From IMG/VR virus record IMGVR_UViG_3300020438_000007, positions 124,001 to 188,000 of that record: a stretch of DNA of 64,000 nt. One strand, 5' to 3'. The position numbers and the translations under genes are program-made. A model generated the notes under the pieces. That model was not told the origin of the DNA. It searched no databases and saw only the letters and a list, made by a program, of their open reading frames with translations. The number at the start of each line of letters is the position of its first letter. The first letter of the stretch is position 1. Shown here piece by piece: positions 1-64,000 of the stretch.

Positions 1-3000
1 CCAGACAGTGTAATTGTTGCAGTATCTTCTGGAGTCTGAGCAGAGAAGGATTCTTCTGCCGTTCCGTTGAATATAGAAGTTCCAGCGACAAGTTCTGCAG
101 CAGCTGTTGCTTCTGCAATACCACCAACTGCGAATAGAGAACCAGAACCAACTTCGACGGATGATGTTGCTTCGTCTTGACCAGAACCACTGTAAGTAAA
201 TGTGCCGCCGCCAGATGCTTGAACAGATGTTCTCTCGATTGTGAGAATACCACCTTCCTGACGAATAGTGATACCACCAGATGTGCCTGGATCTTTGTCG
301 TCTCCATAGTATCCAAATACAGAAATTGGTCTTGCTTCTGCACCAGATGTCTGGAAGTCGAATAGGAGAGATCCAGCACCAAATTCTGTTGCAGGGATAA
401 ATCTCTCTTTTGCACCAAACTCAACACCGTTAAGATCGCCAATTCCATCATCACCAATTTGACCATTGGCCTCAGTACCAATACCGAGAATGTAGATCGT
501 ACCATCAGTAAGAATAGGAGCGTTGGTACGACCGATTGCCTTACCGTTAAGACTGATAATACCAGAGGTAGGATATTTGGGTACGAACCTTGTGGTAACA
601 ATGCCAGGATCTCCGTACTCTCCTCCAGTACCGCCAGGCAAGAAGGTAAAACCTGTTTCGATACCAATGTTCCTTTCGATACCATAATGAGGTGTGAAGT
701 CGATTTGTGGGTGATTGAGTTCTCCACTGAGTCGTAGAGTTGCCTTCTGAGATTGAGAAGCAAAGGCTGCACTGAGATCTGTATATCCACCACCAAAGAT
801 GTGTAGGTAAGTTCCTTCTGGAGGATCGAAGCTCGATCTCTCGATAGATGCTCCAGAGAATGTAGTAATACCAGAAGCGGGTGGAACGATAATCCTTCTG
901 TAGGTTGTAAACCCAACAGCTTGAGTTTGTTGAAGGGTGATATTTCCAGATCCAACAAAGTCTTTGGTGACACTCTCGTTTGCAGTATCGTAGATATCGA
1001 ATAGAACAGTTCCTTCTGGAGTCTGAGCAATGTATCTTTCTTCTGCACCACTAACGAAGTCGAATAGAGATGTTGTACTACTTGCAACTGCAACTCTCTC
1101 GACTCCAGTACCAGATACGATAAGTGAACCAGAACCAACCCAACTTGGGATGAACTGAGTAATCGTGTCCGAGATCTGTGGGAATACAAGTTTTCCGTAT
1201 GGGAAACGAGATTCTGTTGGTGCTGGCTCTGTAATGAATCCAGCATCTTCGTAACCCTGATTGATTTCTTGTGAATTGAAACCAGTGTAGTGTGGATATA
1301 AGAATTGATCGTATGCAGGTCCGCCAACAGAACTGATGCCAAGTTCACCGTAGTCTTGAGACACAGTGTTGTCATCAAATCCGATACCATATTGACTAGT
1401 CTTATCGAAGGAAGGTAATATCTCAACACCACCAGATCCTTGGTCGTATGTGAGACCACCGTTACTAAAGAGAACGTCTTGAGAGTATCTGTTGAGTTCG
1501 TCATCAAATGTTTCAGTACCAGAAGCCTGTCCAAGTATGTTGAGTCCGAATCCAAAGCTTGGGTCTCCAAGAATACCACCGTAGTTTTCGTTCTCAGTAC
1601 CAAAGAGTATAGAAGACTCATTGTAAGAATCTGTATTCTTCTCACCAGATGCCGCACCATTGACGAATAATGTTCCGCCAAACTCGTTTTCTTTGTGTTG
1701 TATAACTCTTGCGTATGTCTGATTCTCTTCTCTACCCTGACTGAAGGTTCCTGTACCAACACCAGAGATATGTGGTGCAAATACCTGACCAGCAGTACCA
1801 CCAAGATATGAGTAGTCTCCCTGTAAGTATGCCTTGGTACTGGATTCAACTGCACCACCGATACTGAATAATGTACCAGATCCTTCTGGTATGACTGGTG
1901 TAATAGACTCGTTACCAGTACCATTAATTGTAAATTGACCTTCTTCACCAAATACTGTATGTTGTGGAGCCTGTGATAACCATAGTTCTCCAGATATGAA
2001 TATACCAGCATTGTGTGTAGCAATACCAGATTTTCCAGAACTCTCGTATTGAATTGCAGATGCAACGTCGAGATCTTCTGAAAGTAAGAAGGTTGCTGTT
2101 CCTGTAAATCCAACAGTCTGTCTGGAAAGTGAAGTTTCTCCAAGAGAGAATGTAACTTCTCTGTTGGGGTAGTGTTGACCACCAATCTGAACGTAGTTGA
2201 AGTCTGGAAGTAGGAATCCCCAGTTTTCTGCCGACTTGGGAATAGTCTCGTCGTTTGTATTGATTGGTCCCCAATCTTCGTAAGATTGAGTTGGAGTAGC
2301 AGTAATAAGACCCCAATCGAGCTCTTCTGTTTTTTGATCTCCAAGAGGCGATATCCAAGAAGGAGTGTAAACAGGTGTACCCTGTTGCATCCCTCCAGAG
2401 AAATCAAACAGATTTGTATTCTCGTAGTCCTTGACAAGTACAACATCTGTTGCCGAACCAGAAGTATTGAAGAGGACTGTTCCTTCGTCTCCCTGTTTAA
2501 CAAGTTTGATACCAGAAACAGATCCAGTAAGTCTAACAAGTGCCTTTTTAGTATCGGGAAGTAAGACTCTACTTTCAGCACCAGTTCCAGAGATATCAAA
2601 GAGAACTGTGTTATCAACAGTTGCAGGGACAAATGCCTCATCTGCACTACCAGATATGGCGACTTCACCCTCAAGACCGAAGATTGTACTTTGTGGAGCC
2701 TGACTGAAGAAGTTGGTTCCAGAGAATGTTCCTGTACCAGATCCAGAGTATGCAAAGAGTGATCCTTCTGCAGCAATTCCTTCTTTCTTGAACGTACCAG
2801 AACCGTGGTATCCCCTGACAAATAGATCGTGGCCCCTGACAAAGGTTGACTGATACTCGTCGAAGAAGATCCCACCTTGTAATTTTTGTAATATTACACC
2901 GTAATCTTCAGCAGATGTAGGTGTATCTAATATACCTCCGTAACTCTCGAATGCTACCTGATCTTCGTCAGAGAATGATCTCTCCTTCGCAAGAGAATCT

Positions 3001-3770
3001 GTGATAACCTCGTCAAATGTGACATTGAGATCATCGAAGGATGCTCCTTCTCTAACTGTAATTGTGCCGTTATCTTCTTTCTCGAATACGTCAGACTCTG
3101 ATCTGGCGTAGTTGTATATGACTTTCTCAACATCAAATAGTCGGGTATCTCCACCCTTCGCCCTAAAGGCGTTTTTGATAATTGGTAAGTAGGCTTCGTT
3201 GTATGGAGTCTGTTGTTCTCCAGTTACGGATACAGAGCCACTACCATTATAAGAATAAACTTGGTCTAGGTCGTTTGCAGACAGCCCTGACTTGGCAATC
3301 GCACCAACACCTATGTAATTTCCTCTAGATATAGATTCTTCTGCTGTCCCAGATGGGATGAAGATGACAGCTCCCGCTGCTCCAAGATCTGGTATGACGA
3401 CTCTTTCGAGACCGTTACCAAATTCATGAACAGTACCAGTACCAACCCAAGGCACTGCTGCAGATACTAGTGCAGAATCATTAACATCGAATAGGACTGT
3501 ATTTGCGTTCTCTGGAATCCACTGAGTTCTTGATCTACCAAACTCGTCTCTTCCGTCTACTACATTTATTGGACCAAACGGTAGCACATCTGATGTATCG
3601 TTGATGAGTCCGTGGTCATTTACAAAGAAGAAATTCTCGTCTCTTTCGGGTTCTACATGTTGATTTATGTCGCCATAGTCAATATTCTCCACTGACGCGA
3701 CGGTGATATTACCACCGTCAAATGTAGTGAATAAATCTATCTTCGTATTGTCGTAGACAAATACTGTCAA
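1..3770 (-). CDS. Large virion structural/fibre-like protein, 3'-truncated by window edge (>=1256 aa); absent from ORF track
   Basis: Hand translation of the minus strand is open from TTG at 3770 (in-frame TAA just upstream; MTVFVYDNTKIDLFTTFDGG...) to position 1. Gly/Ser/Thr-rich beta-type repeats (GSGxL..SG..E) and recurring D[YW]GxI motifs; sits in the late structural module. Confidence 0.8.
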   Translation of the reverse strand, partial: MTVFVYDNTKIDLFTTFDGGNITVASVENIDYGDINQHVEPERDENFFFVNDHGLINDTSDVLPFGPINVVDGRDEFGRSRTQWIPENANTVLFDVNDSALVSAAVPWVGTGTVHEFGNGLERVVIPDLGAAGAVIFIPSGTAEESISRGNYIGVGAIAKSGLSANDLDQVYSYNGSGSVSVTGEQQTPYNEAYLPIIKNAFRAKGGDTRLFDVEKVIYNYARSESDVFEKEDNGTITVREGASFDDLNVTFDEVITDSLAKERSFSDEDQVAFESYGGILDTPTSAEDYGVILQKLQGGIFFDEYQSTFVRGHDLFVRGYHGSGTFKKEGIAAEGSLFAYSGSGTGTFSGTNFFSQAPQSTIFGLEGEVAISGSADEAFVPATVDNTVLFDISGTGAESRVLLPDTKKALVRLTGSVSGIKLVKQGDEGTVLFNTSGSATDVVLVKDYENTNLFDFSGGMQQGTPVYTPSWISPLGDQKTEELDWGLITATPTQSYEDWGPINTNDETIPKSAENWGFLLPDFNYVQIGGQHYPNREVTFSLGETSLSRQTVGFTGTATFLLSEDLDVASAIQYESSGKSGIATHNAGIFISGELWLSQAPQHTVFGEEGQFTINGTGNESITPVIPEGSGTLFSIGGAVESSTKAYLQGDYSYLGGTAGQVFAPHISGVGTGTFSQGREENQTYARVIQHKENEFGGTLFVNGAASGEKNTDSYNESSILFGTENENYGGILGDPSFGFGLNILGQASGTETFDDELNRYSQDVLFSNGGLTYDQGSGGVEILPSFDKTSQYGIGFDDNTVSQDYGELGISSVGGPAYDQFLYPHYTGFNSQEINQGYEDAGFITEPAPTESRFPYGKLVFPQISDTITQFIPSWVGSGSLIVSGTGVERVAVASSTTSLFDFVSGAEERYIAQTPEGTVLFDIYDTANESVTKDFVGSGNITLQQTQAVGFTTYRRIIVPPASGITTFSGASIERSSFDPPEGTYLHIFGGGYTDLSAAFASQSQKATLRLSGELNHPQIDFTPHYGIERNIGIETGFTFLPGGTGGEYGDPGIVTTRFVPKYPTSGIISLNGKAIGRTNAPILTDGTIYILGIGTEANGQIGDDGIGDLNGVEFGAKERFIPATEFGAGSLLFDFQTSGAEARPISVFGYYGDDKDPGTSGGITIRQEGGILTIERTSVQASGGGTFTYSGSGQDEATSSVEVGSGSLFAVGGIAEATAAAELVAGTSIFNGTAEESFSAQTPEDTATITLS

Positions 3771-3782
3771 AGGTTTCCCCCG

Positions 3783-3820
3783 AAATAAAAAGACCCTGCC
3801 TTAATTATAAAGCAGAGTCC
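3783..3820 (-). terminator. Intrinsic terminator-like hairpin
   Basis: Minus strand GGACTCTGCTTT-ATAATT-AAGGCAGGGTCT followed by TTTTATTT. Confidence 0.7.
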
Positions 3821-3829
3821 ACATATTGA

Positions 3830-3835
3830 TATTTA
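3830..3835 (-). promoter_or_regulatory. T4-type late promoter (CTAAATA)
   Basis: TAAATA on the minus strand in the intergenic gap upstream of the 1..3770 ORF. Confidence 0.55.
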
Positions 3836-3844
3836 GTGTTTCTA

Positions 3845-4852
3845 TTAGTCGAGTGCGACGTTTAGAGTAATCTTAATCTGGTCTCCGTTGTTTTGGATGT
3901 TGTAAGGACCGTTTGTGAATCTCTCAGCGTACATGATTGAACTATAGAGAGTTGCAGTATTTAATCCCAACACACCGTTAGATGTAGCACTCATAGATGG
4001 AGTTGTTACAAACTCATCTGCGTTTGGTACTTCAAATACAGTGTAAACATTAGACTCAAGAGTTGTGTTACCAGCACCAGCGTTAACGTAGAGGATATCA
4101 CCCGCTCTAAGTCCGTGGTTGGCGAACGTAATCTTACCGAAACTGAATGTGACTGATGGGTCAGTAGCAACCTGAATGTTATCAACCAGAGGTTTGTCTA
4201 GGTAGATCGTTCTGTAAGCTCTATCAATACCGATAATCTTAGTATTAGTTGCGACACCAGAGTTACCAGCAACGAACTGTCCAAGTGTTAAGTCGTCAAT
4301 ACTAACTTGTGGGTCGATTGTAAGGTAAGAGTTACCGACAACACCGATAGTTGGGTCTGTGTTGTTACCCTTAGTAACAGTAGTTCCGATACCAACACCA
4401 GCACCATGAACAACACCCTGTACTGCGACAGGCATGTTATTTGCTCTAGTGACGTAGTAACCGTAGATGTTACCAGCAGGTCCAGTGAAAGTAAATGTTT
4501 GTTCTGGATATGTAGCGGTTGTACCACTACCAACGTTCTTGATAACCCACCTAGATCCATTTAACAGGATACCATACTGCTGGTTATAATCCTGATCTCC
4601 TCTGTTGTTTACACAGACTGGATAACCAGTATTTGCAGTAGTACCATAACCGTTAACGTTTCCGTCAATGTAGGGTTCAAAGTACGAAGTTGCAGAAGGA
4701 ACATCGCCCTCAGCAGGGGTCGTGTTACTTGTAAAAAGTTTTAATACAAGATTTCGGGGTGATGTATCTTCTAAATCTGCGACAAAGTTATTCTGAGCAA
4801 TCAGATAACGCAGCGACTCAATTTCACCAATATTAGGAACGAGTAATGCCAT
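3845..4852 (-). CDS. Virion structural protein (335 aa)
   Basis: ORF track; late promoter upstream; beta-rich domain with HG motif like the neighbouring baseplate proteins. Confidence 0.7.
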   Translation of the reverse strand: MALLVPNIGEIESLRYLIAQNNFVADLEDTSPRNLVLKLFTSNTTPAEGDVPSATSYFEPYIDGNVNGYGTTANTGYPVCVNNRGDQDYNQQYGILLNGSRWVIKNVGSGTTATYPEQTFTFTGPAGNIYGYYVTRANNMPVAVQGVVHGAGVGIGTTVTKGNNTDPTIGVVGNSYLTIDPQVSIDDLTLGQFVAGNSGVATNTKIIGIDRAYRTIYLDKPLVDNIQVATDPSVTFSFGKITFANHGLRAGDILYVNAGAGNTTLESNVYTVFEVPNADEFVTTPSMSATSNGVLGLNTATLYSSIMYAERFTNGPYNIQNNGDQIKITLNVALD

Positions 4853-4895
4853 TGAAAAACTACCTCTAGGGTCTTAGAACGTTAAGAACTATACT

Positions 4896-4903
4896 TATTT
4901 ATA
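4896..4903 (-). promoter_or_regulatory. T4 late promoter TATAAATA
   Basis: Exact T4 late consensus overlapping the stop codon of 4899..5573. Confidence 0.75.
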
Positions 4904-5573
4904 ATTTTAATTTTAGAGAGATTAGTAACCTTCTAATATTGTTCACGCTTACCACAGTGAAACGGAGAATATCCCCTGCTCCAATAGTAGTCGTCCAATT
5001 ATTTAGGACATCATCAAAGTATTTATCCGAATTGGATAATTGCACTCTCGAACCACCAGTAATACTGGTGAAATTCGGATAATCTGCGAAAGTACATTTT
5101 TCTAGTTCAATAACAATATCACCAGTCTGATCGGATAAGACTCTGATGTTTTCAATAAGTCCAGTGACATCTATTGTGATTTTGCCTTTGTCACCAGGCT
5201 GCATTGGAAGACTGCCGCTATCAATAACATAGTTTACGGTTCGTGTTAAATCAGCTGCTGCAGCAAGAGCAATAATTACTACATCGTCGTTTGCTGCTGG
5301 TGGAGTTGTAAATACAACTTGGTCACCAGAAATATTATAATCATTTGCTGGATCTAAGAACAAACCATTTTTAGTAACAATAAGTTGTTGATTATTGTTA
5401 GGAGTATATGGTGCTCCTTGATCATTTAAGTTAAATGTGGTTTCAGTACCATCTTGTACTGGTGTTTTACCAATAATGATGTTACCATATTGGATCGACT
5501 TTGAGGGAACCTCATAGTCTACACCGACATTATAACTGCCAGGATCGTTAAGAGTGACTAAGTAATCTGCCAT
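4899..5573 (-). CDS. Virion structural protein (224 aa)
   Basis: ORF track; contains the 'LIVTKNG...DY.ISGDQVVFTTPP' module typical of cyanophage tail proteins. Confidence 0.7.
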   Translation of the reverse strand: MADYLVTLNDPGSYNVGVDYEVPSKSIQYGNIIIGKTPVQDGTETTFNLNDQGAPYTPNNNQQLIVTKNGLFLDPANDYNISGDQVVFTTPPAANDDVVIIALAAAADLTRTVNYVIDSGSLPMQPGDKGKITIDVTGLIENIRVLSDQTGDIVIELEKCTFADYPNFTSITGGSRVQLSNSDKYFDDVLNNWTTTIGAGDILRFTVVSVNNIRRLLISLKLKL

Positions 5574-5908
5574 TATCGTGTTACGCCTGGGATTACAAGA
5601 AGGTTTCCTTGTATTGGTCTAGTCTTATACGCATTGGGCGATTCTAAAACAAGATCATACACATATCTCCCTCCTTCTATTACAGAAGTAATAGTAGATG
5701 CCATTGCAACTTTGATCTGTCCATTGACCCTATTGGGGAAAGATACCACAAAAGGAGTGGACTTAGATGCCTCAGGGTGCTTTCTTAGTTGAGCAGATCC
5801 ACTATATCCTGTTAGATTTAAAGCGGAAGCATTTTCATTTCTGATAGTAAATGTTGCTTCAAAATCTACACCTTGATCTAAAACTAAGTTGATGTTCCTT
5901 GCTGTCAT
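5573..5908 (-). CDS. Small baseplate-associated structural protein (111 aa)
   Basis: ORF track; 'LDQGVDFEATFTI...GRYVYDLVL' pattern of small Ig-like phage baseplate proteins; TAATG-coupled to the next gene. Confidence 0.6.
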   Translation of the reverse strand: MTARNINLVLDQGVDFEATFTIRNENASALNLTGYSGSAQLRKHPEASKSTPFVVSFPNRVNGQIKVAMASTITSVIEGGRYVYDLVLESPNAYKTRPIQGNLLVIPGVTR

Positions 5909-5928
5909 CTGTCAAAGGGAGGTTTTAG

Positions 5929-6138
5929 TTATTTATCTAATTTACTCAAAATGAGTTTCATCATATCTTTTAGTTCATCAACATCATCCTTTAGTTTATC
6001 CATTTCCTCTGCTTCTACTAACTTTCTCTCTTTTAATTTGAGGTAGTTATTGTATGCAGTATCATTGCAATTAAGAATTGCACCACTATCTTCATCTCGA
6101 TAAAGAGAATTACTATCTTTCACTTTTACTTTATTCAT
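5929..6138 (-). CDS. Hypothetical protein (69 aa, C-terminal coiled coil)
   Basis: ORF track; translationally coupled to 6138..13655. Confidence 0.7.
   Translation of the reverse strand: MNKVKVKDSNSLYRDEDSGAILNCNDTAYNNYLKLKERKLVEAEEMDKLKDDVDELKDMMKLILSKLDK
5930..5935 (-). promoter_or_regulatory. Late promoter (GATAAATA)
   Basis: TAAATA 22 nt upstream of the ATG at 5908. Confidence 0.6.
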
Positions 6139-9100
6139 TAGATAGATGCAATAGTTCTTAGATCACGAATCTTGGGAACAAAAGCGAAGTTAGTTCCTGA
6201 CATGATAATTTTAATTTGGAATCCATTGAACTGTGGAAGATTCTTCACGTTAAATTCATACTCTTTGTAGTCATCTTCTGTCTGAGATGCAAGGATTCTT
6301 CTATCGGGTTTACCGTTATTTTTTGCCTGATCTATCACATTTCCATTGGAATCCAAGTTTTCAAAGCCTGGGAATAGTTCAAACAACTGATACTCAGGTG
6401 GAGCATCGATTCTGAATATCCTGTATAGAACTCTGATGTCATTTGTTGAATGTTTGTACGCATCAAACATAACCTTCAATCCATCAGCTGACTTCTCAAG
6501 ATTCACAACCTTAGATAAGTAAACTGCGGCACTAGGATCATTATTAAGTGAATTGACTCTTCTATCAGTTGCATAATTATCAATCTTAGAGTTGAGTCTA
6601 TCCATGATTGTGATCATGTTAACTCTATCTAAGTCAATCATAGGACTGACTTTAGAATCATCTGTAGATAGATTTGCTTGTAATGTAAATGACTTTCTGC
6701 CTGGGAAGTCAGTAAGTTTTGCAAGTTCGTTATTCTTAGATGCAACAATTCTAGGAGTAGATAATACGTTATTACTCTGTAGTGAAACAGACTCGTAACC
6801 TTGATCCACAAATGATTTCAAGTTGCCATCGGGACTATTTCCAGAGAATGTTCGGATCTTAGCATCGATATCAGTTCCTTCTGGTAAGAGAGTTGCAACA
6901 TTAGGTCTGACAATATTAAATGCAATGTTCTGTGTTGCCATAGGTCCATCAAAGTTACCGACCTGTACATACTGTTGGTCGTAACTACCACCAGACTTAT
7001 TCTCTTTAAAGAATAGTTCTGGGAATCCGTTTGCATTTCCAGTTGCTCTATCCACACCTCTACTTGAGAGACCAACCTTAATCCAGTAATGATCAACGTC
7101 AATAGGATACTTGGTATTGTCAGTAGGAATGAAACTATGAGATGTGTTTACTCTTCTAAGAGAGACACCATTCAATTCATACTTGTAAATCTTATCATTG
7201 ATGTTGTAATCACCAGCCTTACTATCATCAATAGATCTAGTGATGTTATTAAGAGTTGAGGTTGTAGTTGTTACACCAGTGTATTTGATAATCTCATTTC
7301 CGACCTTAACATAGCCTGGGTTAGAACTGTTGACTTCAATGTTCTCAAATGACGTGAAGATTCCAACAGCAGTGACAGTCATATCTTCTGTACTTGAAGA
7401 ATTAACGGTAGATGTCAATTTCTCTGGTTTTACATCTGCTTCAACACCACTCAAGATTACATTGTCTTCTTGTGAGTACATACCATGATTGGAATGTCTA
7501 ACACGGAAGTGTAATCCATCAGTTACATTTTGTAAGTATTGGATAGAACCACCATTTACAACACTGGTTCCACTGCCGCCAACATATACGATAGCAGATG
7601 AGGAGTCAACTTTAGGTATACCTTGAATATTATCAAGAACTAAAGTATTGAACGCACTAATTACACCAACGTTATTTGGAATTGATAATCTCAAGTCTTT
7701 TCCGAATCCACCAGTATTTGTGGCAGACACAGTAAGAACATCACCAGCAGAGTATCCTGTTCCACCAATGGCAACCGTTGCAGCAACAGCAACTCTGTTA
7801 TCGACTGTCAAGTTGACAGTTGCACCAGTTCCTTTACCAAATTGTGAAACGACAGGCACATTAGAGTAAACAACAGGTGTAGCAGAAAATCCACTACCAC
7901 CACTTGTAATTGTTAGATCACTACCAACACCGATTGCACCAAGAACTTTGTTTAGATTTGCACTAAAGTTTGGATTTGCCTGTTGGTAAATTGTAGTTCC
8001 TTCTGTCAATCCAGCCTGTTCTGAAGCAGTTAAACTCTTACCTAAACCAATCACTGCATTGTATGAAAGCATATCAATAGGGTTGTTAGCAAGAGAAACA
8101 ATCTGTCTGTTTCCTACTTCAAGATCTGGATTATAGAAGTTGACTCTACCCGATGTTGAAGTGAAGTTTGCTCTGAATAGATTGAACTTAAGATCTTCTA
8201 ACTGACTTGGATCCCATGTAGCACCGTTCTGTGATTTGAACAATGAACCAAGTAGAGGTTGTTGGGAAACAATAATTTTTTCAGAGTCATCAGCATTGAG
8301 CGTAGTTATGTCTTCCTCACCCATCCTAGAGATGAATACAAAATATTCATTAGATGCAGATAGAAGAACAATTGCAAACTCTCCTCCACCTTCACAATAC
8401 ACAGGTGCAGGGAAGGTAAATGTTGTTGCTTTAGATCCATCCTCAGAGATAACAACTTCATCGGGATCAAGAATAGACTCACCAAATGGTAAAATCTCTT
8501 GAGTGGGCAAACCAGTTTGAAGTGTTCTTACTTGTAAGGTAACAGGTAGTTGATTCGTATCTTTTGCTCGGAAGTAAACTTCACATTTAGTGAGGAATAC
8601 ACCGTTAACATCAGGAACTTCAAACGATTGTGCAAGAGGGTCAACCCATCTAGTCTGAGATGTAGATCTGTTTTTGAAGGTATTCTTAACGACAAGTCTA
8701 CTACTTGTACTACTAAGAGTTCTATCGGATGATTGAGGTATTCTCTGAACATCTGCATTTCTCATTCTGAGAGTAGATGCCTCTACAGTTTGAAGTGTAC
8801 CAGATGATGTGAAGTTTGCTTCACCAGAACTATCTGTGAATCCAGAGATAGTAGAGTTAGTAAGACTTGAAGATAATGTAAATGTCTTTGTACCAGTGTT
8901 AAATGAAGGTGCAGAAGGAACTGTAGGATCAGGTAAGAACAACGATCCAAGTAATGCTCCTGCCTTATCAGTAATCAATCTGATTGAATTTACACTTGCG
9001 ATAGCACCACTAGATTGTCCAATCAACTTCATACCAGTAGTGATGTATCCATAGAAACCAGACGCAGCTTGAAGTTCTAAGGATGCAGTATCAACGTTTA

Positions 9101-12100
9101 ATAATGTTGTGGTAGAAGAGTATGTAGATGAAATACTAGAAGCAGGGTCATATGGATTCTGTTTGTAAACCTGTGAAGGATTGTTGTAAGGACCATATTT
9201 GTGGTTCTGATTTGCAAGTCTAAACCTAATTGCATCGTTGTTAGTATTAGGACGACTTCCCTCAATAACTTCGCCAGCACCAAATGTACCACTTATCATT
9301 GTAATTTCGATAAGTTTAGGTATGACATACTTCTGCATGTCGATACTATCGAAGAATGGATATAATCTTGTGTTTGGTTTAAGTCTTCTACAGATAAACT
9401 CAATGTTTCTTGATCGCATTGTAGCAAGCACTTCTGTGTTTACAACCTTGTCACCAAGACTTGTAGTATCAAATCTTTCACCAACACGGAACTGAATACC
9501 TTGTCTTGTTTGATTTGTAGTAGTTGTGGTTGTCCTTTCTTTAAATTTTGTAATTGTATCTCTAAAGTTTGTAGTTGTAGTGACGGGAATACCACGACCT
9601 CTTCTGAATTTACCTCTTCTTCTTTTTTTGCCAGTTTTCTTAGACTTCTTAGACCTGAAAAGAGTAGGTCCAGTTGATGAACTTTGTCCAGTCCATGTTG
9701 TTTCCCATGAACCCCAATCAACAGGTGATAGTCCAGTATTACTATCCGCACCAGTGATTCCCATTGTAGAATTGAAACTACCTTCAATATCGTAGGTAGC
9801 AGCAGTTCTTCTAGTTTCAATCCATGTATCAGTGCCTGGATTTAATTCAACCTGACCAATCCAGTTAACAACAGCAAATGGGTTTACATTCTCGATACGA
9901 GTTGCAAATTTGTTCTCCAAGAAAACTGTGTCACTGTAATTTAAACATACAACGTCACCGATTCTCTTGACGTTTGAATCTCCAAGATCTTCAACAAACC
10001 TATAGTCAGCAGTAGGATTAGAAGATGTTGCAGCACCAACAATCGCCTCTGATCCAAGTAGTAAGTCAATAGATGTTGTATAGTGTTGAGGTCTTAATCT
10101 TCCCTCTGCCGCATCAACAGATGCCTTGTATGCTGAGTTACCTACATCACCACCAGTTACAGATTTAAAGTTATCAACAAAGAATCCTGATTTGAATCTA
10201 TCAAGATTTGTTTGTGGATCACGAAGAGACATGTTTGTAGTCTCAACTTCTAGGAGTGAAAGTGAAGTATAGTATTCAATATTTTTAATTCTGTTCTCAA
10301 TACTTGCGATATCCTTCATTTGGAATCGCTTGTGTCTAGCAATAGTGATTTCTGCTTCTGCTGGATCGTAAAGATATGGAGGAAGTTCAATAGTTGCAAC
10401 TTCTAAAGCATTATCAATGGTGTTTGGAAGTTTTGGCAACTCAGATGGAACACCTTGAGATAGAGTGAAGAAACCCTCTTTACTTAAGAATAACTTATCA
10501 ATTCTTCCAAGATAATATTCGTAAGATAAATTCAATGATTTATCTTTGGCAAGAACATGAGAAGAAGACGATGTGCCTGGATTAAACTGTCTAGCGTCAA
10601 ACTCCCAAGGAGCCTTACCAGCAACAGTAGATACAACTCTAGGTCTTAAATCAATAATATCAGAAATTGGAGTTGTTCCAATAAAAGGTAGTGCGCCTTT
10701 GTAATACTTTTTCTCGTAAGAGTTTACAGTTACAAAGTCGCCTGGATCTGAAGCATCAATAACAAAGTTGTTATAGACAATAGTAATTCTTCTAGTAGGT
10801 GCTTCCGTACCAGATTTCTTTACAAGTGCAGAGAAGTCAACATAGTCCAATCTTTGGCCTGGATCGAACTCATAGTTATTCTTGATGTCTCTGTCGCCTG
10901 GAATAAAGGTCTGAACTACACCAGAAACTTTAGTTTCTTCAAATACGATCTCTTCACCAATCTCAAAAGCGTTTTCGTTTTGAGATACAAAACTTACTTC
11001 ATTAGATCCATTAGTTGTAACAAATACGGCAGATGCACCAGATGTCTTACCAACAATATTCTCACCAACTACAGCATTGAGAATATTGGAGTTTAGATTA
11101 GTAAGTTGTAAGATTGGGAACTGAGGATCAGAAGCTGATGAAGATTCTAATACAGCAAGAACTTCTGCAACATCACAAACTCCAAGAGAAATTCTTTCAT
11201 CTTGAACTCTATTACCAAATGTTGTGTCATAAGTAAGACCATCATTTAACTTCATTAATCCAGTGCCTGACTGGGTTTTTGAGGAGTTGGTTAAAGTATA
11301 TGTTGTTGCTCTCTTGAATACCTTTGATTTTGGTTTGACATTTACTTTCTTCCAAGTTACGGTCAATACAGCAGGACCAGAAGCATTGTCTAATCCAGAT
11401 AAAGTAGCAGTTCTACCACTAACTGTAAGTTTTTGATCTGTTAATGATTCAACTTTACCCGTTGTTTTAAATGTGAGGTTGTAGTCCTCTTCATCGAATG
11501 GTTCGAGAGTCAAATCAGCATCAGTTTCTAGAGTTCCACTGAAAGCATTACTTGAAACTGTAACGTTATAAGATTTCTTGAATATGATGTCTGCACCATT
11601 CAAGTCAACAGATGCAATATTAGGTTTGCTTAGTTCACTGAATAAAAATGCACTAGAGTTGTTTTGAACTTCTAAAGTGACCTTAAATAGATCATTTGCA
11701 GATACAGCTGACGTAGGTAGTGTACCAGAACATACGTTCTCAACATCTGTAGTCGCTTCAAGACTGATAGCAACAGCAGTTGCAGCAGTAACTCTGCTGA
11801 ATGTAGGAACGGAGTTGCCTGAAATACTATACTGAATAATATCTCCAGTCTTAATACCAGAGTTTACAAAACTGGCACTAGGAGATGTGATTGTAGATGC
11901 AGCACCAGACTTTGCACTAACAGTAAACTGTGTTGCAACTGGAGCAATCAAATGACCTAATCCCAAAACAGGATCAGCTGTGAATGGATAGTTTGTAGGA
12001 TCGTTACTAACAAGTTGTTTGATATCCTCCACACCATAGTCTTCTACTTCAGTAACACTTCTATTTGCAGTAAAACCATTGAAGAATAATTCTTCACCAA

Positions 12101-13655
12101 CTTGGAATTGTCCGTTTACTTGATATAAAGTTAATTGTGTCGAATTACTTGAAGAAGTATATGCGTATCCTATAGCGTTACTATTTTGACCTGTAACATA
12201 GGTTGGGCATTGTACGCTTGTCCCAGTATTTAATTGTAGGTATGTGAATGTCTGAATGTCATATAGAGATGTCTCAAACACGGTAGAAGAGTCTGCATAT
12301 CCAACATTCTTCAACTTCATGTCATAAACTCTAGCAACACCTATCTGTTCACCATTTGATGTACCAACAGTAGAAGTTCTTTCATTGAATAGTTTTACAT
12401 AAGAACTTGTACTGATACCAATTAGAGGAGAACCATAAACGTTGTTTACTTCAATTTGTCTACCAACACTAAACGGTAAAGACTCATTGATAATCCTTGC
12501 AGTATCTCTTGGTTTAGGAACATCAACAGTAGTTGTGTTGAGTGTTTCAATCTCATATCCTTTGACGTATGCCTTGCCAGGTCCGATAGACAAGCACATT
12601 AAATCCTCAGTAGGAACATTACCCTGCTGAGTTAATTGGTTTGGATAAAATGCACCATCATTTCCTACTCTGTCATTAAGACACTCCTTAGCTGCGAGAG
12701 GGAATGGGTTCACATAGTAGTGACCAGATTCATCATATGTTCTTCTTGCAAGTTCGTCACGAAGCAAGTTGTAGTTATCAGCGCCAGGTTTTACGAATTT
12801 TTGTAGAACGCCATCTACAACTCTCATCAATTCTACGAAATTCTCATCATTCAAATCTGTGAGAGACTTCTTGATTAAGGTTGTTGATAGTTTGAATCTA
12901 TCTGCACCAGGCGCTGCAAAGTTTGAGAAACCTCTTGCATTGTCATACAAGTCGTTATCTGATGCAGATGCAGTTACAAGTTCTTCCTTGATTAAAAGAC
13001 CAATTCTATATGATGGTTGATTGCTATATTGGTCTAAGACTACTGTAGCATCACCAACGGTAACAAAGAAACCTCTGAGGAAATAGACACCTTGGGCAAT
13101 CTTTGCTGCAGCACCTGTAGCAACTGCATTTGATATAAGTGTTGTTGCAAAACTAGCTCCCTGTCTGATACTAGACAGAGAATAATTCATATCCTCTTCT
13201 AATATAAGATTTTCACCATCCGCAAAAGTTTTTCTTGAAAAATCAGTATCACTAGAACTGTTATACTTGATATAAAGAGTATATGATCCTTTGACTGACG
13301 TTCTATTTGTAATATATGTTTCTACTTTAGCGGTAACACCACTAGTCTCACCTTTAATTTTTTTACCTACCAAGTTGTCTAGGTAGACAGAAACAGGGAT
13401 ACCTAAGTGACTGTCATCGATCTGAACACAAGTGTATTCGTTATCGTATGCAATCTGGCCTGGTATAACAACAGAACCTTCTTTGAAGAAGTGCTTACCA
13501 AATTTTTCAACCTGATTCTGTAGAATAGATTGAAGTGTTGTGAGTTCCCTAGACTGTACAGGTAAGCCTGGTTTGAATAGTACCCTTTGATAATTTTTTA
13601 AATCATTAAAATCATCGAAGTATGGAGATGAATTTAAGTTGGTATTTTGTGGCAT
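6138..13655 (-). CDS. DUF4815/VrlC-like large virion structural protein (2505 aa)
   Basis: N-terminus MPQNTNLNSSPYFDDF...YQRVLFKPGLPVQSRELTTLQSILQ matches the DUF4815-type protein that follows gp8 in cyanomyoviruses. Confidence 0.8.
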   Translation of the reverse strand: MPQNTNLNSSPYFDDFNDLKNYQRVLFKPGLPVQSRELTTLQSILQNQVEKFGKHFFKEGSVVIPGQIAYDNEYTCVQIDDSHLGIPVSVYLDNLVGKKIKGETSGVTAKVETYITNRTSVKGSYTLYIKYNSSSDTDFSRKTFADGENLILEEDMNYSLSSIRQGASFATTLISNAVATGAAAKIAQGVYFLRGFFVTVGDATVVLDQYSNQPSYRIGLLIKEELVTASASDNDLYDNARGFSNFAAPGADRFKLSTTLIKKSLTDLNDENFVELMRVVDGVLQKFVKPGADNYNLLRDELARRTYDESGHYYVNPFPLAAKECLNDRVGNDGAFYPNQLTQQGNVPTEDLMCLSIGPGKAYVKGYEIETLNTTTVDVPKPRDTARIINESLPFSVGRQIEVNNVYGSPLIGISTSSYVKLFNERTSTVGTSNGEQIGVARVYDMKLKNVGYADSSTVFETSLYDIQTFTYLQLNTGTSVQCPTYVTGQNSNAIGYAYTSSSNSTQLTLYQVNGQFQVGEELFFNGFTANRSVTEVEDYGVEDIKQLVSNDPTNYPFTADPVLGLGHLIAPVATQFTVSAKSGAASTITSPSASFVNSGIKTGDIIQYSISGNSVPTFSRVTAATAVAISLEATTDVENVCSGTLPTSAVSANDLFKVTLEVQNNSSAFLFSELSKPNIASVDLNGADIIFKKSYNVTVSSNAFSGTLETDADLTLEPFDEEDYNLTFKTTGKVESLTDQKLTVSGRTATLSGLDNASGPAVLTVTWKKVNVKPKSKVFKRATTYTLTNSSKTQSGTGLMKLNDGLTYDTTFGNRVQDERISLGVCDVAEVLAVLESSSASDPQFPILQLTNLNSNILNAVVGENIVGKTSGASAVFVTTNGSNEVSFVSQNENAFEIGEEIVFEETKVSGVVQTFIPGDRDIKNNYEFDPGQRLDYVDFSALVKKSGTEAPTRRITIVYNNFVIDASDPGDFVTVNSYEKKYYKGALPFIGTTPISDIIDLRPRVVSTVAGKAPWEFDARQFNPGTSSSSHVLAKDKSLNLSYEYYLGRIDKLFLSKEGFFTLSQGVPSELPKLPNTIDNALEVATIELPPYLYDPAEAEITIARHKRFQMKDIASIENRIKNIEYYTSLSLLEVETTNMSLRDPQTNLDRFKSGFFVDNFKSVTGGDVGNSAYKASVDAAEGRLRPQHYTTSIDLLLGSEAIVGAATSSNPTADYRFVEDLGDSNVKRIGDVVCLNYSDTVFLENKFATRIENVNPFAVVNWIGQVELNPGTDTWIETRRTAATYDIEGSFNSTMGITGADSNTGLSPVDWGSWETTWTGQSSSTGPTLFRSKKSKKTGKKRRRGKFRRGRGIPVTTTTNFRDTITKFKERTTTTTTNQTRQGIQFRVGERFDTTSLGDKVVNTEVLATMRSRNIEFICRRLKPNTRLYPFFDSIDMQKYVIPKLIEITMISGTFGAGEVIEGSRPNTNNDAIRFRLANQNHKYGPYNNPSQVYKQNPYDPASSISSTYSSTTTLLNVDTASLELQAASGFYGYITTGMKLIGQSSGAIASVNSIRLITDKAGALLGSLFLPDPTVPSAPSFNTGTKTFTLSSSLTNSTISGFTDSSGEANFTSSGTLQTVEASTLRMRNADVQRIPQSSDRTLSSTSSRLVVKNTFKNRSTSQTRWVDPLAQSFEVPDVNGVFLTKCEVYFRAKDTNQLPVTLQVRTLQTGLPTQEILPFGESILDPDEVVISEDGSKATTFTFPAPVYCEGGGEFAIVLLSASNEYFVFISRMGEEDITTLNADDSEKIIVSQQPLLGSLFKSQNGATWDPSQLEDLKFNLFRANFTSTSGRVNFYNPDLEVGNRQIVSLANNPIDMLSYNAVIGLGKSLTASEQAGLTEGTTIYQQANPNFSANLNKVLGAIGVGSDLTITSGGSGFSATPVVYSNVPVVSQFGKGTGATVNLTVDNRVAVAATVAIGGTGYSAGDVLTVSATNTGGFGKDLRLSIPNNVGVISAFNTLVLDNIQGIPKVDSSSAIVYVGGSGTSVVNGGSIQYLQNVTDGLHFRVRHSNHGMYSQEDNVILSGVEADVKPEKLTSTVNSSSTEDMTVTAVGIFTSFENIEVNSSNPGYVKVGNEIIKYTGVTTTTSTLNNITRSIDDSKAGDYNINDKIYKYELNGVSLRRVNTSHSFIPTDNTKYPIDVDHYWIKVGLSSRGVDRATGNANGFPELFFKENKSGGSYDQQYVQVGNFDGPMATQNIAFNIVRPNVATLLPEGTDIDAKIRTFSGNSPDGNLKSFVDQGYESVSLQSNNVLSTPRIVASKNNELAKLTDFPGRKSFTLQANLSTDDSKVSPMIDLDRVNMITIMDRLNSKIDNYATDRRVNSLNNDPSAAVYLSKVVNLEKSADGLKVMFDAYKHSTNDIRVLYRIFRIDAPPEYQLFELFPGFENLDSNGNVIDQAKNNGKPDRRILASQTEDDYKEYEFNVKNLPQFNGFQIKIIMSGTNFAFVPKIRDLRTIASI

Positions 13656-13661
13656 TTGTCT

Positions 13662-15257
13662 TTAGAACTCCAGTACTATCTTGATGTCTTCCTTCTGACT
13701 TGCAGATCTAGGAATCGCAGTCCGATTATCAATATAGATAATTTCACCTGATTTGGTATTGAATTCCGCTGATGAAATACCAGAAGTAAAACTCATACCT
13801 AATTGGTAGGTCTTATTATTTATTGAGGTACTGACACCGTTATATGAGGTGTCAACAGACAACAACGAACCGTTTACTGATGATCCATTAATCGTTACAC
13901 CGTACCCTGTATCAGGAATAGAAGTAAATGGAACAATCTTGTATCCAGTTTCACTAGAAGCAAGACCCATTGGTTGATAATACTTCAACACTCCAGTAAC
14001 TTTATCCCAAGAAGCAACATATCCAATCGCAGTAGAACCAACACCAACCGTCTGTGTGATTTCAGAGTCAACAGCATAGGTTGTTGCAGTAGTCATACCA
14101 CCAAGTTTCAAAGCTTTTAATCCACTCACCATTGCAGTGTCTAGCAATTCTGTGCTACTGCCAAATACGGTGGGATTCTTTATTAGTCCAACCCTAGCAA
14201 AATCATTACCCTCAATGATATCGGGGTTAGTTTCTAGAGTTTCAAATCTAGAATAGAGTAGTGCTCTGTACGCACCAAGTTCCCTGTAGATGTCATGTCC
14301 ATGACCACCCTTCGGAGGAATGATGACACTAAAGTCTGCTACCGATGTCGTTCCGATACCTGTATTGGTAAGGTTAGCAAGTACTCCGCCAGACTGACTG
14401 CCTGGAGCGCCTGGGAAAAACTGGATGGATCCATGAGTGTATCCTTCTCCTCCATCAGTAACAAATACTTCAGATACTTTTCCGAAAGAGTCAATCGTAA
14501 TAGTAGCCTTTCCTCCTGCCCCATCTCCCAGAATGGGAACATTTGCAAAGGATGTTGAGATCGGTTGGTAGTTAGAACCTCTATTATCAACCACAACCAC
14601 TTCAATCTTTCCATCTATAGAATTAGCTTTTGTTGCGACAGTCTCGCCTTGTTTGCCCCAGTCTTCGGGCACTGGTATGTATTCAATAGAGTCAAATTTA
14701 ACAATTTCACTAGGTTTAATTGTGTAAAGATATTTCCAAACATAACCATCGCCACTAGTGCCAGCTGCTCTTGGCTCAAGGTCAACAAATGTGGGTTGGT
14801 CATATGAAGGCCTACCCTTCGGGTTCTCTGGGTCTGATCCATTTTGTAGACAGATGTAAACTTTCAGGTCTTCGTTCACTATGTAGTAATTTGCATCGTA
14901 CAGACTACCTTGACTAGTAATAGGTGTCAGATTATAGATGTTATAATCATGTCTATACATTTCATATGTAGTACCCGCCACCCATGAAACTTTTCTGACA
15001 AGTCTGCGAACATCTTTATCAGTCACCTTTTTCATCGCAATGATAGATTCTTTGATGGAATACTCTTCCTCAAATCCATCCAACGGTGCTGGCGTATTTG
15101 TAGCCCATGTGGCAGTACCGCCCGCCTTCGATTCAACGGAATTGGGTAATCCCATGAACGCATAATATTTGTTAACAGTAGATCCTACTCCAACAAAACT
15201 TTTTACAAAAGTCTCGGCGTTCAGAATCCTAAACTGTTCGGATATAATAGCAGGCAT
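13662..15257 (-). CDS. gp8: Baseplate wedge subunit gp8 (531 aa)
   Basis: Motifs W..GTTYEMY, VYICLQNG, DGYVWKYLYTI and C-terminal SGEIIYIDNR...QKEDIKIVLEF. Confidence 0.9.
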   Translation of the reverse strand: MPAIISEQFRILNAETFVKSFVGVGSTVNKYYAFMGLPNSVESKAGGTATWATNTPAPLDGFEEEYSIKESIIAMKKVTDKDVRRLVRKVSWVAGTTYEMYRHDYNIYNLTPITSQGSLYDANYYIVNEDLKVYICLQNGSDPENPKGRPSYDQPTFVDLEPRAAGTSGDGYVWKYLYTIKPSEIVKFDSIEYIPVPEDWGKQGETVATKANSIDGKIEVVVVDNRGSNYQPISTSFANVPILGDGAGGKATITIDSFGKVSEVFVTDGGEGYTHGSIQFFPGAPGSQSGGVLANLTNTGIGTTSVADFSVIIPPKGGHGHDIYRELGAYRALLYSRFETLETNPDIIEGNDFARVGLIKNPTVFGSSTELLDTAMVSGLKALKLGGMTTATTYAVDSEITQTVGVGSTAIGYVASWDKVTGVLKYYQPMGLASSETGYKIVPFTSIPDTGYGVTINGSSVNGSLLSVDTSYNGVSTSINNKTYQLGMSFTSGISSAEFNTKSGEIIYIDNRTAIPRSASQKEDIKIVLEF

Positions 15258-15281
15258 TTTAAAAAAACTAGTCTTTAGGTC

Positions 15282-15288
15282 TATTTAG
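15282..15288 (-). promoter_or_regulatory. Late promoter (CTAAATA)
   Basis: In the gap upstream of gp8. Confidence 0.65.
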
Positions 15289-15291
15289 TGG

Positions 15292-18200
15292 TTAAGTTAG
15301 TGGTTTCTTTCTGGAGACCACCGCAGCAGTGGATAATCCAACATTTCCATTCATAGGATTGACAAGGAAACTTGTAGGATTACCAGCACCACGATTCTGA
15401 TATCCAAGTAATTTACCCCAACTATATTTACCCCAGAAAGTATCAGTAGTTGCCGTTGTGCCAACACCAACTTGAATTGTATTATTTCCGTAAGGGGTAG
15501 GACCTGGTTGGAAAGCACATGTAACTGTGACCAAACCAGAGATCGCATCACCTGTTGTGATCTGTTCAACTCTGAACACACCACCAAGATAATCACCAGA
15601 AGTTACCATACCGACAGGTTGATTTGCACCACTTGAGGTTGTTATACCAGTCAATGCGTGGCCAACAACTAATGAACTATCGTAGATAGTAAAGAAGTCT
15701 CCCTTCTCAAGTCCACTGAAGTTAACTCCAAGAGAGTTGAGTGAGGAATATCCATAACCCAAATTAGTATTATCATTGAACTGAGACTTAAGAGTAAAAG
15801 CCAATCTTGGTAATACACTTGCAGAACCTGGCAACCATGTATTTATTCCTACAATGTCGCCAAAATCACCTTCCGCATCAACAGAGAATAAATCTTCTCT
15901 CTTAGTTGCATCTGACTGTACAATAACTGGAGGACTACTTCCTACTCTGTAACCGAATCCACCATCAGTAATGTTGATAGATGTAATTACACCAGCGGTT
16001 ACGGATGCAGTTGCAGTTGCTCTATTGATAACTGGGTCTGCATAGAAGTTTGTAGTTCCAGAACCAACAACGATAACTCTTGTACTTGCAAAATCACCAT
16101 AAGGTGTTTGAACAAGATCACGAATTTCATTAGGTTGAGTAACAACTCTCTTGTTCCAGTTTGCAAGGTCAAAGGAATAATAAAGATCACCAACTGTGGA
16201 AATACCAACATAGAAGTTATCAAAGAACTTAATCTTAGCAAAGTCAAAGGTAGCAGGGTGAACTGTTCCAGCAGGCAACTGTTGACTCCAAGGTTGCCAG
16301 AAGTTCTTATCGGTTGAAATACCAATAGTACCATTGTCACCTACAACGATGAATTTATTACCATCATAGATGATGTCATTTAAGTCAAAGACAGTATTAC
16401 TTGTCTTATCTCCCCATCCTGTTCCATCATTAGATGCAAGAATTACACCACCATTACCAACGGCAACATATTCTGACTGTCCATAACAAACCGCATTTAG
16501 ATTTTGTAATGTTCCTGAGAATTGACTGAACGCATCTGCGGTTGTAAGACCAACTGCACTAAAGATAGATCCAGCAGCACCAACAGCAACCCATGTGTTT
16601 CTACTTCCTTCCCAGATAACATCATTGAAATGTCCTGTGTAGGTACTGTCTAGTGTTTGAACTTGACCAATAGCAGGTATTTGTCTCTGTTCTAGTAGAT
16701 TGATAGGAGTCCATGAACCGATACTGTTACCGATTGAAACTCCTCTTGCCATAGATGCAAACTCACCCACAGCCATAACATTTACATTACCAGTTGCACT
16801 GTTACCAACAGACACACCATTGAATGTGATAGTTCCACCAAATCCAATTCTACCTCTCTCCCAGAATGTTCCACTCTTAGTGTTCATGTAGTAACTACTT
16901 GCACCAACAGCGACATATGGATCTTCTTTGGTGATCGATTTAAACTCAATAGATGATGTAATACCAGTAATCGAATCAAACTCCCAAGCAAAGATAGGAT
17001 CTTTACGTTCAATCAATGCACTGGAAATTGCAACGGTTGGATTTGAGATTTTATATCCAGTTCCTTCATCAACTATATTTAAAGAAGATATACTAGATGA
17101 TGTAGAAACAATAGATGTAACAACGCCTGGAGAGATCTCACTATCCTCAAAGATTTGAACATCTCTCTCAGATTGAACTAACAAATCAATCGCATTGAAT
17201 ACAGGGAAAGCATTGTTGACATAAATTTTGTCATCCAACTCCCCAACGTTCTTAATAATTCTAGTTGTAGGAAGAACCTTACTCTTCAAGCCTGGTCTTG
17301 CTTTCGAGATTAGAACACCAGAGAGAATTTGATCTTGTCTTTGCTTCTCCCAAGAAAGTGGTCTTTCTGCAGCGGTGTTAGTGTCAATACCGATACTATC
17401 GTAAGAGAATGTTTCAAGAACATCGGAAGCAACGATTCTCTTACCTGTTCTCGCAAACTGATCAATGTCAGCAGGGTTGAGTTTGTTCTCTTTGATTTGA
17501 ACAATATCACCAGCCTTAACAGATGAAACTGGTTCAACAGTTTCAACGTCTCTCGCAGATCCTCTAAAGTAGAATACAGAACATTTAGAATTTGGTTTTG
17601 GTGCTTCAGAGAAGATGACTCTACTACCCTTAAATGTATAAGAAGACTGTGGAGTCTGTAAAATATCATTGATGTAGATAAAGATATTGTTTGTGATATC
17701 CATATCACTACCAGGCAGAGTCTTAAGACTTAAGATTTCAGTAACACCACTGGTTGTAACAGATAATGTGAACTTTGTACGAGAACCATTGAAGAATGAA
17801 GCGATATCATCAAACAGAATAAATTGGCCTGGATAGAATCCTGAGAATGTATCATTCTCAAGTTCTTGGACTGTTAATTGGAATTCAGTTAAAACACCAA
17901 CTCTAGGGTTAGTTGCAATACCAGAAACAGTTAGAACCTCATCAACTTTGTATGCTGTACCTTCTTCACGAAGCTCAAATTCACCAATGTTTCCGTCTAC
18001 ATTAATACGGAAGTTAACAACTGCATTTGTTCCGAGTCCAGAATTACCAGAAATGTATTCTAAGTCTCTATTAAAGTATCCAGCTGGTTCTGTAATATCA
18101 AGGAATACTGGTTTGTCAATTCTACCGCCTCTCTTGAAGAGTGCGATTTCAGTTGTAAGTCCAGCATTCACTCTAAACTTACCAGCGTCAATTTTTTCAA

Positions 18201-21200
18201 TGACATCAAATCCAGAGAATCCAATCTCATTAGAAGCAGCGACTCTCTTACCCTGTTGTGAAATACCACCTCTTGCATAGTTGTGATCTACTGTTGAGAT
18301 ACCAACATTTACAACGTAAGTGTGATCGTCAATAATCTTATCAACAAATGTACCGCCAGCTGCGAAGTCCTCACTACTTGGAGAGTTGTTTCTAAGCCTA
18401 GGTGCAAGAATAACACCTTGAATCTTACCACCACCATTATAGAAACTAGGTGTTGTTGAAGGTCCTACTTGAATCTCAATATTTTGATTATCAATAACTC
18501 TATTAACGATTGAACCATTGTAATAAGGATCACCACCTTTAGGATATACATGCGCTGTTGCATAACCGTCCTTAGAACATGTGAAGTATATCGACTCATT
18601 CTTCAACTTGACATTTCTAGGAGCCCCAGCTGCGGTTGTAATACCATGAGCAGTAGGTAAGAACATAGTCATGATACCTACCACATCATTATAATCTGCA
18701 TGGTTGATGTTGTACTCTACTCTAGTAGAGACTCCAACGTTTACAGTTACGTTGTTTGCAGTTACAGCAGTTGGATATAGAGATGTATTGTGTGCAGGGT
18801 CAGTAACACGAGGATATGCGTGTTCAGTAGAGTTCTGATCCATTGTGCATGTGTACACAAATCCATTTGTCGCCAAACCTACAGAAGTTGTAGTTGACAA
18901 TCCATGAGACGAATCAGTCGTCATAGTTACCAATCCACTATTAGGATCGTAAGTAGCGTTACTTATGTTGAACTTAACTCTTGATGTAATACCAACATTC
19001 ATTGTGAATGTGTCAAGAGTTGAAGAAACAATACCAACCTCTACATCGTGAATAGGATCAGTGGTTCTAGGATATGTGTGATCAGTTGCATAGTTATCCT
19101 GAGCACATCTCCATGTGTAAGAGTTAGTAGAAAGACCAACTGTATCTCTTGCAATCAACAGTGAATCTAAGTCTGCATTTTCAAAAGTATGAATATAATT
19201 ACCGCCACTGATAACTGAACTTGTACCAGCAGAAACAAAGATGTGTTCTGTTTGATTAGATGATTTACCTACATCCAGAGTGATAGTAGTATCTGTTGTA
19301 GAAGTAATCTTAACAGAAGTGTTATAAGCAGGATCTGGACCAGATATACCACTTGCCCTTGGGTAGAAGTGATTTGTCGCATGATTATCTAAGGCACAAG
19401 TGAATTTGAATCCCCTTGTTTTGAGTTTTACACCAGTTCCTTTTTTCAGTGTATGAGACCCAATATCTACAGTCATCAACCCTGTAAATGGATCATAAGA
19501 TCCACTTGTAGGATCGTGATAAACAAGAGGTGATGTTCCTACATTGACACTAAAGTTAGTTTCATCAATACCTGTTACAGATAACCACTTTTGATCTGAT
19601 GGATCTTTTGCTCTTGGGTAACTCTTGACGCTCTGTCTCTGATTCATCAGACATCTGAATCTGATAGAATCTCTCTTAAAGTTGACTCTATTACCAGTAA
19701 TCATTCCATGAGATTGATTAGTGGTGACTGTCATAATACCACTACCAGCATCGTAGGTTGCAAACTGAATTCTCTTATCGTCGTATGCACCATTAAGACC
19801 ATGAACGTTGGAGAACACAGTCATAATACCTGTGTTAGGTGTATATGCAGCAGTAGCAATACCGTAGTTTACGATTGTGGATACACCAACATTAATTGTG
19901 AGTGTGGTTGCTGACGTAGAACCGATACCCACAGAAACGTTACCACCAATAGGATCGTAGGAACGAGGATAAGCATGTTCTGTAGCATGATCGTCTCTGT
20001 CACATGTGAATATAATAGAACCTGTATTGATACCAACAGTGTTTCTAGCTTTCTTAAGACCACCAGTGGTTGCACTCTGGAACCAGTAAGCATTTACAAT
20101 AGTAGATACACCAACATTTACAGAGAATGTATTTACACCAACATGATAAATTGGTAACCACTCATTCAAGAATGGATCAGAGTATCTTGGATATGCCTTA
20201 GTTGCAGTATATCCATCTTGATCACACTTGAATGAAATTGATTCCAAATCAAACTTGACATATTCACCAGCAACAAAACCATGATTAGATATGGTTGGTT
20301 CTAGTACACCAGTACTAGAATTATACGTTGCCGTCGAAATTGTATGAGCCGAATCATTGATATAAGAGTGTCCAGCACCCACTGTCATTGTCAACTCACC
20401 TGTTGCAGGGTTGTAGACTGATGTGGAGATACCACGTTCTCTGATTGTAGATACACCGACTCTTATTTCAAAAGTGTCAGTTGTTACAGAAACGATACCA
20501 ACATTAAGGTTGTTGATAGGGTCTGTAGGACGAGGATATGCGTGAACAGTTGCATAATTATCTTTAGCACACTTGAATGATATTCCACCAGTTACAACAC
20601 TAACTTTTTGAGTAGGTCTTTGAATTGCACCAGTAGTAGAATTTTGATACCAGTATGGAGTGTAGTCACCACCACCAGTGATCATTGCATCTGTACCAAT
20701 GCCAGACAAATTATATGGGTAGGCACCACCAGCAATAACAGCATCTACCGCAACACCCTGATTGGGAACAAAAGCGTACATCTGTGATGAAGTTGTAGGT
20801 CCTACATTCACAGTAAAGAGTGTTCCAGCAGCACCAACTAAGGTTACAGTTTTTTCGTAATATGGGTCACTTGGTCTTGGATAGAAGTGTTTTGTTTGAT
20901 AAAAATCTTGGTCACATTTGAATACGATAGATCCAGGCTTAAATTTGATTGACTCTCCAACTTGGAAGTCATGAAGTCTGTCAAGAGAGACAGTCATGAT
21001 ACCACTCTGAGGAGTGTATGCAGCAAATCTAATATTGTACTTAACCTCTGTGGTGATACCTACTTGAGTTGTAATTGTGGTTCCAGCAACACCCAAAATA
21101 GGAACAGCAGTATCGTAAGTAGGATCTTTGGATCTTGGATAGTATTTTACAAGACTGTTTCCGTCAGCATCACAAGTAAATCCTAGTGATTCTGGTTTGA

Positions 21201-24200
21201 ATTTGAAAGTTTGTCCCGATATTAGATCATGAGATCCAATACTCATGGTCATAATACCTGTAGAGGGTGTGTAGTCCGCCCCAGACACGGTGTAATCTAT
21301 TCTAGTTGTGATACCAGCAAAGACTTCAAAAGTGTCTCCTGTGACGTTACTGATAGGAACCCAAGTATTGCTTAAAGTATCAGTAGTTCGTGGGTAATAT
21401 TTGGTTGTTGTAAATCCATCAAGTGAACATTTCCAACCTATAGAATCATTTGCAATTAAAACTTGATCACCATTTGAGAATCCATGAGTAGGAACAGTGA
21501 TAGTCAAGATACCCACAATCGGGTTGTAGTTAGCAGTTGTAAGTGAATGTTGACTAGGTCCTGATAAACCATGACCAGCCGATGTTACAATTAATGAACC
21601 AGTAGTGGGAGTGTAATCTGCATTAGTAGGAGTTAACGATCCACCACCAAGAATATTGACTGCATCAGTAACAGCACTATCAAAGATGTGTGCATAGTCT
21701 CCACCAGTCTTAATAGTCTTATCATCAGAACTTACATATGTGTGTGCATAATCACCGCCTGCGAAGGTAGATGTTGCAGTTGCACCGATGAAGGAGTGTG
21801 TATAAGGTCCTCCAGTAAGTAATGCGCCATCTACTGCACGAATAAAAGTATGATCATAGTCACCACCGTAAACTAAAGCACCATTGATTGCTTCTGAGAA
21901 TAGGTGAGTATATTGATCTTTAGGAGGTGCAGCACCAACATCTATTGAAAGTGCAGTACCAGCATAACCAGTAATAGGTAGAGATGTATCGTATGCAGTA
22001 GATCTACTTCTTGGATAGTAATGGAATCTAGAACCATTGTCTAATGAACATGTAAATGCAAGACCAGATAATATAACATCCTTAGCCACTTTGTATCCAT
22101 GAGGTGCAGCAGTAGTAACAGTCATAATTCCTGTTACGTTATTGTACTGAGCAGTTGATACACCTAATGAAGGGTCGTAGTCACAAGTAAATCCAATACC
22201 AGAAAGTATTACACAATCATCCTCTGTAAGGTTGTGTCTATCTCTAGTAAAGATAGTTGCAATACCAGATGTTTGGTCGTATTCTGCACCACCAACACGA
22301 ACAGATGGAGCACTTGCAAATGTGATTGCAATACCAGTTACGTTCACAAAATCATCAGTCTCCAATCCATGACCTTCGTAAGGTATGAATGAACCAATAC
22401 CAGCACCTACATTCGCAGTATGGATACCAGTGGTTGTCATTGCAACACCGATATTTACTTGGAAATTAAGTGTACTTGTTACACCTACAACACCAAAGTA
22501 TCTGTTTACATTTGAAGGGAATATAATATCACCAATTCCAGTACTAAATGCAATACCAGCTAACTTAACAACATTAGAAGTTGTCAATCCATGAGCAGAT
22601 GCTGAGGTAATCGTAGCGATACCAGAAGTAACGTCATAATCGACTGCATTTATATTCTTTTCGTCGCCACTCTTGTTACCAAATGCAGTAACAGTTGTAA
22701 TACCATTTACAGGAGTTCCTTCAAGGAATCCAACAGTCTTAGGAGCAAAGAATCCTGTTCCTCCTTCAACAATAGTGAAGTTGGTAACGATACCCGCTTC
22801 GGCTCTGTTTACAACACCACCACCAAAATATTGATGTGGAAATGTAGAGACACCAACAAAAGCTCTGAATGTATTTGTAGTGTGGCCACTGAGAACATCA
22901 AAACCAATAACGTTTCTACCTTCCATGATTGCGGTATCAACGCCTGCTTGCACTAATCCTCCGCTAACATAGGTCAGTGGTTGCGTGCTGACACCACAAT
23001 CTACCAATACATTATTAGCATCAATTACTTCTACAATAGGATATGCGTCTTCTCTGAATAGAGTTGTAGTTATGCCATTTGTAATTTGAACTTGTTTTAC
23101 AACTAAGCTTTTACCACTGTTAGTTGCAGTTCCAATATAGTGACCACCTGATACGCTAACAGTTGCAATACCAGTTACATAATCATATCCAAACGTGTTA
23201 ATATTTCTCAGTGCAGATATAGCAGTAAATGTAAATCCAGCACCTGTAATTCTAACTAAATCATTTTCAACAAATCCATGAGATGTGCCACCAGTAACAA
23301 ATGTACAGATACCTGTAAACTGGTTGTAATCCGCTGTGGAGATGGCAACTGCCGATCCAGCAGATGTACCCATCTGTGCAGTAATACTTGCACCAAAACC
23401 TTGTGAAGCCCTTACAGTGACCACTGGGGACTCTCTATATCCTTGACCCTTTCCTTCTAGTTGAATAAACTGAAGACTACCTGTTGATCCCACACCAACT
23501 CTTGCTGCAGCTTTCAGGGGTAAGTAATATCCTGAACCAGTTTGTAATCCAACTTTATTAATTCTTCCAGCTCTAGGAACTCCACTCAGGAAGTTAATCT
23601 TATTATCTGCATTGTCAACAACTTCAAAATCAAGACCAGGCGTTTGAACAACATTGTTAATCAAGATAAACGGATTGTTGTTAATGTCAACACCTGTGTT
23701 TACACTGTTGTATAAAGAAGTGACCACACCAAGGTTTTCAGACAAGTCAAACTGTGTGCCTGCAATACCTGTAAATTCTAGAGAAATATCATCAAGAATT
23801 ACGTTCTTATCTTTAGGATTGAATGGATCTAATTTTCTAGAGAATAATCTACCAGAAAAAGAAGAACTAGTTTTTAATCCAATAGGTCCTGCTTGACCAT
23901 ATGGTGCATCAGTAAAGAAGATGTTATCATCAACGATGTTATAGTCACCAGTAAAAACAGAATATGCAGTACCAACACCATGAGAGGTAGAAATAGTACC
24001 AAAAGCACCCCTTTCCACAACAACCTGAGATTGTGTAGATGTACTGAACACTGGATAGTATCCTACTCCAGTATTAAAGATAATGACGGAGGATATTGTT
24101 CCAACACCACTAATTACAGGAAAGAACACACCCTCTGTTAAAGGTGTGGTTGTTCCGTCGATTGTAATTTGTGGAGGATCTGTTGCAGCGTACCCTGCAC

Positions 24201-24294
24201 CACCGTCTAAAACTTCAACTTGGACTACTCCATACAATGAGTTAAAAGACGGTCTTAGTAGAGCTCCTGCTCCTGGCGTGACTCTTGTTGACAT
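15292..24294 (-). CDS. Giant gp7-like baseplate/tail structural protein with internal repeats and a C-terminal beta-propeller-like region (3000 aa)
   Basis: 'V.V.DGG.GY' repeats shared with gp7; 12 'CxxD..YP[RK]..DP' modules; repeated 'VAVG..G.I..S.D' blades near the C-terminus. Confidence 0.75.
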   Translation of the reverse strand: MSTRVTPGAGALLRPSFNSLYGVVQVEVLDGGAGYAATDPPQITIDGTTTPLTEGVFFPVISGVGTISSVIIFNTGVGYYPVFSTSTQSQVVVERGAFGTISTSHGVGTAYSVFTGDYNIVDDNIFFTDAPYGQAGPIGLKTSSSFSGRLFSRKLDPFNPKDKNVILDDISLEFTGIAGTQFDLSENLGVVTSLYNSVNTGVDINNNPFILINNVVQTPGLDFEVVDNADNKINFLSGVPRAGRINKVGLQTGSGYYLPLKAAARVGVGSTGSLQFIQLEGKGQGYRESPVVTVRASQGFGASITAQMGTSAGSAVAISTADYNQFTGICTFVTGGTSHGFVENDLVRITGAGFTFTAISALRNINTFGYDYVTGIATVSVSGGHYIGTATNSGKSLVVKQVQITNGITTTLFREDAYPIVEVIDANNVLVDCGVSTQPLTYVSGGLVQAGVDTAIMEGRNVIGFDVLSGHTTNTFRAFVGVSTFPHQYFGGGVVNRAEAGIVTNFTIVEGGTGFFAPKTVGFLEGTPVNGITTVTAFGNKSGDEKNINAVDYDVTSGIATITSASAHGLTTSNVVKLAGIAFSTGIGDIIFPSNVNRYFGVVGVTSTLNFQVNIGVAMTTTGIHTANVGAGIGSFIPYEGHGLETDDFVNVTGIAITFASAPSVRVGGAEYDQTSGIATIFTRDRHNLTEDDCVILSGIGFTCDYDPSLGVSTAQYNNVTGIMTVTTAAPHGYKVAKDVILSGLAFTCSLDNGSRFHYYPRSRSTAYDTSLPITGYAGTALSIDVGAAPPKDQYTHLFSEAINGALVYGGDYDHTFIRAVDGALLTGGPYTHSFIGATATSTFAGGDYAHTYVSSDDKTIKTGGDYAHIFDSAVTDAVNILGGGSLTPTNADYTPTTGSLIVTSAGHGLSGPSQHSLTTANYNPIVGILTITVPTHGFSNGDQVLIANDSIGWKCSLDGFTTTKYYPRTTDTLSNTWVPISNVTGDTFEVFAGITTRIDYTVSGADYTPSTGIMTMSIGSHDLISGQTFKFKPESLGFTCDADGNSLVKYYPRSKDPTYDTAVPILGVAGTTITTQVGITTEVKYNIRFAAYTPQSGIMTVSLDRLHDFQVGESIKFKPGSIVFKCDQDFYQTKHFYPRPSDPYYEKTVTLVGAAGTLFTVNVGPTTSSQMYAFVPNQGVAVDAVIAGGAYPYNLSGIGTDAMITGGGDYTPYWYQNSTTGAIQRPTQKVSVVTGGISFKCAKDNYATVHAYPRPTDPINNLNVGIVSVTTDTFEIRVGVSTIRERGISTSVYNPATGELTMTVGAGHSYINDSAHTISTATYNSSTGVLEPTISNHGFVAGEYVKFDLESISFKCDQDGYTATKAYPRYSDPFLNEWLPIYHVGVNTFSVNVGVSTIVNAYWFQSATTGGLKKARNTVGINTGSIIFTCDRDDHATEHAYPRSYDPIGGNVSVGIGSTSATTLTINVGVSTIVNYGIATAAYTPNTGIMTVFSNVHGLNGAYDDKRIQFATYDAGSGIMTVTTNQSHGMITGNRVNFKRDSIRFRCLMNQRQSVKSYPRAKDPSDQKWLSVTGIDETNFSVNVGTSPLVYHDPTSGSYDPFTGLMTVDIGSHTLKKGTGVKLKTRGFKFTCALDNHATNHFYPRASGISGPDPAYNTSVKITSTTDTTITLDVGKSSNQTEHIFVSAGTSSVISGGNYIHTFENADLDSLLIARDTVGLSTNSYTWRCAQDNYATDHTYPRTTDPIHDVEVGIVSSTLDTFTMNVGITSRVKFNISNATYDPNSGLVTMTTDSSHGLSTTTSVGLATNGFVYTCTMDQNSTEHAYPRVTDPAHNTSLYPTAVTANNVTVNVGVSTRVEYNINHADYNDVVGIMTMFLPTAHGITTAAGAPRNVKLKNESIYFTCSKDGYATAHVYPKGGDPYYNGSIVNRVIDNQNIEIQVGPSTTPSFYNGGGKIQGVILAPRLRNNSPSSEDFAAGGTFVDKIIDDHTYVVNVGISTVDHNYARGGISQQGKRVAASNEIGFSGFDVIEKIDAGKFRVNAGLTTEIALFKRGGRIDKPVFLDITEPAGYFNRDLEYISGNSGLGTNAVVNFRINVDGNIGEFELREEGTAYKVDEVLTVSGIATNPRVGVLTEFQLTVQELENDTFSGFYPGQFILFDDIASFFNGSRTKFTLSVTTSGVTEILSLKTLPGSDMDITNNIFIYINDILQTPQSSYTFKGSRVIFSEAPKPNSKCSVFYFRGSARDVETVEPVSSVKAGDIVQIKENKLNPADIDQFARTGKRIVASDVLETFSYDSIGIDTNTAAERPLSWEKQRQDQILSGVLISKARPGLKSKVLPTTRIIKNVGELDDKIYVNNAFPVFNAIDLLVQSERDVQIFEDSEISPGVVTSIVSTSSSISSLNIVDEGTGYKISNPTVAISSALIERKDPIFAWEFDSITGITSSIEFKSITKEDPYVAVGASSYYMNTKSGTFWERGRIGFGGTITFNGVSVGNSATGNVNVMAVGEFASMARGVSIGNSIGSWTPINLLEQRQIPAIGQVQTLDSTYTGHFNDVIWEGSRNTWVAVGAAGSIFSAVGLTTADAFSQFSGTLQNLNAVCYGQSEYVAVGNGGVILASNDGTGWGDKTSNTVFDLNDIIYDGNKFIVVGDNGTIGISTDKNFWQPWSQQLPAGTVHPATFDFAKIKFFDNFYVGISTVGDLYYSFDLANWNKRVVTQPNEIRDLVQTPYGDFASTRVIVVGSGTTNFYADPVINRATATASVTAGVITSINITDGGFGYRVGSSPPVIVQSDATKREDLFSVDAEGDFGDIVGINTWLPGSASVLPRLAFTLKSQFNDNTNLGYGYSSLNSLGVNFSGLEKGDFFTIYDSSLVVGHALTGITTSSGANQPVGMVTSGDYLGGVFRVEQITTGDAISGLVTVTCAFQPGPTPYGNNTIQVGVGTTATTDTFWGKYSWGKLLGYQNRGAGNPTSFLVNPMNGNVGLSTAAVVSRKKPLT

Positions 24295-24307
24295 TTAATC
24301 GTCTTCC

Positions 24308-25330
24308 TCAGATAATGTTAATAGAACTGCTGCAATAGACTCTGGTAACACCAGTACTATCACGCACTATACTAAAGGTTAAAATATCATCATTTGCCGT
24401 AGACGGCGGAGGGTTGCCTCCAACCCATTTAATACCATTGGCGATTGATGCACCGTTTACTTTGCATGAGTCACCATATGTGTATCCAATTCCAGAGTTG
24501 TTGATGAGTGTAACTGTTGATGCTTTACTATTATCAGAGTTGACATTAGTAAAGTTCCAAGAACTAACGGATGTAGTTATACCACCAAGAACAACTGTTC
24601 CTTGTGATAAGTCAAATGTGAAAGTACCGCCTGCACTTACAGTCAACTGATCACTAAAGTTTCCTACAACTTTCTCTGTAATATCAGAGTTAAAGTTGAC
24701 CTGATCCATCAGTGTACTTGCACCACTTACTTGGATATCTCCTCGTACATCCAATCTACATCTGGGAGCAGTAGAACCAATACCAGTATATGCTTCATTA
24801 GTAACTACAAAAGATTTGTTGTCAGATATATCTGCATCGGATACTCGCAATCCATGTCCATTGCCTTTTGCGACTGCCCAGATAGTTGGTCTTTGATTTG
24901 AGAATGATGCAACTTCTAGTTGTGATGTAGGTAATGAAGTTCCAATGCCGACCATACCGTCTGCTTTGATTCGGAACATCGTTGCAGCAAATCCAACTTC
25001 AATAGGACCATCTGTGATCGCACCAGGCTGTTGAATTGTTATCTTACCAATATCTGCATAACTTGACGTTACAACACCAGTTGTGTTGATATCAATATTA
25101 CCAGTAACGCTCGATGCCATACCAGCAAGAACAGATGTCGATGCAATACCAGCATTTGTGGAATACCCAGCGGTACTAGCGAAAGAAACAAAACTTACAA
25201 GGTTTGCACCATCTCCGAAAATATCGTATAGCTCGTTGAAGTTATCATTTATCTTAATAGTCCCTGCCAATAGGGTATCGCCCGTCCCATCATTAGGAGC
25301 CGAACCAGTACTAATCCCTTGTTTAGACAT
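24308..25330 (-). CDS. Baseplate protein with T4 gp9/gp10-like N-terminus (340 aa)
   Basis: N-terminal GSAPNDGTGDTL.AG.IKINDNFNELY is the gp9/gp10 wedge motif. Confidence 0.75.
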   Translation of the reverse strand: MSKQGISTGSAPNDGTGDTLLAGTIKINDNFNELYDIFGDGANLVSFVSFASTAGYSTNAGIASTSVLAGMASSVTGNIDINTTGVVTSSYADIGKITIQQPGAITDGPIEVGFAATMFRIKADGMVGIGTSLPTSQLEVASFSNQRPTIWAVAKGNGHGLRVSDADISDNKSFVVTNEAYTGIGSTAPRCRLDVRGDIQVSGASTLMDQVNFNSDITEKVVGNFSDQLTVSAGGTFTFDLSQGTVVLGGITTSVSSWNFTNVNSDNSKASTVTLINNSGIGYTYGDSCKVNGASIANGIKWVGGNPPPSTANDDILTFSIVRDSTGVTRVYCSSSINII

Positions 25331-25351
25331 TACTTAAAAACGTTTTTTCTT

Positions 25352-25359
25352 TATTTATA
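25352..25359 (-). promoter_or_regulatory. T4 late promoter TATAAATA
   Basis: Exact consensus upstream of 24308..25330. Confidence 0.75.
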
Positions 25360-25360
25360 G

Positions 25361-28300
25361 TTAATATGGAGGGTTATCATCGTGAGTAGCAAATGTGCTG
25401 CCACATTTAGTCACGGTTGAGTTAACTCTCTTAGTATCATAATAGAAATCAGTATCGACTGTACTGTTTGCCAATGCAGATCTTGACTGCACAAATGTAG
25501 TGTCTCCAATTTGATTAATTTTAATCAATTCATCATCCAGTCTGATGATGTCTCCTTTAGAAAGAGAACCAATACCAACACCGATTGCAATACCCTGATC
25601 AGTTGTTCCAACTGGGACAGAGACCTGTACTCCCAATTTCTTGTTCTTGATAGGAGTTTGAATAATATTATCAATCATAATCAAGGCCTGTTTGTTTGGA
25701 TCAGCAACCTTGAGTAAGTGAGTTCCAGTTCCTAGACCTGTAAATTGGAATGGTAATGATGTAGATAAACCAGAGATTCTGAACTTAACATCATCAACCT
25801 TTTGAACAAACAATTCATTAGGCATTACATCTGTTCCAAGTTCAACTGGACTTAAGAAGATATTATCAGTAGGTGTACTACCACCAACATATGTACCAGC
25901 AATAGAGATAACGTTAGTAGAGGCATACCCAGTACCGCCATTTATAACATCAATATTAGTAACATCCAAGTTACCATCTCTAGTGATACTGAATACGCCA
26001 CCAGAACCAGTTCCATCATTTGTCGATGGAACATTAAGATACGATGTCTGAACACCTGTTCTTGTACCAGTAACTTTTGTAACTGGGAATGTAAGATCAT
26101 TAGCAGGGGTTGCACCACCTAAATGAGTTCCAGCAATACTTACATTGTCTCCAACAAAGTATCCAGCACCACCAATAGTCAAAGTAACTGCTGTAGATAT
26201 GCACAGTCCTGTAGTTTGATTAAAATCAAACTTAACTTGGAATCGTGCATCTTGACCTCTAGTGGAGATGCCAGGCAATCCACCATCAATATTTCCAAAT
26301 CCATAGATCCTAAACAAGTCGCCTGGTGGGTTAGCAGTGACTGCGGTTCCTGTAACAGGACCTGGGATCTGAACATTATATCCATTTTCAAACATTGCAC
26401 TACCACCGATACCAGATGATCTGGCAGCCATGATGATGTCTTTAGTTCCTGTGGTATGAGATGTAGTTGCAATACCAATCTTAGAACCACCTTGAGTATC
26501 AAGAATTACAGTCTGTCCAGTTTGGAAGTTATGATTCTGGATACTAATGATATTTAATGCAAGATCAACATTAGCAGTTGCCGCAGAATTGTATGACTTC
26601 TTGAATACGGGTTCACCCCCAACAGAGAGTGAGAACTGTTTACTACCAACTAGTGTTCCTGATCTATTATGAGTACCATTAAAACCAGCGGAGATATCAT
26701 CTAAGTTCAAGACTTTGTTAGTCTTGTTCATAATGAAACTCTTAATTGGTCTGCCTTCTGGGAAGAAGATTCTCTGTATTGAACCATTATCCAACTGATC
26801 GTCCTCAGTTACCATGGCAAAGTTGGTTCTCTTACCCAAGTAAATCTCATTATCAATGTTCAAGATGAGATCTACCTTTGTATCTACAGCCTTAACCTTC
26901 ATATTGTTGGACTTAGCAATACCAACATTTACAAGATCTAGTGTAGTTGCATCTTTCTTAGAATCACTTTCAATAATCAAGTCCGAGAACTCTAAGAATC
27001 CTGATGGATGAACAATAGATCTTACAGACTCTTTCCATGTGTTATATGGAAGTCTACTCTTGATTGAGTATGAGAACTTTTGGAAGTAGAAGTTATCCGA
27101 TAATCTTTGACTGAAATCGTTGAGGATTCCAATGTTCATGTCATTCTTAGTAACCTTATCTCTAGTAACGCCGAGAGTTGTTCTAACACTAAATCTGTTT
27201 ACATCTCTTACGTTACCTTTTAGACCAGAAACTTCACCAACTAATGTGTCACCAGATCTGAGAGTTCCGATAGTGTCTCTCAATCTAAGTTGACTAATCT
27301 TACCTTGCCAACCACCTTCTGCAACAAATCCCTCAAATCTATTGGATGTAACTTTTTCACCAGATAGGAACTTAGCATCGTCAATGATTGTCATGTTGAA
27401 CTTCGCCATATCATTGAAGTTCACAATAGATCCTAAAGTGAAGTCATCATCATAAGAACCAAGTGTGACCGTAGAAATGCCAGGAGCATTTCCCATGTCA
27501 AATGTAACAGTTGAATTTGTGGTATTAATCCCAGTTACGGTATAGAACGCAAAGTCATAAACATCAGAGTTGAAGTTACCTTCTCCATTTGCAAGTGAAG
27601 CTGGTTTGATTCTACAGTTCTCAACAAATACCTTATCACCAACATTAAATGGTAACTTGACATCTGTAGATCCATAGCCTGTTGTTACGGGAAGATTGAA
27701 CTGTGGATCTAAAAGAAGTTCAACTGTAACACTTGTACCACTATGAGTGATAGCATCAATGTCATAACCATTGGAGTTGTTTGTTGTAATGACACTAAGT
27801 GGTTCAGTGAATTCAAAAGCATTTTCTAAGATGTCAACTTTATCAACTGATCCACCTTTAACAGTCGCAACAATTTTTACTCTGTTATTACCACGAACTG
27901 CAAGTGTGGGAGGTTGGTTGTATCTTGTACCACCGTCAACCACTTGAATCTCATCCATTCTTGCAATACCGCTGATATCAACGATTGCAGGGACGCTTAG
28001 GAAGGGAAGTAGAGTAGGATCAGTAGGATAGTCAAATCCATCTTTGATTCTTTCAATAATGTCAATTTGACCAATCTCAGGAGATGAAACTTTGACAATA
28101 CCATCTTTACCTTGTGTACTAGCAAAACCAATGACTCTAGGAAGAATAGTGTATCCTTTGCCTGGAAAATTAATCTTGGTAGATTTAATAGGTCCTCTAG
28201 CATTACTAGAAGCAGTGCTATATGTGATTGTACTTACACCAACTCTGGATATGAGTCTTTGAGGTGCAGTTGGTTTTTCCTTCAAGTTAAAGGTAAATGC

Positions 28301-31300
28301 CTTATCATCTTTTCTGATAATTTCATGATCAGTCTTAAGAACGACATTTTTAAATGTTATGTTGTTTCTACCTGTAACATCCGTGTCAGAAGATCCATAT
28401 GTCTTTCTAGCATCAGAAGGAACAACAGGAGTCAAGTCATAGAAGGTCTTTTTAGGCCAATCAGTGTTTGTTGTTATCTTAACTGTAGAACCGACGTTTC
28501 CAGAGATACCATCTCTTATGATGTTGAATCCATCATCATTAGTTCCACTAACATCAAGCCTTTGAGTGAAATTAAGATCTCCAAAGAAATCAAGTTTCAT
28601 ATCCAACAAACTTTGATCCGAAACATCAAAAGTGATGATGTTACCAGTTATGAACTCTAATGGAGGATTAACCTTAGCAATAAAACTTGGATTGGTTGAA
28701 GTTGGCGTTGTTATAGTTGTAATCGCTACAGGATTAGATTCAGACACATCAGACTTGTATTTACAGAGTTTGATGTTATCAATATCTTCTCTAAGCACAA
28801 AGTAAGTCTCATTATGTACTAATCCACCAATAGTGTTGCCATTATCGTAATAAACAACTTTATCACCACTTTGGAAGTCATCATCTGCGATATTGAAACT
28901 TCTTAAGTCCGCAGTGAAATCAGACTTGGAGAATCCAACTTTTGCAGTTGTAATCTTAGCAACAACTGGATCATACCTAAGTTCAACAGTTTCAGCAGAT
29001 TGTGGAAGTGCATCCAGTGTAATAATGTCACCAGTCAATAATTCGTGTACAGAACTAACTCCAACTTCTCCAAAGAACCTTTCTACCTTACTTGTAACTT
29101 TAGGGAAGTTGGTGGTAAAGGAATGTGCAAATCCAGCGTTTGAAGCAACACCATAGAACCAAATTGCATTACCTGTGGTGGGAATACCAGTTGTAGATAA
29201 TCCAATGTAGTCTTGTTCAAAGTTAATTACATAAACACTACTATCGTTAACTAGAACCTCGGTTCCGACACCAGATGTAGCACCAGCAGAAACTTTTGCC
29301 CATACAAGAGATGTTCCACCAATACCCATGTTGTAAGTCAACTCTTGACCTGTAAAGAACGTATGTCCCTTAATAAAGATTCGTTGTTGAGGCACAAACC
29401 TGTTTTCGATGGTTTGTGATACAGCTGTGGATAATCCTGTAAGAGGAATACTGTAATGTGTGCCTGTAGAGCCAACACCGACTGTTTCTCGTGGATTAAA
29501 GTATGTGGTGCTGTTCTCAAAGGTAAATCTAGTGACAGTTGAATTACCAACAGGGAAAGAGAACTTAGTTGGTTTTAAAACAATGTTATTAGTGCCAACT
29601 GCGTGGGTCATTGCAGCACCAACGTAGTTTTCTCTGTTTACGAACAATCTAGAGAACCTTGAGTCAATATTGGTAACTGTCATGTTCTCCGTACCAATAC
29701 CAATCCTATCGCCAGGTTCAAACCCTCTTACATCAGTAACAAAGATGGCAGTGCTAACACCAGTGGTATTAACGTTATCTAAGAATTGAGAAAGACCAGA
29801 TGTTCTAGTAATAACGCTAACTTTGCGGATACCATTGAACTCAGTAAAGTCCGCAGTGCTAATACCACTTAAAATTACAGTTTCACCACTTGCAATCTCA
29901 TGAGGTATAGTTGTTACACCAGTAATCGTTTCTTTGGTCTTAACTAACTCAGTTCCACGGAAAGTAGTAACTCCAATCTCCACTTTATCGACAGGTTTAC
30001 CCAGAACTGATCCAATAACAATATTTGCTCCAGTTCCGTTAGTTCCACTATTATCAAGTTCCAATACATCATTAACTTTGTATCCATCACCTCTAGAAAA
30101 GATAGTTACGGAAGAAATACCAGAACTCTTTGTTTTGGTGACTTCAAATTCTTGTTTTAGGGCATCCTTGACATCATCAATCAATTCGTAGTCAGAATTA
30201 CCATAAGAGAGATAATATGGTGCTACGTTTCTTGTAATTTCTCTAGATGCAATATCAATGTCTTGATTGAAGAAAGTTGTGAAGTTTTCTTCGATTGGAC
30301 TGTCCTTAAATGATGAACCAAGTAAATATGGGAATTTTGGTTTAGCAACTCCACTAGAATCAACATCTACACTGTAGAAGTAAGCATATGATCCATCGGG
30401 GTACTGTGGTGTCACACAATAACGCCCACCATGCACGTCAAGGTCTCCAGAGTTGTCAAAGAGGTAATCATTGGTGAAATACCCAAAGGCAAAGCCAGGA
30501 GGTCTCAGACCCGATCTCGGAGTGGTGTCAAGAATGTATCCTGACTGCAATCTTCTAACGGCTCCTCCAGTTGGGGTTTGATATCCATAAGGACCATAAA
30601 TTGGATTACCGTCGTAAGCAAAACCGAGTATAGGGGAGTGAAAAGCATTGGGAGTCTCTAGATTACCAGAATCGATATTGTCTCCAAGCTGGAATCTAAG
30701 TTTTTGTGGTGGATAGATGCCTATTGTCTGTAATTGGAAGGCAGGGTTTGTACTTGGTTTAGTAAGTAGCGAATCTTCATCACTAATAATGGCATCGTTC
30801 TTCTGAACTTGGTTAATCTTCCATTCACGAACATTTGCAATGAACTTTGCAGATTTACCTCTGTTTTGTAGATCAAGTGTAGTATCACCTGATTTATAAC
30901 CGATACCACCGTCGAGAACTCTTACACCAGTAATCTTATCACCAGTGATGACTGGTCTGATGTCTGCAAAGTCGCCTGTAGGACTGTAGATGACGATATC
31001 AGAGTCTTTACGGTATCCTTTACCAGAAGCAAGGATTTGAACGTCTACGATCGATCCTTCAATGATGATTGGTTTGAGAAGTGCTTGATAAACAACAGTG
31101 GAGATACCAACATCGGGTCTTCTGTGGAAATCCATGATGTTAGTACAACCATAACCAGTACCACCCTCTTCTAGGTAAACACTTTCGATTTCACCAAGAA
31201 CCAAAGGTGAAAACTCAGGTCGAATGGCAGTTGTACTACCGATAGCAGATAAACTTTCAACATTAACAATAATGGGAGGATATTTGAAGGTATGCTTACC

Positions 31301-34300
31301 AGAACCAAATCCACGAATGACAGTTGGCTTGTTTTTGTTATAATTGGTAAGATTTCTTTGTGTAGTAACTCCAACATCACATAATCTAAATCTATTATTG
31401 TCAATTACCTTAACTGCATATTGTGTGGTTGTAGAAAGACCACTTGCAATAATTCCATCCGAAGAATACTCAACAATTTCACCATTATTGAAGTTATGAT
31501 TAAATGCAAGAACATAATCGTCTGATGTGCTAATACCTGACTGTGCATCACCGTTAGTTGGTCTACCTTGAACGATGACTTTCTTGTTTGAGTAACCAGA
31601 TCCAGAATTTTTTACATAGATCCTAGTAATTGTGTTTTTCGCTTGCACCGTCGTAAGACTGTGGAAACCAAAACTAATATTTCCAATATTTACGGTATTA
31701 ATGCCTGCCTTTGCATCTTCAGGTGTTTTATGTAACTTAACCGTCTTCTCATCGATAACACCAGCATAATATGTTGAACCATCAACGATATTGACAATAG
31801 GAGTGTTACCTCTTGCATCATAAATGATGCCTTCTCCAGATTCAAAGTTATGTCTCTTTTGGAAGGTGATACTTTCGTCAAATGTATTAACAGATGTACC
31901 ATCAGCCTTGAAGTTAGCTACAATACGACCTCTGACTAGGTTAGACTCAAGAACGGCACCAGTTCCGTTACCACCGATAACAGTAATCTTAGGTTTTTCC
32001 TGATATCCGATGCCAGGAGTAACTAGTTTAACCTCTCTGAATGATCCAGAGACATTAGCATGAGCAAAAGCACCACTTCCCTGTTGATCGTTGATGATGA
32101 GTGGAGGTCCTGTGATAACATCATAATCTTTACCCGAATTAGTGACTTTAACTTCTGTGATGTCACCGTGGAAGATCTGTTCATCAAAAACAGTAGGAGG
32201 GAATAGTTCAACACCGTTTGCTAACAGTCCAACTGCTCTGTTATTAATTTGTCTCTGGTTCTTATCGTCGAATAAAGTCTGTTGTTTGTAATTAGGATAC
32301 TTTCTAAGAATTTTTTGGTTTTTAAGAGTTTTGTTCTCCCATCCCGACTTATAGATGAACTGTCCAGAAGTATCAGTCCTAACAGCAATGTATTTTTTAG
32401 CAAATACATCAGAACCACTATATGACAAGTAGAAGTCAGTTTGGTTGATAGCAGTTACAAAGTAGATACCAGTGCTGATACCACTATTGGTTGAATTGTC
32501 CCAATAAACCTTATCACCAGTTACATAGTTGTGATTTAGGAGTTGATTAGTGTTTGCTCCTAGACTGAATGAGGAGTCGTAAGACTGTAGGGTATAAGTA
32601 AACCCACCACCAAGTAAAGGTGTCCCAAAACCGTCCACAACCTCCACTGAGGAACTTTTTGTAAAGACCTTATTATCAGTTGCAAAGATAGGATAGTTAG
32701 GTAGACCAGAAGAAGTGATATAGAAGAATTCTTCGTTCTTATCTAAGTAACTATTATGAACTCCAACAGGAAATTCATCTACGCCTGGGAAATAGTCTGA
32801 GTTGTGAGATGCTTTAGTAACTGTTTTTGTAATTACATTTGGATTGACTGGAATTGCTGTGGCAGTCTGAACAACAACAGTATTTGCATAGACCTTAGAA
32901 GTATTGCTTGCGTCATACTCAATATCCTTAACTGTAATAAGAGAAGACTCTCCATTTTGATTTTTGATGACTAAAACTTCGTCAACGTAGAAAACAACAG
33001 AATCAAAGATACTAATTCTGTAAGTATTGACGTTTACCTGACTAACTTTAGAAATATTATGACTGGAAGGAATATTATAGATCCAGTTATTGAATTGTGG
33101 CTTTTGCCCTAAGTCTGTACCGAATGAAAGCAACTTAAGACTGTCACCAATTTGCATATTGGTGGATTGACTTGCATCTGCATTATCAATGACGTTTACA
33201 AGTCTAAATTGCATTATAGATGTTTGGCCAAAACCAGCATAAGCGTATGCAAGTTTATTTTCAAGAATATCTGCACCAAATATCAAGTCAGTAGAGATTC
33301 CAGAAACGCCTAGGAACTGATTAATAGTTTTATCGTTATAACTGACGTTTAGGAAGTTAGAACCCTTTGTAGGTCTTACAAGAAGAGTTCCTGACTGTCC
33401 GAATCCAACTGTAGAGTCAACTACAATCGTACTTGACGCAGCATTAATGATCTCAAGTGTTTTTGTCTTACCAGGCACTTGAAAATTGCCATCAAATGAT
33501 GTAGAGTCCAATGACAACTCGAAAAAGTCAGTCTGGTTGATCGGTCTATACTCTACATTGTAGATTGAAGCACTTACAGTACCAATTCCAGCAACATCTT
33601 GGAATAAGAAATTACCAATAGATTCCAATGGTTGTCCACCGAAAAGGTTTTCAACTAAAACATGTTTGGTTTTGAAATATACGTTTGCAGACGGAGTTAG
33701 AGTACTATCAATCGGTTTGAGGAGTTCAATGTCCTCACCGTATAGAAGTTTGAAAAGAATCTGGTAGGAAGCGTCAGTTCCCTTCGACATGTAGAAGTCT
33801 TTTGCCCTAGTAAGGATGTTAGTAACAGATGTACCAGAGATAAAGTTTCTGTTTTCAAATCCAGGCAAAAATTCAGTCTTGAATTTTGAAAAGAATGTTT
33901 GTAGGAATAGATTGCTTAAATTTAAGACTACAGATCCACTTGGATGTGCAACTGACTCTGTTTCGTTGAACTGTAGGAACTCAGCATCATCGTCTTTTGA
34001 TATTTGATCAATACCACTGAATCCTCTAGCACATTCCACAAAGGATGTGGCAGTTTTAGACTTGTAAGTTATAATCTCGTTTTCAATCTTCAACAAACCA
34101 TAAGTATCTGGCCAACCAACTGTTGAAGCAACTTCAATTACGTCGTCACCAGCAAAACAAGATGCGGTAAGAGCGGTATTTGGTATTAAAGTCTCATTAT
34201 TGAAGGCACTAATCTTTCTATACTCGGCAAGGTTGTTTGCCAAGTCAGTCATACCTGATTGATGTTCCTGAGACTGGTAATACAGATCTAGGAAAGACTG

Positions 34301-34384
34301 GAACAGTGCAGACTCTTCGTTAATGAACTCAGGAATCTGAGACTCAACTAAATGAGATATCTTTACTCTTTTAATATCTGTCAT
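25361..34384 (-). CDS. gp7: Baseplate wedge initiator gp7 (3007 aa)
   Basis: N-terminus KISHLVESQIPEFI...FL..YY.SQE, 'KDFYMSKGT..SY.ILFK.LYG' and 'GFAYDGNPIYGPYG' motifs; directly follows gp6. Confidence 0.85.
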   Translation of the reverse strand: MTDIKRVKISHLVESQIPEFINEESALFQSFLDLYYQSQEHQSGMTDLANNLAEYRKISAFNNETLIPNTALTASCFAGDDVIEVASTVGWPDTYGLLKIENEIITYKSKTATSFVECARGFSGIDQISKDDDAEFLQFNETESVAHPSGSVVLNLSNLFLQTFFSKFKTEFLPGFENRNFISGTSVTNILTRAKDFYMSKGTDASYQILFKLLYGEDIELLKPIDSTLTPSANVYFKTKHVLVENLFGGQPLESIGNFLFQDVAGIGTVSASIYNVEYRPINQTDFFELSLDSTSFDGNFQVPGKTKTLEIINAASSTIVVDSTVGFGQSGTLLVRPTKGSNFLNVSYNDKTINQFLGVSGISTDLIFGADILENKLAYAYAGFGQTSIMQFRLVNVIDNADASQSTNMQIGDSLKLLSFGTDLGQKPQFNNWIYNIPSSHNISKVSQVNVNTYRISIFDSVVFYVDEVLVIKNQNGESSLITVKDIEYDASNTSKVYANTVVVQTATAIPVNPNVITKTVTKASHNSDYFPGVDEFPVGVHNSYLDKNEEFFYITSSGLPNYPIFATDNKVFTKSSSVEVVDGFGTPLLGGGFTYTLQSYDSSFSLGANTNQLLNHNYVTGDKVYWDNSTNSGISTGIYFVTAINQTDFYLSYSGSDVFAKKYIAVRTDTSGQFIYKSGWENKTLKNQKILRKYPNYKQQTLFDDKNQRQINNRAVGLLANGVELFPPTVFDEQIFHGDITEVKVTNSGKDYDVITGPPLIINDQQGSGAFAHANVSGSFREVKLVTPGIGYQEKPKITVIGGNGTGAVLESNLVRGRIVANFKADGTSVNTFDESITFQKRHNFESGEGIIYDARGNTPIVNIVDGSTYYAGVIDEKTVKLHKTPEDAKAGINTVNIGNISFGFHSLTTVQAKNTITRIYVKNSGSGYSNKKVIVQGRPTNGDAQSGISTSDDYVLAFNHNFNNGEIVEYSSDGIIASGLSTTTQYAVKVIDNNRFRLCDVGVTTQRNLTNYNKNKPTVIRGFGSGKHTFKYPPIIVNVESLSAIGSTTAIRPEFSPLVLGEIESVYLEEGGTGYGCTNIMDFHRRPDVGISTVVYQALLKPIIIEGSIVDVQILASGKGYRKDSDIVIYSPTGDFADIRPVITGDKITGVRVLDGGIGYKSGDTTLDLQNRGKSAKFIANVREWKINQVQKNDAIISDEDSLLTKPSTNPAFQLQTIGIYPPQKLRFQLGDNIDSGNLETPNAFHSPILGFAYDGNPIYGPYGYQTPTGGAVRRLQSGYILDTTPRSGLRPPGFAFGYFTNDYLFDNSGDLDVHGGRYCVTPQYPDGSYAYFYSVDVDSSGVAKPKFPYLLGSSFKDSPIEENFTTFFNQDIDIASREITRNVAPYYLSYGNSDYELIDDVKDALKQEFEVTKTKSSGISSVTIFSRGDGYKVNDVLELDNSGTNGTGANIVIGSVLGKPVDKVEIGVTTFRGTELVKTKETITGVTTIPHEIASGETVILSGISTADFTEFNGIRKVSVITRTSGLSQFLDNVNTTGVSTAIFVTDVRGFEPGDRIGIGTENMTVTNIDSRFSRLFVNRENYVGAAMTHAVGTNNIVLKPTKFSFPVGNSTVTRFTFENSTTYFNPRETVGVGSTGTHYSIPLTGLSTAVSQTIENRFVPQQRIFIKGHTFFTGQELTYNMGIGGTSLVWAKVSAGATSGVGTEVLVNDSSVYVINFEQDYIGLSTTGIPTTGNAIWFYGVASNAGFAHSFTTNFPKVTSKVERFFGEVGVSSVHELLTGDIITLDALPQSAETVELRYDPVVAKITTAKVGFSKSDFTADLRSFNIADDDFQSGDKVVYYDNGNTIGGLVHNETYFVLREDIDNIKLCKYKSDVSESNPVAITTITTPTSTNPSFIAKVNPPLEFITGNIITFDVSDQSLLDMKLDFFGDLNFTQRLDVSGTNDDGFNIIRDGISGNVGSTVKITTNTDWPKKTFYDLTPVVPSDARKTYGSSDTDVTGRNNITFKNVVLKTDHEIIRKDDKAFTFNLKEKPTAPQRLISRVGVSTITYSTASSNARGPIKSTKINFPGKGYTILPRVIGFASTQGKDGIVKVSSPEIGQIDIIERIKDGFDYPTDPTLLPFLSVPAIVDISGIARMDEIQVVDGGTRYNQPPTLAVRGNNRVKIVATVKGGSVDKVDILENAFEFTEPLSVITTNNSNGYDIDAITHSGTSVTVELLLDPQFNLPVTTGYGSTDVKLPFNVGDKVFVENCRIKPASLANGEGNFNSDVYDFAFYTVTGINTTNSTVTFDMGNAPGISTVTLGSYDDDFTLGSIVNFNDMAKFNMTIIDDAKFLSGEKVTSNRFEGFVAEGGWQGKISQLRLRDTIGTLRSGDTLVGEVSGLKGNVRDVNRFSVRTTLGVTRDKVTKNDMNIGILNDFSQRLSDNFYFQKFSYSIKSRLPYNTWKESVRSIVHPSGFLEFSDLIIESDSKKDATTLDLVNVGIAKSNNMKVKAVDTKVDLILNIDNEIYLGKRTNFAMVTEDDQLDNGSIQRIFFPEGRPIKSFIMNKTNKVLNLDDISAGFNGTHNRSGTLVGSKQFSLSVGGEPVFKKSYNSAATANVDLALNIISIQNHNFQTGQTVILDTQGGSKIGIATTSHTTGTKDIIMAARSSGIGGSAMFENGYNVQIPGPVTGTAVTANPPGDLFRIYGFGNIDGGLPGISTRGQDARFQVKFDFNQTTGLCISTAVTLTIGGAGYFVGDNVSIAGTHLGGATPANDLTFPVTKVTGTRTGVQTSYLNVPSTNDGTGSGGVFSITRDGNLDVTNIDVINGGTGYASTNVISIAGTYVGGSTPTDNIFLSPVELGTDVMPNELFVQKVDDVKFRISGLSTSLPFQFTGLGTGTHLLKVADPNKQALIMIDNIIQTPIKNKKLGVQVSVPVGTTDQGIAIGVGIGSLSKGDIIRLDDELIKINQIGDTTFVQSRSALANSTVDTDFYYDTKRVNSTVTKCGSTFATHDDNPPY

Positions 34385-36259
34385 TTATCTTGTGTAGATT
34401 GATTCGCTAGCGTAACTAGATGTTGTGACGTAGGCAGTAGCAGATGTATTCTCACCAGAGGATACAACGTCAGGAAGTGCATTAACAGAACTGTTGGTAA
34501 CGTCTAACTGTAGATAAAGATCTTTAAGAGCGATAACATCATTAGACTGAGGAATTGCCTCAACCTGTATCTGACCATTCGCTAAAGAAGTACCTGTTAT
34601 ATTTACCACATCAAGATTGATCTCTCCGTGAACGTAATCAATTGTACCAGCATCATTTTTGACGACTAAAGGTAGGTTGTTTTCAAGTTTAAAGAAAATG
34701 ATCTTACCTACATCAGTTCCAGCGATAGGAATATCTCCCATGTAAATGGTTCCAGAGATATTACTTACGTTAAATCCTGTGGAACGTATTCCATATCCAT
34801 TACGTTGTTTAAAGAACGCATTTCCATAACAAAGTTCATAAGTTGCAAAAGTATTGATCTCAGGAGTGATGTCCCTTCTCATTTTTACCTTTGTAATGTT
34901 AGAAGTAACACCCCTTGCAGAGTTATCAACCAATCCAACAATTTTAGAGTACTTAAATCTTCCACCAAAAGCATTGATATCAGATGATCGTGAATATGAT
35001 GTCAAAGCCTTTGTTACAGATGTAACTAATTCAGTGGCATCTGAAAGTGCGTTACTATTGTAGTAGACAGAAGTGTCAACTTCAACGTAAAGATATTTGA
35101 GGTCAATAATTTCTGGTTTGATACCAGCAATAGAATATTGTTTAAGTTGTCTGGAGATATCGTCCTTTGTAATCTGTGAAAGGAAAGAACCATTCTTTGG
35201 TTTGATGGAAATGAACACTTTTCCATACTCAGGTGGATCAAGTTCCTCTCCACCGTAGGAGGTCACAGATTCAACGTTAGGATACACGAATGGAATTATA
35301 CCTGTGTAGTCATTTGCCGTCACTGCACGGTATTGTGAGGAGTATATACGAGGTGCTAGGTATTTGATAGAACTAATGTCTTCAATATTGTCTCCATCAG
35401 CTGCTGCCTGTGAAGTTCTGACAACTGAGATGCCTGATGTTACCGATTGCCCTTGATCATCCTCCAAAACTCCGACAAATGAGAATTTTCTAGCTTCGTT
35501 TCCGTTCTTTCCATTTGTGACAATGTAATTTACGGTAACTGTAGCTCCAGCTGGCGGTCTTTTTCCTAAAATACCGTCTCCAAAGAGAAGTTCATACTGT
35601 TCATCTTCAATTTCTTGAATTAGGAAGAGTTTTGACGTAGCATCGACTCTTAAAATGTTATCATAGAGTGTATAAATCTCTTTTGTCGTAGATTCGACAA
35701 TAACACGAATAGAAGTTGAGTCAATATTTGCGTTTGGAAGAATAAAACGTTGATTTGGTTGAGAATAATCAACTTGGAAAGTTTTTTGAAGGTAAATTCC
35801 TTCGTAAATGTTTAAATTATTAAATCTAGCTACATTAGTTTCGTCTGTTGTTGCAACAAAGTCGTCTGGAATCGAAAAAATGTAAGATCCACCTTGTTGA
35901 GCACCTAAGGCAACCTGTCCAGCCTTCAAAGTTACGATTCTAGTTTCATTGTCACCCATGTTTACTGAGAAATTGATGACTGCCCTAGCAGATCTAGTCG
36001 ATCTAGGTACATATCCAATGTTTCTAGCAAGTGAAACAACGTTTTCTCTTAGAGTTGCACTGTCAAGGAAGCACTCATTGACTGCCATGTTAGTATTGTA
36101 GGCAGTAATGTAACTATTGTACGCTAAAAGATCAATTAGAATCGAAAAGTTAGATCCCTCAAAGTCAAAATCTGAGAAATCACTATTAGTTCTAAGGTAA
36201 TCTTTGATTTGAGCTCGAAGATCAGCGAAGTCTAGGTTTGTGAATTGATTGAAGGACAT
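34385..36259 (-). CDS. gp6: Baseplate wedge subunit gp6 (624 aa)
   Basis: LDF..L...IKDYLR...DFDFEGSN.S.LIDLLAYN; 'RAVTANDY' motif; follows gp25. Confidence 0.92.
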   Translation of the reverse strand: MSFNQFTNLDFADLRAQIKDYLRTNSDFSDFDFEGSNFSILIDLLAYNSYITAYNTNMAVNECFLDSATLRENVVSLARNIGYVPRSTRSARAVINFSVNMGDNETRIVTLKAGQVALGAQQGGSYIFSIPDDFVATTDETNVARFNNLNIYEGIYLQKTFQVDYSQPNQRFILPNANIDSTSIRVIVESTTKEIYTLYDNILRVDATSKLFLIQEIEDEQYELLFGDGILGKRPPAGATVTVNYIVTNGKNGNEARKFSFVGVLEDDQGQSVTSGISVVRTSQAAADGDNIEDISSIKYLAPRIYSSQYRAVTANDYTGIIPFVYPNVESVTSYGGEELDPPEYGKVFISIKPKNGSFLSQITKDDISRQLKQYSIAGIKPEIIDLKYLYVEVDTSVYYNSNALSDATELVTSVTKALTSYSRSSDINAFGGRFKYSKIVGLVDNSARGVTSNITKVKMRRDITPEINTFATYELCYGNAFFKQRNGYGIRSTGFNVSNISGTIYMGDIPIAGTDVGKIIFFKLENNLPLVVKNDAGTIDYVHGEINLDVVNITGTSLANGQIQVEAIPQSNDVIALKDLYLQLDVTNSSVNALPDVVSSGENTSATAYVTTSSYASESIYTR

Positions 36260-36675
36260 TATATTCTAGTTGATTGAAGGATAAAGTCTACATTTTGTCT
36301 TGGAATAGTTAATCCAACGATATCGTAAGCAATAGTTATGTTTAAATTATTGGTATCAATAGGAACAGATATCTGACACTTAATATTATTGATTCTAGGT
36401 TCAAAGTTTTCTAGCAGAAGGTACAAATCATCCTCTAAACTGTAGGCCATAGCCTCATCAGCATTCTCAAATAGAGAATTTTCAATCTCACTTCCTAAAC
36501 GTGGAGCATAAAACCTCTCTCCAAGCTTAGTTCTTACCAAATTCTCAACAGATCGCTTGATTGCATCCTCATTTGTCAAAGATCCAATGTCATCTGTGAC
36601 AGGATGCTTTGCAAAACTAAGACTAATATCCCGAAAATACCTTTTCTGGACTAACGCTCTATCGATTTTGGACAT
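36259..36675 (-). CDS. gp25: Baseplate wedge subunit gp25 (138 aa)
   Basis: RDISLSF.KHPVT.D...NEDAIKRSV.NLV.T..GER..P..GS...FEPRI signature. Confidence 0.92.
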   Translation of the reverse strand: MSKIDRALVQKRYFRDISLSFAKHPVTDDIGSLTNEDAIKRSVENLVRTKLGERFYAPRLGSEIENSLFENADEAMAYSLEDDLYLLLENFEPRINNIKCQISVPIDTNNLNITIAYDIVGLTIPRQNVDFILQSTRI

Positions 36676-36812
36676 TATTCACTCAGATTTTGTTTTCTTT
36701 TCTTATCATTAGTGTCATCGCCAACAACTTCACGCAACATATCGTCTGATTCTTCTGGTTTTTCGATAAAACCATCGTCAGGAATGGTGAATTGGGTGTT
36801 TTTTAACTTCAT
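36675..36812 (-). CDS. Small acidic hypothetical protein (45 aa; not in track)
   Basis: Hand translation MKLKNTQFTIPDDGFIEKPEESDD...; TAATG coupling to gp25; late promoter upstream. Confidence 0.55.
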   Translation of the reverse strand: MKLKNTQFTIPDDGFIEKPEESDDMLREVVGDDTNDKKRKQNLSE

Positions 36813-36837
36813 CTTGGACAAAATTATTATCATTATG

Positions 36838-36843
36838 TATTTA
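36838..36843 (-). promoter_or_regulatory. Late promoter heading the gp25-gp6-gp7 operon
   Basis: CTAAATA immediately downstream of a terminator. Confidence 0.65.
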
Positions 36844-36848
36844 GACAC

Positions 36849-36874
36849 AAAAAAAGACCCTTTTTAGGGTCTTT
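36849..36874 (-). terminator. Intrinsic terminator
   Basis: Minus strand AAAGACCCT-AAAA-AGGGTCTTT with a T-run. Confidence 0.8.
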
Positions 36875-36894
36875 GAAAGAATTATAAGTTAATA

Positions 36895-37047
36895 TCAACC
36901 AGCAGATAGTGGAGACTGTGATGAATTGGTGTTTGCGGCAGCCTTTTTGCGAGCTTGAGCGCTAACATCGTACTGACCTTTGACACTGCCGTCCTTAAAA
37001 CCAGCGCTTTCTACATTCCTTGGTGACTTTGTAGGATCTGAATCCAT
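36895..37047 (-). CDS. Hypothetical protein (50 aa; not in track)
   Basis: MDSDPTKSPRNVESAGFKDG...; late promoter GATAAATA at 37070-37075 and purine-rich RBS upstream. Confidence 0.55.
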   Translation of the reverse strand: MDSDPTKSPRNVESAGFKDGSVKGQYDVSAQARKKAAANTNSSQSPLSAG

Positions 37048-37068
37048 AACTACTTTCCTTTTTTTCTT

Positions 37069-37233
37069 TTATTTATCAATTTGAGCCCGTAATCGGTCTG
37101 GAGAAATACCTTCTGAGAGGTAAAACTCCAGTCTGGATTGTGCTTCGTCCTTAGTAAGACCTGTATCTTGCTTAGGATTGTTTACACACCATCCAGAAGT
37201 ACCCAATTCGACTACTTTGTACTTAGTATCCAT
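37069..37233 (-). CDS. Hypothetical protein (54 aa; not in track)
   Basis: MDTKYKVVELGTSGW...LTKDEAQSRLEFYLSEGISPDRLR; TAATG-coupled to 37233..37991. Confidence 0.65.
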   Translation of the reverse strand: MDTKYKVVELGTSGWCVNNPKQDTGLTKDEAQSRLEFYLSEGISPDRLRAQIDK

Positions 37234-37991
37234 TAGAGAATCCTTGTTTTTTCGTGTCCAACGCGAATCTTAGGATCAATCCAAATCTCCATACCAGCTT
37301 CTTTTGCATCTAAGCAGAAAGAAACGTCCTCTCCACACATATCTTGGACTTCTCCTGAGTCAAAGACTTGCATTTTAGGTGCAAACCAAGGATACTTCAT
37401 CTCTGTATGTTCAAATACACCGTTCTCGATGAGCAACCAACCAAATCCAGTGTAGTCAACTGTGAAAGGCTTGCGACGACGAGAGATAGATTCAATGGTT
37501 TCGTGATTCATAACCCCACCATTCTTGGCAAAGTCCTCTTCTTCCAACCAATGTGCCACTGAAGTGGTCTTTCCATCCTCTGTGCAATACCAACCACCTG
37601 CAATCTGTTTCTGCATCCAAACCAAACGGTAGAACTTCTCTGTATCAAAGACGATATCAGAGTCAATCCAGAGTTGCCAGTCGTACTTGAGTTTACCATC
37701 CCAAGGAACTTGATCAGGTCCACGCAATACGTTTGCACCTAGGCACTTGCAACGTGCAAAGTTGACCATAGATGAGTAGTCTTGACTGATCTGAATAGAA
37801 GAACCATTCTGAACTAGATCAAAACAAAGTTGAACGAAATTCTTGAGGAAGATATATGACACGCCTCTGCCTGGTAGACAGAATACGATCGCTTTTCCTT
37901 TTGCTAATGCCTTCGCTTCCTCAAGATTAAAATCATCCTCGACTTTCTTAGTCTTGGGAGCGTTTGCTTTTACTGTAAATCCTTTAGCCAT
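37233..37991 (-). CDS. Putative GT-A fold glycosyltransferase-like protein (252 aa)
   Basis: DxD motif in WIDSDIVF; 'GFGWLLI..GVFE' and 'GEDVSFC.DA...G.EIWIDP.I.VGH' GT2-like motifs. Confidence 0.7.
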   Translation of the reverse strand: MAKGFTVKANAPKTKKVEDDFNLEEAKALAKGKAIVFCLPGRGVSYIFLKNFVQLCFDLVQNGSSIQISQDYSSMVNFARCKCLGANVLRGPDQVPWDGKLKYDWQLWIDSDIVFDTEKFYRLVWMQKQIAGGWYCTEDGKTTSVAHWLEEEDFAKNGGVMNHETIESISRRRKPFTVDYTGFGWLLIENGVFEHTEMKYPWFAPKMQVFDSGEVQDMCGEDVSFCLDAKEAGMEIWIDPKIRVGHEKTRIL

Positions 37992-38013
37992 AACTTATTG
38001 TCAGTACATAGTA

Positions 38014-38042
38014 AGTATACCACGGTCAAATCAATTTGTCCA
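38014..38042 (-). promoter_or_regulatory. Sigma70-like promoter
   Basis: TGGACA-17-TATACT with extended TG. Confidence 0.55.
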
Positions 38043-38068
38043 TAGTGTTATATTATATAGTCACGAAA

Positions 38069-38719
38069 TCAAAGGAACTCCTGACTATTACAGGGACCTA
38101 GAGGCATATGTTGATCATAGGCTTCTCCGTAAACCATGCTGTTGATTGTGATGTCGCCAGCAACGGATATTCTCTTTTCATCTGTTAACCAATGGGGGTA
38201 AACCGCATGATAACAGTCACTTGGAAAGAGTAATAGATGTCCCTCATTGTATTGTTTTTCTAATTTCCAGTTGACCTTACGAGTCCTACCTACAATATCA
38301 CTATAGGTAAGTATAAAGTCCCCTGCCTCTGGGTGCATAGTATGTGGAACATGTTGTTCCTCTTGTGAATGATAAGGTATATTCAACCATGCCACAAAAG
38401 AAAACACTGAGTCATGATTATGTAATGCTTGATATTGTCCCCTACCAGTTTTATTCACCCAGAACTTCTGAAAGGTAAGTTCATGTATATGAGTTGTTTT
38501 GAGTTTCTCAGGAAACCCCCACTCTTCAATATACTCGTTTACTGCTTCGTTTAAAACTTCTTTCTGAAAGCGATTACCATCATCTATAAGCATCCACTGT
38601 TGATGTGATTGCTTTGGTTCATACTTCTCTATTAAAGAGTAGAGAAAATCTGTATGACTCTTTTCCAGTGTAACATCCAGAAACCCATAGTTGGGCGGAT
38701 TAATCTTTTTGCTCTTCAT
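38069..38719 (-). CDS. Putative 2OG-Fe(II) oxygenase (HxH type, 216 aa)
   Basis: HNH...FSFVAWL...LLLFPS..YH.VYP...RISVAG pattern. Confidence 0.75.
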   Translation of the reverse strand: MKSKKINPPNYGFLDVTLEKSHTDFLYSLIEKYEPKQSHQQWMLIDDGNRFQKEVLNEAVNEYIEEWGFPEKLKTTHIHELTFQKFWVNKTGRGQYQALHNHDSVFSFVAWLNIPYHSQEEQHVPHTMHPEAGDFILTYSDIVGRTRKVNWKLEKQYNEGHLLLFPSDCYHAVYPHWLTDEKRISVAGDITINSMVYGEAYDQHMPLGPCNSQEFL

Positions 38720-38870
38720 TCTTAATCACTCGTATCTCTTCATGACGCAGAGAATCATCAGGATAGTGTTTAAAATATTCTGTTAAGTAATCCAGTTTAT
38801 GTTTAATATCGCCTTCGGGAATATCTCTCATAATTTGAGACTCCCCAATATACACATTATAAGTATTCAT
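38700..38870 (-). CDS. Hypothetical protein (~56 aa)
   Basis: Track ORF 38700..38885; start trimmed to MNTYNV. Confidence 0.5.
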   Translation of the reverse strand: MNTYNVYIGESQIMRDIPEGDIKHKLDYLTEYFKHYPDDSLRHEEIRVIKNEEQKD

Positions 38871-39006
38871 CTTCCCATTCAGCAAGCATATCCTCTAAGT
38901 CTTTGCGAATGTCTGGATGATACAATAAATGTGTGTCGTTCTCTAAGCGGAACTGAACCGATTCGTAGATGTACTCTAGTGCCTTGGCATCCAATTCGAC
39001 ATTCAT
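38857..39006 (-). CDS. Hypothetical protein (49 aa; not in track)
   Basis: MNVELDAKALEYIYESVQFRLEND...; fills the gap in a co-oriented run. Confidence 0.55.
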   Translation of the reverse strand: MNVELDAKALEYIYESVQFRLENDTHLLYHPDIRKDLEDMLAEWEDEYL

Positions 39007-39039
39007 TTCGTAAGTTTGTTTCATTAAGTTATCTATACA

Positions 39040-39522
39040 TTATAATTTTTCACGATACCTTCTACGACCAGTGACTACTTTCTCCATTTGGTTATCACTA
39101 TAGCGAGTCGTATAATATCCCTTACTATCTAAGAGTTTCGCAGAGTCGTCCAACGCGGTAATTTTTTGAACCATAACGATTGTAAATAACTGATCAATCT
39201 TAGTGACTAACCATAAGTCTTTCCTCTTACAGTTTAAGAAAGTATTCAGAGCATCAACGCCGCCGCCTATAGACTCTGTAGTAATATGATTCGCGTTACT
39301 ATGTGCTGCAACAATTACTACATCATGAGTGCCATCGAACTTATCACATTCATCTGACACTACTTCCCAGAAGTCATATGCAGAGAAATAGTCATATACC
39401 TTTCTAAGTCTGAGATTAGCCTTCTTTGCATATGGACATCTACTCATGCCATTAGAAGTGGGTTCCTGTAGATGAGCAATCCAATCATCGGTAAAGTCCT
39501 CCAAGTTATCAAGAGGGTGCAT
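39040..39522 (-). CDS. Hypothetical protein with CPYA motif (160 aa)
   Basis: ORF track; 'W..L..P.....CPYAK' resembles DUF1415-like proteins (tentative). Confidence 0.6.
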   Translation of the reverse strand: MHPLDNLEDFTDDWIAHLQEPTSNGMSRCPYAKKANLRLRKVYDYFSAYDFWEVVSDECDKFDGTHDVVIVAAHSNANHITTESIGGGVDALNTFLNCKRKDLWLVTKIDQLFTIVMVQKITALDDSAKLLDSKGYYTTRYSDNQMEKVVTGRRRYREKL

Positions 39523-39695
39523 TAGAAAGAACTCTCCTCTAAACTAGTATCTCCCATAATGAGAGAGTACGACAAACTATCTGTATGATAAGACTTATAG
39601 ATCCTGCCCCAGATAATATCAAACTCCTCCTCATCTAGATCCTTAAACAAACACTTGTCATCATAGTATATGTGATACGTCTTTAATTGTTTCAA
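39522..39695 (-). CDS. Hypothetical protein (57 aa, TTG start; not in track)
   Basis: KQLKTYHIYYDDKCLFKDLDEEEFDIIWG...; TTGA and TAATG overlaps with both neighbours. Confidence 0.55.
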   Translation of the reverse strand: MKQLKTYHIYYDDKCLFKDLDEEEFDIIWGRIYKSYHTDSLSYSLIMGDTSLEESSF

Positions 39696-39835
39696 TTTCT
39701 TTTTACCAAGGTAAACGATCCATCGTCATTCGGAATCCATTCTAGCGTATCTCCTTCCTTCCAACCAGCCTCTTTGAGAAGTTCATCGGGGAGATTTAGA
39801 ATACCATCCTCATCAACTGTTAGATTATACTTCAT
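39692..39835 (-). CDS. AbrB/MazE/SpoVT-like small DNA-binding protein (47 aa; not in track)
   Basis: MKYNLTVDEDGILNLPDELLKEAGWKEGDTLEWIPNDDGSFTLVKRN has the 'I.LP.EL....G...GD.LE....DG...L' swapped-hairpin pattern. Confidence 0.7.
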   Translation of the reverse strand: MKYNLTVDEDGILNLPDELLKEAGWKEGDTLEWIPNDDGSFTLVKRN

Positions 39836-39837
39836 AT

Positions 39838-40122
39838 TCAATCAAAGGAGATTCCTTCCTCATCAGGGAGATTATGTAGTCTAGTCTCAACCCAGTGCTC
39901 CTTGTTATCAATCCTAGCTGCCTCAACATACCTCATGATATGTACATCCACTTGCTTATAGACATCATGCAAGTCAATATCCATCCGAATGTCATGTGCA
40001 ATCTCTGCTACCTGCTTCTCTGTCAAACAATGATCTGGATGAAGAAGATCACAACAGGGGATACGCTTCTCAATTAACTGATTAATGTTAATGCGAATTT
40101 CGTAATCGTTGTATACGGCCAT
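39838..40122 (-). CDS. Hypothetical protein (94 aa)
   Basis: ORF track; strong promoter upstream. Confidence 0.7.
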   Translation of the reverse strand: MAVYNDYEIRININQLIEKRIPCCDLLHPDHCLTEKQVAEIAHDIRMDIDLHDVYKQVDVHIMRYVEAARIDNKEHWVETRLHNLPDEEGISFD

Positions 40123-40144
40123 AGTATATGTGTTGTACTCCTAT

Positions 40145-40173
40145 AGTATAACATGACCTATGCCAGTAGTCAA
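40145..40173 (-). promoter_or_regulatory. Sigma70-like promoter
   Basis: TTGACT-17-TATACT. Confidence 0.75.
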
Positions 40174-40333
40174 CCTATGAGGGCATTTTTATATACTGGA
40201 ATTTTTTTAAATACGAATAATATATAGCTCTCGATTCTGGCTCGTTGTAGGTTAGGGACTTATCGGTTTTTATAACCCGCTAATAATATAAAGAAAACCC
40301 TGGCATATCCGCCAGCAGCAGGGGGTCTCCCCC

Positions 40334-40543
40334 TTAGACTGCCTTTGCTGCTTTGTTACCTGTGCCGATGCTCGCAGCGTGTGTTGCCATTCCAGCGTGC
40401 ATGAAACTGCCTTTGGGTGCTGCATTGCTCCAAGCACGCCTAGCGGCAGTGGCACCAGCGTTAGAGCGCTTGAGCACTGTATAGGTGATTACTCTGCCAG
40501 TGCTGGTCTTTAAGCGTGTCTGCTGTTTGATGTTGTTTGCCAT
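40334..40543 (-). CDS. Small basic Ala/Lys/Arg-rich protein (69 aa)
   Basis: Track ORF 40334..40591, restarted at MANNIKQ after the AC-rich leader. Confidence 0.6.
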   Translation of the reverse strand: MANNIKQQTRLKTSTGRVITYTVLKRSNAGATAARRAWSNAAPKGSFMHAGMATHAASIGTGNKAAKAV

Positions 40544-40603
40544 GTGTGCTTGTTTGTTGTTGGTCCTATTGTACATTAAAAAAGGGAGCATATCTGCCCC
40601 CTG

Positions 40604-40627
40604 TGTGCCAGTGTCTTAAGCGACTGC
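40604..40627 (-). promoter_or_regulatory. Palindromic promoter element copy 1
   Basis: TGTGCCAGT-gtctta-AGCGACTGC (+ strand); TACAAT -10 at 40568-40573 with the array's geometry; distal half degenerate. Confidence 0.65.
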
Positions 40628-40957
40628 CAGTGATACTCCGTTAACGAAATCGGATGTAGCACCAGCACTAGTCACGAACCAGGACCAGTTCTTTTGAAAG
40701 ACGCCATTCTGTCTGCCATCTGTGAACTCATTGATCAGAGCGTTTAAGCGTGATTTGGTTGTATTAGACTGCCAACCGCCATCGAAGAGGACCAGAGCAT
40801 CGTTAGTGATAGTGGCGATATGATTGCCATGTAGTTTAACTACTGCCTCCATTTGATTTGTATCAGAGTTGAAAGCATTCTCTACAGTAGTATTAGAAGA
40901 GCGGAAGTCCTGGCGTGAACGGATTGCGGTGTTCATTTGAGTTTCGATCTTACGCAT
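40616..40957 (-). CDS. Hypothetical protein (113 aa)
   Basis: MRKIE..M..AI...LHGNHIA...DGGWQSNTTKSRLNAL; preceded by a full element and leader. Confidence 0.75.
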   Translation of the reverse strand: MRKIETQMNTAIRSRQDFRSSNTTVENAFNSDTNQMEAVVKLHGNHIATITNDALVLFDGGWQSNTTKSRLNALINEFTDGRQNGVFQKNWSWFVTSAGATSDFVNGVSLAVA

Positions 40958-41020
40958 GATTGTTTGTTTGTTTGTTATGTACTTATTATAATAGCATGGC
41001 GGGTCGCTGTCAGCCAGCTC

Positions 41021-41044
41021 TGTGCCAGTTCTTCTAGTGGCACA
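41021..41044 (-). promoter_or_regulatory. Palindromic promoter element copy 2
   Basis: TGTGCCAGT-tcttct-AGTGGCACA; 7-bp gap, CTGACA-17-TATAAT, TAAC(AAAC)3 leader. Confidence 0.85.
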
Positions 41045-41062
41045 CTGAGCGCTTCTGCTTGG

Positions 41063-41090
41063 TTGACATTCTCTGGCAGTGCCCTATAAT
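41063..41090 (+). promoter_or_regulatory. Plus-strand sigma70-like promoter in non-coding DNA
   Basis: TTGACA-16-TATAAT. Confidence 0.6.
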
Positions 41091-41263
41091 GGACCTATAA
41101 GAGATTCGGGGTAGGATCTATAAACTATTCGACACTGGTGCTGCTCCGCATTAATTGTTACAGCGTGTTACGGAATACCTATGGCACACTTGACGGGCCT
41201 TGTCTACCCTTATGTTGAGCAATGTGTCTTATGTGTGGTTATGAGGATTCGGGGCATTCTCGG

Positions 41264-41292
41264 TTGACTTATGAGCGTTTCCGTGTTATAAT
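41264..41292 (+). promoter_or_regulatory. Plus-strand sigma70-like promoter in non-coding DNA
   Basis: TTGACT-17-TATAAT with extended TG. Confidence 0.65.
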
Positions 41293-41445
41293 GCCCGCTT
41301 AGATGTCTATAAGATTCACCCTTATTTCGCTTTACTTAGTGATCTCTATACAAAACAGAAGTATATTTAATTAACCTTTTTTAATGATTCTCAAATGATA
41401 CTTAAAAGAGACAATTAGACCCACTAAGTGTAGCAAACTCTCTCC

Positions 41446-41640
41446 TTATAGTTCATCATTTAGTTCATATATCTTTCTCTGAATTTGCTTTAGTTTAGCA
41501 TAGATACTTCCCTGTCTATTTGCTACTGGTAGAGCATTGTAATTAGCAAGACTTTCTAATACTAACAACTTGATAAGTGCCATTTCCTCATTATCAAATA
41601 GAGGGGCACTTAGCATGAGGTTCGCTTCTTTAAGGGTCAT
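41446..41640 (-). CDS. Hypothetical protein (~64 aa)
   Basis: Track ORF 41446..41667, restarted at MTLKEA. Confidence 0.45.
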   Translation of the reverse strand: MTLKEANLMLSAPLFDNEEMALIKLLVLESLANYNALPVANRQGSIYAKLKQIQRKIYELNDEL

Positions 41641-41776
41641 ACGATTCAACCTCGATTTCGATAGCATAGTCTGGGTAAGTTGTCTCTTCTACATTATCAT
41701 TACTATCCGCTAATCTCTGTAGAAATGCTTCACTTGATTCCCTTACAGTTTCTTCGATTGTTATTACTTTATCCAT
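41630..41776 (-). CDS. Small acidic hypothetical protein (48 aa; not in track)
   Basis: MDKVITIEETVRESSEAFLQRLADS... Confidence 0.45.
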   Translation of the reverse strand: MDKVITIEETVRESSEAFLQRLADSNDNVEETTYPDYAIEIEVESYDP

Positions 41777-41983
41777 CTAGACTGCCTCCTTAGTGTTATA
41801 CTTACTAATGGCAATTTGTCCCAGATTCTCAACATATAGAGTCTTAACTCTCTCTCCATTCTTATCATTCAACTCTAGTAGTTTGTTCCAGTTCCAGTTA
41901 CTTGGCGAAACACAGTTTGCTTCACTTACTGTAAAGTCTAATGTAACACGATAGCGAGTTACTGATTGTGATTGAGAGTCCAT
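41777..41983 (-). CDS. Hypothetical protein (68 aa)
   Basis: ORF track; promoter at 42011-42039. Confidence 0.65.
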   Translation of the reverse strand: MDSQSQSVTRYRVTLDFTVSEANCVSPSNWNWNKLLELNDKNGERVKTLYVENLGQIAISKYNTKEAV

Positions 41984-42010
41984 AAGAATGAGAGTGGTGG
42001 ATTACATTTA

Positions 42011-42039
42011 ATTCTACCAGATATTGCACTAATTGTCAA
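42011..42039 (-). promoter_or_regulatory. Sigma70-like promoter without palindrome
   Basis: TTGACA-17-TAGAAT. Confidence 0.7.
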
Positions 42040-42295
42040 CCAGTGGACGATATTTCCTCTACTACATTGTTATTTAGTGGGGAAACATTGACGATGATTG
42101 TGATTACTTAAGCACGCTTATATAAAAAAATTCGGGCGTTCGCCTCTAAGGGACTAGGAACTATGTAATACTAATAAAGACGAATTACTCTTATTAGTTT
42201 ACAACTAGTGGTCTTACTAAGTGATTAACAAACAACTCACTTATGCCACTAAGTATAGCGATTAAAGACGATTAATCACTCATTAGAACTGTCAT

Positions 42296-42430
42296 TCACC
42301 TCTTTTTCTTTTTGGACTGTTTAACCATCTTGTTAAACTTCTTTGATTGACTGGGTGACATACCACAAAAATAGTTCAGTAGATTGCCTTCATACTGGTC
42401 AGCAATGTTTGAAAGTTCGTTATCCATCAT
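42296..42430 (-). CDS. Hypothetical protein (44 aa; not in track)
   Basis: MMDNELSNIADQYEGNLLNYFCGM...KKKKR; ATGA overlap with the upstream ORF. Confidence 0.5.
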   Translation of the reverse strand: MMDNELSNIADQYEGNLLNYFCGMSPSQSKKFNKMVKQSKKKKR

Positions 42431-42591
42431 TGTGCTAAACTCTCAAAACGCTTCATCGCAAGTTTAATTGCTTCCTCATCGATTTGATCAATAGTGACGA
42501 TTTGTCCTTTATAACGATAAAAGTTTTCAATTTCTTCTAGTGACTCCTCATAAAGTGTTTCAAGTAATTCATCATTAACAGCGCAACTCAT
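42427..42591 (-). CDS. Hypothetical protein (54 aa; not in track)
   Basis: MSCAVNDELLETLYEE...AIKLAMKRFESLAQ. Confidence 0.6.
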   Translation of the reverse strand: MSCAVNDELLETLYEESLEEIENFYRYKGQIVTIDQIDEEAIKLAMKRFESLAQ

Positions 42592-42726
42592 TTAATTTTC
42601 CTCATAGATAGGGGCGAACAATTGATAGTAAAGGTCATTCATGAGACCGAATTCAAACGAAGTGGAAGCGTGCTCCTCATCAACACCTTCCCAACACTTC
42701 ATAATTTCAGTGTAAGTATCTTCCAT
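42592..42726 (-). CDS. Hypothetical protein (44 aa; not in track)
   Basis: MEDTYTEIMKCWEGVDEE...; TAATG coupling. Confidence 0.55.
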   Translation of the reverse strand: MEDTYTEIMKCWEGVDEEHASTSFEFGLMNDLYYQLFAPIYEEN

Positions 42727-42944
42727 TATAGACACTCACTAGGTGCGAAACCGATAGAAGCGATAGCATTATCAAGCGCAACTCTATCAAGATCGGGATC
42801 ATCAAAATCAACGCCTGCAGCGTGATCTACACCCCACTCGAGCACCTCATCACAAAAATCTGAGAAATCTTTGCATACCCAAGCAACATTTTCAAAGTTT
42901 TCTACTTCTTTGATTCTGTTAATTAATCTGTCTGTTTTAGTCAT
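42726..42944 (-). CDS. Hypothetical protein (72 aa)
   Basis: Track ORF restarted at MTKTDRL after the (AAAC)4 leader. Confidence 0.7.
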   Translation of the reverse strand: MTKTDRLINRIKEVENFENVAWVCKDFSDFCDEVLEWGVDHAAGVDFDDPDLDRVALDNAIASIGFAPSECL

Positions 42945-43006
42945 GTTTGTTTGTTTGTTTGTTATACTATTATTATAGGGCATTGAGATTGAATATCAAC
43001 CCCACT

Positions 43007-43030
43007 TGTGCCAGTTTGATTAGTGGCACA
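43007..43030 (-). promoter_or_regulatory. Palindromic promoter element copy 3
   Basis: TGTGCCAGT-ttgatt-AGTGGCACA; 7-bp gap, TTGATA-16-TATAAT. Confidence 0.9.
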
Positions 43031-43270
43031 CTATCGGTTGACTTTCTCCAAGTCACTTAGATAGCATTCCACTGTATGAAACTCATAGTCATTAATGTAA
43101 GTTTTAATAACAGCGTAGTCTCTACTTCTATCCAATAAAACTACATCACCTTCTAGATCATCATGTACGAGCGATTTAACACTAGTGCCTAGTTTGATGT
43201 TTGCTGTTACATCTTGACCAATTTTAAGAACATCTTTTTTACATAGTTCTTTGTATTCTTGAATTGTCAT
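43031..43270 (-). CDS. Hypothetical protein (79 aa)
   Basis: Track ORF restarted at MTIQEY (TAATG coupling). Confidence 0.65.
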   Translation of the reverse strand: MTIQEYKELCKKDVLKIGQDVTANIKLGTSVKSLVHDDLEGDVVLLDRSRDYAVIKTYINDYEFHTVECYLSDLEKVNR

Positions 43271-43431
43271 TATAGTTGATTCTCCCATACTGTTGATTTA
43301 AAACGTCTCACTGCTTTGTCTAACAGTTTAATATCACCATCGCAGATATCAGCGGCAGACTCATCCTCTACATGAGAGAATGAATTGTTGATATCACCTA
43401 TGAGAGTGAGTAATGCTTCGTAATTAGTCAT
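43270..43431 (-). CDS. Hypothetical protein (53 aa; not in track)
   Basis: MTNYEALLTLIGDINNSF...; follows an element and leader. Confidence 0.65.
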   Translation of the reverse strand: MTNYEALLTLIGDINNSFSHVEDESAADICDGDIKLLDKAVRRFKSTVWENQL

Positions 43432-43470
43432 AGTTGTTTGTTTGTTATACTACTATTATAGTCGATCGAA

Positions 43471-43743
43471 CTAGAATTTAGTCCTTGATTGTGCCACTTT
43501 AGCGATTGTCCTACTATTCATAAACTGAGCAGGTCTCTTTGTATTACATGTAACAGCATAATTCATATCAAGTAAAATATCAATTTCTTCCGCCATGTTA
43601 AACACGTTGATTGCTTCATTTTCGACTGTCTTACCTTTATAGGTAACCACCTTCAATCTAGTAAGGTTACTAACTTTATTTTGTCCATCTTTGACTTCAT
43701 AATAGTCAACAACTGTGTTTAGGTTATCAGATTGAAATTGCAT
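43471..43743 (-). CDS. Hypothetical protein (90 aa)
   Basis: ORF track; follows an element and leader; reads through element 4. Confidence 0.7.
   Translation of the reverse strand: MQFQSDNLNTVVDYYEVKDGQNKVSNLTRLKVVTYKGKTVENEAINVFNMAEEIDILLDMNYAVTCNTKRPAQFMNSRTIAKVAQSRTKF
43490..43513 (-). promoter_or_regulatory. Palindromic promoter element copy 4
   Basis: TGTGCCACT-ttagcg-ATTGTCCTA inside the upstream CDS; TATAAT and leader retained, -35 lost. Confidence 0.7.
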
Positions 43744-43803
43744 GATGTTCTTTGTTTGTTATACTATCATTATAGGGCACTGATATGCAATAACAACACT
43801 TAG

Positions 43804-43827
43804 TGTGCCACTAATCAAACTGGCACA
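43804..43827 (-). promoter_or_regulatory. Palindromic promoter element copy 5
   Basis: TGTGCCACT-aatcaa-ACTGGCACA. Confidence 0.9.
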
Positions 43828-43843
43828 CTGTTGGTTGATTATA

Positions 43844-44092
43844 TCACCAATCTGGGGTAGGTTGCTTTGCCTGTGCTTTTTCGACCTTATCATAGTATTT
43901 GTCAACTGAACCCTCTAAGATTTCAAAGATAGTATCAACTTCATTTACATAATCATCAAATGGTTCTAATAATTGACCTTTAACTCTGTCCGCTCTGTAA
44001 TGCTCACTCTTTTTAACACTATCCTCAAGTGAGCATAGGATAACACCTATTTGTGCTTCGGTTAGTGTGACTTTGTATAGTGTATTATTCAT
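43844..44092 (-). CDS. Hypothetical protein (~82 aa)
   Basis: Track ORF 43844..44116; start trimmed. Confidence 0.65.
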   Translation of the reverse strand: MNNTLYKVTLTEAQIGVILCSLEDSVKKSEHYRADRVKGQLLEPFDDYVNEVDTIFEILEGSVDKYYDKVEKAQAKQPTPDW

Positions 44093-44357
44093 GGATCCAG
44101 TTTCCTTGCTCATCATAATCTCCTTCAGTAATAGATTCTAATCCATATGGATCACTATCAATAACGACTGATTGTAAACCTTTATAATCACGTCCCTGTA
44201 AACGATAGACTTCTTTCTGTTGTCTCATATCTCGATCGAGTCTATAACATAATTCTGCATTTAGTGCCATTAATTGACGTTTATCATCACTATGTTCAGA
44301 ATAATGAAAGTTCATACACTCTAACATGTATTCAAGTTCAATAATAGTAAATTTCAT
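44085..44357 (-). CDS. Hypothetical protein (~90 aa)
   Basis: Track ORF restarted at MKFTII. Confidence 0.65.
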   Translation of the reverse strand: MKFTIIELEYMLECMNFHYSEHSDDKRQLMALNAELCYRLDRDMRQQKEVYRLQGRDYKGLQSVVIDSDPYGLESITEGDYDEQGNWIHE

Positions 44358-44358
44358 T

Positions 44359-44535
44359 TTAGTAGTCTCCTCCATATATTTCTTCCATCAACTCATCATA
44401 AAGTTTCTTTAGTTTAGTTGCTGTAATACTCTTTGCTTTATCATTAATTTTCTCTTCTGTCTTATCATCAAAATTCTTAGCAAGATCTTTGATCTCTTTG
44501 ATGTAATAACGACAGTCTGATCTTGTTATGGTCAT
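44359..44535 (-). CDS. Hypothetical protein (58 aa; not in track)
   Basis: MTITRSDCRYYIKEIKDLAKNF...; follows an element and leader. Confidence 0.65.
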   Translation of the reverse strand: MTITRSDCRYYIKEIKDLAKNFDDKTEEKINDKAKSITATKLKKLYDELMEEIYGGDY

Positions 44536-44595
44536 AGATTTGTTTGTTTGTTATACTACTATTATAGTAGCATGAGATTCAATAACAACCACGAC

Positions 44596-44619
44596 TATGC
44601 CAGTAATTAAACTGGCACA
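44596..44619 (-). promoter_or_regulatory. Palindromic promoter element copy 6
   Basis: TATGCCAGT-aattaa-ACTGGCACA. Confidence 0.85.
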
Positions 44620-44777
44620 TCATAGGTTGATTTATTTTTAAGAACATGCCAATATTCTTCATAAGATAGAGTTTCTTCTTTATCTGTATCGGTATTGAGT
44701 ACAATATCAAAAGGATAAAAAGCATAATATCTCATATGATCATCAACATACTCTTTGATTTGTTTATACTTAGTCAT
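44607..44777 (-). CDS. Hypothetical protein (56 aa)
   Basis: Track ORF restarted at MTKYKQ; last codons (VPV*) are encoded by element 6. Confidence 0.6.
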   Translation of the reverse strand: MTKYKQIKEYVDDHMRYYAFYPFDIVLNTDTDKEETLSYEEYWHVLKNKSTYDVPV

Positions 44778-45003
44778 CAGAACACCCCTTGATAACGCTT
44801 TGTATAGTATCGGTAAAATCCTCATCAAAGAATTCTTCGATCTCTACCATAGCATCATTAAATGAATGGTCATCTATCCATTTTTGCATATCTTGAGCAA
44901 CATATACAACTAAATCCTCGACTGACATTCCATCAACGACTCGATCGATATAACGCTCTTTAAGAGCATTGAATTGTTTGTCTGTTAGTTTTGTTTTGTT
45001 CAT
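44770..45003 (-). CDS. Hypothetical protein (77 aa)
   Basis: Track ORF restarted at MNKTKL. Confidence 0.65.
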   Translation of the reverse strand: MNKTKLTDKQFNALKERYIDRVVDGMSVEDLVVYVAQDMQKWIDDHSFNDAMVEIEEFFDEDFTDTIQSVIKGCSDD

Positions 45004-45007
45004 AGTG

Positions 45008-45211
45008 TTAATCATGGATGATAGAATCAAAAATTGTGTCATCATTAGGGAACTCATTTACCTTAGCAATTGCTGCTGCGGCAACCATGTTCCAGACCTT
45101 TTGTCCTGACATTTTCTGATCTTGACAATGGAAAGCAACTGTATCCTCTAAGAGTTCAAGCACTTCCATTGACTCATTAAAGAGTTTTTCGTATTCTACA
45201 GGGTTCATCAT
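45008..45211 (-). CDS. Hypothetical protein (67 aa)
   Basis: ORF track. Confidence 0.65.
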   Translation of the reverse strand: MMNPVEYEKLFNESMEVLELLEDTVAFHCQDQKMSGQKVWNMVAAAAIAKVNEFPNDDTIFDSIIHD

Positions 45212-45441
45212 ACAGTCCTCACGAATAGTTTTGAAATGCGATCGTCAATTTCATTGACTCTCTCATAAACTGATCTGCCTTCGATCAATTCATCTTCTTG
45301 CATACTGTCATCATCATAACAACGATAATCTTCAAGTGCATTTGAGATAGTGTCCCATTCTCCATCAGTGAAGAATGAGCGAATTGTTTGCAGTTGGTCA
45401 AAAGAGAAGTCTCTAACCAGTGATCCTTGACGATTCATCAT
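45208..45441 (-). CDS. Hypothetical protein (77 aa)
   Basis: ORF track; follows an element and leader. Confidence 0.7.
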   Translation of the reverse strand: MMNRQGSLVRDFSFDQLQTIRSFFTDGEWDTISNALEDYRCYDDDSMQEDELIEGRSVYERVNEIDDRISKLFVRTV

Positions 45442-45502
45442 AAAGTTTGTTTGTTTGTTATGTACTTATTATAGGGCAGTGACTCAAAGAATCAACCACC
45501 CT

Positions 45503-45526
45503 TGTGCCAGTTTGTCTACTGGTCTA
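45503..45526 (-). promoter_or_regulatory. Palindromic promoter element copy 7
   Basis: TGTGCCAGT-ttgtct-ACTGGTCTA. Confidence 0.85.
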
Positions 45527-45818
45527 ATGCCCATAGACTTCCACCATCAAAATCGGTAGGGTATCCATAGTTTCTAACTAACATATCTCTAACTCTTTCT
45601 CTGTCAAGTGAATCACCATCGCCCCAAGTGAATCTATCATTATCCAAATCAGATATCACTTGTAAGTAATCTTCCGTAGCAAGTGTAATGTCACCTTTAG
45701 TAACATTCATTTGATAAAGTGCATCATCAGCACCATAGAATGAAAAGACATAATCAATAAACTCATCAAGTTGATTGATGTCATATTTTGATTTTCCGAT
45801 AGCAACGATAGAAGTCAT
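45516..45818 (-). CDS. Hypothetical protein (100 aa)
   Basis: ORF track; 'FIDYVFSFYG...W..GDS.DRERVRDM' motif. Confidence 0.7.
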   Translation of the reverse strand: MTSIVAIGKSKYDINQLDEFIDYVFSFYGADDALYQMNVTKGDITLATEDYLQVISDLDNDRFTWGDGDSLDRERVRDMLVRNYGYPTDFDGGSLWALDQ

Positions 45819-45878
45819 AAACCTGTTTGTTTGTTATACTATCATTATAGGGCAGTGATATTGAATATCAACCGCCCT

Positions 45879-45902
45879 TGTGCCACTTATTCAACTGTCA
45901 CT
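45879..45902 (-). promoter_or_regulatory. Palindromic promoter element copy 8
   Basis: TGTGCCACT-tattca-ACTGTCACT. Confidence 0.85.
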
Positions 45903-46085
45903 AGGTACAACCATTTGTGGGATTCCATCTTGAATATCCGCTAAGTGTCCTAGTTTATGACGAATTTTCCTAAAATTAACGTCAAAATCATCGCTCAACT
46001 TGTCAGTAACCCTACAAGGCGTACCTAAGATAAGTTGAAGCAGAGCGTCACACTCTGCTGCGGTTAGATTTGGGTCATTCATCAT
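45891..46085 (-). CDS. Hypothetical protein (64 aa)
   Basis: ORF track. Confidence 0.6.
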   Translation of the reverse strand: MMNDPNLTAAECDALLQLILGTPCRVTDKLSDDFDVNFRKIRHKLGHLADIQDGIPQMVVPSDS

Positions 46086-46564
46086 GCTACCTCGTATAAT
46101 TCTTTTGGATAATCAGCAGGGATAGTTTCTTTGATAGGTTTGAATGTATCGTTGAAATCTTTAGTCTCTTTGTTCCAAAAACTGAGACCATAACACTCTA
46201 GAGTTCCGTCAAGTTCCTTGACGTAAGCATACTCTCCACAACACTTGTCAGTATCCTCAAAGAAGTGAGAGATAGTTTTGTGAAGTTTAGGAGCATTATC
46301 ATCCATAGACTCACCTCGCTCTGTATAATAGCAAGGTTTGTACTCTCTACCTTCTAACTCTTCGGGTTCCTTAAGATCCCAACCTGAGTTAGTATAGCAA
46401 CAACTCATGTTACCACCATCAATAAGTTCAGCGAATTGGTCTCTAGTATCATAGTGCTTGTTGAGAGTAACTCCCAACCACTGTGGATAACCATCCCAGT
46501 GATGATATACTGAAAGGATTGAACCATCAGCAAGGCGAAGTCCGATTCTTGAATTTGTTGACAT
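46082..46564 (-). CDS. Phage protein with HWDGYP motif (160 aa)
   Basis: MSTNSRIG...SVYHHWDGYP..LG..L..HY motif, recurrent in phages; function unknown. Confidence 0.75.
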   Translation of the reverse strand: MSTNSRIGLRLADGSILSVYHHWDGYPQWLGVTLNKHYDTRDQFAELIDGGNMSCCYTNSGWDLKEPEELEGREYKPCYYTERGESMDDNAPKLHKTISHFFEDTDKCCGEYAYVKELDGTLECYGLSFWNKETKDFNDTFKPIKETIPADYPKELYEVA

Positions 46565-46626
46565 AGTGTGTTGTTTGTTTGTTATGTACTTATTATAGTG
46601 TGGTGGGAATGGAAATCAACCACCTG

Positions 46627-46650
46627 TGTGCCACTAATCTAAGTGTCACA
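46627..46650 (-). promoter_or_regulatory. Palindromic promoter element copy 9
   Basis: TGTGCCACT-aatcta-AGTGTCACA. Confidence 0.9.
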
Positions 46651-46903
46651 GGTCTGCTGGGTCTGAAGGCATCACCTGTGGTACGATCATCAGTTGTAAC
46701 CTATCAACGACAGCGGGCACTAGATAACTACCATCAAAAGAGCAAGTTCCGTCATCATTCTTGTTACCTAACTTCTCACAAATTGCATCACTAACTAACT
46801 CATATAAAACGTTATGTTTCCTTGGGTTCTGATAAATGTGTTCAATAACTTCCAATACCAAAGCATCAGCAAGTTTGTTTAATGTCTCTTTAGATAGAGT
46901 CAT
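46646..46903 (-). CDS. Hypothetical protein (85 aa)
   Basis: ORF track; AGGAGG RBS. Confidence 0.7.
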   Translation of the reverse strand: MTLSKETLNKLADALVLEVIEHIYQNPRKHNVLYELVSDAICEKLGNKNDDGTCSFDGSYLVPAVVDRLQLMIVPQVMPSDPADL

Positions 46904-46928
46904 TTAGTCCTCCTTTTTGTTTGTGTGG

Positions 46929-47315
46929 TCATTTTCCAATTCCCATAGGGTCATCTGATTCGCTCTCTAATTGAGAGACAATTGCACTATCAATTTTGTC
47001 TAGTTCTTCTTGATGAAACTTTCTTGTCCATCCATCATTGTATGATGAATTTGCATTTACCAAATGGTGTGCTCGGTTTCCAATCAAAACATCATTTTCT
47101 TCTCTATAATATTCATAAACAAGTTGTTGATATATGTCAAACAACTCTTGCAATACTACTCCTTCGAGATCAGTCCATGAACCAACGTAGTCAACTTGTG
47201 TCTCATCATATCCGCCCTTCTTGAAACTAGGAGCACTAAAAAAGTGCATATCTGTGTCTATCATGAAGTGATGACCATACTTCTCACTCTCGTAAGTTTT
47301 TACATATGTCCTCAT
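46929..47315 (-). CDS. Hypothetical protein (128 aa)
   Basis: ORF track; ATGA overlaps. Confidence 0.7.
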   Translation of the reverse strand: MRTYVKTYESEKYGHHFMIDTDMHFFSAPSFKKGGYDETQVDYVGSWTDLEGVVLQELFDIYQQLVYEYYREENDVLIGNRAHHLVNANSSYNDGWTRKFHQEELDKIDSAIVSQLESESDDPMGIGK

Positions 47316-47497
47316 TTTGTACCTCCATCAACTGCTATCATTTTGTGGTATATGTCATATGAAATATAATCTCTAATATCATTTGAGAGATCAGGGTCAT
47401 GCTTTGTTTCTACTCTCTCTTTGAGTGAGAAATAAGTCGGTTCAAATATCTCAAAGAGTCTATTGAACTCGGTATCTGTTAGGTTTAATGTTTTCAT
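47312..47497 (-). CDS. Hypothetical protein (61 aa)
   Basis: ORF track; ATGA overlaps. Confidence 0.65.
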   Translation of the reverse strand: MKTLNLTDTEFNRLFEIFEPTYFSLKERVETKHDPDLSNDIRDYISYDIYHKMIAVDGGTK

Positions 47498-47709
47498 AGG
47501 TCAATAGTATGCTCAAGTTTTAGACGTAATAGTGAGTCAACAACCGATTCCATAGTTGTCTTAGAGTAACCAACTGCATAGGGATAATCCTTCTTGTAGT
47601 CAGCGGCACTCTGTTCCGAAGCACCATAACATACCTCAATTGATTCATTGAGTGACATAATTATTGCATCAATAACGTAGGTCGGGATTTCAAGTTTGGG
47701 ATCTGGCAT
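47494..47709 (-). CDS. Hypothetical protein (71 aa)
   Basis: ORF track; follows element 10. Confidence 0.65.
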   Translation of the reverse strand: MPDPKLEIPTYVIDAIIMSLNESIEVCYGASEQSAADYKKDYPYAVGYSKTTMESVVDSLLRLKLEHTIDL

Positions 47710-47765
47710 TGAATTACCTTATATGTTTATATTATAGTATAATAAAATAGGATTGCAACCACTCA

Positions 47766-47789
47766 TGTGACATTTATTCAACTGGCACA
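47766..47789 (-). promoter_or_regulatory. Palindromic promoter element copy 10
   Basis: TGTGACATT-tattca-ACTGGCACA; 7-bp gap, TTGCAA-16-TATAAT. Confidence 0.85.
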
Positions 47790-47802
47790 CCCGATGAAGT
47801 GA

Positions 47803-48774
47803 TTAAGAGTTGGTAATCACTTCATCTGGTACGCCCCATGTCTTTTTCATGTTAAAGTTTGCATAACTGAAGCGTTGACGTTTGACAAGTTTGTATGTAC
47901 CATATTTGTTAGTCATCACATAACCCTCATGTTCATAGGGTTGACCATCAATAAGACACTCTACATCTTGTGACGTAGTGATGCCTTGCATCAATAGTTC
48001 TTTAACTTCGATAATCATATTGTACAAGTGGAATAGGTTTTTTGAATATCCTGTATCACTTGCAAGTTGATCTGGGTTAAGTTTCTTGCCTTCCCTCACA
48101 TAACTGTTGACGATTACCTTTAGTGTTTTCCCTTCCTTGAGCGTGGGGAACTCGGTGAATCGTACCAACGTGCGAATAAGAATGAGCAAAAATTCGATCT
48201 TTGCATTTAAGCGGTTTGATCGGGCGCCCATACTAGCATGAGTATCAACTTGATAGTGTCTCAAGTTGGTACAGTCGAGATTCCCATAGTTATTAGTCCT
48301 ATAATGGAATACTGCATCTAATTCTTGAATAGTTGCACCAACATATTCAGTATGAGTCGCTACAACCACTGATTGTTTGATTACTTTATCAAATTTGTAG
48401 GTGATTGTGTTAGGTTTGTAAGTATCATTACCACCATAACCAATGAAGTCGCACTGATATACCCCATGCTCTGTGGGCAGGGTCTCAAGACAAGTGTGTA
48501 GAATACTTGCTACGTTTGGGATGTTCCCATGATTAGTTTCAATGTCATCATGAGTATAGTTTATCTTGATCTTTTTCTTATTGAATACTGATTTAGTACC
48601 AACAAAGAATCTACCATTCTCAGGGTTGACTCCATAGACGACAGCGGGGGCACCATCATATTTGACTGATATTTGATTTCTCTTGCTCTTCAGAAACTTG
48701 ATCACATCAACAGCACCCTCCTTACCAAGGGTCAGGATGCTGTCCTCTGGGTGTTCTAGGTGTTTGTTCTTCAT
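47803..48774 (-). CDS. Ligase-like nucleotidyltransferase-fold protein (DUF6267-like, 323 aa)
   Basis: Motif I KxDG (SVKYDGAP), motif IV (HEGYV), motif V (YKLVK); N-terminal KHLEHPED. Confidence 0.7.
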   Translation of the reverse strand: MKNKHLEHPEDSILTLGKEGAVDVIKFLKSKRNQISVKYDGAPAVVYGVNPENGRFFVGTKSVFNKKKIKINYTHDDIETNHGNIPNVASILHTCLETLPTEHGVYQCDFIGYGGNDTYKPNTITYKFDKVIKQSVVVATHTEYVGATIQELDAVFHYRTNNYGNLDCTNLRHYQVDTHASMGARSNRLNAKIEFLLILIRTLVRFTEFPTLKEGKTLKVIVNSYVREGKKLNPDQLASDTGYSKNLFHLYNMIIEVKELLMQGITTSQDVECLIDGQPYEHEGYVMTNKYGTYKLVKRQRFSYANFNMKKTWGVPDEVITNS

Positions 48775-48815
48775 ACTACCATTATACACCATGCCAACAG
48801 GAAAACAACCCTCTC

Positions 48816-48839
48816 TGTACCAGTTTGTAGACTGTCACA
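48816..48839 (-). promoter_or_regulatory. Palindromic promoter element copy 11
   Basis: TGTACCAGT-ttgtag-ACTGTCACA; 7-bp gap, TTGTTT-16-TATAAT. Confidence 0.85.
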
Positions 48840-49143
48840 CAAAGAATTGTTCTAGTGGGGTCAAGTTAAGTTTCATTGCAGTATAGGGCGAAGTGTCCTC
48901 TATTGAGACTTCTTTACCTATTCTATTTGAATTGATGGGGGCGTAGTAAGCGTGCGTACTGCTTCTCTTTGTTCTCTTATGCTTGACGAATCCCCAGATA
49001 CAACGAGATTCATCACCATCATTATAGAGAAACCTATAGTCAGATACAGTCCAGATAGCATCCACATTAGTTTTAAATTGTATCGACTCATAGCGGTATC
49101 CTTTAGGTGGTTGGTGAATAAAATCGTCTGGAAGTGCGGTCAC
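48835..49143 (-). CDS. Hypothetical protein (102 aa)
   Basis: ORF track. Confidence 0.7.
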   Translation of the reverse strand: MTALPDDFIHQPPKGYRYESIQFKTNVDAIWTVSDYRFLYNDGDESRCIWGFVKHKRTKRSSTHAYYAPINSNRIGKEVSIEDTSPYTAMKLNLTPLEQFFV

Positions 49144-49159
49144 AATTTATCAGTTAAAA

Positions 49160-49225
49160 GATTGTGGGAGAGATTCGACTTAAAGAGCATTTTCCACTGG
49201 GGTCGCTCACTCTTGCCTCCCACAT
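49160..49225 (-). ncRNA. Candidate small structured RNA or structured leader (RNA A)
   Basis: Starts at the predicted TSS of element 12; 8-bp closing stem UGUGGGAG/CUCCCACA, inner stem AAGAGU/GCUCUU, possible CGAC/GUCG pseudoknot. Confidence 0.45.
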
Positions 49226-49264
49226 TTATATAATAATCCATTGGGATAGGATTACAACCAGTAG

Positions 49265-49288
49265 TGTGCCAGTTTATTATATGTCACA
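49265..49288 (-). promoter_or_regulatory. Palindromic promoter element copy 12
   Basis: TGTGCCAGT-ttatta-TATGTCACA; 7-bp gap, TTGTAA-16-TATTAT. Confidence 0.8.
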
Positions 49289-49468
49289 TTCGGGGTTGAG
49301 AAATTGTCTATTTCGCTTTACCTTAGTAGTTGAAATATCAATTAGGTCTTCTAACTCTTCAATAGAATTAGATAGGTTATCATCATCTTTCTCTTCAGAA
49401 TAGAAAAATAATGCTTCACTTAACAAGTTGAATTGCTTGTCAGTTAGTGTTACATCGATCTTATACAT
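49277..49468 (-). CDS. Hypothetical protein (63 aa)
   Basis: ORF track. Confidence 0.65.
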   Translation of the reverse strand: MYKIDVTLTDKQFNLLSEALFFYSEEKDDDNLSNSIEELEDLIDISTTKVKRNRQFLNPECDI

Positions 49469-49469
49469 C

Positions 49470-50081
49470 TTACCTCATAGGTATGTTAAATGACATGATT
49501 GTCCTCTGTTTATCTGATTTAGATACTGGCGATTCATGTAACAATACAGAGGGGAAAGTTAGAATCTCACCTTCATTTACTGAAGGCGCAACCTTATCTA
49601 TTGTACCATAAAAAGGGTTAGGATTAGGACTATAAAATGTAGTGGGAAAGTGCTCTTCTGCATCAAATTCAACATATAATACACATGATATATTCATTAA
49701 ACCATGATTGTGGGCACCATGATATTGTCCTCTGTCATATCTCTGTGACCATAGTTGCCAATCCTCAATACCTTTGAAAGGGCAATCTCCTCTATATCTA
49801 TCATTCAATATCTGTGTGTATTCATTAACTAACCTATCTAAATCAGTTTCCAATATCTCATAAAACTCCATAAGATATGGTGCTGAAGTCTGATACTTAT
49901 AGTAATCAGTCTGGCACTCATAATCTTGTTTAAAGTAATCAAACTCTTGAAGATCATCACCAGTAAAATCCATTAGATTTAAGAGTTTAGATTTCTTGTC
50001 ACTCCAATCATCTACCACAAACTTAGTGATAGGGAACCCAAATAGATTTAGAGATTGACCGTTCATTTCTTGTGATTTCAT
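49470..50081 (-). CDS. Putative 2OG-Fe(II) oxygenase (HxH type, 203 aa)
   Basis: AHNHG..ISCVLYV...TFPSVLLHES...RTIMSFN. Confidence 0.8.
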   Translation of the reverse strand: MKSQEMNGQSLNLFGFPITKFVVDDWSDKKSKLLNLMDFTGDDLQEFDYFKQDYECQTDYYKYQTSAPYLMEFYEILETDLDRLVNEYTQILNDRYRGDCPFKGIEDWQLWSQRYDRGQYHGAHNHGLMNISCVLYVEFDAEEHFPTTFYSPNPNPFYGTIDKVAPSVNEGEILTFPSVLLHESPVSKSDKQRTIMSFNIPMR

Positions 50082-50211
50082 TTTCTGTCTTGAGAACCCT
50101 TGCCACCACTAGACCAAAGACCTGTTTTTTCCATAATTCTGTCCGTCAGGTGTGTTTGGTCATCCATCCCACTCTCGTTATGGAAAAAAGACTAAGTGTC
50201 ATCCTAGAAGT

Positions 50212-50382
50212 TCATTTGTGCTTATAGTTCTTTCTTGATTTGCGCCTTGGTTTTATACCCTTGTCTCTCTTCAACTCTGCTTTAAGTTTCTTTAGAAATT
50301 TCAAGTGATCAGGATACACCAATCTCATCAGATCCTTTTTAGTCTGTCTCGATTCTTTACTAATCTCTGTCCACCTCAACAT
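50212..50382 (-). CDS. Small basic protein (56 aa; not in track)
   Basis: MLRWTEIS...YPDHLKFLKKLKAELKRDKG... Confidence 0.5.
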   Translation of the reverse strand: MLRWTEISKESRQTKKDLMRLVYPDHLKFLKKLKAELKRDKGIKPRRKSRKNYKHK

Positions 50383-50626
50383 CATTTATGTCCTGAAATG
50401 TAATGTTTGCGATGTCCGAATCAGTCCAATCTGTGATATCATCAAGGAATAAGTCGGTATCATCAAAATCATCTGCCTCGATCATCATTTCCTGTACTAA
50501 TGCCTCAGCGTCCTCAAGTCGAACTTTATCCACCAAACTACTCATCTGTGTGGCGAATTGCTCTTCCATGACTGAAAGGCATTGTGCTCTGATCTTGTCA
50601 ATTTGTGCCATTGGTTTAATTACCAT
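50360..50626 (-). CDS. Acidic hypothetical protein (88 aa)
   Basis: ORF track; TTGCAA-17-TATAAT promoter at 50635-50663. Confidence 0.65.
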   Translation of the reverse strand: MVIKPMAQIDKIRAQCLSVMEEQFATQMSSLVDKVRLEDAEALVQEMMIEADDFDDTDLFLDDITDWTDSDIANITFQDINDVEVDRD

Positions 50627-50663
50627 GTAGTTTAATTATACTATAATGTTAAGTTATTTGCAA

Positions 50664-51896
50664 CTACCTTGTCGCTCTTGATACCTGTGACTCTCCTCTA
50701 GTAAAGATAGTGTCAACAACTGATTGAAGGCGACGTTCTGTACCAATACCCACATTGCTGTAAACTGGTACAAACATCTTGCCAAATGGTTTTACATAAC
50801 CATTTCCATTGATGTTAGGTTTGAGAGCACCTGTACTAATCTTAAGTGCATCTTCCTTATGTAGTCGAATGACTCGACCAATAGTCTGTGCCATGGTGAT
50901 TAGATCAAGATTCCTCAATAGAATACAAGCAGTCAATCCGCTCACATTCATACCCTCTGAGAGAATAGAATGATGAAACATGACAAACTTCTTGTCAGGG
51001 TCAGCACCCCACTTGTTCATCAAATTGAAGAATGTCTTGCGAGTGACCTTCTTACCATTGATGATAGCACCATACTTTGATGTAATCCACATTACATTGT
51101 ATTTCATAGAGTGACATACTGCCATGAAATCAGTTTGAGTAATCAACTTGTGAATGTTCTTACTAGACTTAGCAGTGACCAATACTTTGTCCATGTGATC
51201 TTCATTTTCAAGAGCATCAAGAATCATACACCTGTCAATCTGCTCGACTGATTCATAGAACCCGATAGGATACTTGACTGACTTGACTTGAGGCGGTACA
51301 ATGTAACCCTTTTCAATCAACTCTGGAGCAGCGACTTCTGCAATAACATTACCATACACCTTGACATTGTTCATACCTCTCTCTTGTGATGTATGATGTT
51401 TAGGTGTGGCAGTGAAGTAAAACTTACGTCTGGTAATCTTAGAGCGATTCTTGACACTCTCAAAGAAGTTCCTTTGAACTGAATTGTGTGCCTCATCATA
51501 ATATACTGTGTCTGCTTCAACATCTTCTCTGACTTTGTGAAGTGAGTGATATGTTGTAAAGATCAACTGGTTCCTTGTACTGTTATGATGCCACTCTTGA
51601 ATCTCTTCTGGGTTAGTAGTAGTCTTATAGTTAGTCTCTCCACTATGAACATGAAGCACCTCGACATTATCAATGTGCTCTAAGAACTCCTCACACAACT
51701 GTTGTGCAAGTAAGATTCTAGGAGCAACAACAATAATAGTCTGCGGAATAGGCATACTGAATCGCCACTTAGCGTCCATAATCATACATATTGTTTTACC
51801 GCCACCTGTGGGTACAAGAACCTGCCCCCACTTGTGTTGCATGGTATCAATTATGTCTGTTTGATGGTCACGAAGTTGCATAGTCAGTTGTCTCAA
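50664..51896 (-). CDS. Superfamily 2 DEAH-box helicase (410 aa)
   Basis: Q motif LRDHQ, Walker A PTGGGKT, DEAH, motif III TAT, motif V ILSEG, motif VI QTIGRVIR. Confidence 0.9.
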   Translation of the reverse strand: MRQLTMQLRDHQTDIIDTMQHKWGQVLVPTGGGKTICMIMDAKWRFSMPIPQTIIVVAPRILLAQQLCEEFLEHIDNVEVLHVHSGETNYKTTTNPEEIQEWHHNSTRNQLIFTTYHSLHKVREDVEADTVYYDEAHNSVQRNFFESVKNRSKITRRKFYFTATPKHHTSQERGMNNVKVYGNVIAEVAAPELIEKGYIVPPQVKSVKYPIGFYESVEQIDRCMILDALENEDHMDKVLVTAKSSKNIHKLITQTDFMAVCHSMKYNVMWITSKYGAIINGKKVTRKTFFNLMNKWGADPDKKFVMFHHSILSEGMNVSGLTACILLRNLDLITMAQTIGRVIRLHKEDALKISTGALKPNINGNGYVKPFGKMFVPVYSNVGIGTERRLQSVVDTIFTRGESQVSRATR

Positions 51897-51913
51897 TACT
51901 CATATTATAGGAT

Positions 51914-51939
51914 AAAAAAAGACCCCTGCATGGGGTCTT
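51914..51939 (-). terminator. Intrinsic terminator superimposed on the -35 region of element 13
   Basis: Minus strand AAGACCCC-ATGCA-GGGGTCTT with a T-run. Confidence 0.7.
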
Positions 51940-51962
51940 GTGACAGTTTCAGAACTGTGCCA
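51939..51962 (-). promoter_or_regulatory. Palindromic promoter element copy 13
   Basis: TGTGACAGT-ttcaga-ACTGTGCCA; TATAAT at 51904-51909. Confidence 0.75.
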
Positions 51963-52134
51963 ATAGTTTTTGAGTCTCAGGATCGAACTCCTCTTTGACT
52001 CCATTGATGTCCATCAACCAATCATCTGCCTCAAGTCGTTCAAACTCTTCGGTTCCAAGTGTCCATTCGGGATCGCCCGAGAACATTTGGGCATTTTCTT
52101 CAAACTCTTGTGGGGTCATTGTCTTAATAATCAA
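51949..52134 (-). CDS. Hypothetical protein (61 aa)
   Basis: ORF track. Confidence 0.6.
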   Translation of the reverse strand: MIIKTMTPQEFEENAQMFSGDPEWTLGTEEFERLEADDWLMDINGVKEEFDPETQKLLAQF

Positions 52135-52164
52135 AATTTACAAAAAATAATAAACACATCAAAC

Positions 52165-52398
52165 TCAGCAACTTGCAGGCGAGTATTGTTGTGGTTCAGT
52201 CAGGAAATCTGTCACCTGATAACCAAGATCGAGACGTGAATTGATTGTCTCAGTCATTTCTCTCTTGCTCATCAGTCGCATTGACATAGCATTAACTTCG
52301 CCTTGATTGTTCTTCAGTTTGAGAGTATAAACGAATTTCTCAGTCAAAATGTTGTGAGGGCGGAACTCTACTGACATTGAACCTGATGTGAGTTGCAT
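52165..52398 (-). CDS. Hypothetical protein (77 aa)
   Basis: ORF track; follows element 14. Confidence 0.7.
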   Translation of the reverse strand: MQLTSGSMSVEFRPHNILTEKFVYTLKLKNNQGEVNAMSMRLMSKREMTETINSRLDLGYQVTDFLTEPQQYSPASC

Positions 52399-52457
52399 GG
52401 GGTCTCTTGTGTTTACTCTCTTATTATAATGGGATCAGAGTCCCCTGCAACCACCTG

Positions 52458-52481
52458 TGTGCCAGTTATCCAACTGGTGGT
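52458..52481 (-). promoter_or_regulatory. Palindromic promoter element copy 14
   Basis: TGTGCCAGT-tatcca-ACTGGTGGT; 7-bp gap, TTGCAG-16-TATAAT. Confidence 0.8.
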
Positions 52482-52765
52482 GTGCCTGGTGCCTGAGCAG
52501 GCATTGATTCCATATCAAACTTACTAGATGCCTTCTCTAGTTCTACCTTACCCTTGAGGGCATTGACCTCTGCAATAAGAGTCTTAATATCATCTTGTTG
52601 TTTATACAAGGCAGCATTAACCAATGACTCCAATGTAGTCAATCTCTCATCAAGATTACCAATGGTTCGCATTGATGCTTGTAATTGTTTCTTTAGTCTA
52701 TCTACTTGTTGCAACTTAGTTTTAGTAAGTGCTTCTGTGTCTGATGTTAGTGAATCGTATCCCAT
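52466..52765 (-). CDS. Coiled-coil hypothetical protein (99 aa)
   Basis: ORF track; heptad pattern; CTAAATA late promoter at 52786-52792. Confidence 0.7.
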   Translation of the reverse strand: MGYDSLTSDTEALTKTKLQQVDRLKKQLQASMRTIGNLDERLTTLESLVNAALYKQQDDIKTLIAEVNALKGKVELEKASSKFDMESMPAQAPGTPPVG

Positions 52766-52805
52766 AATTTATGTTACTCTTTGATTATTTAGATAGGTGT
52801 GCGTA

Positions 52806-53231
52806 TTACCTGATGTACAGATAACCACCTGCCCAGTCACAGTTTGATAGCATCCACTGACGTTGATTGATGTCTCTCATATCAAATCTAACGTGTTTAG
52901 CAGGTGCTTTCCATGAAGCAGGTTTGTAAACCTCTCCTGTCATTTTGTCAACAAAAGCATGAACCCCTGCACTATCATATTTGCCTTGGTGGTAGTCATT
53001 CTGAATGATCTTATGATACCTTTTGCCTGATGTTATAGTAAACCTCATGCACTCTTCATCATTCTCAATTTTGTTAATCCTATCCTGTAGGTATGGATTA
53101 TTTTCCTCTGAATTATTCTTGATGCAAGAGCGAACTGCGTAGTTCTTATACTGTTGTTCGAGAGCACGGCAAAGTGTCTCTGTCCATTGAAGTACTTCTA
53201 CTTTTGTGAGTGATTGTTCTAGTGTTGACAT
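52806..53231 (-). CDS. Hypothetical protein (141 aa)
   Basis: 'GKRYHKI...VHAFVDK.TGEVYKPASWKAPAKHVRF' motif. Confidence 0.75.
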   Translation of the reverse strand: MSTLEQSLTKVEVLQWTETLCRALEQQYKNYAVRSCIKNNSEENNPYLQDRINKIENDEECMRFTITSGKRYHKIIQNDYHQGKYDSAGVHAFVDKMTGEVYKPASWKAPAKHVRFDMRDINQRQWMLSNCDWAGGYLYIR

Positions 53232-53258
53232 AATCTTTGTTTGTATTGTTGTTTGTTA

Positions 53259-53305
53259 AAGAGAAAAGGGGGGAAAGGTAACAAACACAAAACCTTTCCC
53301 TCCAC
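53259..53305 (-). terminator. Terminator-like hairpin directly after the element-15 TSS (RNA C)
   Basis: GGGAAAGGT-TTTGTGTTTGTT-ACCTTTCCC followed by CCCTTTTCTCTTT. Confidence 0.6.
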
Positions 53306-53346
53306 ATTCATATATTACTGCTTTATGGTGGTAATACAACCACCTA

Positions 53347-53370
53347 TGTGCCACTACTTCAACTGTCCAC
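53347..53370 (-). promoter_or_regulatory. Palindromic promoter element copy 15
   Basis: TGTGCCACT-acttca-ACTGTCCAC; 7-bp gap, TTGTAT-16-TAATAT. Confidence 0.8.
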
Positions 53371-53530
53371 TCTTACCAAGTCTGTGTAGATAGTAACCTA
53401 TGAGAGCACCAATACCCATCTTAAACAAGGCACTGAAAGAATTGTCAATTCGATTCAAATTAATATCTGTGCCTGTACCATACTCACTATTCCTCAAATG
53501 ATAGTGAACAGTTTTGGGTCTGGTTTTCAT
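53354..53530 (-). CDS. Hypothetical protein with C-terminal hydrophobic segment (58 aa)
   Basis: Track ORF restarted at MKTRPK. Confidence 0.5.
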   Translation of the reverse strand: MKTRPKTVHYHLRNSEYGTGTDINLNRIDNSFSALFKMGIGALIGYYLHRLGKSGQLK

Positions 53531-53551
53531 GGCAATAATATAGTTGGGTGC

Positions 53552-53639
53552 GAGAAACAAAAACGTGGACTTAAACTCATTGACTTCTTTTTACGTTTAG
53601 GACTTGCACCTAACCCAATGGATGCCAGTTTTGTTTCCC
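53552..53639 (-). ncRNA. Candidate structured RNA with T-loop-like hairpin (RNA B)
   Basis: Begins ~7 nt after a consensus promoter; closing stem GGGAAACAAAAC/GUUUUUGUUUCUC, CAUUGG/UCAAUG, UUAGG-UGCAAGU-CCUAA. Confidence 0.5.
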
Positions 53640-53645
53640 ATTATC

Positions 53646-53674
53646 ATTATAGGTCATCTACCTGTCCTTGTCAA
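53646..53674 (-). promoter_or_regulatory. Consensus sigma70 promoter
   Basis: TTGACA-17-TATAAT. Confidence 0.85.
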
Positions 53675-54383
53675 GTTCTTGGTTCTCATTGTACTGAGGG
53701 TTGCACTCTTCTGTAAATGCTTTCCTTCTCTCTTGTGGTGTTAGTTGTACCACTCGCCAACCGTAGTCTCCATTAGTGACAATGGTGGGCATCATGTTCA
53801 TTGATAATGTGACTCTGTTGTCTCCATTATTATGTTGATAACCATGTATGACTTGAGCAGGGAAAATCATCAGTTCGCCCTCTTTCACCTGTACTTGATT
53901 ATCCTGATTGTGGTCTGTAAACTTCTTCCGCATCAATGTTAGACTAGGCATTACAGGATAGTATAAATTTTCTTCTCTTGTGAAGTGTGTATTTACATGA
54001 TCTTTTGTAACATCAAAGTTCACATAATATATGCAACTTAGGTAAGAATTGCTATGAAAGTGTGGATGTTGGTATCCACCCTTGTCGCTTATGTTATACC
54101 AACTATCTGTAACTGCTACTGTCTCCTGTATATAATGACCTAGAACTTCCTTTGCATAATATTCTCCTTGTTGTTCACACCAATTTTTAAATCTACCATA
54201 CTTCATATCCTCATGGAGCACAGAGTAATGTCCAAGGTGCTTTAACGCCTTTGAGTTTGCATTGTAAGATAACTGATTGCTTTTCTGTTCTTCAATGTCA
54301 TCTAACATATTTTGCTTTACCTTATCATGGAATGGGCACTCCACGATAAGAACTGGCGTTGGCAGAATGTTTACTACTTCCAT
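53658..54383 (-). CDS. Putative 2OG-Fe(II) oxygenase (HxH type, 241 aa)
   Basis: PHFHSNS..SCIYYV...IFPAQVIHG...RVTLSMN. Confidence 0.8.
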   Translation of the reverse strand: MEVVNILPTPVLIVECPFHDKVKQNMLDDIEEQKSNQLSYNANSKALKHLGHYSVLHEDMKYGRFKNWCEQQGEYYAKEVLGHYIQETVAVTDSWYNISDKGGYQHPHFHSNSYLSCIYYVNFDVTKDHVNTHFTREENLYYPVMPSLTLMRKKFTDHNQDNQVQVKEGELMIFPAQVIHGYQHNNGDNRVTLSMNMMPTIVTNGDYGWRVVQLTPQERRKAFTEECNPQYNENQELDKDR

Positions 54384-54384
54384 G

Positions 54385-55089
54385 TTATAAATTAGGATAA
54401 TCCCATAGTTCGCCTGACCTTTGGTTAGTCATGGCATTGTGTCTCTCTTGTTTGGTCAGAGGTTCAATTCTCACCTCATTCACATATCTAGGCATCAAAT
54501 TACTTGATACTGTAATTCTATTGTTACTGTAATTAGTTGCATAACCATGGCAAGTATTAGCAGGCCACAGTAACAACGAACCCTCTAATCCTACCACTTC
54601 ATTAACATAATTATACTTTGTTTTCTCGTAATTTGTCAACATATATGCAAAGTAGTCAGGATTTTTCTGACTATTGTTTGGTCTGTAAAAATATGTTGGA
54701 GCGTGGACTTCATCATCAAAGTTGATATAATATAAGGCACATATAACGGCATTTATATGAAAATGCGGACTCTGACGACCACCTTCATCACACACATTTA
54801 ACCAACTATCTGTCAATACAAAATCAGATGTATCATAGTTAAGTATATCTTTTGCGTATATTTCTGCCTGTAGTTCTATCCACTCCCTAAACTCCTTGTA
54901 CTTATCTTGAGATAGAGGCGAGTAGTAATCAAGGTGTTCTAATCTTTTTGCGGGTGCGTCAACCTTTTTATGTTCATAGTCATTACCATGACTATTGATC
55001 TCATCAGTAATTAATGACTTTAGTTTCTCATGCTCAGGGTATAATACTGCTCCTAACTGTAAAGGTAGTATATCAACCACTCTCATCAA
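54385..55089 (-). CDS. Putative 2OG-Fe(II) oxygenase (HxH type, 234 aa)
   Basis: PHFHINA.ICALYYI...LWPA...HG...RITVSSN; paralog of 53658..54383. Confidence 0.8.
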   Translation of the reverse strand: MMRVVDILPLQLGAVLYPEHEKLKSLITDEINSHGNDYEHKKVDAPAKRLEHLDYYSPLSQDKYKEFREWIELQAEIYAKDILNYDTSDFVLTDSWLNVCDEGGRQSPHFHINAVICALYYINFDDEVHAPTYFYRPNNSQKNPDYFAYMLTNYEKTKYNYVNEVVGLEGSLLLWPANTCHGYATNYSNNRITVSSNLMPRYVNEVRIEPLTKQERHNAMTNQRSGELWDYPNL

Positions 55090-55721
55090 CTTTCACCTAC
55101 ACTATTTGGGTGGTTTTCTCCCCAAACTTCCTTTAAAAATGATTCAGGCAACATATCTCTAGGAGCAGGCGAAGTGTTGAAACTTACAGTAATTCGTTCC
55201 TGATCTGTATTATTAACTCTGCTTCCATGTTCTAACCAAGAAGGAAATAGGTATAGATGATTTTCTTTAATTGGTATATCCATTTCATATACACCATAAC
55301 GTGTAGGTTGTATGTTATGAATACACATCATATATGGTTTGAGTGGCGATACCACGAAAAACTGTCCAAAATCTCCCTCTGGTAACTCAAGATAGAAAGC
55401 ACCACTTACAACACTAGACTCATGGCGATGTTTATCTGTGTATCCACCTTTGGGCAGCATATTATACCATGCTCCACTAATAATTGCAGGGTAGTTTCCT
55501 ATTTTAGCATTATAATCATTCAAACACTCATGAAAAACATTTAATATATCATAACAACCCTCATCTTGTAACGGATCCCAACCACCATGAGAACTGACAC
55601 CATTCACTGCTAAAGAATGTCCATGTGTTTTACCTTGTTCTTTTATATGTTTTTTAAAATAATCTAAACCAGGCGCCTCTGTTAGATCATATTCTTCCAA
55701 TAGTGTGGGAAATAAATCCAT
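55086..55721 (-). CDS. Putative 2OG-Fe(II) oxygenase (TIGR02466-like, 211 aa)
   Basis: HRHESSVVSGAFY...LFPSWLEHG...RITVSFN. Confidence 0.85.
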   Translation of the reverse strand: MDLFPTLLEEYDLTEAPGLDYFKKHIKEQGKTHGHSLAVNGVSSHGGWDPLQDEGCYDILNVFHECLNDYNAKIGNYPAIISGAWYNMLPKGGYTDKHRHESSVVSGAFYLELPEGDFGQFFVVSPLKPYMMCIHNIQPTRYGVYEMDIPIKENHLYLFPSWLEHGSRVNNTDQERITVSFNTSPAPRDMLPESFLKEVWGENHPNSVGES

Positions 55722-55722
55722 A

Positions 55723-56247
55723 TCAATTCCATTTACAATAGTCTATGTTGAGAACAACTCTCAGGTCAGCATCAGTACATGACGTACCTGCGTGAAGCAA
55801 ATCACCTGAGAATATAACTGCCCTATTCTCTTTTGATACCACTTTCTGTCCGTCCTCAAAGTATGTATATCCATCATTGTCATTGAAGTATATCACACAA
55901 ATATGATAGTCTGGTATGTCAGTAAAGTTGCCTTGACTATCTTGGGGACCTGATACATCAACGTGTAATGGTTTCTCTTTTATGTTTGTCGTTCTAGGTG
56001 TGGCATTGAACTTAATCCTATGCAATGCAAATGGATTAATTGTAGCAAATATTGGTTTAATTATACCATAAAGATCTGATATTGGTTCAGAGTCTATGTA
56101 ACAGGCATGAGTAAATTGTGGGCAACCATCGCCTTCCATCACAGAGGTAGGAGAATAGTACCAAGGCATAACCCCACCAAAGATATACTCTTTGATAGGG
56201 TTAAAAACCTCAGTAGGTAGGAAGTTATCGTAAACTTCTATGCTCAT
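55723..56247 (-). CDS. Putative 2OG-Fe(II) oxygenase (HxD type, 174 aa)
   Basis: LHVD...YFNDNDGYT.F...ENRAVIFSG...HAG...RVVLNI. Confidence 0.8.
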   Translation of the reverse strand: MSIEVYDNFLPTEVFNPIKEYIFGGVMPWYYSPTSVMEGDGCPQFTHACYIDSEPISDLYGIIKPIFATINPFALHRIKFNATPRTTNIKEKPLHVDVSGPQDSQGNFTDIPDYHICVIYFNDNDGYTYFEDGQKVVSKENRAVIFSGDLLHAGTSCTDADLRVVLNIDYCKWN

Positions 56248-57761
56248 ACACTATCGCTTTTTGCAAGGTTCTGATCTTTGAATACTACTTGAATGTTCTC
56301 CATTGTAGTTTTGCCTCCTAGTGAGTGTGGAGTGATATGATCTAGACTTGTGATATCTGGGTCTTTTGCTTCCTCACGACTAATGGGGCGACCAGATAGA
56401 GGACAAACTCTGTTCTGTCCTTCCCATAGAGGGATTCTCCAACGTGGATCTGCAAGTCTTACTTCATCTTTGACTACTGCAATACCTGCTTCAACTAACA
56501 TAGGAATTAAATCCTCACGAATGTGCTCAACTCTGTGCTTTGCCTTGTACCAAGTGTTTGCACCATAGAGATCATAGAACTTAACCCATGTCTCACGATC
56601 TTGACCTGTATTGTACTTAGGTGTTTTGTCCTGACACTTCTCGTCATACCACGCCATGTAGACATCAAATAGTCTCTTGTAGTTACTCTTAGCAACTGAA
56701 CCATTGAGTCTCTCAATCTCAACAAACAACCAATAGAAATCATGTAAGATGTTTCTACCACCAGTTGCAGCAAGGTTCTTCCTCTTTTGAACAGTTTCCC
56801 TCATGAAAGGAAGGAAAATGTTATTAAGGAACTTGACAAAATTATCATAGTTCTTTGTTACCTTTGTGTTATTGGTACTTCCAACAACGTAGTCAGCATC
56901 AAGAGTAGATGTTGCATAAGGGTCAATCTGACCATACCATGTATAGTAGTTAGACCATGCTGCGAGGTAGGCACAGAATTTGTATCTGATAGAATTAGAC
57001 TTTGTGATGAAGTCTGCAGCAAGGAACTCTTCCTTGAGTACGTCATTCAAGTCACGAATAGCACGACAATAGATCGAAGTATTGCAGTTACGGAACTCCT
57101 CAGTAGTCAAGTCCTCATTGTTGTTCAATTTGATGAACAAATCTTTCCTCTCTTCAGAGGTTAGAGAAGGATACTCAAACCAGTTGAACAAAGCAGAATC
57201 AACTGCCTCTACAAGTTTAGCATAGTCTTGACCCAAGTTCAAGAGAACTGACTTTGTGTAGTAGTCATCTTGATCTAAGATAACTGTGGTGTTCTTATAA
57301 TCTCCAATGATGCCGTCCCACTCTCTAACTGTATAGTTACCAGACTCCAGAGGAACTAGATCATTGTCCCAATCTTCAATGGCATCACATCTGTTACCAC
57401 CATCAATGTGTAGATACTTATAACCTTGTTCTTGGAAAAAGATAAGTCTCTCTCTATATTCAACATCTAAAGGATCATTGTACACAGCAATCCTTGCGTT
57501 CATGGCATAAATTGTCTTTGCAATATTTACCATATGAAATGATGAAAGTTCAGCGTATCCTTGAATAACAGCACTAATATAAGATGACTGTTTGCCTGGA
57601 AGATGTCTCCACACTGACTCTCGTTGTACGTCACGATCACGACCTGCTGCTTTCAGAATCTCCTTGAAAGCATGTCCAGTCACCTCATAAAAAGGTTCTT
57701 TCTCAAGGCACTTGTGTGACTTTAGATTCCTGATCGGAATTTTCTTTGATGATTTAGGCAT
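56244..57761 (-). CDS. DUF262 (ParB-like) + C-terminal HNH nuclease, GmrSD-like (505 aa)
   Basis: IDGGNR and F.KLN....L..EE.RN DUF262-like motifs; C-terminal CPLSG...LDHITPHSLGGKT..EN.Q....N..K HNH motif. Confidence 0.7.
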   Translation of the reverse strand: MPKSSKKIPIRNLKSHKCLEKEPFYEVTGHAFKEILKAAGRDRDVQRESVWRHLPGKQSSYISAVIQGYAELSSFHMVNIAKTIYAMNARIAVYNDPLDVEYRERLIFFQEQGYKYLHIDGGNRCDAIEDWDNDLVPLESGNYTVREWDGIIGDYKNTTVILDQDDYYTKSVLLNLGQDYAKLVEAVDSALFNWFEYPSLTSEERKDLFIKLNNNEDLTTEEFRNCNTSIYCRAIRDLNDVLKEEFLAADFITKSNSIRYKFCAYLAAWSNYYTWYGQIDPYATSTLDADYVVGSTNNTKVTKNYDNFVKFLNNIFLPFMRETVQKRKNLAATGGRNILHDFYWLFVEIERLNGSVAKSNYKRLFDVYMAWYDEKCQDKTPKYNTGQDRETWVKFYDLYGANTWYKAKHRVEHIREDLIPMLVEAGIAVVKDEVRLADPRWRIPLWEGQNRVCPLSGRPISREEAKDPDITSLDHITPHSLGGKTTMENIQVVFKDQNLAKSDSV

Positions 57762-57816
57762 AATAATGACCAATTGTGACAATCTGGTACTGCGTACCTC
57801 ATGTCTTTACATATTC

Positions 57817-57845
57817 ACTATAACAGGTCCTCTTTGCCTTGTCAA
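57817..57845 (-). promoter_or_regulatory. Sigma70-like promoter
   Basis: TTGACA-17-TATAGT upstream of the DUF262-HNH gene. Confidence 0.75.
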
Positions 57846-57848
57846 CCC

Positions 57849-57977
57849 CTAATCCACAAATATGTGAGAACACTTGGGACAACAGTGAACTTCCTTCTCC
57901 TTGTACATTTGTTTGTACTCTCTGGGGTTGGAACGTTTAAACATTAACTCATCAATCTTTTTTACTTGTTTTCTCAT
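57849..57977 (-). CDS. Small protein with CPKC motif (42 aa; not in track)
   Basis: MRKQVKKIDELMFKRSNPREY...HCCPKCSHIFVD. Confidence 0.45.
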   Translation of the reverse strand: MRKQVKKIDELMFKRSNPREYKQMYKEKEVHCCPKCSHIFVD

Positions 57978-58116
57978 TTTCGATGATTTGCAACATTTCA
58001 AGAGCGCCTTGCACTTTCAAAAATTCTTCTTTCTTGAGTTCAAAAGTTTTACTCAATTCTTGGATTTCTGCTTGAAGGTCTGTCGCCCTCTTTGTCAAAT
58101 CTTCTTTGTGACTCAT
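57952..58116 (-). CDS. Small coiled-coil protein (54 aa; not in track)
   Basis: MSHKEDLTKRATDLQAEIQEL...VQGALEML. Confidence 0.6.
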   Translation of the reverse strand: MSHKEDLTKRATDLQAEIQELSKTFELKKEEFLKVQGALEMLQIIENEKTSKKD

Positions 58117-58153
58117 AATAATCTTGCACTACATGATATATATCATACCATAA

Positions 58154-58159
58154 TAAATA
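58154..58159 (+). promoter_or_regulatory. Late promoter (ATAAATA) for the plus-strand gene
   Basis: TAAATA 25 nt upstream of the ATG at 58185. Confidence 0.6.
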
Positions 58160-58184
58160 GATTTGGCAAGATCTACCTAACAAT

Positions 58185-59777
58185 ATGAACGAGAATTATT
58201 CTTTAGAAGAAGAACAAAAAGAATATGAGATAGAATCTAATCCCGAACTGCAAAGGAATGAGTTAAATCCCTCTGTAGCAACGGTCATGTATTCACATGA
58301 GAAGGTCTATAAGACTCTTGCAACTGTTGGAGACTTTGTATGTCATATTTGGTACTATGATGATAACTATGACCCTCAGAGATCCACTGAGGGGTCTAAG
58401 AGAATCCATATTGTACCTACTGACAATATTCTAAGGCATGATACTGACAGTGAACTGGTAAACTACTGGTTTAACATTGCCAATGACAAGTGGCCTCAAG
58501 GTGTAATCTTTGTCAACCCTATCATAAGGAGAAATGGGGTTAAGTTTGTAAGCAACAGTGACCTTAGAGACTGTGTGAAGTATATGTCAGGTGTTGCTGC
58601 ACACTATGATGCAAACTCTAGTGACATTGTGGCGATTGATGTTGAAGACGGCAATAAAATGTATGAGATGAGTTATGATGTGTCCGCTTCTAAGATATAC
58701 TCTGACGTATCAAACAACACCTATGATGACTTCACTTCAGGACCCCTTAGTGGTGGTAGTTTAAGTCTATCATACGATCAATCGTTTGGAAGTGGTCAGA
58801 TCTCTATGAGTAGTCTTGCTGTTACACTAAGTGGTTCGTCTCCAGAAAATTTCAGTCAGTATTATAGAGGCAACAAAGTTGCAAATATATCTCAAAACAA
58901 TAGTGTTCCCACTAGTGGCACTTTCTCATTCAGTCAGTTGAGAAACGTAACCACTGGTGTGACTGCTAATGCTAATGGAAATTGGATGCACCTACAAGCA
59001 AGATGGGAAGTATTTACTGGTGGAATATGGGAATCCAATTTAAATAAGAGATTGAATGTAACTGGTAGTGTTGGAGGAGCGACTGACAACCCTGCACTGC
59101 GATTTAATGGTTCTGGCGCAGGCAAAATTGATGTATCTATTTCGGGTGATGTGAGGGGAGTCTCTGGCACGCCTGGTTTGCAAGGTGTCGCAGGCCTTGG
59201 TAAACCTGGCGGAACTGCAAATAAGGCAATGCACGTTGCAAGTCCAATCAGGATGTCTAGTGGTGACCTAAACAGCAGAATCCGTGGCGGTGGCGGCGGA
59301 GGCGGCGGTGGCGGTGGTGGAGGTAAAGGTGGTGGCGGAGGTCACGGCGGAGGTAGAAGATGTAGAGGTTGGTTCTGTAATAGTTCCGAAAGAGTATGCC
59401 ACAATAATGGTGGTCAAGGTGGTGCTGGTGGTAATGGAGGAATTGGTGGAGTAGGTGCTGGATATGTTTGGGCTGGATCTTATTTCGCAGCGCACTCTGG
59501 TAGTGCTGGATATGGTGGCCAAGGCGGTTCAGGCGGTAGTTCTAGAGGAGGTGGCCAAGGCGGAAATGGTGGTGGCGGCGGTAGAGGCGGCGGACATGAA
59601 CAAAATGGCACTGCTGGTAACCAAGGTTCAAAAGGCGATCGAGGCGAAAGAAACGAGGAAAGTTGCGGATATGCCGGCGATGGTAGACGTGGTGGACAAG
59701 GCAGTAATGGAGGCGCTGGAGGTGGTAATGCAGGTAAGTGGACAACTAGTGGTAGTGGAGGTATAACTAATATCTAA
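58185..59777 (+). CDS. Glycine-rich tail-fibre adhesin-like protein (gp38-like C-terminus) with extra ~190-aa N-terminal domain (530 aa)
   Basis: 'G.ISMS.L...FSQYYRG...N.SVPTSG.FSFSQL' motif followed by long poly-Gly tracts alternating with aromatic/Cys loops. Confidence 0.7.
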   Translation: MNENYSLEEEQKEYEIESNPELQRNELNPSVATVMYSHEKVYKTLATVGDFVCHIWYYDDNYDPQRSTEGSKRIHIVPTDNILRHDTDSELVNYWFNIANDKWPQGVIFVNPIIRRNGVKFVSNSDLRDCVKYMSGVAAHYDANSSDIVAIDVEDGNKMYEMSYDVSASKIYSDVSNNTYDDFTSGPLSGGSLSLSYDQSFGSGQISMSSLAVTLSGSSPENFSQYYRGNKVANISQNNSVPTSGTFSFSQLRNVTTGVTANANGNWMHLQARWEVFTGGIWESNLNKRLNVTGSVGGATDNPALRFNGSGAGKIDVSISGDVRGVSGTPGLQGVAGLGKPGGTANKAMHVASPIRMSSGDLNSRIRGGGGGGGGGGGGGKGGGGGHGGGRRCRGWFCNSSERVCHNNGGQGGAGGNGGIGGVGAGYVWAGSYFAAHSGSAGYGGQGGSGGSSRGGGQGGNGGGGGRGGGHEQNGTAGNQGSKGDRGERNEESCGYAGDGRRGGQGSNGGAGGGNAGKWTTSGSGGITNI

Positions 59778-60745
59778 TCTAAACCATAAACTAATTCTAA
59801 CTTAGTACCATCATGTCCAGCAGTGATAATGGTGGCACCATGTACTGCTTTGGGTTGTTCTTCCCATGAAATTATCTCTTTCTGCCATTCTTCTGACATC
59901 CCATACCAATTGGTTGCACTAGTGGAAATGTTAGATACCGATGTTTTATGAGATTGATGTCTCTCCAAATAGACTCCAAAATTATCTTGGGCTGTTGTTC
60001 CCTCTGGAGCATCATATGAAAATGTTGTAGATAAAGCATATCCTATCTCTTTAACCAATCCAGTTGAATTGAATTCAATAAGAATTTCAACATCACTGTC
60101 ACTGTCTATTACGAGTTGGTCAACCAACTTACTCACACCTTCAATATTCTGATATATCTTAGTGTTTGATCTAGTACCATATAATTTTAATAGATCCTCT
60201 GATATAGAGGTAGATTCTTTCAACAATCCTATTCTAATAGACTTATCTACTACACTAATATTCGCTGTAGATATTTCATAATCAAACTCATCAGGTTCTA
60301 ACATCTTCAACACTTCTCTTAAAGATGATGTGTCAGTATTACCTGTGACCTCAGTTGCAAGCTGACATAAGGCATCAATGGTAGGATCAATTAGAGCAGG
60401 CGATTCAAATGATAGTATCTCATTTGTCATCACATTATTCTTAAAGTATAAGAACTTATATTTGTTCATATATTTGAACAATACATTGTTACCCAAGCGT
60501 CCATCGAAGTACTCATACTGTTCAATACCTGTAGGAATACTGTACTTAAATCCATACTTTGAGACTTCACCCTCAGACTTGATAAGTCCGATAGAATCAT
60601 GAGCACTAGAGATTATCTCAGGATATATCTCTGACAGTTCTCTTATAGCATCAACATCCGCACTGTTAAACAGATTAGGGTATTTGGATATTGAACTTAA
60701 GTGTTCTAAATTAACCATTCTTTTCCTTTTTGGTAACTGAACCAA
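59774..60745 (-). CDS. Hypothetical protein (323 aa)
   Basis: ORF track; no motif recognised. Confidence 0.7.
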   Translation of the reverse strand: MVQLPKRKRMVNLEHLSSISKYPNLFNSADVDAIRELSEIYPEIISSAHDSIGLIKSEGEVSKYGFKYSIPTGIEQYEYFDGRLGNNVLFKYMNKYKFLYFKNNVMTNEILSFESPALIDPTIDALCQLATEVTGNTDTSSLREVLKMLEPDEFDYEISTANISVVDKSIRIGLLKESTSISEDLLKLYGTRSNTKIYQNIEGVSKLVDQLVIDSDSDVEILIEFNSTGLVKEIGYALSTTFSYDAPEGTTAQDNFGVYLERHQSHKTSVSNISTSATNWYGMSEEWQKEIISWEEQPKAVHGATIITAGHDGTKLELVYGLD

Positions 60746-61287
60746 GTGATAACAGAATATCTTTCACCTTTTGTCACAGGTTTGACCTCGTGTATGAACA
60801 AGTGATTACTTGGATATACATGAACAGAGTTGCTTTCAGATATCATATTATGATTACCCCAAAAACAAATATTGCCGCCCTCATAATCATCATTGATAGT
60901 ATATGATGTGGTTACTGAACCAGCATCAGCATCAACGTCTGTGTGAGGAGATAGATAACCGCCTTCTGGATACTTACATAACCAGTATCCTGAGTATTTA
61001 TCGTATATTGGGTCTGTTGGTAATGTGCCTTTGTAATCATTGTATATTGCAGGCATCAATCTAATGTGTGCCTTGTGAATCAAATCAAATATCTTTCCAT
61101 GCTCAGGTTCTATCAACATTTGTGACCTGTAACCTTTCAAGTTATAGTATGAAGTAGGAGGAGGATTGTCTGGTTCAGGCCAATCTAATCCTTTAACGAG
61201 TTCGAGCAATCGTCTATGATCGACTGTAGAAAGAACATTCCCATGATGAAAGATATAGTGAAGTAGTCCTTTTGTTTCATTCAGCAT
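60706..61287 (-). CDS. Putative 2OG-Fe(II) oxygenase, prolyl-4-hydroxylase-like (193 aa)
   Basis: KYPEGG..SPHTD...INDDYEGG...YPSN.LFIHEVKPVTKGERYSVITW. Confidence 0.85.
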   Translation of the reverse strand: MLNETKGLLHYIFHHGNVLSTVDHRRLLELVKGLDWPEPDNPPPTSYYNLKGYRSQMLIEPEHGKIFDLIHKAHIRLMPAIYNDYKGTLPTDPIYDKYSGYWLCKYPEGGYLSPHTDVDADAGSVTTSYTINDDYEGGNICFWGNHNMISESNSVHVYPSNHLFIHEVKPVTKGERYSVITWFSYQKGKEWLI

Positions 61288-62044
61288 TGATATCTACGTT
61301 TAACGAGTCTGCAAATATAAATCCCGACAACGATGTTCTAGGCGTATCCTTATACCACCCCTTCTTCATTATTGCACTGTGCCACATGTATGAAGGATAT
61401 ATTATCAACCTATTGAATTTCATGGGAACATGATATTCTTCTTCCCATACATCTTCAATGAGCATTGTATCATTATCTATCATATCAGTTGCTTTATCAG
61501 AAAAATCATAGAACCACTCTTTCAAATTCCAATACTCTTCCGTTCTTTTAAATGGTTTATGTATGTTTTCAGTATTAGTTAGACCAGTTGCCTTGTGTTT
61601 AAAAAATGAGGTTCCACCTTGTCCATCATTCAAATATAATACTGTTGCATATACTGCTGGGTCAATGTGTGGTTGCACCGATACCCTAGGCACTTGTCTG
61701 TCACTAAACATTGAATTGACCTGATATGACACTTTCGCATAATTAGTATCAATATTCTCAAATTCTGTACACTTCTCAATCATATGAAAAATAAGTTTAC
61801 TCAACTCTGGCAGTTCAATGAATAACCTAGACTGATAGCCTGGGAATACCTCATCGGGTTCACCCCTGCTGTCTAGATCATTATATTGCATAGGCAATTT
61901 CTCCACCACCTCACTAATGAAGTCATGGGGATTCTCCAGCACGTCATCAATTATGATTACTGGATGTGATTCTACTCTGGATACTTCATACTTTACTTCA
62001 TCATTGACTCTGTGAGTCTCGTCATTAACAATGTTCAAATTCAT
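61277..62044 (-). CDS. Putative 2OG-Fe(II) oxygenase (DUF6445-like, 255 aa)
   Basis: IIIDDVLENP...PHID....VLYLN...GGTSFFKH...MKFNRLIIYP...WHS. Confidence 0.75.
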   Translation of the reverse strand: MNLNIVNDETHRVNDEVKYEVSRVESHPVIIIDDVLENPHDFISEVVEKLPMQYNDLDSRGEPDEVFPGYQSRLFIELPELSKLIFHMIEKCTEFENIDTNYAKVSYQVNSMFSDRQVPRVSVQPHIDPAVYATVLYLNDGQGGTSFFKHKATGLTNTENIHKPFKRTEEYWNLKEWFYDFSDKATDMIDNDTMLIEDVWEEEYHVPMKFNRLIIYPSYMWHSAIMKKGWYKDTPRTSLSGFIFADSLNVDINAE

Positions 62045-62047
62045 GGT

Positions 62048-62263
62048 TTATAATTGTAGGTTGTATTCAGCAATCATGGCGAACATCTTACTTTGTATAT
62101 GTTCTAGGTATGATTTGTTGATTGGCGGTATATCCTCAAATGTATTAAGATAATCGGTGACAGTGTGATGAAGTATTCTTACCTCTTCAATTCCCATCAC
62201 CGCCTCACAATGCCAATCACCATCATGAAACTCTTCTGGTAACCACTCTTCAGGACTTTCCAT
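62048..62263 (-). CDS. Hypothetical protein (~71 aa)
   Basis: Track ORF 62048..62317, restarted at MESPEE to minimise overlap with the fibre gene. Confidence 0.6.
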   Translation of the reverse strand: MESPEEWLPEEFHDGDWHCEAVMGIEEVRILHHTVTDYLNTFEDIPPINKSYLEHIQSKMFAMIAEYNLQL

Positions 62264-64000
62264 ATCCACCAGTCTTAAGACTTTCAATTTCATCTTTGAG
62301 TTCTTTGATTGCCTCAATCAGTACTGGGACTAACTTCTCATATTTAACAGTTAAGTAATTGTCATTTTCTCGTTTAACAACTGCCTCTGGGAAGACCTTT
62401 TCTACCTCTTGTGCAGATACGCCGAGGTGTCTACCTTTTGGTAATCTAAGTTCTCTACCTGTCTCATTAAACTCATATGTAAATCCTCTAAGTTCACATA
62501 CCTTAGCAACAGCACCTTCAATCTGTTCAAGATTCTGTTTCAATCTCATGTCAGATGCGAAGGCAGTGATGTCTCCACCAACTGATAGGTTATTGCTACT
62601 AGCATTGAATGTTAATCCACCATCTGCCTGTAGTGATTGATTACCACTTGAACCACCAAGAATAACATTCTTGCTACCAGATGCACCTCCAATATTAACT
62701 TGTGATGCGGAAGCAGCGTTACCAGTGATATTACCACTGATACTACTAGCACTAAGGGCAGAAACCGATAAGGTAGTTCCATCAAATGTAAAGTTAGAAC
62801 TAGATGTAGTGTTGTTGCTTGAAGTGTTATAAGGAACTCTATTTGCACCAATAGCAATGTTGCTTGCTACTGTTGCAGTATCAGCGTTACCAGCGAATCC
62901 ACCAGCAGCAGTGAATGTTCCAGTAACCGTTAAGTTATTAATACTAGAAGAACCAGTGATAGTCGCATCAGCACCTGTGATTCCATCAGGGAAGGCACCA
63001 GCACCACCTTGGAAGATACCAGTTGCAGTAATGTCCTTGACTTTAGTACTACCATTGGAGTCTCTACCCATGATAGATGCACCACTTGTCCAGTTACTAT
63101 CAATCATTGATAGTCCATCAAGTAAGTCAGCGTTCAAGTTTACACACTTAATAGTTGATGATGTCTTAATAGGTGGTACGTTTGTTGCAATAGATTCAAA
63201 CTGGAATGACTTAATTTGTCCAGCAGGACCTGCATCAATACTCATGTTTGAATTACCACCAGCACTCAGAGCGGTAATAATACCAACGTCAGCGGTGATC
63301 TTAGGAGCAGCAAGTCCGTCACCACCAGGCGACATATTGATTCTCGCCATTGTCATAGCGAAACCAGTGATACAAGTATAAAGACCAGCGTTAGCAAAGA
63401 TAGTTAACTGTTCTGACTCTACGCCAGGATTAGGACCATACTTACTACCAATATATCTGGTAAGCATACCATCAGAGTCAACATCATTCGAGAAGTATGC
63501 GTCAGGTCCGATTAAGTCATCAGTAAATGTGATGTCTGTAGATGTAAGTTGATCAATGTTTGCAATTTCAATGTCAGCAGAACCAGTGTTAGGAACTATT
63601 AAGTTAGTAATTGTGGCGTTAGTGACTGTCTCGTTAGCAATAGTCGCACTGTTTGTTACTTCTAAGTTAGTAGTAATACCTGTGAATACTCTGTTCTCAT
63701 TGACATATTGTGTGCCCACATGAGATAGAGTTGTAATACCAATGTCAGCATACAATCCGTTAGTAACTACACCAACTGTGACGTTCAGATCAGTAATAAT
63801 ACCAGCAGTTGCATACAAATCTTTCTTAACCGAAAGTGTATCAATACCAGCGTTGATAGCATTAACAAATGTACCATTGAATGTACCACCTTCACACTCT
63901 AAGTTACCAACCTCAAGTGTGCCTGTGATTGTACTTACACCTGAGAATGTGGACTTATAAGGTCCCTCAATGTGAATTGCAGATGCAGGCTTGAAGGTTA
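62250..64000 (-). CDS. Tail fibre protein with C-terminal peptidase S74 intramolecular chaperone; 5'-truncated by window edge
   Basis: ASDMRLKQN...LRGFTY...GVSAQEVEKVFPEAV...TVKYEKLVPVLIEAIKEL; frame is open up to position 64000. Confidence 0.88.
   Translation of the reverse strand, partial: TFKPASAIHIEGPYKSTFSGVSTITGTLEVGNLECEGGTFNGTFVNAINAGIDTLSVKKDLYATAGIITDLNVTVGVVTNGLYADIGITTLSHVGTQYVNENRVFTGITTNLEVTNSATIANETVTNATITNLIVPNTGSADIEIANIDQLTSTDITFTDDLIGPDAYFSNDVDSDGMLTRYIGSKYGPNPGVESEQLTIFANAGLYTCITGFAMTMARINMSPGGDGLAAPKITADVGIITALSAGGNSNMSIDAGPAGQIKSFQFESIATNVPPIKTSSTIKCVNLNADLLDGLSMIDSNWTSGASIMGRDSNGSTKVKDITATGIFQGGAGAFPDGITGADATITGSSSINNLTVTGTFTAAGGFAGNADTATVASNIAIGANRVPYNTSSNNTTSSSNFTFDGTTLSVSALSASSISGNITGNAASASQVNIGGASGSKNVILGGSSGNQSLQADGGLTFNASSNNLSVGGDITAFASDMRLKQNLEQIEGAVAKVCELRGFTYEFNETGRELRLPKGRHLGVSAQEVEKVFPEAVVKRENDNYLTVKYEKLVPVLIEAIKELKDEIESLKTGGYGKS

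What the first reader, a model, noticed from the sequence alone, without database searches (positions are those of the whole stretch)
40541..53370. Array of 15 palindrome-promoter-leader units partitioning ~40 genes into cassette-like modules
Seen: a 24-bp imperfect inverted repeat TGTG(C/A)CA(G/C)T-N6-A(C/G)TG(G/T)CACA recurs at 40604, 41021, 43007, 43490, 43804, 44596, 45503, 45879, 46627, 47766, 48816, 49265, 51939, 52458 and 53347. In every copy measured it sits 7 bp upstream of a -35 position and 29-30 bp upstream of a TAnnnT -10 box on the minus strand, even where the -35 is poor (copies 1, 4, 13). Mismatches between halves are not compensatory (G/G, C/C), which favours a dimeric protein binding dsDNA over a hairpin. 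Established (from memory, verify): a palindromic early-promoter element was reported for cyanophages Syn9 and P-TIM40 (Doron et al. 2016), and repeated early promoter cassettes (PeSL) were linked to gene shuffling in RB49-type phages (Arbiol et al. 2010). Inference: this is a synchronous immediate-early regulon and possibly an integron-like platform for gaining and losing 1-5 gene modules. The binding factor is not identified here.
Basis: partly seen in the sequence, partly recalled or inferred. Interest (0 to 1): 0.85.

Follow-up and report, generated by a model that had tools for sequence, protein, structure and literature searches.

The report
Cyanophage early-promoter array with dyad element
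A marine cyanobacterial virus carries 15 near-identical promoter units in a row, each with a 24-bp symmetric protein-binding site set at a fixed distance upstream; this promoter type seems already described for related phages, and the repeats also act as recombination joints for small genes.

Summary
All 15 copies exist at the stated coordinates, all point along the minus strand, and no other copy occurs in the 64-kb window. Each unit has a 24-bp dyad, then 29-30 nt to a TATAAT box, usually a GTTG -35-like motif 6 nt after the dyad, and a short CA-rich leader without a Shine-Dalgarno site. The window is an uncultured S-SSM7-like T4-type cyanomyovirus (Kyanoviridae).

S-SSM7 has 20 such units in the syntenic region and only 2 elsewhere in 233 kb. 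Syn9 carries the same element upstream of several genes. This looks like the cyanomyovirus early-gene regulatory element attributed to Doron et al. 2016, which I could not read.

Across 130 distinct dyads the two variable arm positions do not covary, and 7 of 15 hairpins fold no better than shuffles. This favours a double-stranded DNA site over a hairpin. Fixed spacing, a near-invariant promoter-proximal half-site, and units where a terminator replaces the -35 favour a factor that recruits RNA polymerase. That factor is unidentified.

The integron idea is not supported. Recombination between units is shown by hybrid units in relatives, but synteny breakpoints overall are about as common at element-free gene junctions. 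Verdict: a new member of a known kind, moderate interest.

The parts
53229..53370 (-). Unit 1: dyad 53347-53370, -35-like 53334-53339, -10 TAATAT 53312-53317. A 74-nt leader with a hairpin and T-run leads to the ATG at 53231 (DUF7717 gene).
52396..52481 (-). Unit 2: half-dyad 52458-52481 (proximal half intact), GTTG -35-like, -10 TATAAT 52423-52428, ATG 52398 (phrog_500 gene).
51879..51962 (-). Unit 3: dyad 51939-51962. An intrinsic terminator hairpin and T-run (about 51912-51939) occupy the -35 position. -10 TATAAT 51904-51909, ATG 51881 (helicase).
49141..49288 (-). Unit 4: dyad 49265-49288, -10 TATTAT 49230-49235. A roughly 80-nt leader leads to the GTG at 49143 (phrog_573 gene; this one-gene module is absent from S-SSM7).
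48772..48839 (-). Unit 5: dyad 48816-48839, -10 TATAAT 48781-48786. An in-frame ATG at 48774 lies 6 nt after the -10 (DUF6267 gene), so the mRNA may be leaderless.
47707..47789 (-). Unit 6: dyad 47766-47789, -35 TTGCAA, -10 TATAAT 47731-47736, ATG 47709.
46562..46650 (-). Unit 7: dyad 46627-46650, -10 46592-46597, ACAAAC-repeat leader, ATG 46564.
45816..45902 (-). Unit 8: dyad 45879-45902, -35 TTGATA, -10 45844-45849, ACAAAC leader, ATG 45818.
45439..45526 (-). Unit 9: dyad 45503-45526, -10 45468-45473, ACAAAC leader, ATG 45441.
44533..44619 (-). Unit 10: dyad 44596-44619 with a mirrored CAAC 6 nt upstream (44-bp symmetry), -10 44561-44566, ATG 44535.
43741..43827 (-). Unit 11: dyad 43804-43827 with a mirrored CAAC upstream, -10 43769-43774, ATG 43743 (phrog_500 paralogue).
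43429..43513 (-). Unit 12: dyad 43490-43513 (degenerate distal half), no -35 match, -10 43455-43460, ATG 43431.
42942..43030 (-). Unit 13: dyad 43007-43030 with a mirrored CAAC upstream, -35 TTGATA, -10 42972-42977, 27-nt ACAAAC leader, ATG 42944.
40955..41044 (-). Unit 14: dyad 41021-41044, gap of 30 nt, -10 40985-40990, ATG 40957 (Kyano_Gp96 family gene).
40541..40627 (-). Unit 15: half-dyad 40604-40627. A terminator hairpin 40583-40602 and T-run occupy the -35 position. -10 TACAAT 40568-40573, ATG 40543.

Best explanation
This is the early-gene region of a T4-type cyanomyovirus of the S-SSM7 lineage. Each of the 15 units is a promoter read by host RNA polymerase. It has a consensus -10 box, a weak -35 (usually only GTTG), and a 24-bp dyad-symmetric element at about -65 to -42. 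A short CA-rich leader without a Shine-Dalgarno site follows, then the first gene of a 1-7-gene group of small proteins of unknown function.

Inferred mechanism: a dimeric DNA-binding factor sits on the dyad. The factor could be host-encoded or delivered with the virion. It contacts RNA polymerase through the promoter-proximal half-site and so makes up for, or replaces, -35 recognition. All units would then respond to the same factor.

Shown: the units share 60-90 bp of similar sequence, and ordinary homologous recombination between them has deleted, inserted and re-partnered gene groups in related phages.

Inferred: the activator role, the early timing and the identity of the factor.
For: - **Chance and extent.** Enrichment over chance and the limits of the array are clear.
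- **Spacing.** Among 204 distinct units from the window and 80 related loci, the dyad-to-(-10) gap is 29 nt in 115 and 30 nt in 55.
- **Asymmetry.** The proximal half A-S-T-G-G/T-C-A-C-A is 96-100% conserved except for the two degenerate positions (S, and G 77% / T 22%). The outer distal bases are only 53-73% conserved.
- **No hairpin signal.** Arm pair 5/20 pairs at 0.45 against 0.43 expected, and pair 8/17 at 0.33 against 0.39. Hairpin energies range from -1.9 to -15.2 kcal/mol, and 7 of 15 have z above -1.
- **-35 is dispensable.** The helicase unit in all relatives keeps the dyad and the spacing while a covarying GC hairpin and T-run fill the -35 position.
- **Lineage.** The window is 85% identical to S-SSM7 over the conserved half of the region.
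- **Distribution.** S-SSM7 has 20 units at 38.0-51.8 kb and only 2 elsewhere. Syn9 has the element upstream of gp4, gp55, gp63, gp68, gp73 and gp75. BLAST hits to a unit fall only in cyanomyoviruses of Synechococcus and Prochlorococcus.
- **Gene content.** The genes are small ORFans or DUFs, as expected for early host-takeover genes.
- **Recombination.** 20 loci have a hybrid joining the flank and dyad of the 52458 unit to the terminator, -10 and leader of the 51939 unit. This removes the two-gene group between them.
- **Further hybrids.** Others are 49265-up/48816-down in L025-L027, and two in L061.
Against: - No transcription start sites or expression data exist for this phage.
- The key paper (Doron et al. 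2016) could not be read. The link to its 'novel early regulatory element' rests on my memory of its abstract plus finding the motif in Syn9.
- A dyad centred near -53.5 is not a classical class I or class II activator position.
- No DNA-binding protein was identified among the module genes.
- A repressor role cannot be excluded from sequence alone.
Confidence: 0.62

Rival explanations
1. The dyad is an operator for a repressor, for example a phage early protein. The repressor would shut all early promoters off together at the early-to-middle switch rather than activate them.
For: The site is palindromic and operator-like and is shared by every unit. T4-type cyanophages lack MotA and AsiA (stated in PMC5780444), so some other switch is needed. 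Most units in this phage have a usable GTTG/TTGnnn -35 and a consensus -10, and could fire without help.
Against: The site lies upstream of the core promoter (-65 to -42), not over it. The spacing to the -10 is fixed to within 1 nt. Units with no -35 at all keep the dyad. The half-site next to the polymerase is the more conserved one. No DNA-binding domain was found in the module proteins.
Confidence: 0.2
2. The inverted repeat acts as an RNA or single-stranded DNA hairpin. It could be a terminator, a processing site or a 3'-end stabiliser for the upstream gene group, like the stem-loop of PeSL cassettes.
For: It sits at or just after the stop codon of the upstream gene. Some copies fold well, at -13 to -15 kcal/mol. 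PeSLs combine a stem-loop with an early promoter (PMC2839356).
Against: No covariation appears at the variable arm positions in 130 distinct copies. 7 of 15 copies fold no better than shuffles. No U-tract follows. Where termination is evidently needed, a separate covarying GC hairpin with a T-run follows the dyad. The distal arm is often degenerate while the proximal arm is invariant.
Confidence: 0.06
3. The units are sites of a dedicated, site-specific cassette system. In this integron-like or mini-circle model, the units are where 1-5-gene modules are excised and inserted.
For: Hybrid units have junctions at the dyad core. Whole groups are present or absent between neighbouring units. The same gene sits behind different units in different phages. 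In the union test, 12 of 15 element junctions and 10 of 22 other junctions carry a breakpoint (p = 0.047).
Against: No integrase or recombinase is annotated in the complete S-SSM7 genome. Single comparisons show no enrichment (p 0.19-0.73). Many indels lie at element-free junctions inside groups. The hybrids are what homologous recombination between 60-90-bp repeats would produce. The union p-value is inflated by uneven coverage and wider intergenic zones.
Confidence: 0.1
4. The conserved TGGCAC followed by TTG marks a sigma-54-type -24/-12 promoter.
For: TGGCAC is the sigma-54 -24 consensus, and a TTG follows downstream.
Against: TTG starts 3 nt further from GG than sigma-54 requires, and it is TTGA/TTGT rather than TTGC. 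A consensus TATAAT sits at the spacing expected for a sigma-70-type promoter. Cyanobacteria are known to lack rpoN (established knowledge).
Confidence: 0.01

Closest known systems
Early-gene regulatory element of T4-like cyanophages (Syn9, P-TIM40; Doron et al. 2016, ISME J 10:1437)
   Same: The phage family and the syntenic gene region are the same. The dyad, -10 box and spacing are found upstream of Syn9 gp55, gp63, gp68, gp73 and gp75. The element is widespread in Kyanoviridae.
   Different: I could not read the paper, so I cannot say which of these details it reports: the 29/30-nt spacing, the asymmetry, the replacement of the -35 by a terminator, or the 44-bp symmetric form. Syn9 half-sites are looser (often GTGTCCAC), and Syn9 leaders differ from the ACAAAC-repeat leader seen here.
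PeSL cassettes (promoter-early stem-loop) of RB49/phi1, T4/PST and KVP40/nt-1 (Arbiol 2010, PMC2839356; Comeau 2014, PMC4122927)
   Same: Both are dense repeats of an early sigma-70-type promoter with an inverted repeat, set between small ORFan genes in a variable region. Recombination between copies creates indels and re-partnered genes (for PeSLs; here).
   Different: The PeSL stem-loop is a GC-rich, effective terminator. Here the inverted repeat is not selected as a hairpin, has no U-tract and sits at a fixed promoter position. Only 2 of 15 units carry a real terminator. PeSL papers do not treat cyanophages, and Puxty 2015 (PMC4503421) found no dense PeSLs in S-PM2.
Activator-dependent promoters (CRP/NtcA class I and II; T4 MotA box with sigma appropriation)
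   Same: A sequence element at fixed distance upstream of a good -10 stands in for a weak or absent -35.
   Different: The dyad differs from CRP (TGTGA-N6-TCACA) and NtcA (GTA-N8-TAC) sites in sequence and width. Its centre is near -53.5. No MotA or AsiA homologue is known in these phages. The factor is unknown.
Integron attC arrays
   Same: Repeated imperfect palindromes separate short gene groups that all point the same way.
   Different: There is no integrase. Sequence rather than folded structure is conserved. Each unit is a promoter, whereas integron cassettes are mostly promoterless.

Membership tests
Cyanomyovirus early-promoter element (as attributed to Doron et al. 2016) | Occurs in T4-like cyanophages, upstream of genes in the early region | tested here: met
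   The window is S-SSM7-like. The units lie in the region syntenic to Syn9 gp55-gp93.
Cyanomyovirus early-promoter element (as attributed to Doron et al. 2016) | The same motif is present in Syn9 | tested here: met
   A dyad with a -10 at matching spacing lies upstream of Syn9 gp4, gp55, gp63, gp68, gp73 and gp75.
Cyanomyovirus early-promoter element (as attributed to Doron et al. 2016) | Mapped transcription starts and early expression kinetics | not testable with these tools
   No transcript data are available, and the paper is not held.
PeSL (promoter-early stem-loop) | Sigma-70-type early promoter with -35 and -10 | tested here: met
   Every unit has a -10 box (consensus TATAAT in 11 of 15; 53347, 49265 and 40604 have variants). 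12 of 15 have a TTGnnn or GTTG -35-like motif.
PeSL (promoter-early stem-loop) | Stem-loop that is an effective terminator in each cassette | tested here: not met
   Only units 51939 and 40604 have a GC hairpin with a T-run. The dyad shows no covariation and folds inconsistently.
PeSL (promoter-early stem-loop) | Recombination between copies produces indels or shuffling | tested here: met
   Hybrid units occur in 20 loci (52458/51939), in L025-L027 (49265/48816) and in L061.
PeSL (promoter-early stem-loop) | Excised mini-circles | not testable with these tools
   This needs outward PCR on infected cultures.
Integron | Integrase gene adjacent to the array | tested here: not met
   No integrase or recombinase is annotated in S-SSM7. 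No such Pfam hit appears among 30 of the ~38 module proteins scanned.
Integron | attC sites conserved in folded structure rather than sequence | tested here: not met
   Sequence is conserved and pairing is not.
Sigma-54 promoter | GG and GC elements at exact -24/-12 spacing | tested here: not met
   TTG lies 3 nt too far away and no TTGC is present.

The most novel reading that the evidence does not exclude
The dyad may be the operator of a still unknown factor that replaces -35 recognition at cyanomyovirus early promoters. That would be a functional counterpart of T4 sigma appropriation in phages lacking MotA and AsiA. Its full form would be a 44-bp symmetric site (CAAC-N6-dyad-N6-GTTG) able to position polymerase on either side. 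The same repeated units would serve as the cyanophage equivalent of PeSL recombination joints that move early genes between phages.
Probability: 0.3. Interest if true: 0.65.

Novelty: new member of a known kind. Interest (0 to 1): 0.4.

Why it matters
T4-type cyanophages are among the most abundant viruses in the sea, and how they start their gene expression programme is only partly understood. This array gives a clean, testable definition of the early promoter:
- an exact spacing between the dyad and the -10 box;
- the identity of the half-site that matters most;
- natural variants that lack a -35.

It also shows that the repeated promoters are places where small host-takeover genes are swapped between related phages. 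Identifying the protein that binds the dyad would explain how infection is launched across this virus family. The promoter type itself seems to have been described already, so this is a refinement, not a discovery.

Tried and rejected
- **Doron et al. 2016.** The paper is not held under its DOI or PMC id. Citing papers give no motif details.
- **Host regulon test.** Hits were mostly Acidobacteriota palindromes of the TGTGACA type, with no common neighbouring gene family. The Nostocales hits lie next to unrelated genes. The only marine Synechococcus hit is a 194-kb contig that is itself a cyanophage. The test is therefore uninformative.
- **Phage-encoded binding protein.** Pfam and PHROGs scans of module proteins found only DUFs and unknowns. 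A PDB sequence search of the Kyano_Gp96-family protein found nothing. Two S-SSM7 genes annotated as regulator or DNA-binding gave no usable domain.
- **Structure prediction.** I considered it for the phrog_500 paralogues and dropped it, because only 7 distinct homologues were available.
- **RNA genes.** Rfam and tRNA scans of the window were empty.
- **Sigma-54 reading.** Rejected on spacing.
- **Bidirectional promoters.** The mirrored CAAC is real, but a matching antisense -10 is not conserved in the window copies.
- **Tandem duplication of units 49265 and 48816.** Alignment shows similarity only in the promoter part.
- **False positive.** An apparent extra element before the gene after the helicase in L042 was a matrix false positive.


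Full report

With up to three mismatches it matches 13 times, against 0.31 expected. All 13 hits are at listed coordinates. The remaining two listed copies (40604 and 52458) keep the promoter-proximal half and the inner part of the distal half.

A weight matrix built from the 15 copies separates them from everything else in the 64 kb. They score 17.8-31.7 bits on the minus strand, and the next best site scores 13.9 bits. Other occurrences of TGGCACA have no promoter context. All units point along the minus strand, as do the genes.

The gap from the last base of the dyad to the -10 hexamer is 29 nt in 13 units and 30 nt in 2. About 38 minus-strand ORFs fall into 15 groups of 1-7 genes.

**2. 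What the sequence is**

The region is 85% identical to Synechococcus phage S-SSM7 (Kyanoviridae) over the conserved half. It is 100% identical to a 231-kb IMG/VR contig. So this is an uncultured S-SSM7-like T4-type cyanomyovirus.

The module proteins are almost all of unknown function: DUF7717, DUF6267, DUF7326, the Kyano_Gp96 family and PHROG unknowns. The exceptions are a helicase and a 2OG-Fe(II) oxygenase. That content is typical of early host-takeover regions.

**3. Anatomy of a unit**

Reading the minus strand, each unit has these parts in order:
- a dyad, tgtG-M-CA-s-TT, five A/T-rich bases, A-S-TG-K-CACA;
- six bases, then GTTG (a TTGnnn -35-like hexamer with a 16-17-nt spacer);
- a TATAAT box;
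- about 7 nt to the presumed start;
- a 15-27-nt leader, in ten units rich in ACAAAC repeats and lacking a Shine-Dalgarno sequence;
- the start codon.

With the -10 at -12 to -7, the dyad spans about -65 to -42.

I collected 204-223 distinct units from the window, S-SSM7, Syn9 and 80 related IMG/VR loci. Their properties are:
- The gap to the -10 is 29 nt in 115 units and 30 nt in 55.
- GTTG lies exactly 6 nt after the dyad in 109 units.
- A mirrored CAAC lies exactly 6 nt before the dyad in 38 units, far above any other offset. This gives a 44-bp symmetric form, which four window copies show.
- The promoter-proximal half is 96-100% conserved apart from the two degenerate positions (S, and G 77% / T 22%). 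The four outer bases of the distal half are conserved in only 53-73% of units. The matrix used to collect units contributes part of this asymmetry.

**4. Hairpin or protein site?**

In 130 distinct dyads, the two variable arm pairs show no covariation. Pair 5/20 is complementary in 45% of copies against 43% expected from column frequencies. Pair 8/17 is complementary in 33% against 39% expected.

Folded as RNA, the 15 window copies range from -1.9 to -15.2 kcal/mol, and seven fold no better than shuffled sequence. No U-tract follows the dyad.

Where a terminator is evidently wanted, a separate GC hairpin with a T-run follows the dyad. This applies to units 51939 and 40604. The stem of that hairpin does covary among relatives.

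The dyad is therefore read as double-stranded DNA.

**5. Likely mechanism**

Four features point to a factor bound at the dyad that positions or recruits RNA polymerase:
- The spacing to the -10 is fixed to within 1 nt.
- The half-site next to the polymerase is the better conserved one.
- The central spacer is A/T-rich.
- The helicase unit keeps the dyad at the same distance in every relative examined (72-100% helicase identity), while a terminator hairpin replaces the -35.

A pure repressor operator would more likely overlap the core promoter and tolerate variable spacing, but it cannot be excluded.

A sigma-54 reading fails because the TTG is 3 nt too far from the GG, and because cyanobacteria lack sigma-54.

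The factor is not identified. No DNA-binding domain was found in the module proteins.

**6. Distribution**

A scan of the complete S-SSM7 genome finds 20 units at 38.0-51.8 kb, the syntenic region. It finds just two more, upstream of a peptidase gene and of cobS, and none elsewhere in 233 kb.

Syn9 carries the same dyad and -10 arrangement upstream of gp4 (the gp32 homologue), gp55, gp63, gp68, gp73 and gp75. Its half-sites are looser and its leaders differ.

A BLAST search of one unit against 50,697 phage records hits only cyanomyoviruses of Synechococcus and Prochlorococcus.

This fits my recollection of the abstract of Doron et al. 2016. As I recall it, a novel regulatory element controls early-gene transcription in Syn9 and P-TIM40, and that element is conserved among T4-like cyanophages. 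I could not read the paper. Sullivan et al. 2010, who published the S-SSM7 genome, predicted only generic sigma-70, late, Pho and NtcA promoters.

**7. Cassette idea**

Gene-token maps of the window, S-SSM7 and several IMG/VR relatives show a conserved scaffold of units, with frequent gene gain, loss and replacement.

I tested whether synteny breakpoints prefer element-bearing junctions. There are 15 such junctions in the window and 22 element-free gene junctions. No single comparison is significant:

| Comparator | Element junctions hit | Other junctions hit | p |
|---|---|---|---|
| S-SSM7 | 7/15 | 8/22 | 0.73 |
| L009 | 7/15 | 8/22 | 0.73 |
| L030 | 9/15 | 8/22 | 0.19 |
| L042 | 7/15 | 6/22 | 0.30 |
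| L028 | 4/15 | 3/22 | 0.41 |
| Union of all five | 12/15 | 10/22 | 0.047 |

The union figure is inflated for two reasons. Seven element-free junctions are covered by only one comparator, and element junctions are much wider targets. At gene-junction resolution, then, breakpoints are close to random with respect to the elements.

Recombination between units is nevertheless directly visible:
- In 20 loci, a single hybrid unit joins the upstream gene end and dyad of the 52458 unit to the terminator, -10, leader and helicase gene of the 51939 unit. The junction is at the end of the shared CACA core. The two-gene group between the units is removed.
- L025-L027 have a 49265-upstream/48816-downstream hybrid that lacks the one-gene group. 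S-SSM7 keeps both units with nothing between them.
- In L061, homologues of the genes that follow units 43490 and 45503 in the window sit behind other units.
- A subfamily of units shares even the -35/-10 spacer sequence, with 12-14 of 16 positions identical. This suggests spread by duplication or gene conversion.

These events are what homologous recombination between 60-90-bp repeats produces, as proposed for PeSLs.

Three things argue against an integron-like system:
- S-SSM7 has no annotated integrase.
- The elements are conserved in sequence, not in structure.
- Only two units carry terminators, so the groups are not insulated cassettes.

**8. Comparison and novelty**

The thing works like an activator-dependent early promoter and, for genome evolution, partly like a PeSL. 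It is not a PeSL by structure, because the inverted repeat is not a terminator. It is not an integron.

It appears to be a member of the early-promoter class already reported for T4-like cyanophages. This analysis adds several things:
- the exact geometry of the unit;
- the asymmetry between half-sites;
- the natural variants without a -35;
- the 44-bp symmetric form;
- the near-exclusive clustering in one genome region;
- concrete inter-unit recombination events in cyanophages.

I rate it a new member of a known kind, with moderate interest.

Noticed in passing
window 41045-41445 (plus strand): A 400-bp stretch has no ORF of 35 aa or more. It holds two consensus sigma-70 promoters that point opposite to the array (TTGACA-16-TATAAT at 41063-41090; TTGACT-17-TATAAT at 41264-41292). 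Both promoters and about 130 nt downstream of the first are conserved in S-SSM7, where the second promoter has its own dyad. These are candidate small RNAs. There is no Rfam match.
   Followed up: partly
window 50069-50210: This 142-bp segment is absent from S-SSM7, L009 and L010 at this position. Its core (50089-50198) is 94-96% identical to an intergenic stretch downstream of the helicase in Syn33, S-RIM12, S-CAM8 and ACG-2014g, which belong to other genera. It is either a recently exchanged piece or a very conserved non-coding element. There is no Rfam match.
   Followed up: partly
window 53250-53305 (minus strand): The leader of unit 53347 contains a GGGAAAGG/CCTTTCCC hairpin followed by a T-rich run, before the DUF7717 gene. 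S-SSM7 has the same hairpin with a matched one-base deletion in both arms. It may be an attenuator or a short RNA.
   Followed up: partly
window 48772-48786 (minus strand): In unit 48816, an in-frame ATG of the DUF6267 gene lies 6 nt after the TATAAT box, so this mRNA may be leaderless. The arrangement is the same in S-SSM7.
   Followed up: no
window 53646-53674 and 54610-54639 (minus strand): Two perfect 12/12 sigma-70 consensus promoters lie in the 2OG-Fe(II) oxygenase cluster just upstream of the array and have no dyad. The second is conserved in S-SSM7, L009 and L030. A plain promoter without a dyad also precedes the gene after the helicase (50635-50663).
   Followed up: partly
L093, L095, L142 (genome-contig hits): Three contigs each carry several complete dyad-promoter units. 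They are filed under a Synechococcus MAG (194 kb), a Nonlabens xiamenensis isolate assembly (188 kb) and a Flavobacteriales MAG (64 kb). L093 also encodes homologues of window genes. They look like cyanomyovirus contigs that were mis-binned or co-sequenced.
   Followed up: partly
L084-L203 (genome-contig hits): Palindromes of the form TGTGACA-S-T, six bases, A-S-TGTCACA are far more common in bacterial genomes than chance predicts, especially in Acidobacteriota. The spacer often resembles TTCGAA. 51 of 125 lie inside long ORFs, and no common neighbouring gene family was found. No link to the phage element is shown.
   Followed up: partly
window 52165-52398 and 43471-43743 (minus strand): Two paralogous small genes (phrog_500, T4-GC 81) are each the first gene behind a unit. 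The Syn9 gene gp73, also preceded by the element, begins with the same first codons as 52165-52398, but homology was not tested.
   Followed up: partly
window units 40604-46650: Ten units share a leader rich in ACAAAC repeats and lacking a Shine-Dalgarno sequence. Syn9 units use a different shared leader (ATAAGAGTCAAAG type). Leader families therefore appear to be lineage-specific.
   Followed up: partly

What the first reader, a model, noticed from the sequence alone, without database searches (positions are those of the whole stretch)
40604..53370. Upstream genes terminate inside the palindrome in 10 of 15 copies
Seen: stop codons fall at offsets 7-15 (spacer or adjoining bases) in copies 1, 6, 7, 8, 12, 13, 14 and 15, and at the TGA of the distal half-site in copies 9 and 11. 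For example 44607..44777 ends GTG-CCA-GTT-TAA, using the half-site as codons. The distal half (overlapping the CDS) is the degenerate one, while the promoter-proximal half is conserved. Inference: either genes were captured by crossovers within the element, with the element supplying their C-terminus and stop (reminiscent of attC cassettes), or intergenic DNA has been eroded up to the essential half-site.
Basis: partly seen in the sequence, partly recalled or inferred. Interest (0 to 1): 0.6.

Follow-up and report, generated by a model that had tools for sequence, protein, structure and literature searches.

The report
Gene stops overlap cyanophage early-promoter palindrome
In this T4-like cyanophage, small early genes end inside a repeated palindrome just upstream of the next gene's promoter; this comes mainly from extreme genome compaction with bases used twice, not from integron-like gene capture.

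Summary
The window lies in a 230.7-kb relative of Synechococcus phage S-SSM7. On its minus strand there are 15 copies of a ~100-nt early-promoter module: palindrome TGTGMCA-N10-TGKCACA, N5, GGTTGA (-35), TATAAT, an AACAAACAAACA leader, then ATG. In 10 of the 14 copies with a co-directional upstream gene, the stop codon starts inside the palindrome (offsets 1-13).

The pattern holds widely. In 79 unique instances from metagenomic cyanophage contigs, 52 stops lie at offsets 0-13, 16 lie within 6 nt before the palindrome, and none lie further upstream.

The attC-like reading is mostly refuted:
- In 4 of 7 gene families tested, homologs without the module keep the same C-terminal residues and length; a fifth keeps the residues but is 3 aa longer.
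- The phage genome has no integrase.
- Each cassette carries its own promoter.
- The two palindrome arms do not covary.

The erosion reading is supported. It is documented by a deleted distal half (copy 1), a 19-nt frameshifting deletion caught by the spacer TGA (copy 8), and a stop-codon point change (copy 6). Stops sit only where the element's consensus tolerates a stop triplet, so those bases do double duty.

The modules resemble the PeSL regulatory cassettes of other T4-like phages, with an added conserved upstream palindrome that is probably a protein-binding site.

The parts
40605..40626 (-). Copy 1. Only the proximal half TGGCAC(A) is present. The upstream gene 40616-40957 (Kyano_Gp96 family) ends with TAA at offset 8. 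A terminator hairpin plus T-run replaces the -35.
41022..41043 (-). Copy 2. Perfect palindrome, no upstream co-directional gene. It is shared with a divergent plus-strand promoter at 41061-41100.
43008..43029 (-). Copy 3. Perfect palindrome. The upstream ORF 43031-43288 stops at offset -4.
43491..43512 (-). Copy 4. Degenerate distal half and -35. The upstream ORF 43471-43743 reads through the element to offset +39.
43805..43826 (-). Copy 5. Perfect palindrome. The upstream ORF 43844-44116 stops at offset -20.
44597..44618 (-). Copy 6. The upstream ORF 44607-44825 ends ..YDVPV with TAA at offset 9. Relatives end ..KST with TAG 6 nt before an intact palindrome.
45504..45525 (-). Copy 7. The upstream ORF 45516-45818 ends ..LWALDQ with TAG at offset 7. 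Module-less homologs end ..LWALDQEAK.
45816..45901 (-). Copy 8, shown as a complete module: palindrome 45880-45901, GGTTGA 45868-45873, TATAAT 45844-45849, leader, ATG 45816-45818. The upstream ORF 45891-46085 ends S-D-S with TGA at offset 8, after a 19-nt deletion relative to S-SSM7.
46628..46649 (-). Copy 9. The upstream ORF 46646-46903 ends ..DPADL. Its Leu codon plus TGA plus CA forms the distal TGTGACA.
47767..47788 (-). Copy 10. The upstream DUF6267 gene 47803-48792 stops at offset -17. Its S-SSM7 ortholog stops at offset 12.
48817..48838 (-). Copy 11. The upstream 102-aa ORF 48835-49143 (GTG start) ends with TGA at offset 1. This ORF lies in a 329-nt insertion that S-SSM7 lacks.
49266..49287 (-). 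Copy 12. The upstream ORF 49277-49468 ends ..ECDI with TAA at offset 8. The promoter is followed by a hairpin-closed non-coding element instead of an ORF.
51940..51961 (-). Copy 13. Weak distal half. The upstream ORF 51949-52119 ends with TGA at offset 10. An intrinsic terminator sits in place of the -35, ahead of the helicase gene 50664-51896.
52459..52480 (-). Copy 14. The upstream ORF 52466-52765 ends ..PPVG with TAA at offset 12. Module-less homologs have the same tail.
53348..53369 (-). Copy 15. The upstream ORF 53354-53530 ends ..SGQLK with TAG at offset 13, abutting the proximal half.

Best explanation
The palindromes are the upstream part of a repeated ~100-nt early-promoter module. 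The module lies in the hyperplastic early region of a T4-like cyanomyovirus related to S-SSM7. Its layout is TGTGMCA-STTnAnWAAS-TGKCACA, 5 nt, GGTTGA (-35), 16-17 nt, TATAAT, an SD-less AACAAACAAACA leader, then ATG.

Shown from sequence:
- The phage keeps essentially no spare DNA, so the preceding gene always ends at the 5' edge of the module or inside it.
- Stops occupy only those positions where the conserved element tolerates a stop triplet: TGA inside TGTGACA, T8-n-A10, n-W-A, and W12-A-A. The same bases therefore serve as codons and as part of the element.
- The C-terminal residues are mostly the protein's own.
- The stop slides across the element boundary through small deletions and single-base stop gains or losses, so orthologs differ in offset.
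- Selection keeps a stop in the frame actually used, before the proximal half-site and -35.

Inferred:
- The palindrome is a binding site for a dimeric protein that acts on early-promoter activity. It is not an RNA hairpin and not a recombination site.
- The whole modules serve as portable promoter cassettes. General homologous recombination between them shuffles early genes, as described for PeSLs.
For: Module anatomy and copies.

S-SSM7 has the same set of copies. The exact proximal-half/-35/-10 pattern occurs in more than 118 IMG/VR contigs.

Position profile from 94 unique instances: C4, A5, T7, T8, A10, A13 and A14 are 78-96% conserved.

Stop offsets in 79 unique instances: 16 at -6 to -1, 11 at 0-1, 41 at 7-13, and none between -60 and -7. 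The instances fall into 30 upstream gene families, and offsets vary within families.

The used frame has a stop at offsets 0-13 in 52 of 63 ORFs. The other two frames have one in 37 of 126. Odds ratio 11, p = 2e-12.

Native C-termini in module-less homologs: genes at copies 1, 9, 11 and 14, and the shared ..LWALDQ residues at copy 7. The Pfam Kyano_Gp96 profile reaches the end of the copy-1 gene.

Erosion events:
- Copy 1 reads TAA + 5 nt + proximal half, where relatives have TAG + a full palindrome.
- Copy 8 has a 19-nt deletion.
- Copy 6 differs from relatives by TAT versus TAG.

Not a hairpin:
- Only about 5 of 15 palindromes fold better than shuffled controls.
- The central pair is mismatched in 50 of 130 oriented instances.
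- Covariation is not significant at cluster level (OR 1.8, p = 0.30).

No integrase in the phage genome.

The same upstream gene plus module is followed by six or more different downstream genes. Homology breakpoints are enriched at modules: 15 of 54 clusters against 10.6% expected, p = 4e-4.

The PeSL architecture is described in PMC2839356 and PMC4122927.
Against: - No transcription start, binding or expression data were available, so promoter activity and the binding protein are inferred from sequence only.
- In two window genes (copies 6 and 8), and in several metagenomic homologs, the last 3-5 codons are encoded by the element. So 'native C-terminus' is not universal.
- For copies 7 and 14 the polarity is unresolved: the module-less homologs could descend from module-bearing ancestors.
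- Raw counts show a weak excess of complementary central pairs (OR 2.5, p = 0.04, sequences not independent).
- Breakpoint enrichment at modules is only about 2-fold once all gene boundaries are used as the baseline.
- The claim that the distal half degenerates under CDS overlap holds in the window, where all 6 degenerate copies are overlapped. It does not hold in the wider set: mean match 4.3 of 6 with or without overlap.
Confidence: 0.7

Rival explanations
1. Integron/attC-like capture. The palindrome is a recombination site, and genes were inserted by crossovers inside it, so the element supplies each captured gene's C-terminus and stop.
For: - Tails of the copy-8 gene family diverge exactly where the element starts: VPSDS, GVPID, YGTVD, QVTVE.
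- Module-plus and module-less relatives of the copy-7 gene lose homology at the 5' edge of the proximal half.
- The right edge of a 329-nt insertion lies in the distal half of copy 11.
- Contig joints in a viral metagenome map to modules.
Against: - C-termini are native in 4 of 7 families tested, and mostly so in a fifth.
- The genome has no tyrosine recombinase.
- Each cassette carries its own promoter.
- Breakpoints between relatives lie at varied points in the module (after the -35, after the -10, in the leader) and often at module-free gene junctions.
- The arm sequence is conserved without covariation, the opposite of attC.
Confidence: 0.07
2. RNA stem-loop. The palindrome is transcribed at the 3' end of the upstream gene and acts as a terminator, attenuator or 3' stabiliser, like the stem-loop of classical PeSLs. 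A stop inside it would couple translation to hairpin formation.
For: - Perfect copies fold well: -8 to -12.6 kcal/mol, z from -2.5 to -4.7.
- PeSL stem-loops terminate transcription in RB49/phi1.
- In one orthologous series, GTGCCA..TGGCAC alternates with GTGACA..TGTCAC.
- Raw OR is 2.5.
Against: - Ten of 15 window copies do not fold better than shuffles.
- 38% of the 130 oriented instances have a central A.G or C.T mismatch.
- Covariation is not significant at cluster level.
- No U-tract follows the palindrome.
- Where termination is evident (copies 1 and 13), a separate GC-rich hairpin plus T-run provides it.
- Spacing to the -35 is fixed at 5 nt while the sequence in between varies, which points to a DNA-level role.
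Confidence: 0.13
3. Pure chance or annotation artefact. AT-rich spacers contain stop triplets, so mechanically called ORFs appear to end there.
For: - The spacer is AT-rich.
- Unused frames carry a stop at offsets 0-13 in 29% of cases.
Against: - The used frame is closed there in 83% of cases, against 29% for unused frames (p = 2e-12).
- The independent GenBank annotation of S-SSM7 shows the same overlaps.
- The proteins have conserved homologs in hundreds of contigs and Pfam matches.
Confidence: 0.02

Closest known systems
PeSLs (promoter-early stem-loops) of T4-like phages RB49/phi1, T4/PST and KVP40/nt-1 (Arbiol et al. 2010, PMC2839356; Comeau et al. 2014, PMC4122927)
   Same: - Dense arrays of small conserved intergenic cassettes in the hyperplastic early regions of T4-like myoviruses.
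- The cassette starts with the stop codon of the upstream gene, followed by a sigma70-like -35/-10, a leader and the start codon.
- Stem-loops occur in or near the promoter: copies 1 and 13 are true terminators, and copies 7 and 8 have strong -35/-10 spacer stem-loops built on GGGC..GCCC.
- The cassettes are associated with indels and gene replacements between close relatives.
   Different: - Here a sequence-conserved 22-24-bp palindrome sits at a fixed distance upstream of the -35. PeSL stem-loops are defined by structure (GGGG..CCCC and the like) and occupy variable positions.
- Most copies have no significant stem-loop.
- The leader lacks a Shine-Dalgarno sequence.
- Mini-circle formation was not tested.
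- The one cyanophage paper held that mentions PeSLs (S-PM2, PMC4503421) found only a low density of them.
Integron attC sites and gene cassettes
   Same: An imperfect inverted repeat at the 3' end of short, variable, mostly unknown-function genes arranged in an array.
   Different: - No IntI-type recombinase.
- Cassettes are not promoterless.
- The element is conserved in sequence, not in folded structure.
- There is no fixed crossover point.
- C-termini are mostly native.
Operator or activator sites of dimeric regulators placed upstream of the -35 (CRP/FNR/NtcA-type class I/II sites; Fis sites at rrn P1)
   Same: - Two-fold symmetric site with degenerate central bases.
- Fixed spacing to the -35, with the centre about 41.5 nt upstream of the first base of the -10.
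- Present at a whole temporal class of promoters.
- The same palindrome, in the same orientation, lies upstream of the 16S rRNA promoter region in 4 host-family genomes.
   Different: - The half-site TGTGMCA with 10-nt spacing matches no site I know (CRP is TGTGA-N6-TCACA; NtcA is GTA-N8-TAC; both from memory).
- No binding protein has been identified.
- The site is absent from 42 other picocyanobacterial rrn upstream regions.
Overlapping coding and regulatory sequence in compact phage genomes (stop/start overlaps, promoters inside upstream genes, as in T4 and T7; general knowledge)
   Same: The 3' end of one gene is laid over the regulatory region of the next, and C-terminal tails are variable and tolerant.
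   Different: The overlap here is stereotyped. Stops fall at 4-5 permitted positions of one conserved motif, across dozens of unrelated genes and many phages.

Membership tests
PeSL regulatory cassette | Located between small early ORFs in a hyperplastic region of a T4-like myovirus | tested here: met
   The window matches Synechococcus phage S-SSM7 (Kyanoviridae) at 84% identity. The region holds 40-odd small hypothetical ORFs on one strand.
PeSL regulatory cassette | Strong sigma70-like promoter (-35, ~17 nt, -10) followed by a leader and a start codon | tested here: met
   Met at the sequence level only. GGTTGA/TATAAT occur with 16-17 nt spacing in most copies, and the pattern recurs in more than 118 viral contigs. 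Promoter activity was not measured.
PeSL regulatory cassette | Stem-loop structure in or next to the promoter that can terminate upstream transcription | tested here: inconclusive
   Copies 1 and 13 have a GC hairpin plus T-run (z = -3.0). Copies 7 and 8 have spacer stem-loops (z = -3.9 and -4.9). Five palindromes fold significantly. The remaining copies do not.
PeSL regulatory cassette | Cassettes coincide with indels and replacements between close relatives | tested here: met
   15 of 54 breakpoint clusters lie in modules, against 10.6% expected (p = 4e-4). The excess is only about 2-fold over other gene boundaries.
PeSL regulatory cassette | Recombination between neighbouring cassettes yields mini-circles | not testable with these tools
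   Only assembled contigs were available. Go-back joints at modules in run X10 are suggestive but weak.
Integron attC / cassette array | IntI-type tyrosine recombinase encoded with the array | tested here: not met
   PF00589 finds nothing in the 99%-complete phage record.
Integron attC / cassette array | Promoterless cassettes expressed from a common Pc | tested here: not met
   Each unit carries its own -35/-10.
Integron attC / cassette array | Structure conserved rather than sequence (paired arms maintained) | tested here: not met
   The arm sequence is conserved. The central pair is mismatched in 38% of instances, and covariation is not significant.
Intrinsic (rho-independent) terminator | GC-rich hairpin immediately followed by a U-run | tested here: not met
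   The palindrome is followed by N5-GGTTG, not by T-runs. Separate terminators exist in copies 1 and 13.
Host transcription-factor operator (regulon site) | The same site recurs at host promoters | tested here: inconclusive
   There are 16 exact sites in 401 host-family genomes, and 0 for the reversed control. Four are orthologous sites about 420 nt upstream of 16S rRNA. Forty-two other rrn upstream regions have none.

The most novel reading that the evidence does not exclude
The conserved palindrome is the binding site of a cellular factor, or of a phage factor that imitates one. The same site drives rRNA-operon promoters in a subclade of picocyanobacteria. [quoted passage not shown] The module would then be a previously undescribed cyanophage version of PeSL-type mobile promoter cassettes.
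Probability: 0.2. Interest if true: 0.7.

Novelty: new variant of a known kind. Interest (0 to 1): 0.4.

Why it matters
How T4-like cyanophages control early transcription is poorly understood. As I recall, they lack the T4 regulators MotA and AsiA.

A conserved, fixed-position palindrome at essentially all early promoters of the S-SSM7 lineage, and in over a hundred marine viral contigs, is a concrete and testable candidate operator or activator site.

The stop-codon overlap shows how far coding and regulatory information can be superimposed. It also gives a natural mutational series (full, half-eroded and absent distal half) that indicates which bases are dispensable.

The modules help explain gene shuffling in the cyanophage 'ORFan' regions. 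For annotation, they give a simple rule for calling the ends of small early genes and for predicting early promoters.

Tried and rejected
- First pattern search used a 7-nt spacer and found nothing. The spacing between the 8-nt half-sites is 6 nt, i.e. 10 nt between the hexamers.
- tRNA and Rfam scans of the region found nothing.
- Literature searches for a described cyanophage early-promoter palindrome found none in the held library. Doron et al. 2016 (Syn9 TSS map) is not held, and I did not look up Sullivan et al. 2010. Prior description therefore cannot be excluded.
- 'The spacer is a three-frame stop trap' is rejected. Unused frames are closed at about the chance rate, 29%.
- 'The distal half degenerates because the CDS overlaps it' is not supported outside the window.
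- Hairpin covariation is not significant.
- 'The palindrome is a general host rrn promoter element' is rejected. It is absent from 42 fetched 16S upstream regions and present only in 4 related genomes.
- Contigs of four public runs were laid on 43000-48900. Joints map to modules, but they come from contigs at 90% likeness with short sides, so the evidence is weak.
- The small hairpin element after promoter 12 has fold z = -1.3 and was not established as an RNA gene.

Full report
**What the window is**

The window is bases 124001-188000 of a 230,739-bp virus record that is 99% complete. Region 40-54 kb matches Synechococcus phage S-SSM7 (Kyanoviridae, a T4-like cyanomyovirus) at about 84% identity in collinear blocks. 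All genes there lie on the minus strand. Most are small hypothetical ORFs. The exceptions are a helicase (50664-51896), a 2OG-Fe(II) oxygenase (49470-50081), a DUF6267 protein (47803-48792), a DUF7717 protein and a Kyano_Gp96 protein. This is a typical early, hyperplastic region.

**The repeated element**

Read on the minus strand, the repeats are whole modules of about 100 nt. Each consists of:
- TGTGMCA, a 10-nt AT-rich spacer, then TGKCACA
- 5 variable bases
- GGTTGA (-35-like)
- 16-17 nt
- TATAAT
- a conserved A/C-rich leader (AGTAyATAACAAACAAACA) without a Shine-Dalgarno sequence
- ATG

Copy 13 (51940-51961) is weak and carries a true terminator where the -35 should be. S-SSM7 has the same set at homologous places.

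The module is therefore a widespread cyanomyovirus feature.

From 94 unique instances the upstream element has this consensus: g-t-G-M-C-A-S-T-T-n-A-n-W-A-A-S-TGGCACA. The inner distal bases (C4, A5, T7, T8) and A13/A14 are 82-96% conserved and A10 78%. The outer GTG is only 40-66% conserved.

**Check of the observation**

Taking the first distal base as offset 0, the upstream ORF stops start at these offsets:

| Copy | 1 | 2 | 3 | 4 | 5 | 6 | 7 | 8 | 9 | 10 | 11 | 12 | 13 | 14 | 15 |
|---|---|---|---|---|---|---|---|---|---|---|---|---|---|---|---|
| Offset | 8 | none | -4 | +39 | -20 | 9 | 7 | 8 | 1 | -17 | 1 | 8 | 10 | 12 | 13 |

- Against a uniform null over offsets -60 to +27, p = 2e-5.
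- The GenBank CDS ends of S-SSM7, called by others, give offsets 12, 8, 12, 1, 7, 9, -20, 39 and 11.
- In the metagenomic set, 79 unique instances have an upstream ORF of at least 45 codons. Their stops lie at -6 to -1 (16 instances), 0-1 (11), 7-13 (41) and beyond 22 (11). None lies between -60 and -7.
- These instances represent 30 unrelated upstream gene families. Within a family the offset often differs between orthologs, for example {-1, 0, 8}, {1, 8, 12} and {-4, 12}.

**Is the element an all-frame stop trap?**

No. Among ORFs that reach the element, the frame in use has a stop at offsets 0-13 in 52 of 63 cases. The other two frames of the same elements have one in only 37 of 126 cases (OR 11, p = 2e-12). 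Stops are therefore kept specifically in the frame that needs them, before the proximal half-site and -35.

The preferred offsets are 1, 8, 9, 11 and 12. These are exactly the places where the consensus can spell a stop without touching a conserved base:
- TGA in TGTGACA
- T8-n-A10
- n-A10-n
- n-W-A
- W12-A13-A14

This is what I mean by dual use of bases.

I fetched homologs of the upstream genes from viral contigs and compared tails and downstream DNA.

*Copy 1 gene (Kyano_Gp96).* The tail ..ELA(V/I)(A/S)* is the same in dozens of homologs with no module. Relatives have TAG followed by a complete palindrome. The window has TAA + 5 nt + proximal half, and another relative has TAA + 1 nt + proximal half. 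The distal half and spacer were deleted stepwise, and the protein tail did not change.

*Copy 9 gene.* The tail ..MPSDPAxL* is invariant with or without the module. Where the module is present, the last Leu codon (CTG/TTG) plus TGA plus CA spells the distal half. In one lineage the stop is TAA only 2 nt before the proximal half, which is again erosion.

*Copy 14 gene.* The tail ..PPVG* is identical in two module-less relatives.

*Copy 11 gene.* Tail length is the same in four module-less homologs.

*Copy 7 gene.* The protein ends ..LWALDQ*. Its nearest module-less homologs end ..LWALDQEAK*. DNA homology runs through the spacer (TAG versus GAG) and breaks at the edge of the proximal half.

*Copy 8 gene.* S-SSM7 and L044 end ..VPDESTGWQ* with TGA at offset 1. 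Distant homologs end ..GGWQ* in front of a full palindrome. The window and several relatives carry a 19-nt deletion. It shifts the frame, so the ORF now reads the distal half as S-D-S and stops at the spacer TGA.

*Copy 6 gene.* Relatives end ..KST* with TAG 6 nt before the palindrome. The window has TAT there and runs on through GTG-CCA-GTT to TAA.

In summary, the element supplies the tail in two window genes. In both, the cause is a simple deletion or point change, not a capture event. Elsewhere the tail is native.

**attC-like capture**

This reading does not hold:
- No tyrosine recombinase is encoded.
- Each unit has its own promoter.
- The arms are conserved in sequence without covariation.
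- Breakpoints between relatives fall at various places in the module: after the -35 (copy 14 versus L101), after the -10 (copy 7 versus L130) and in the leader.
- Breakpoints are as common at module-free gene junctions as at modules.

Modules are enriched for breakpoints: 15 of 54 clusters against 10.6% expected (p = 4e-4). The same upstream gene plus module is followed by at least six different downstream genes. This fits homologous exchange between repeated promoter cassettes, the mechanism proposed and partly demonstrated for PeSLs in RB49/phi1, T4/PST and KVP40/nt-1. In that work the cassette is also drawn as starting with the upstream stop codon.

**Hairpin or protein site?**

The evidence favours a DNA site for a dimeric protein:
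- Only the perfect copies fold better than shuffled controls. Ten of 15 window copies do not.
- Among 130 correctly oriented instances of GTG(M)CA-N10-TG(K)CAC, the central pair is C/G in 61, A/G in 38, A/T in 19 and C/T in 12. That means 38% are mismatched.
- Association is OR 2.5 (p = 0.04) on non-independent counts, and OR 1.8 (p = 0.30) on 71 clusters.
- No U-run follows the palindrome.
- Where termination is evident, a separate GC hairpin plus T-run does the job (copies 1 and 13).
- The 5-nt distance to GGTTG is constant while its sequence varies.

The binding protein itself is not identified.

**Host side**

The exact pattern occurs 16 times in 401 genomes of the host family, and 0 times for the reversed control.

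Four hits (L369, L371-L373) are orthologous. The palindrome has the same asymmetry and a similar spacer as the phage copies. It lies about 420 nt upstream of the 16S rRNA gene, in the same orientation, about 32 nt ahead of a TGnTACCTT extended -10-like box. Its flanks have diverged.

It is not general. Forty-two other 16S upstream regions of the family have nothing better than chance. This is a lead towards a cellular binding factor, not a result.

**Literature and novelty**

I found no description of this cyanophage palindrome in the held library. However, key cyanophage papers are not held, or I did not look them up, so prior description cannot be excluded.

I rate this as a new variant of a known kind (PeSL-type cassettes). 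The stop-codon overlap itself is an ordinary, if unusually stereotyped, consequence of compaction.

Noticed in passing
window 41061-41100 (+), with palindrome 41022-41043: A divergent plus-strand sigma70-like promoter (GGTTGACA, 17 nt, TATAAT) shares palindrome copy 2 with the minus-strand promoter. It sits about 17 nt from the palindrome instead of 5, roughly one helical turn further. S-SSM7 also has a divergent pair on one palindrome (L005 576 + / 597 -). What the plus-strand promoter transcribes is unclear.
   Followed up: partly
window 49160-49232 (-): Promoter 12 is followed not by an ORF but by a ~65-nt element closed by a 9-bp stem. The S-SSM7 copy has a compensatory change (GTGGGAG/CTCCCAC to GTGAGAG/CTCTCAC). 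Other contigs carry different inserts after the same AATGTG start. Fold z is only -1.3 and there is no Rfam match. It may be a small early RNA.
   Followed up: partly
window 48835-49163: A 329-nt insertion carries a 102-aa ORF with a GTG start. It is present in the window and L044 but absent from S-SSM7, L043, L107 and L083. Its right edge lies in the distal half of copy 11, and its left edge lies at the end of the hairpin element.
   Followed up: yes
window 50068-50210: A 142-nt stretch between the 2OG-Fe(II) oxygenase gene and the next ORF is absent from all compared relatives (S-SSM7, L044, L043, L083). No module is associated with it.
   Followed up: no
window 53250-53300 (-): Promoter 15 is followed within about 15 nt by a GC-rich hairpin and a T-run, before the next ORF. 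It looks like an attenuator or a very short transcript, and it is conserved in S-SSM7 and six contigs.
   Followed up: no
L369, L371, L372, L373 (host-family genomes G127, G011, G100, G071): A conserved copy of the phage-type palindrome (TGTGACA..TAGTGGCACA) lies about 420 nt upstream of the 16S rRNA gene, pointing towards it and ahead of a TGnTACCTT box. It is not found in 42 other rrn upstream regions of the family.
   Followed up: partly
L375 (G382:C1 about 131.4 kb; second site at about 137.9 kb): A complete phage-type module (palindrome, TATAAT, ACATAAGCAAA leader, ATG) sits in a 44% GC stretch of a large contig of a host-family genome. It could be a phage-derived island or a mis-binned phage contig.
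   Followed up: no
genome C1 about 78756 and 81090 (outside the window): Two further complete modules lie about 45 kb upstream of the window. A weaker one lies near genome position 2422. Their downstream genes are conserved in many metagenomic contigs.
   Followed up: no
window 43000-48900, run X10: Contigs of a viral metagenome join 45871 to 43000, 48786 to 46616 and 47497 to 43424. These are points inside or at the edge of modules, which suggests natural variants with reshuffled cassettes. The evidence is weak: contigs, 90% likeness and short sides.
   Followed up: partly
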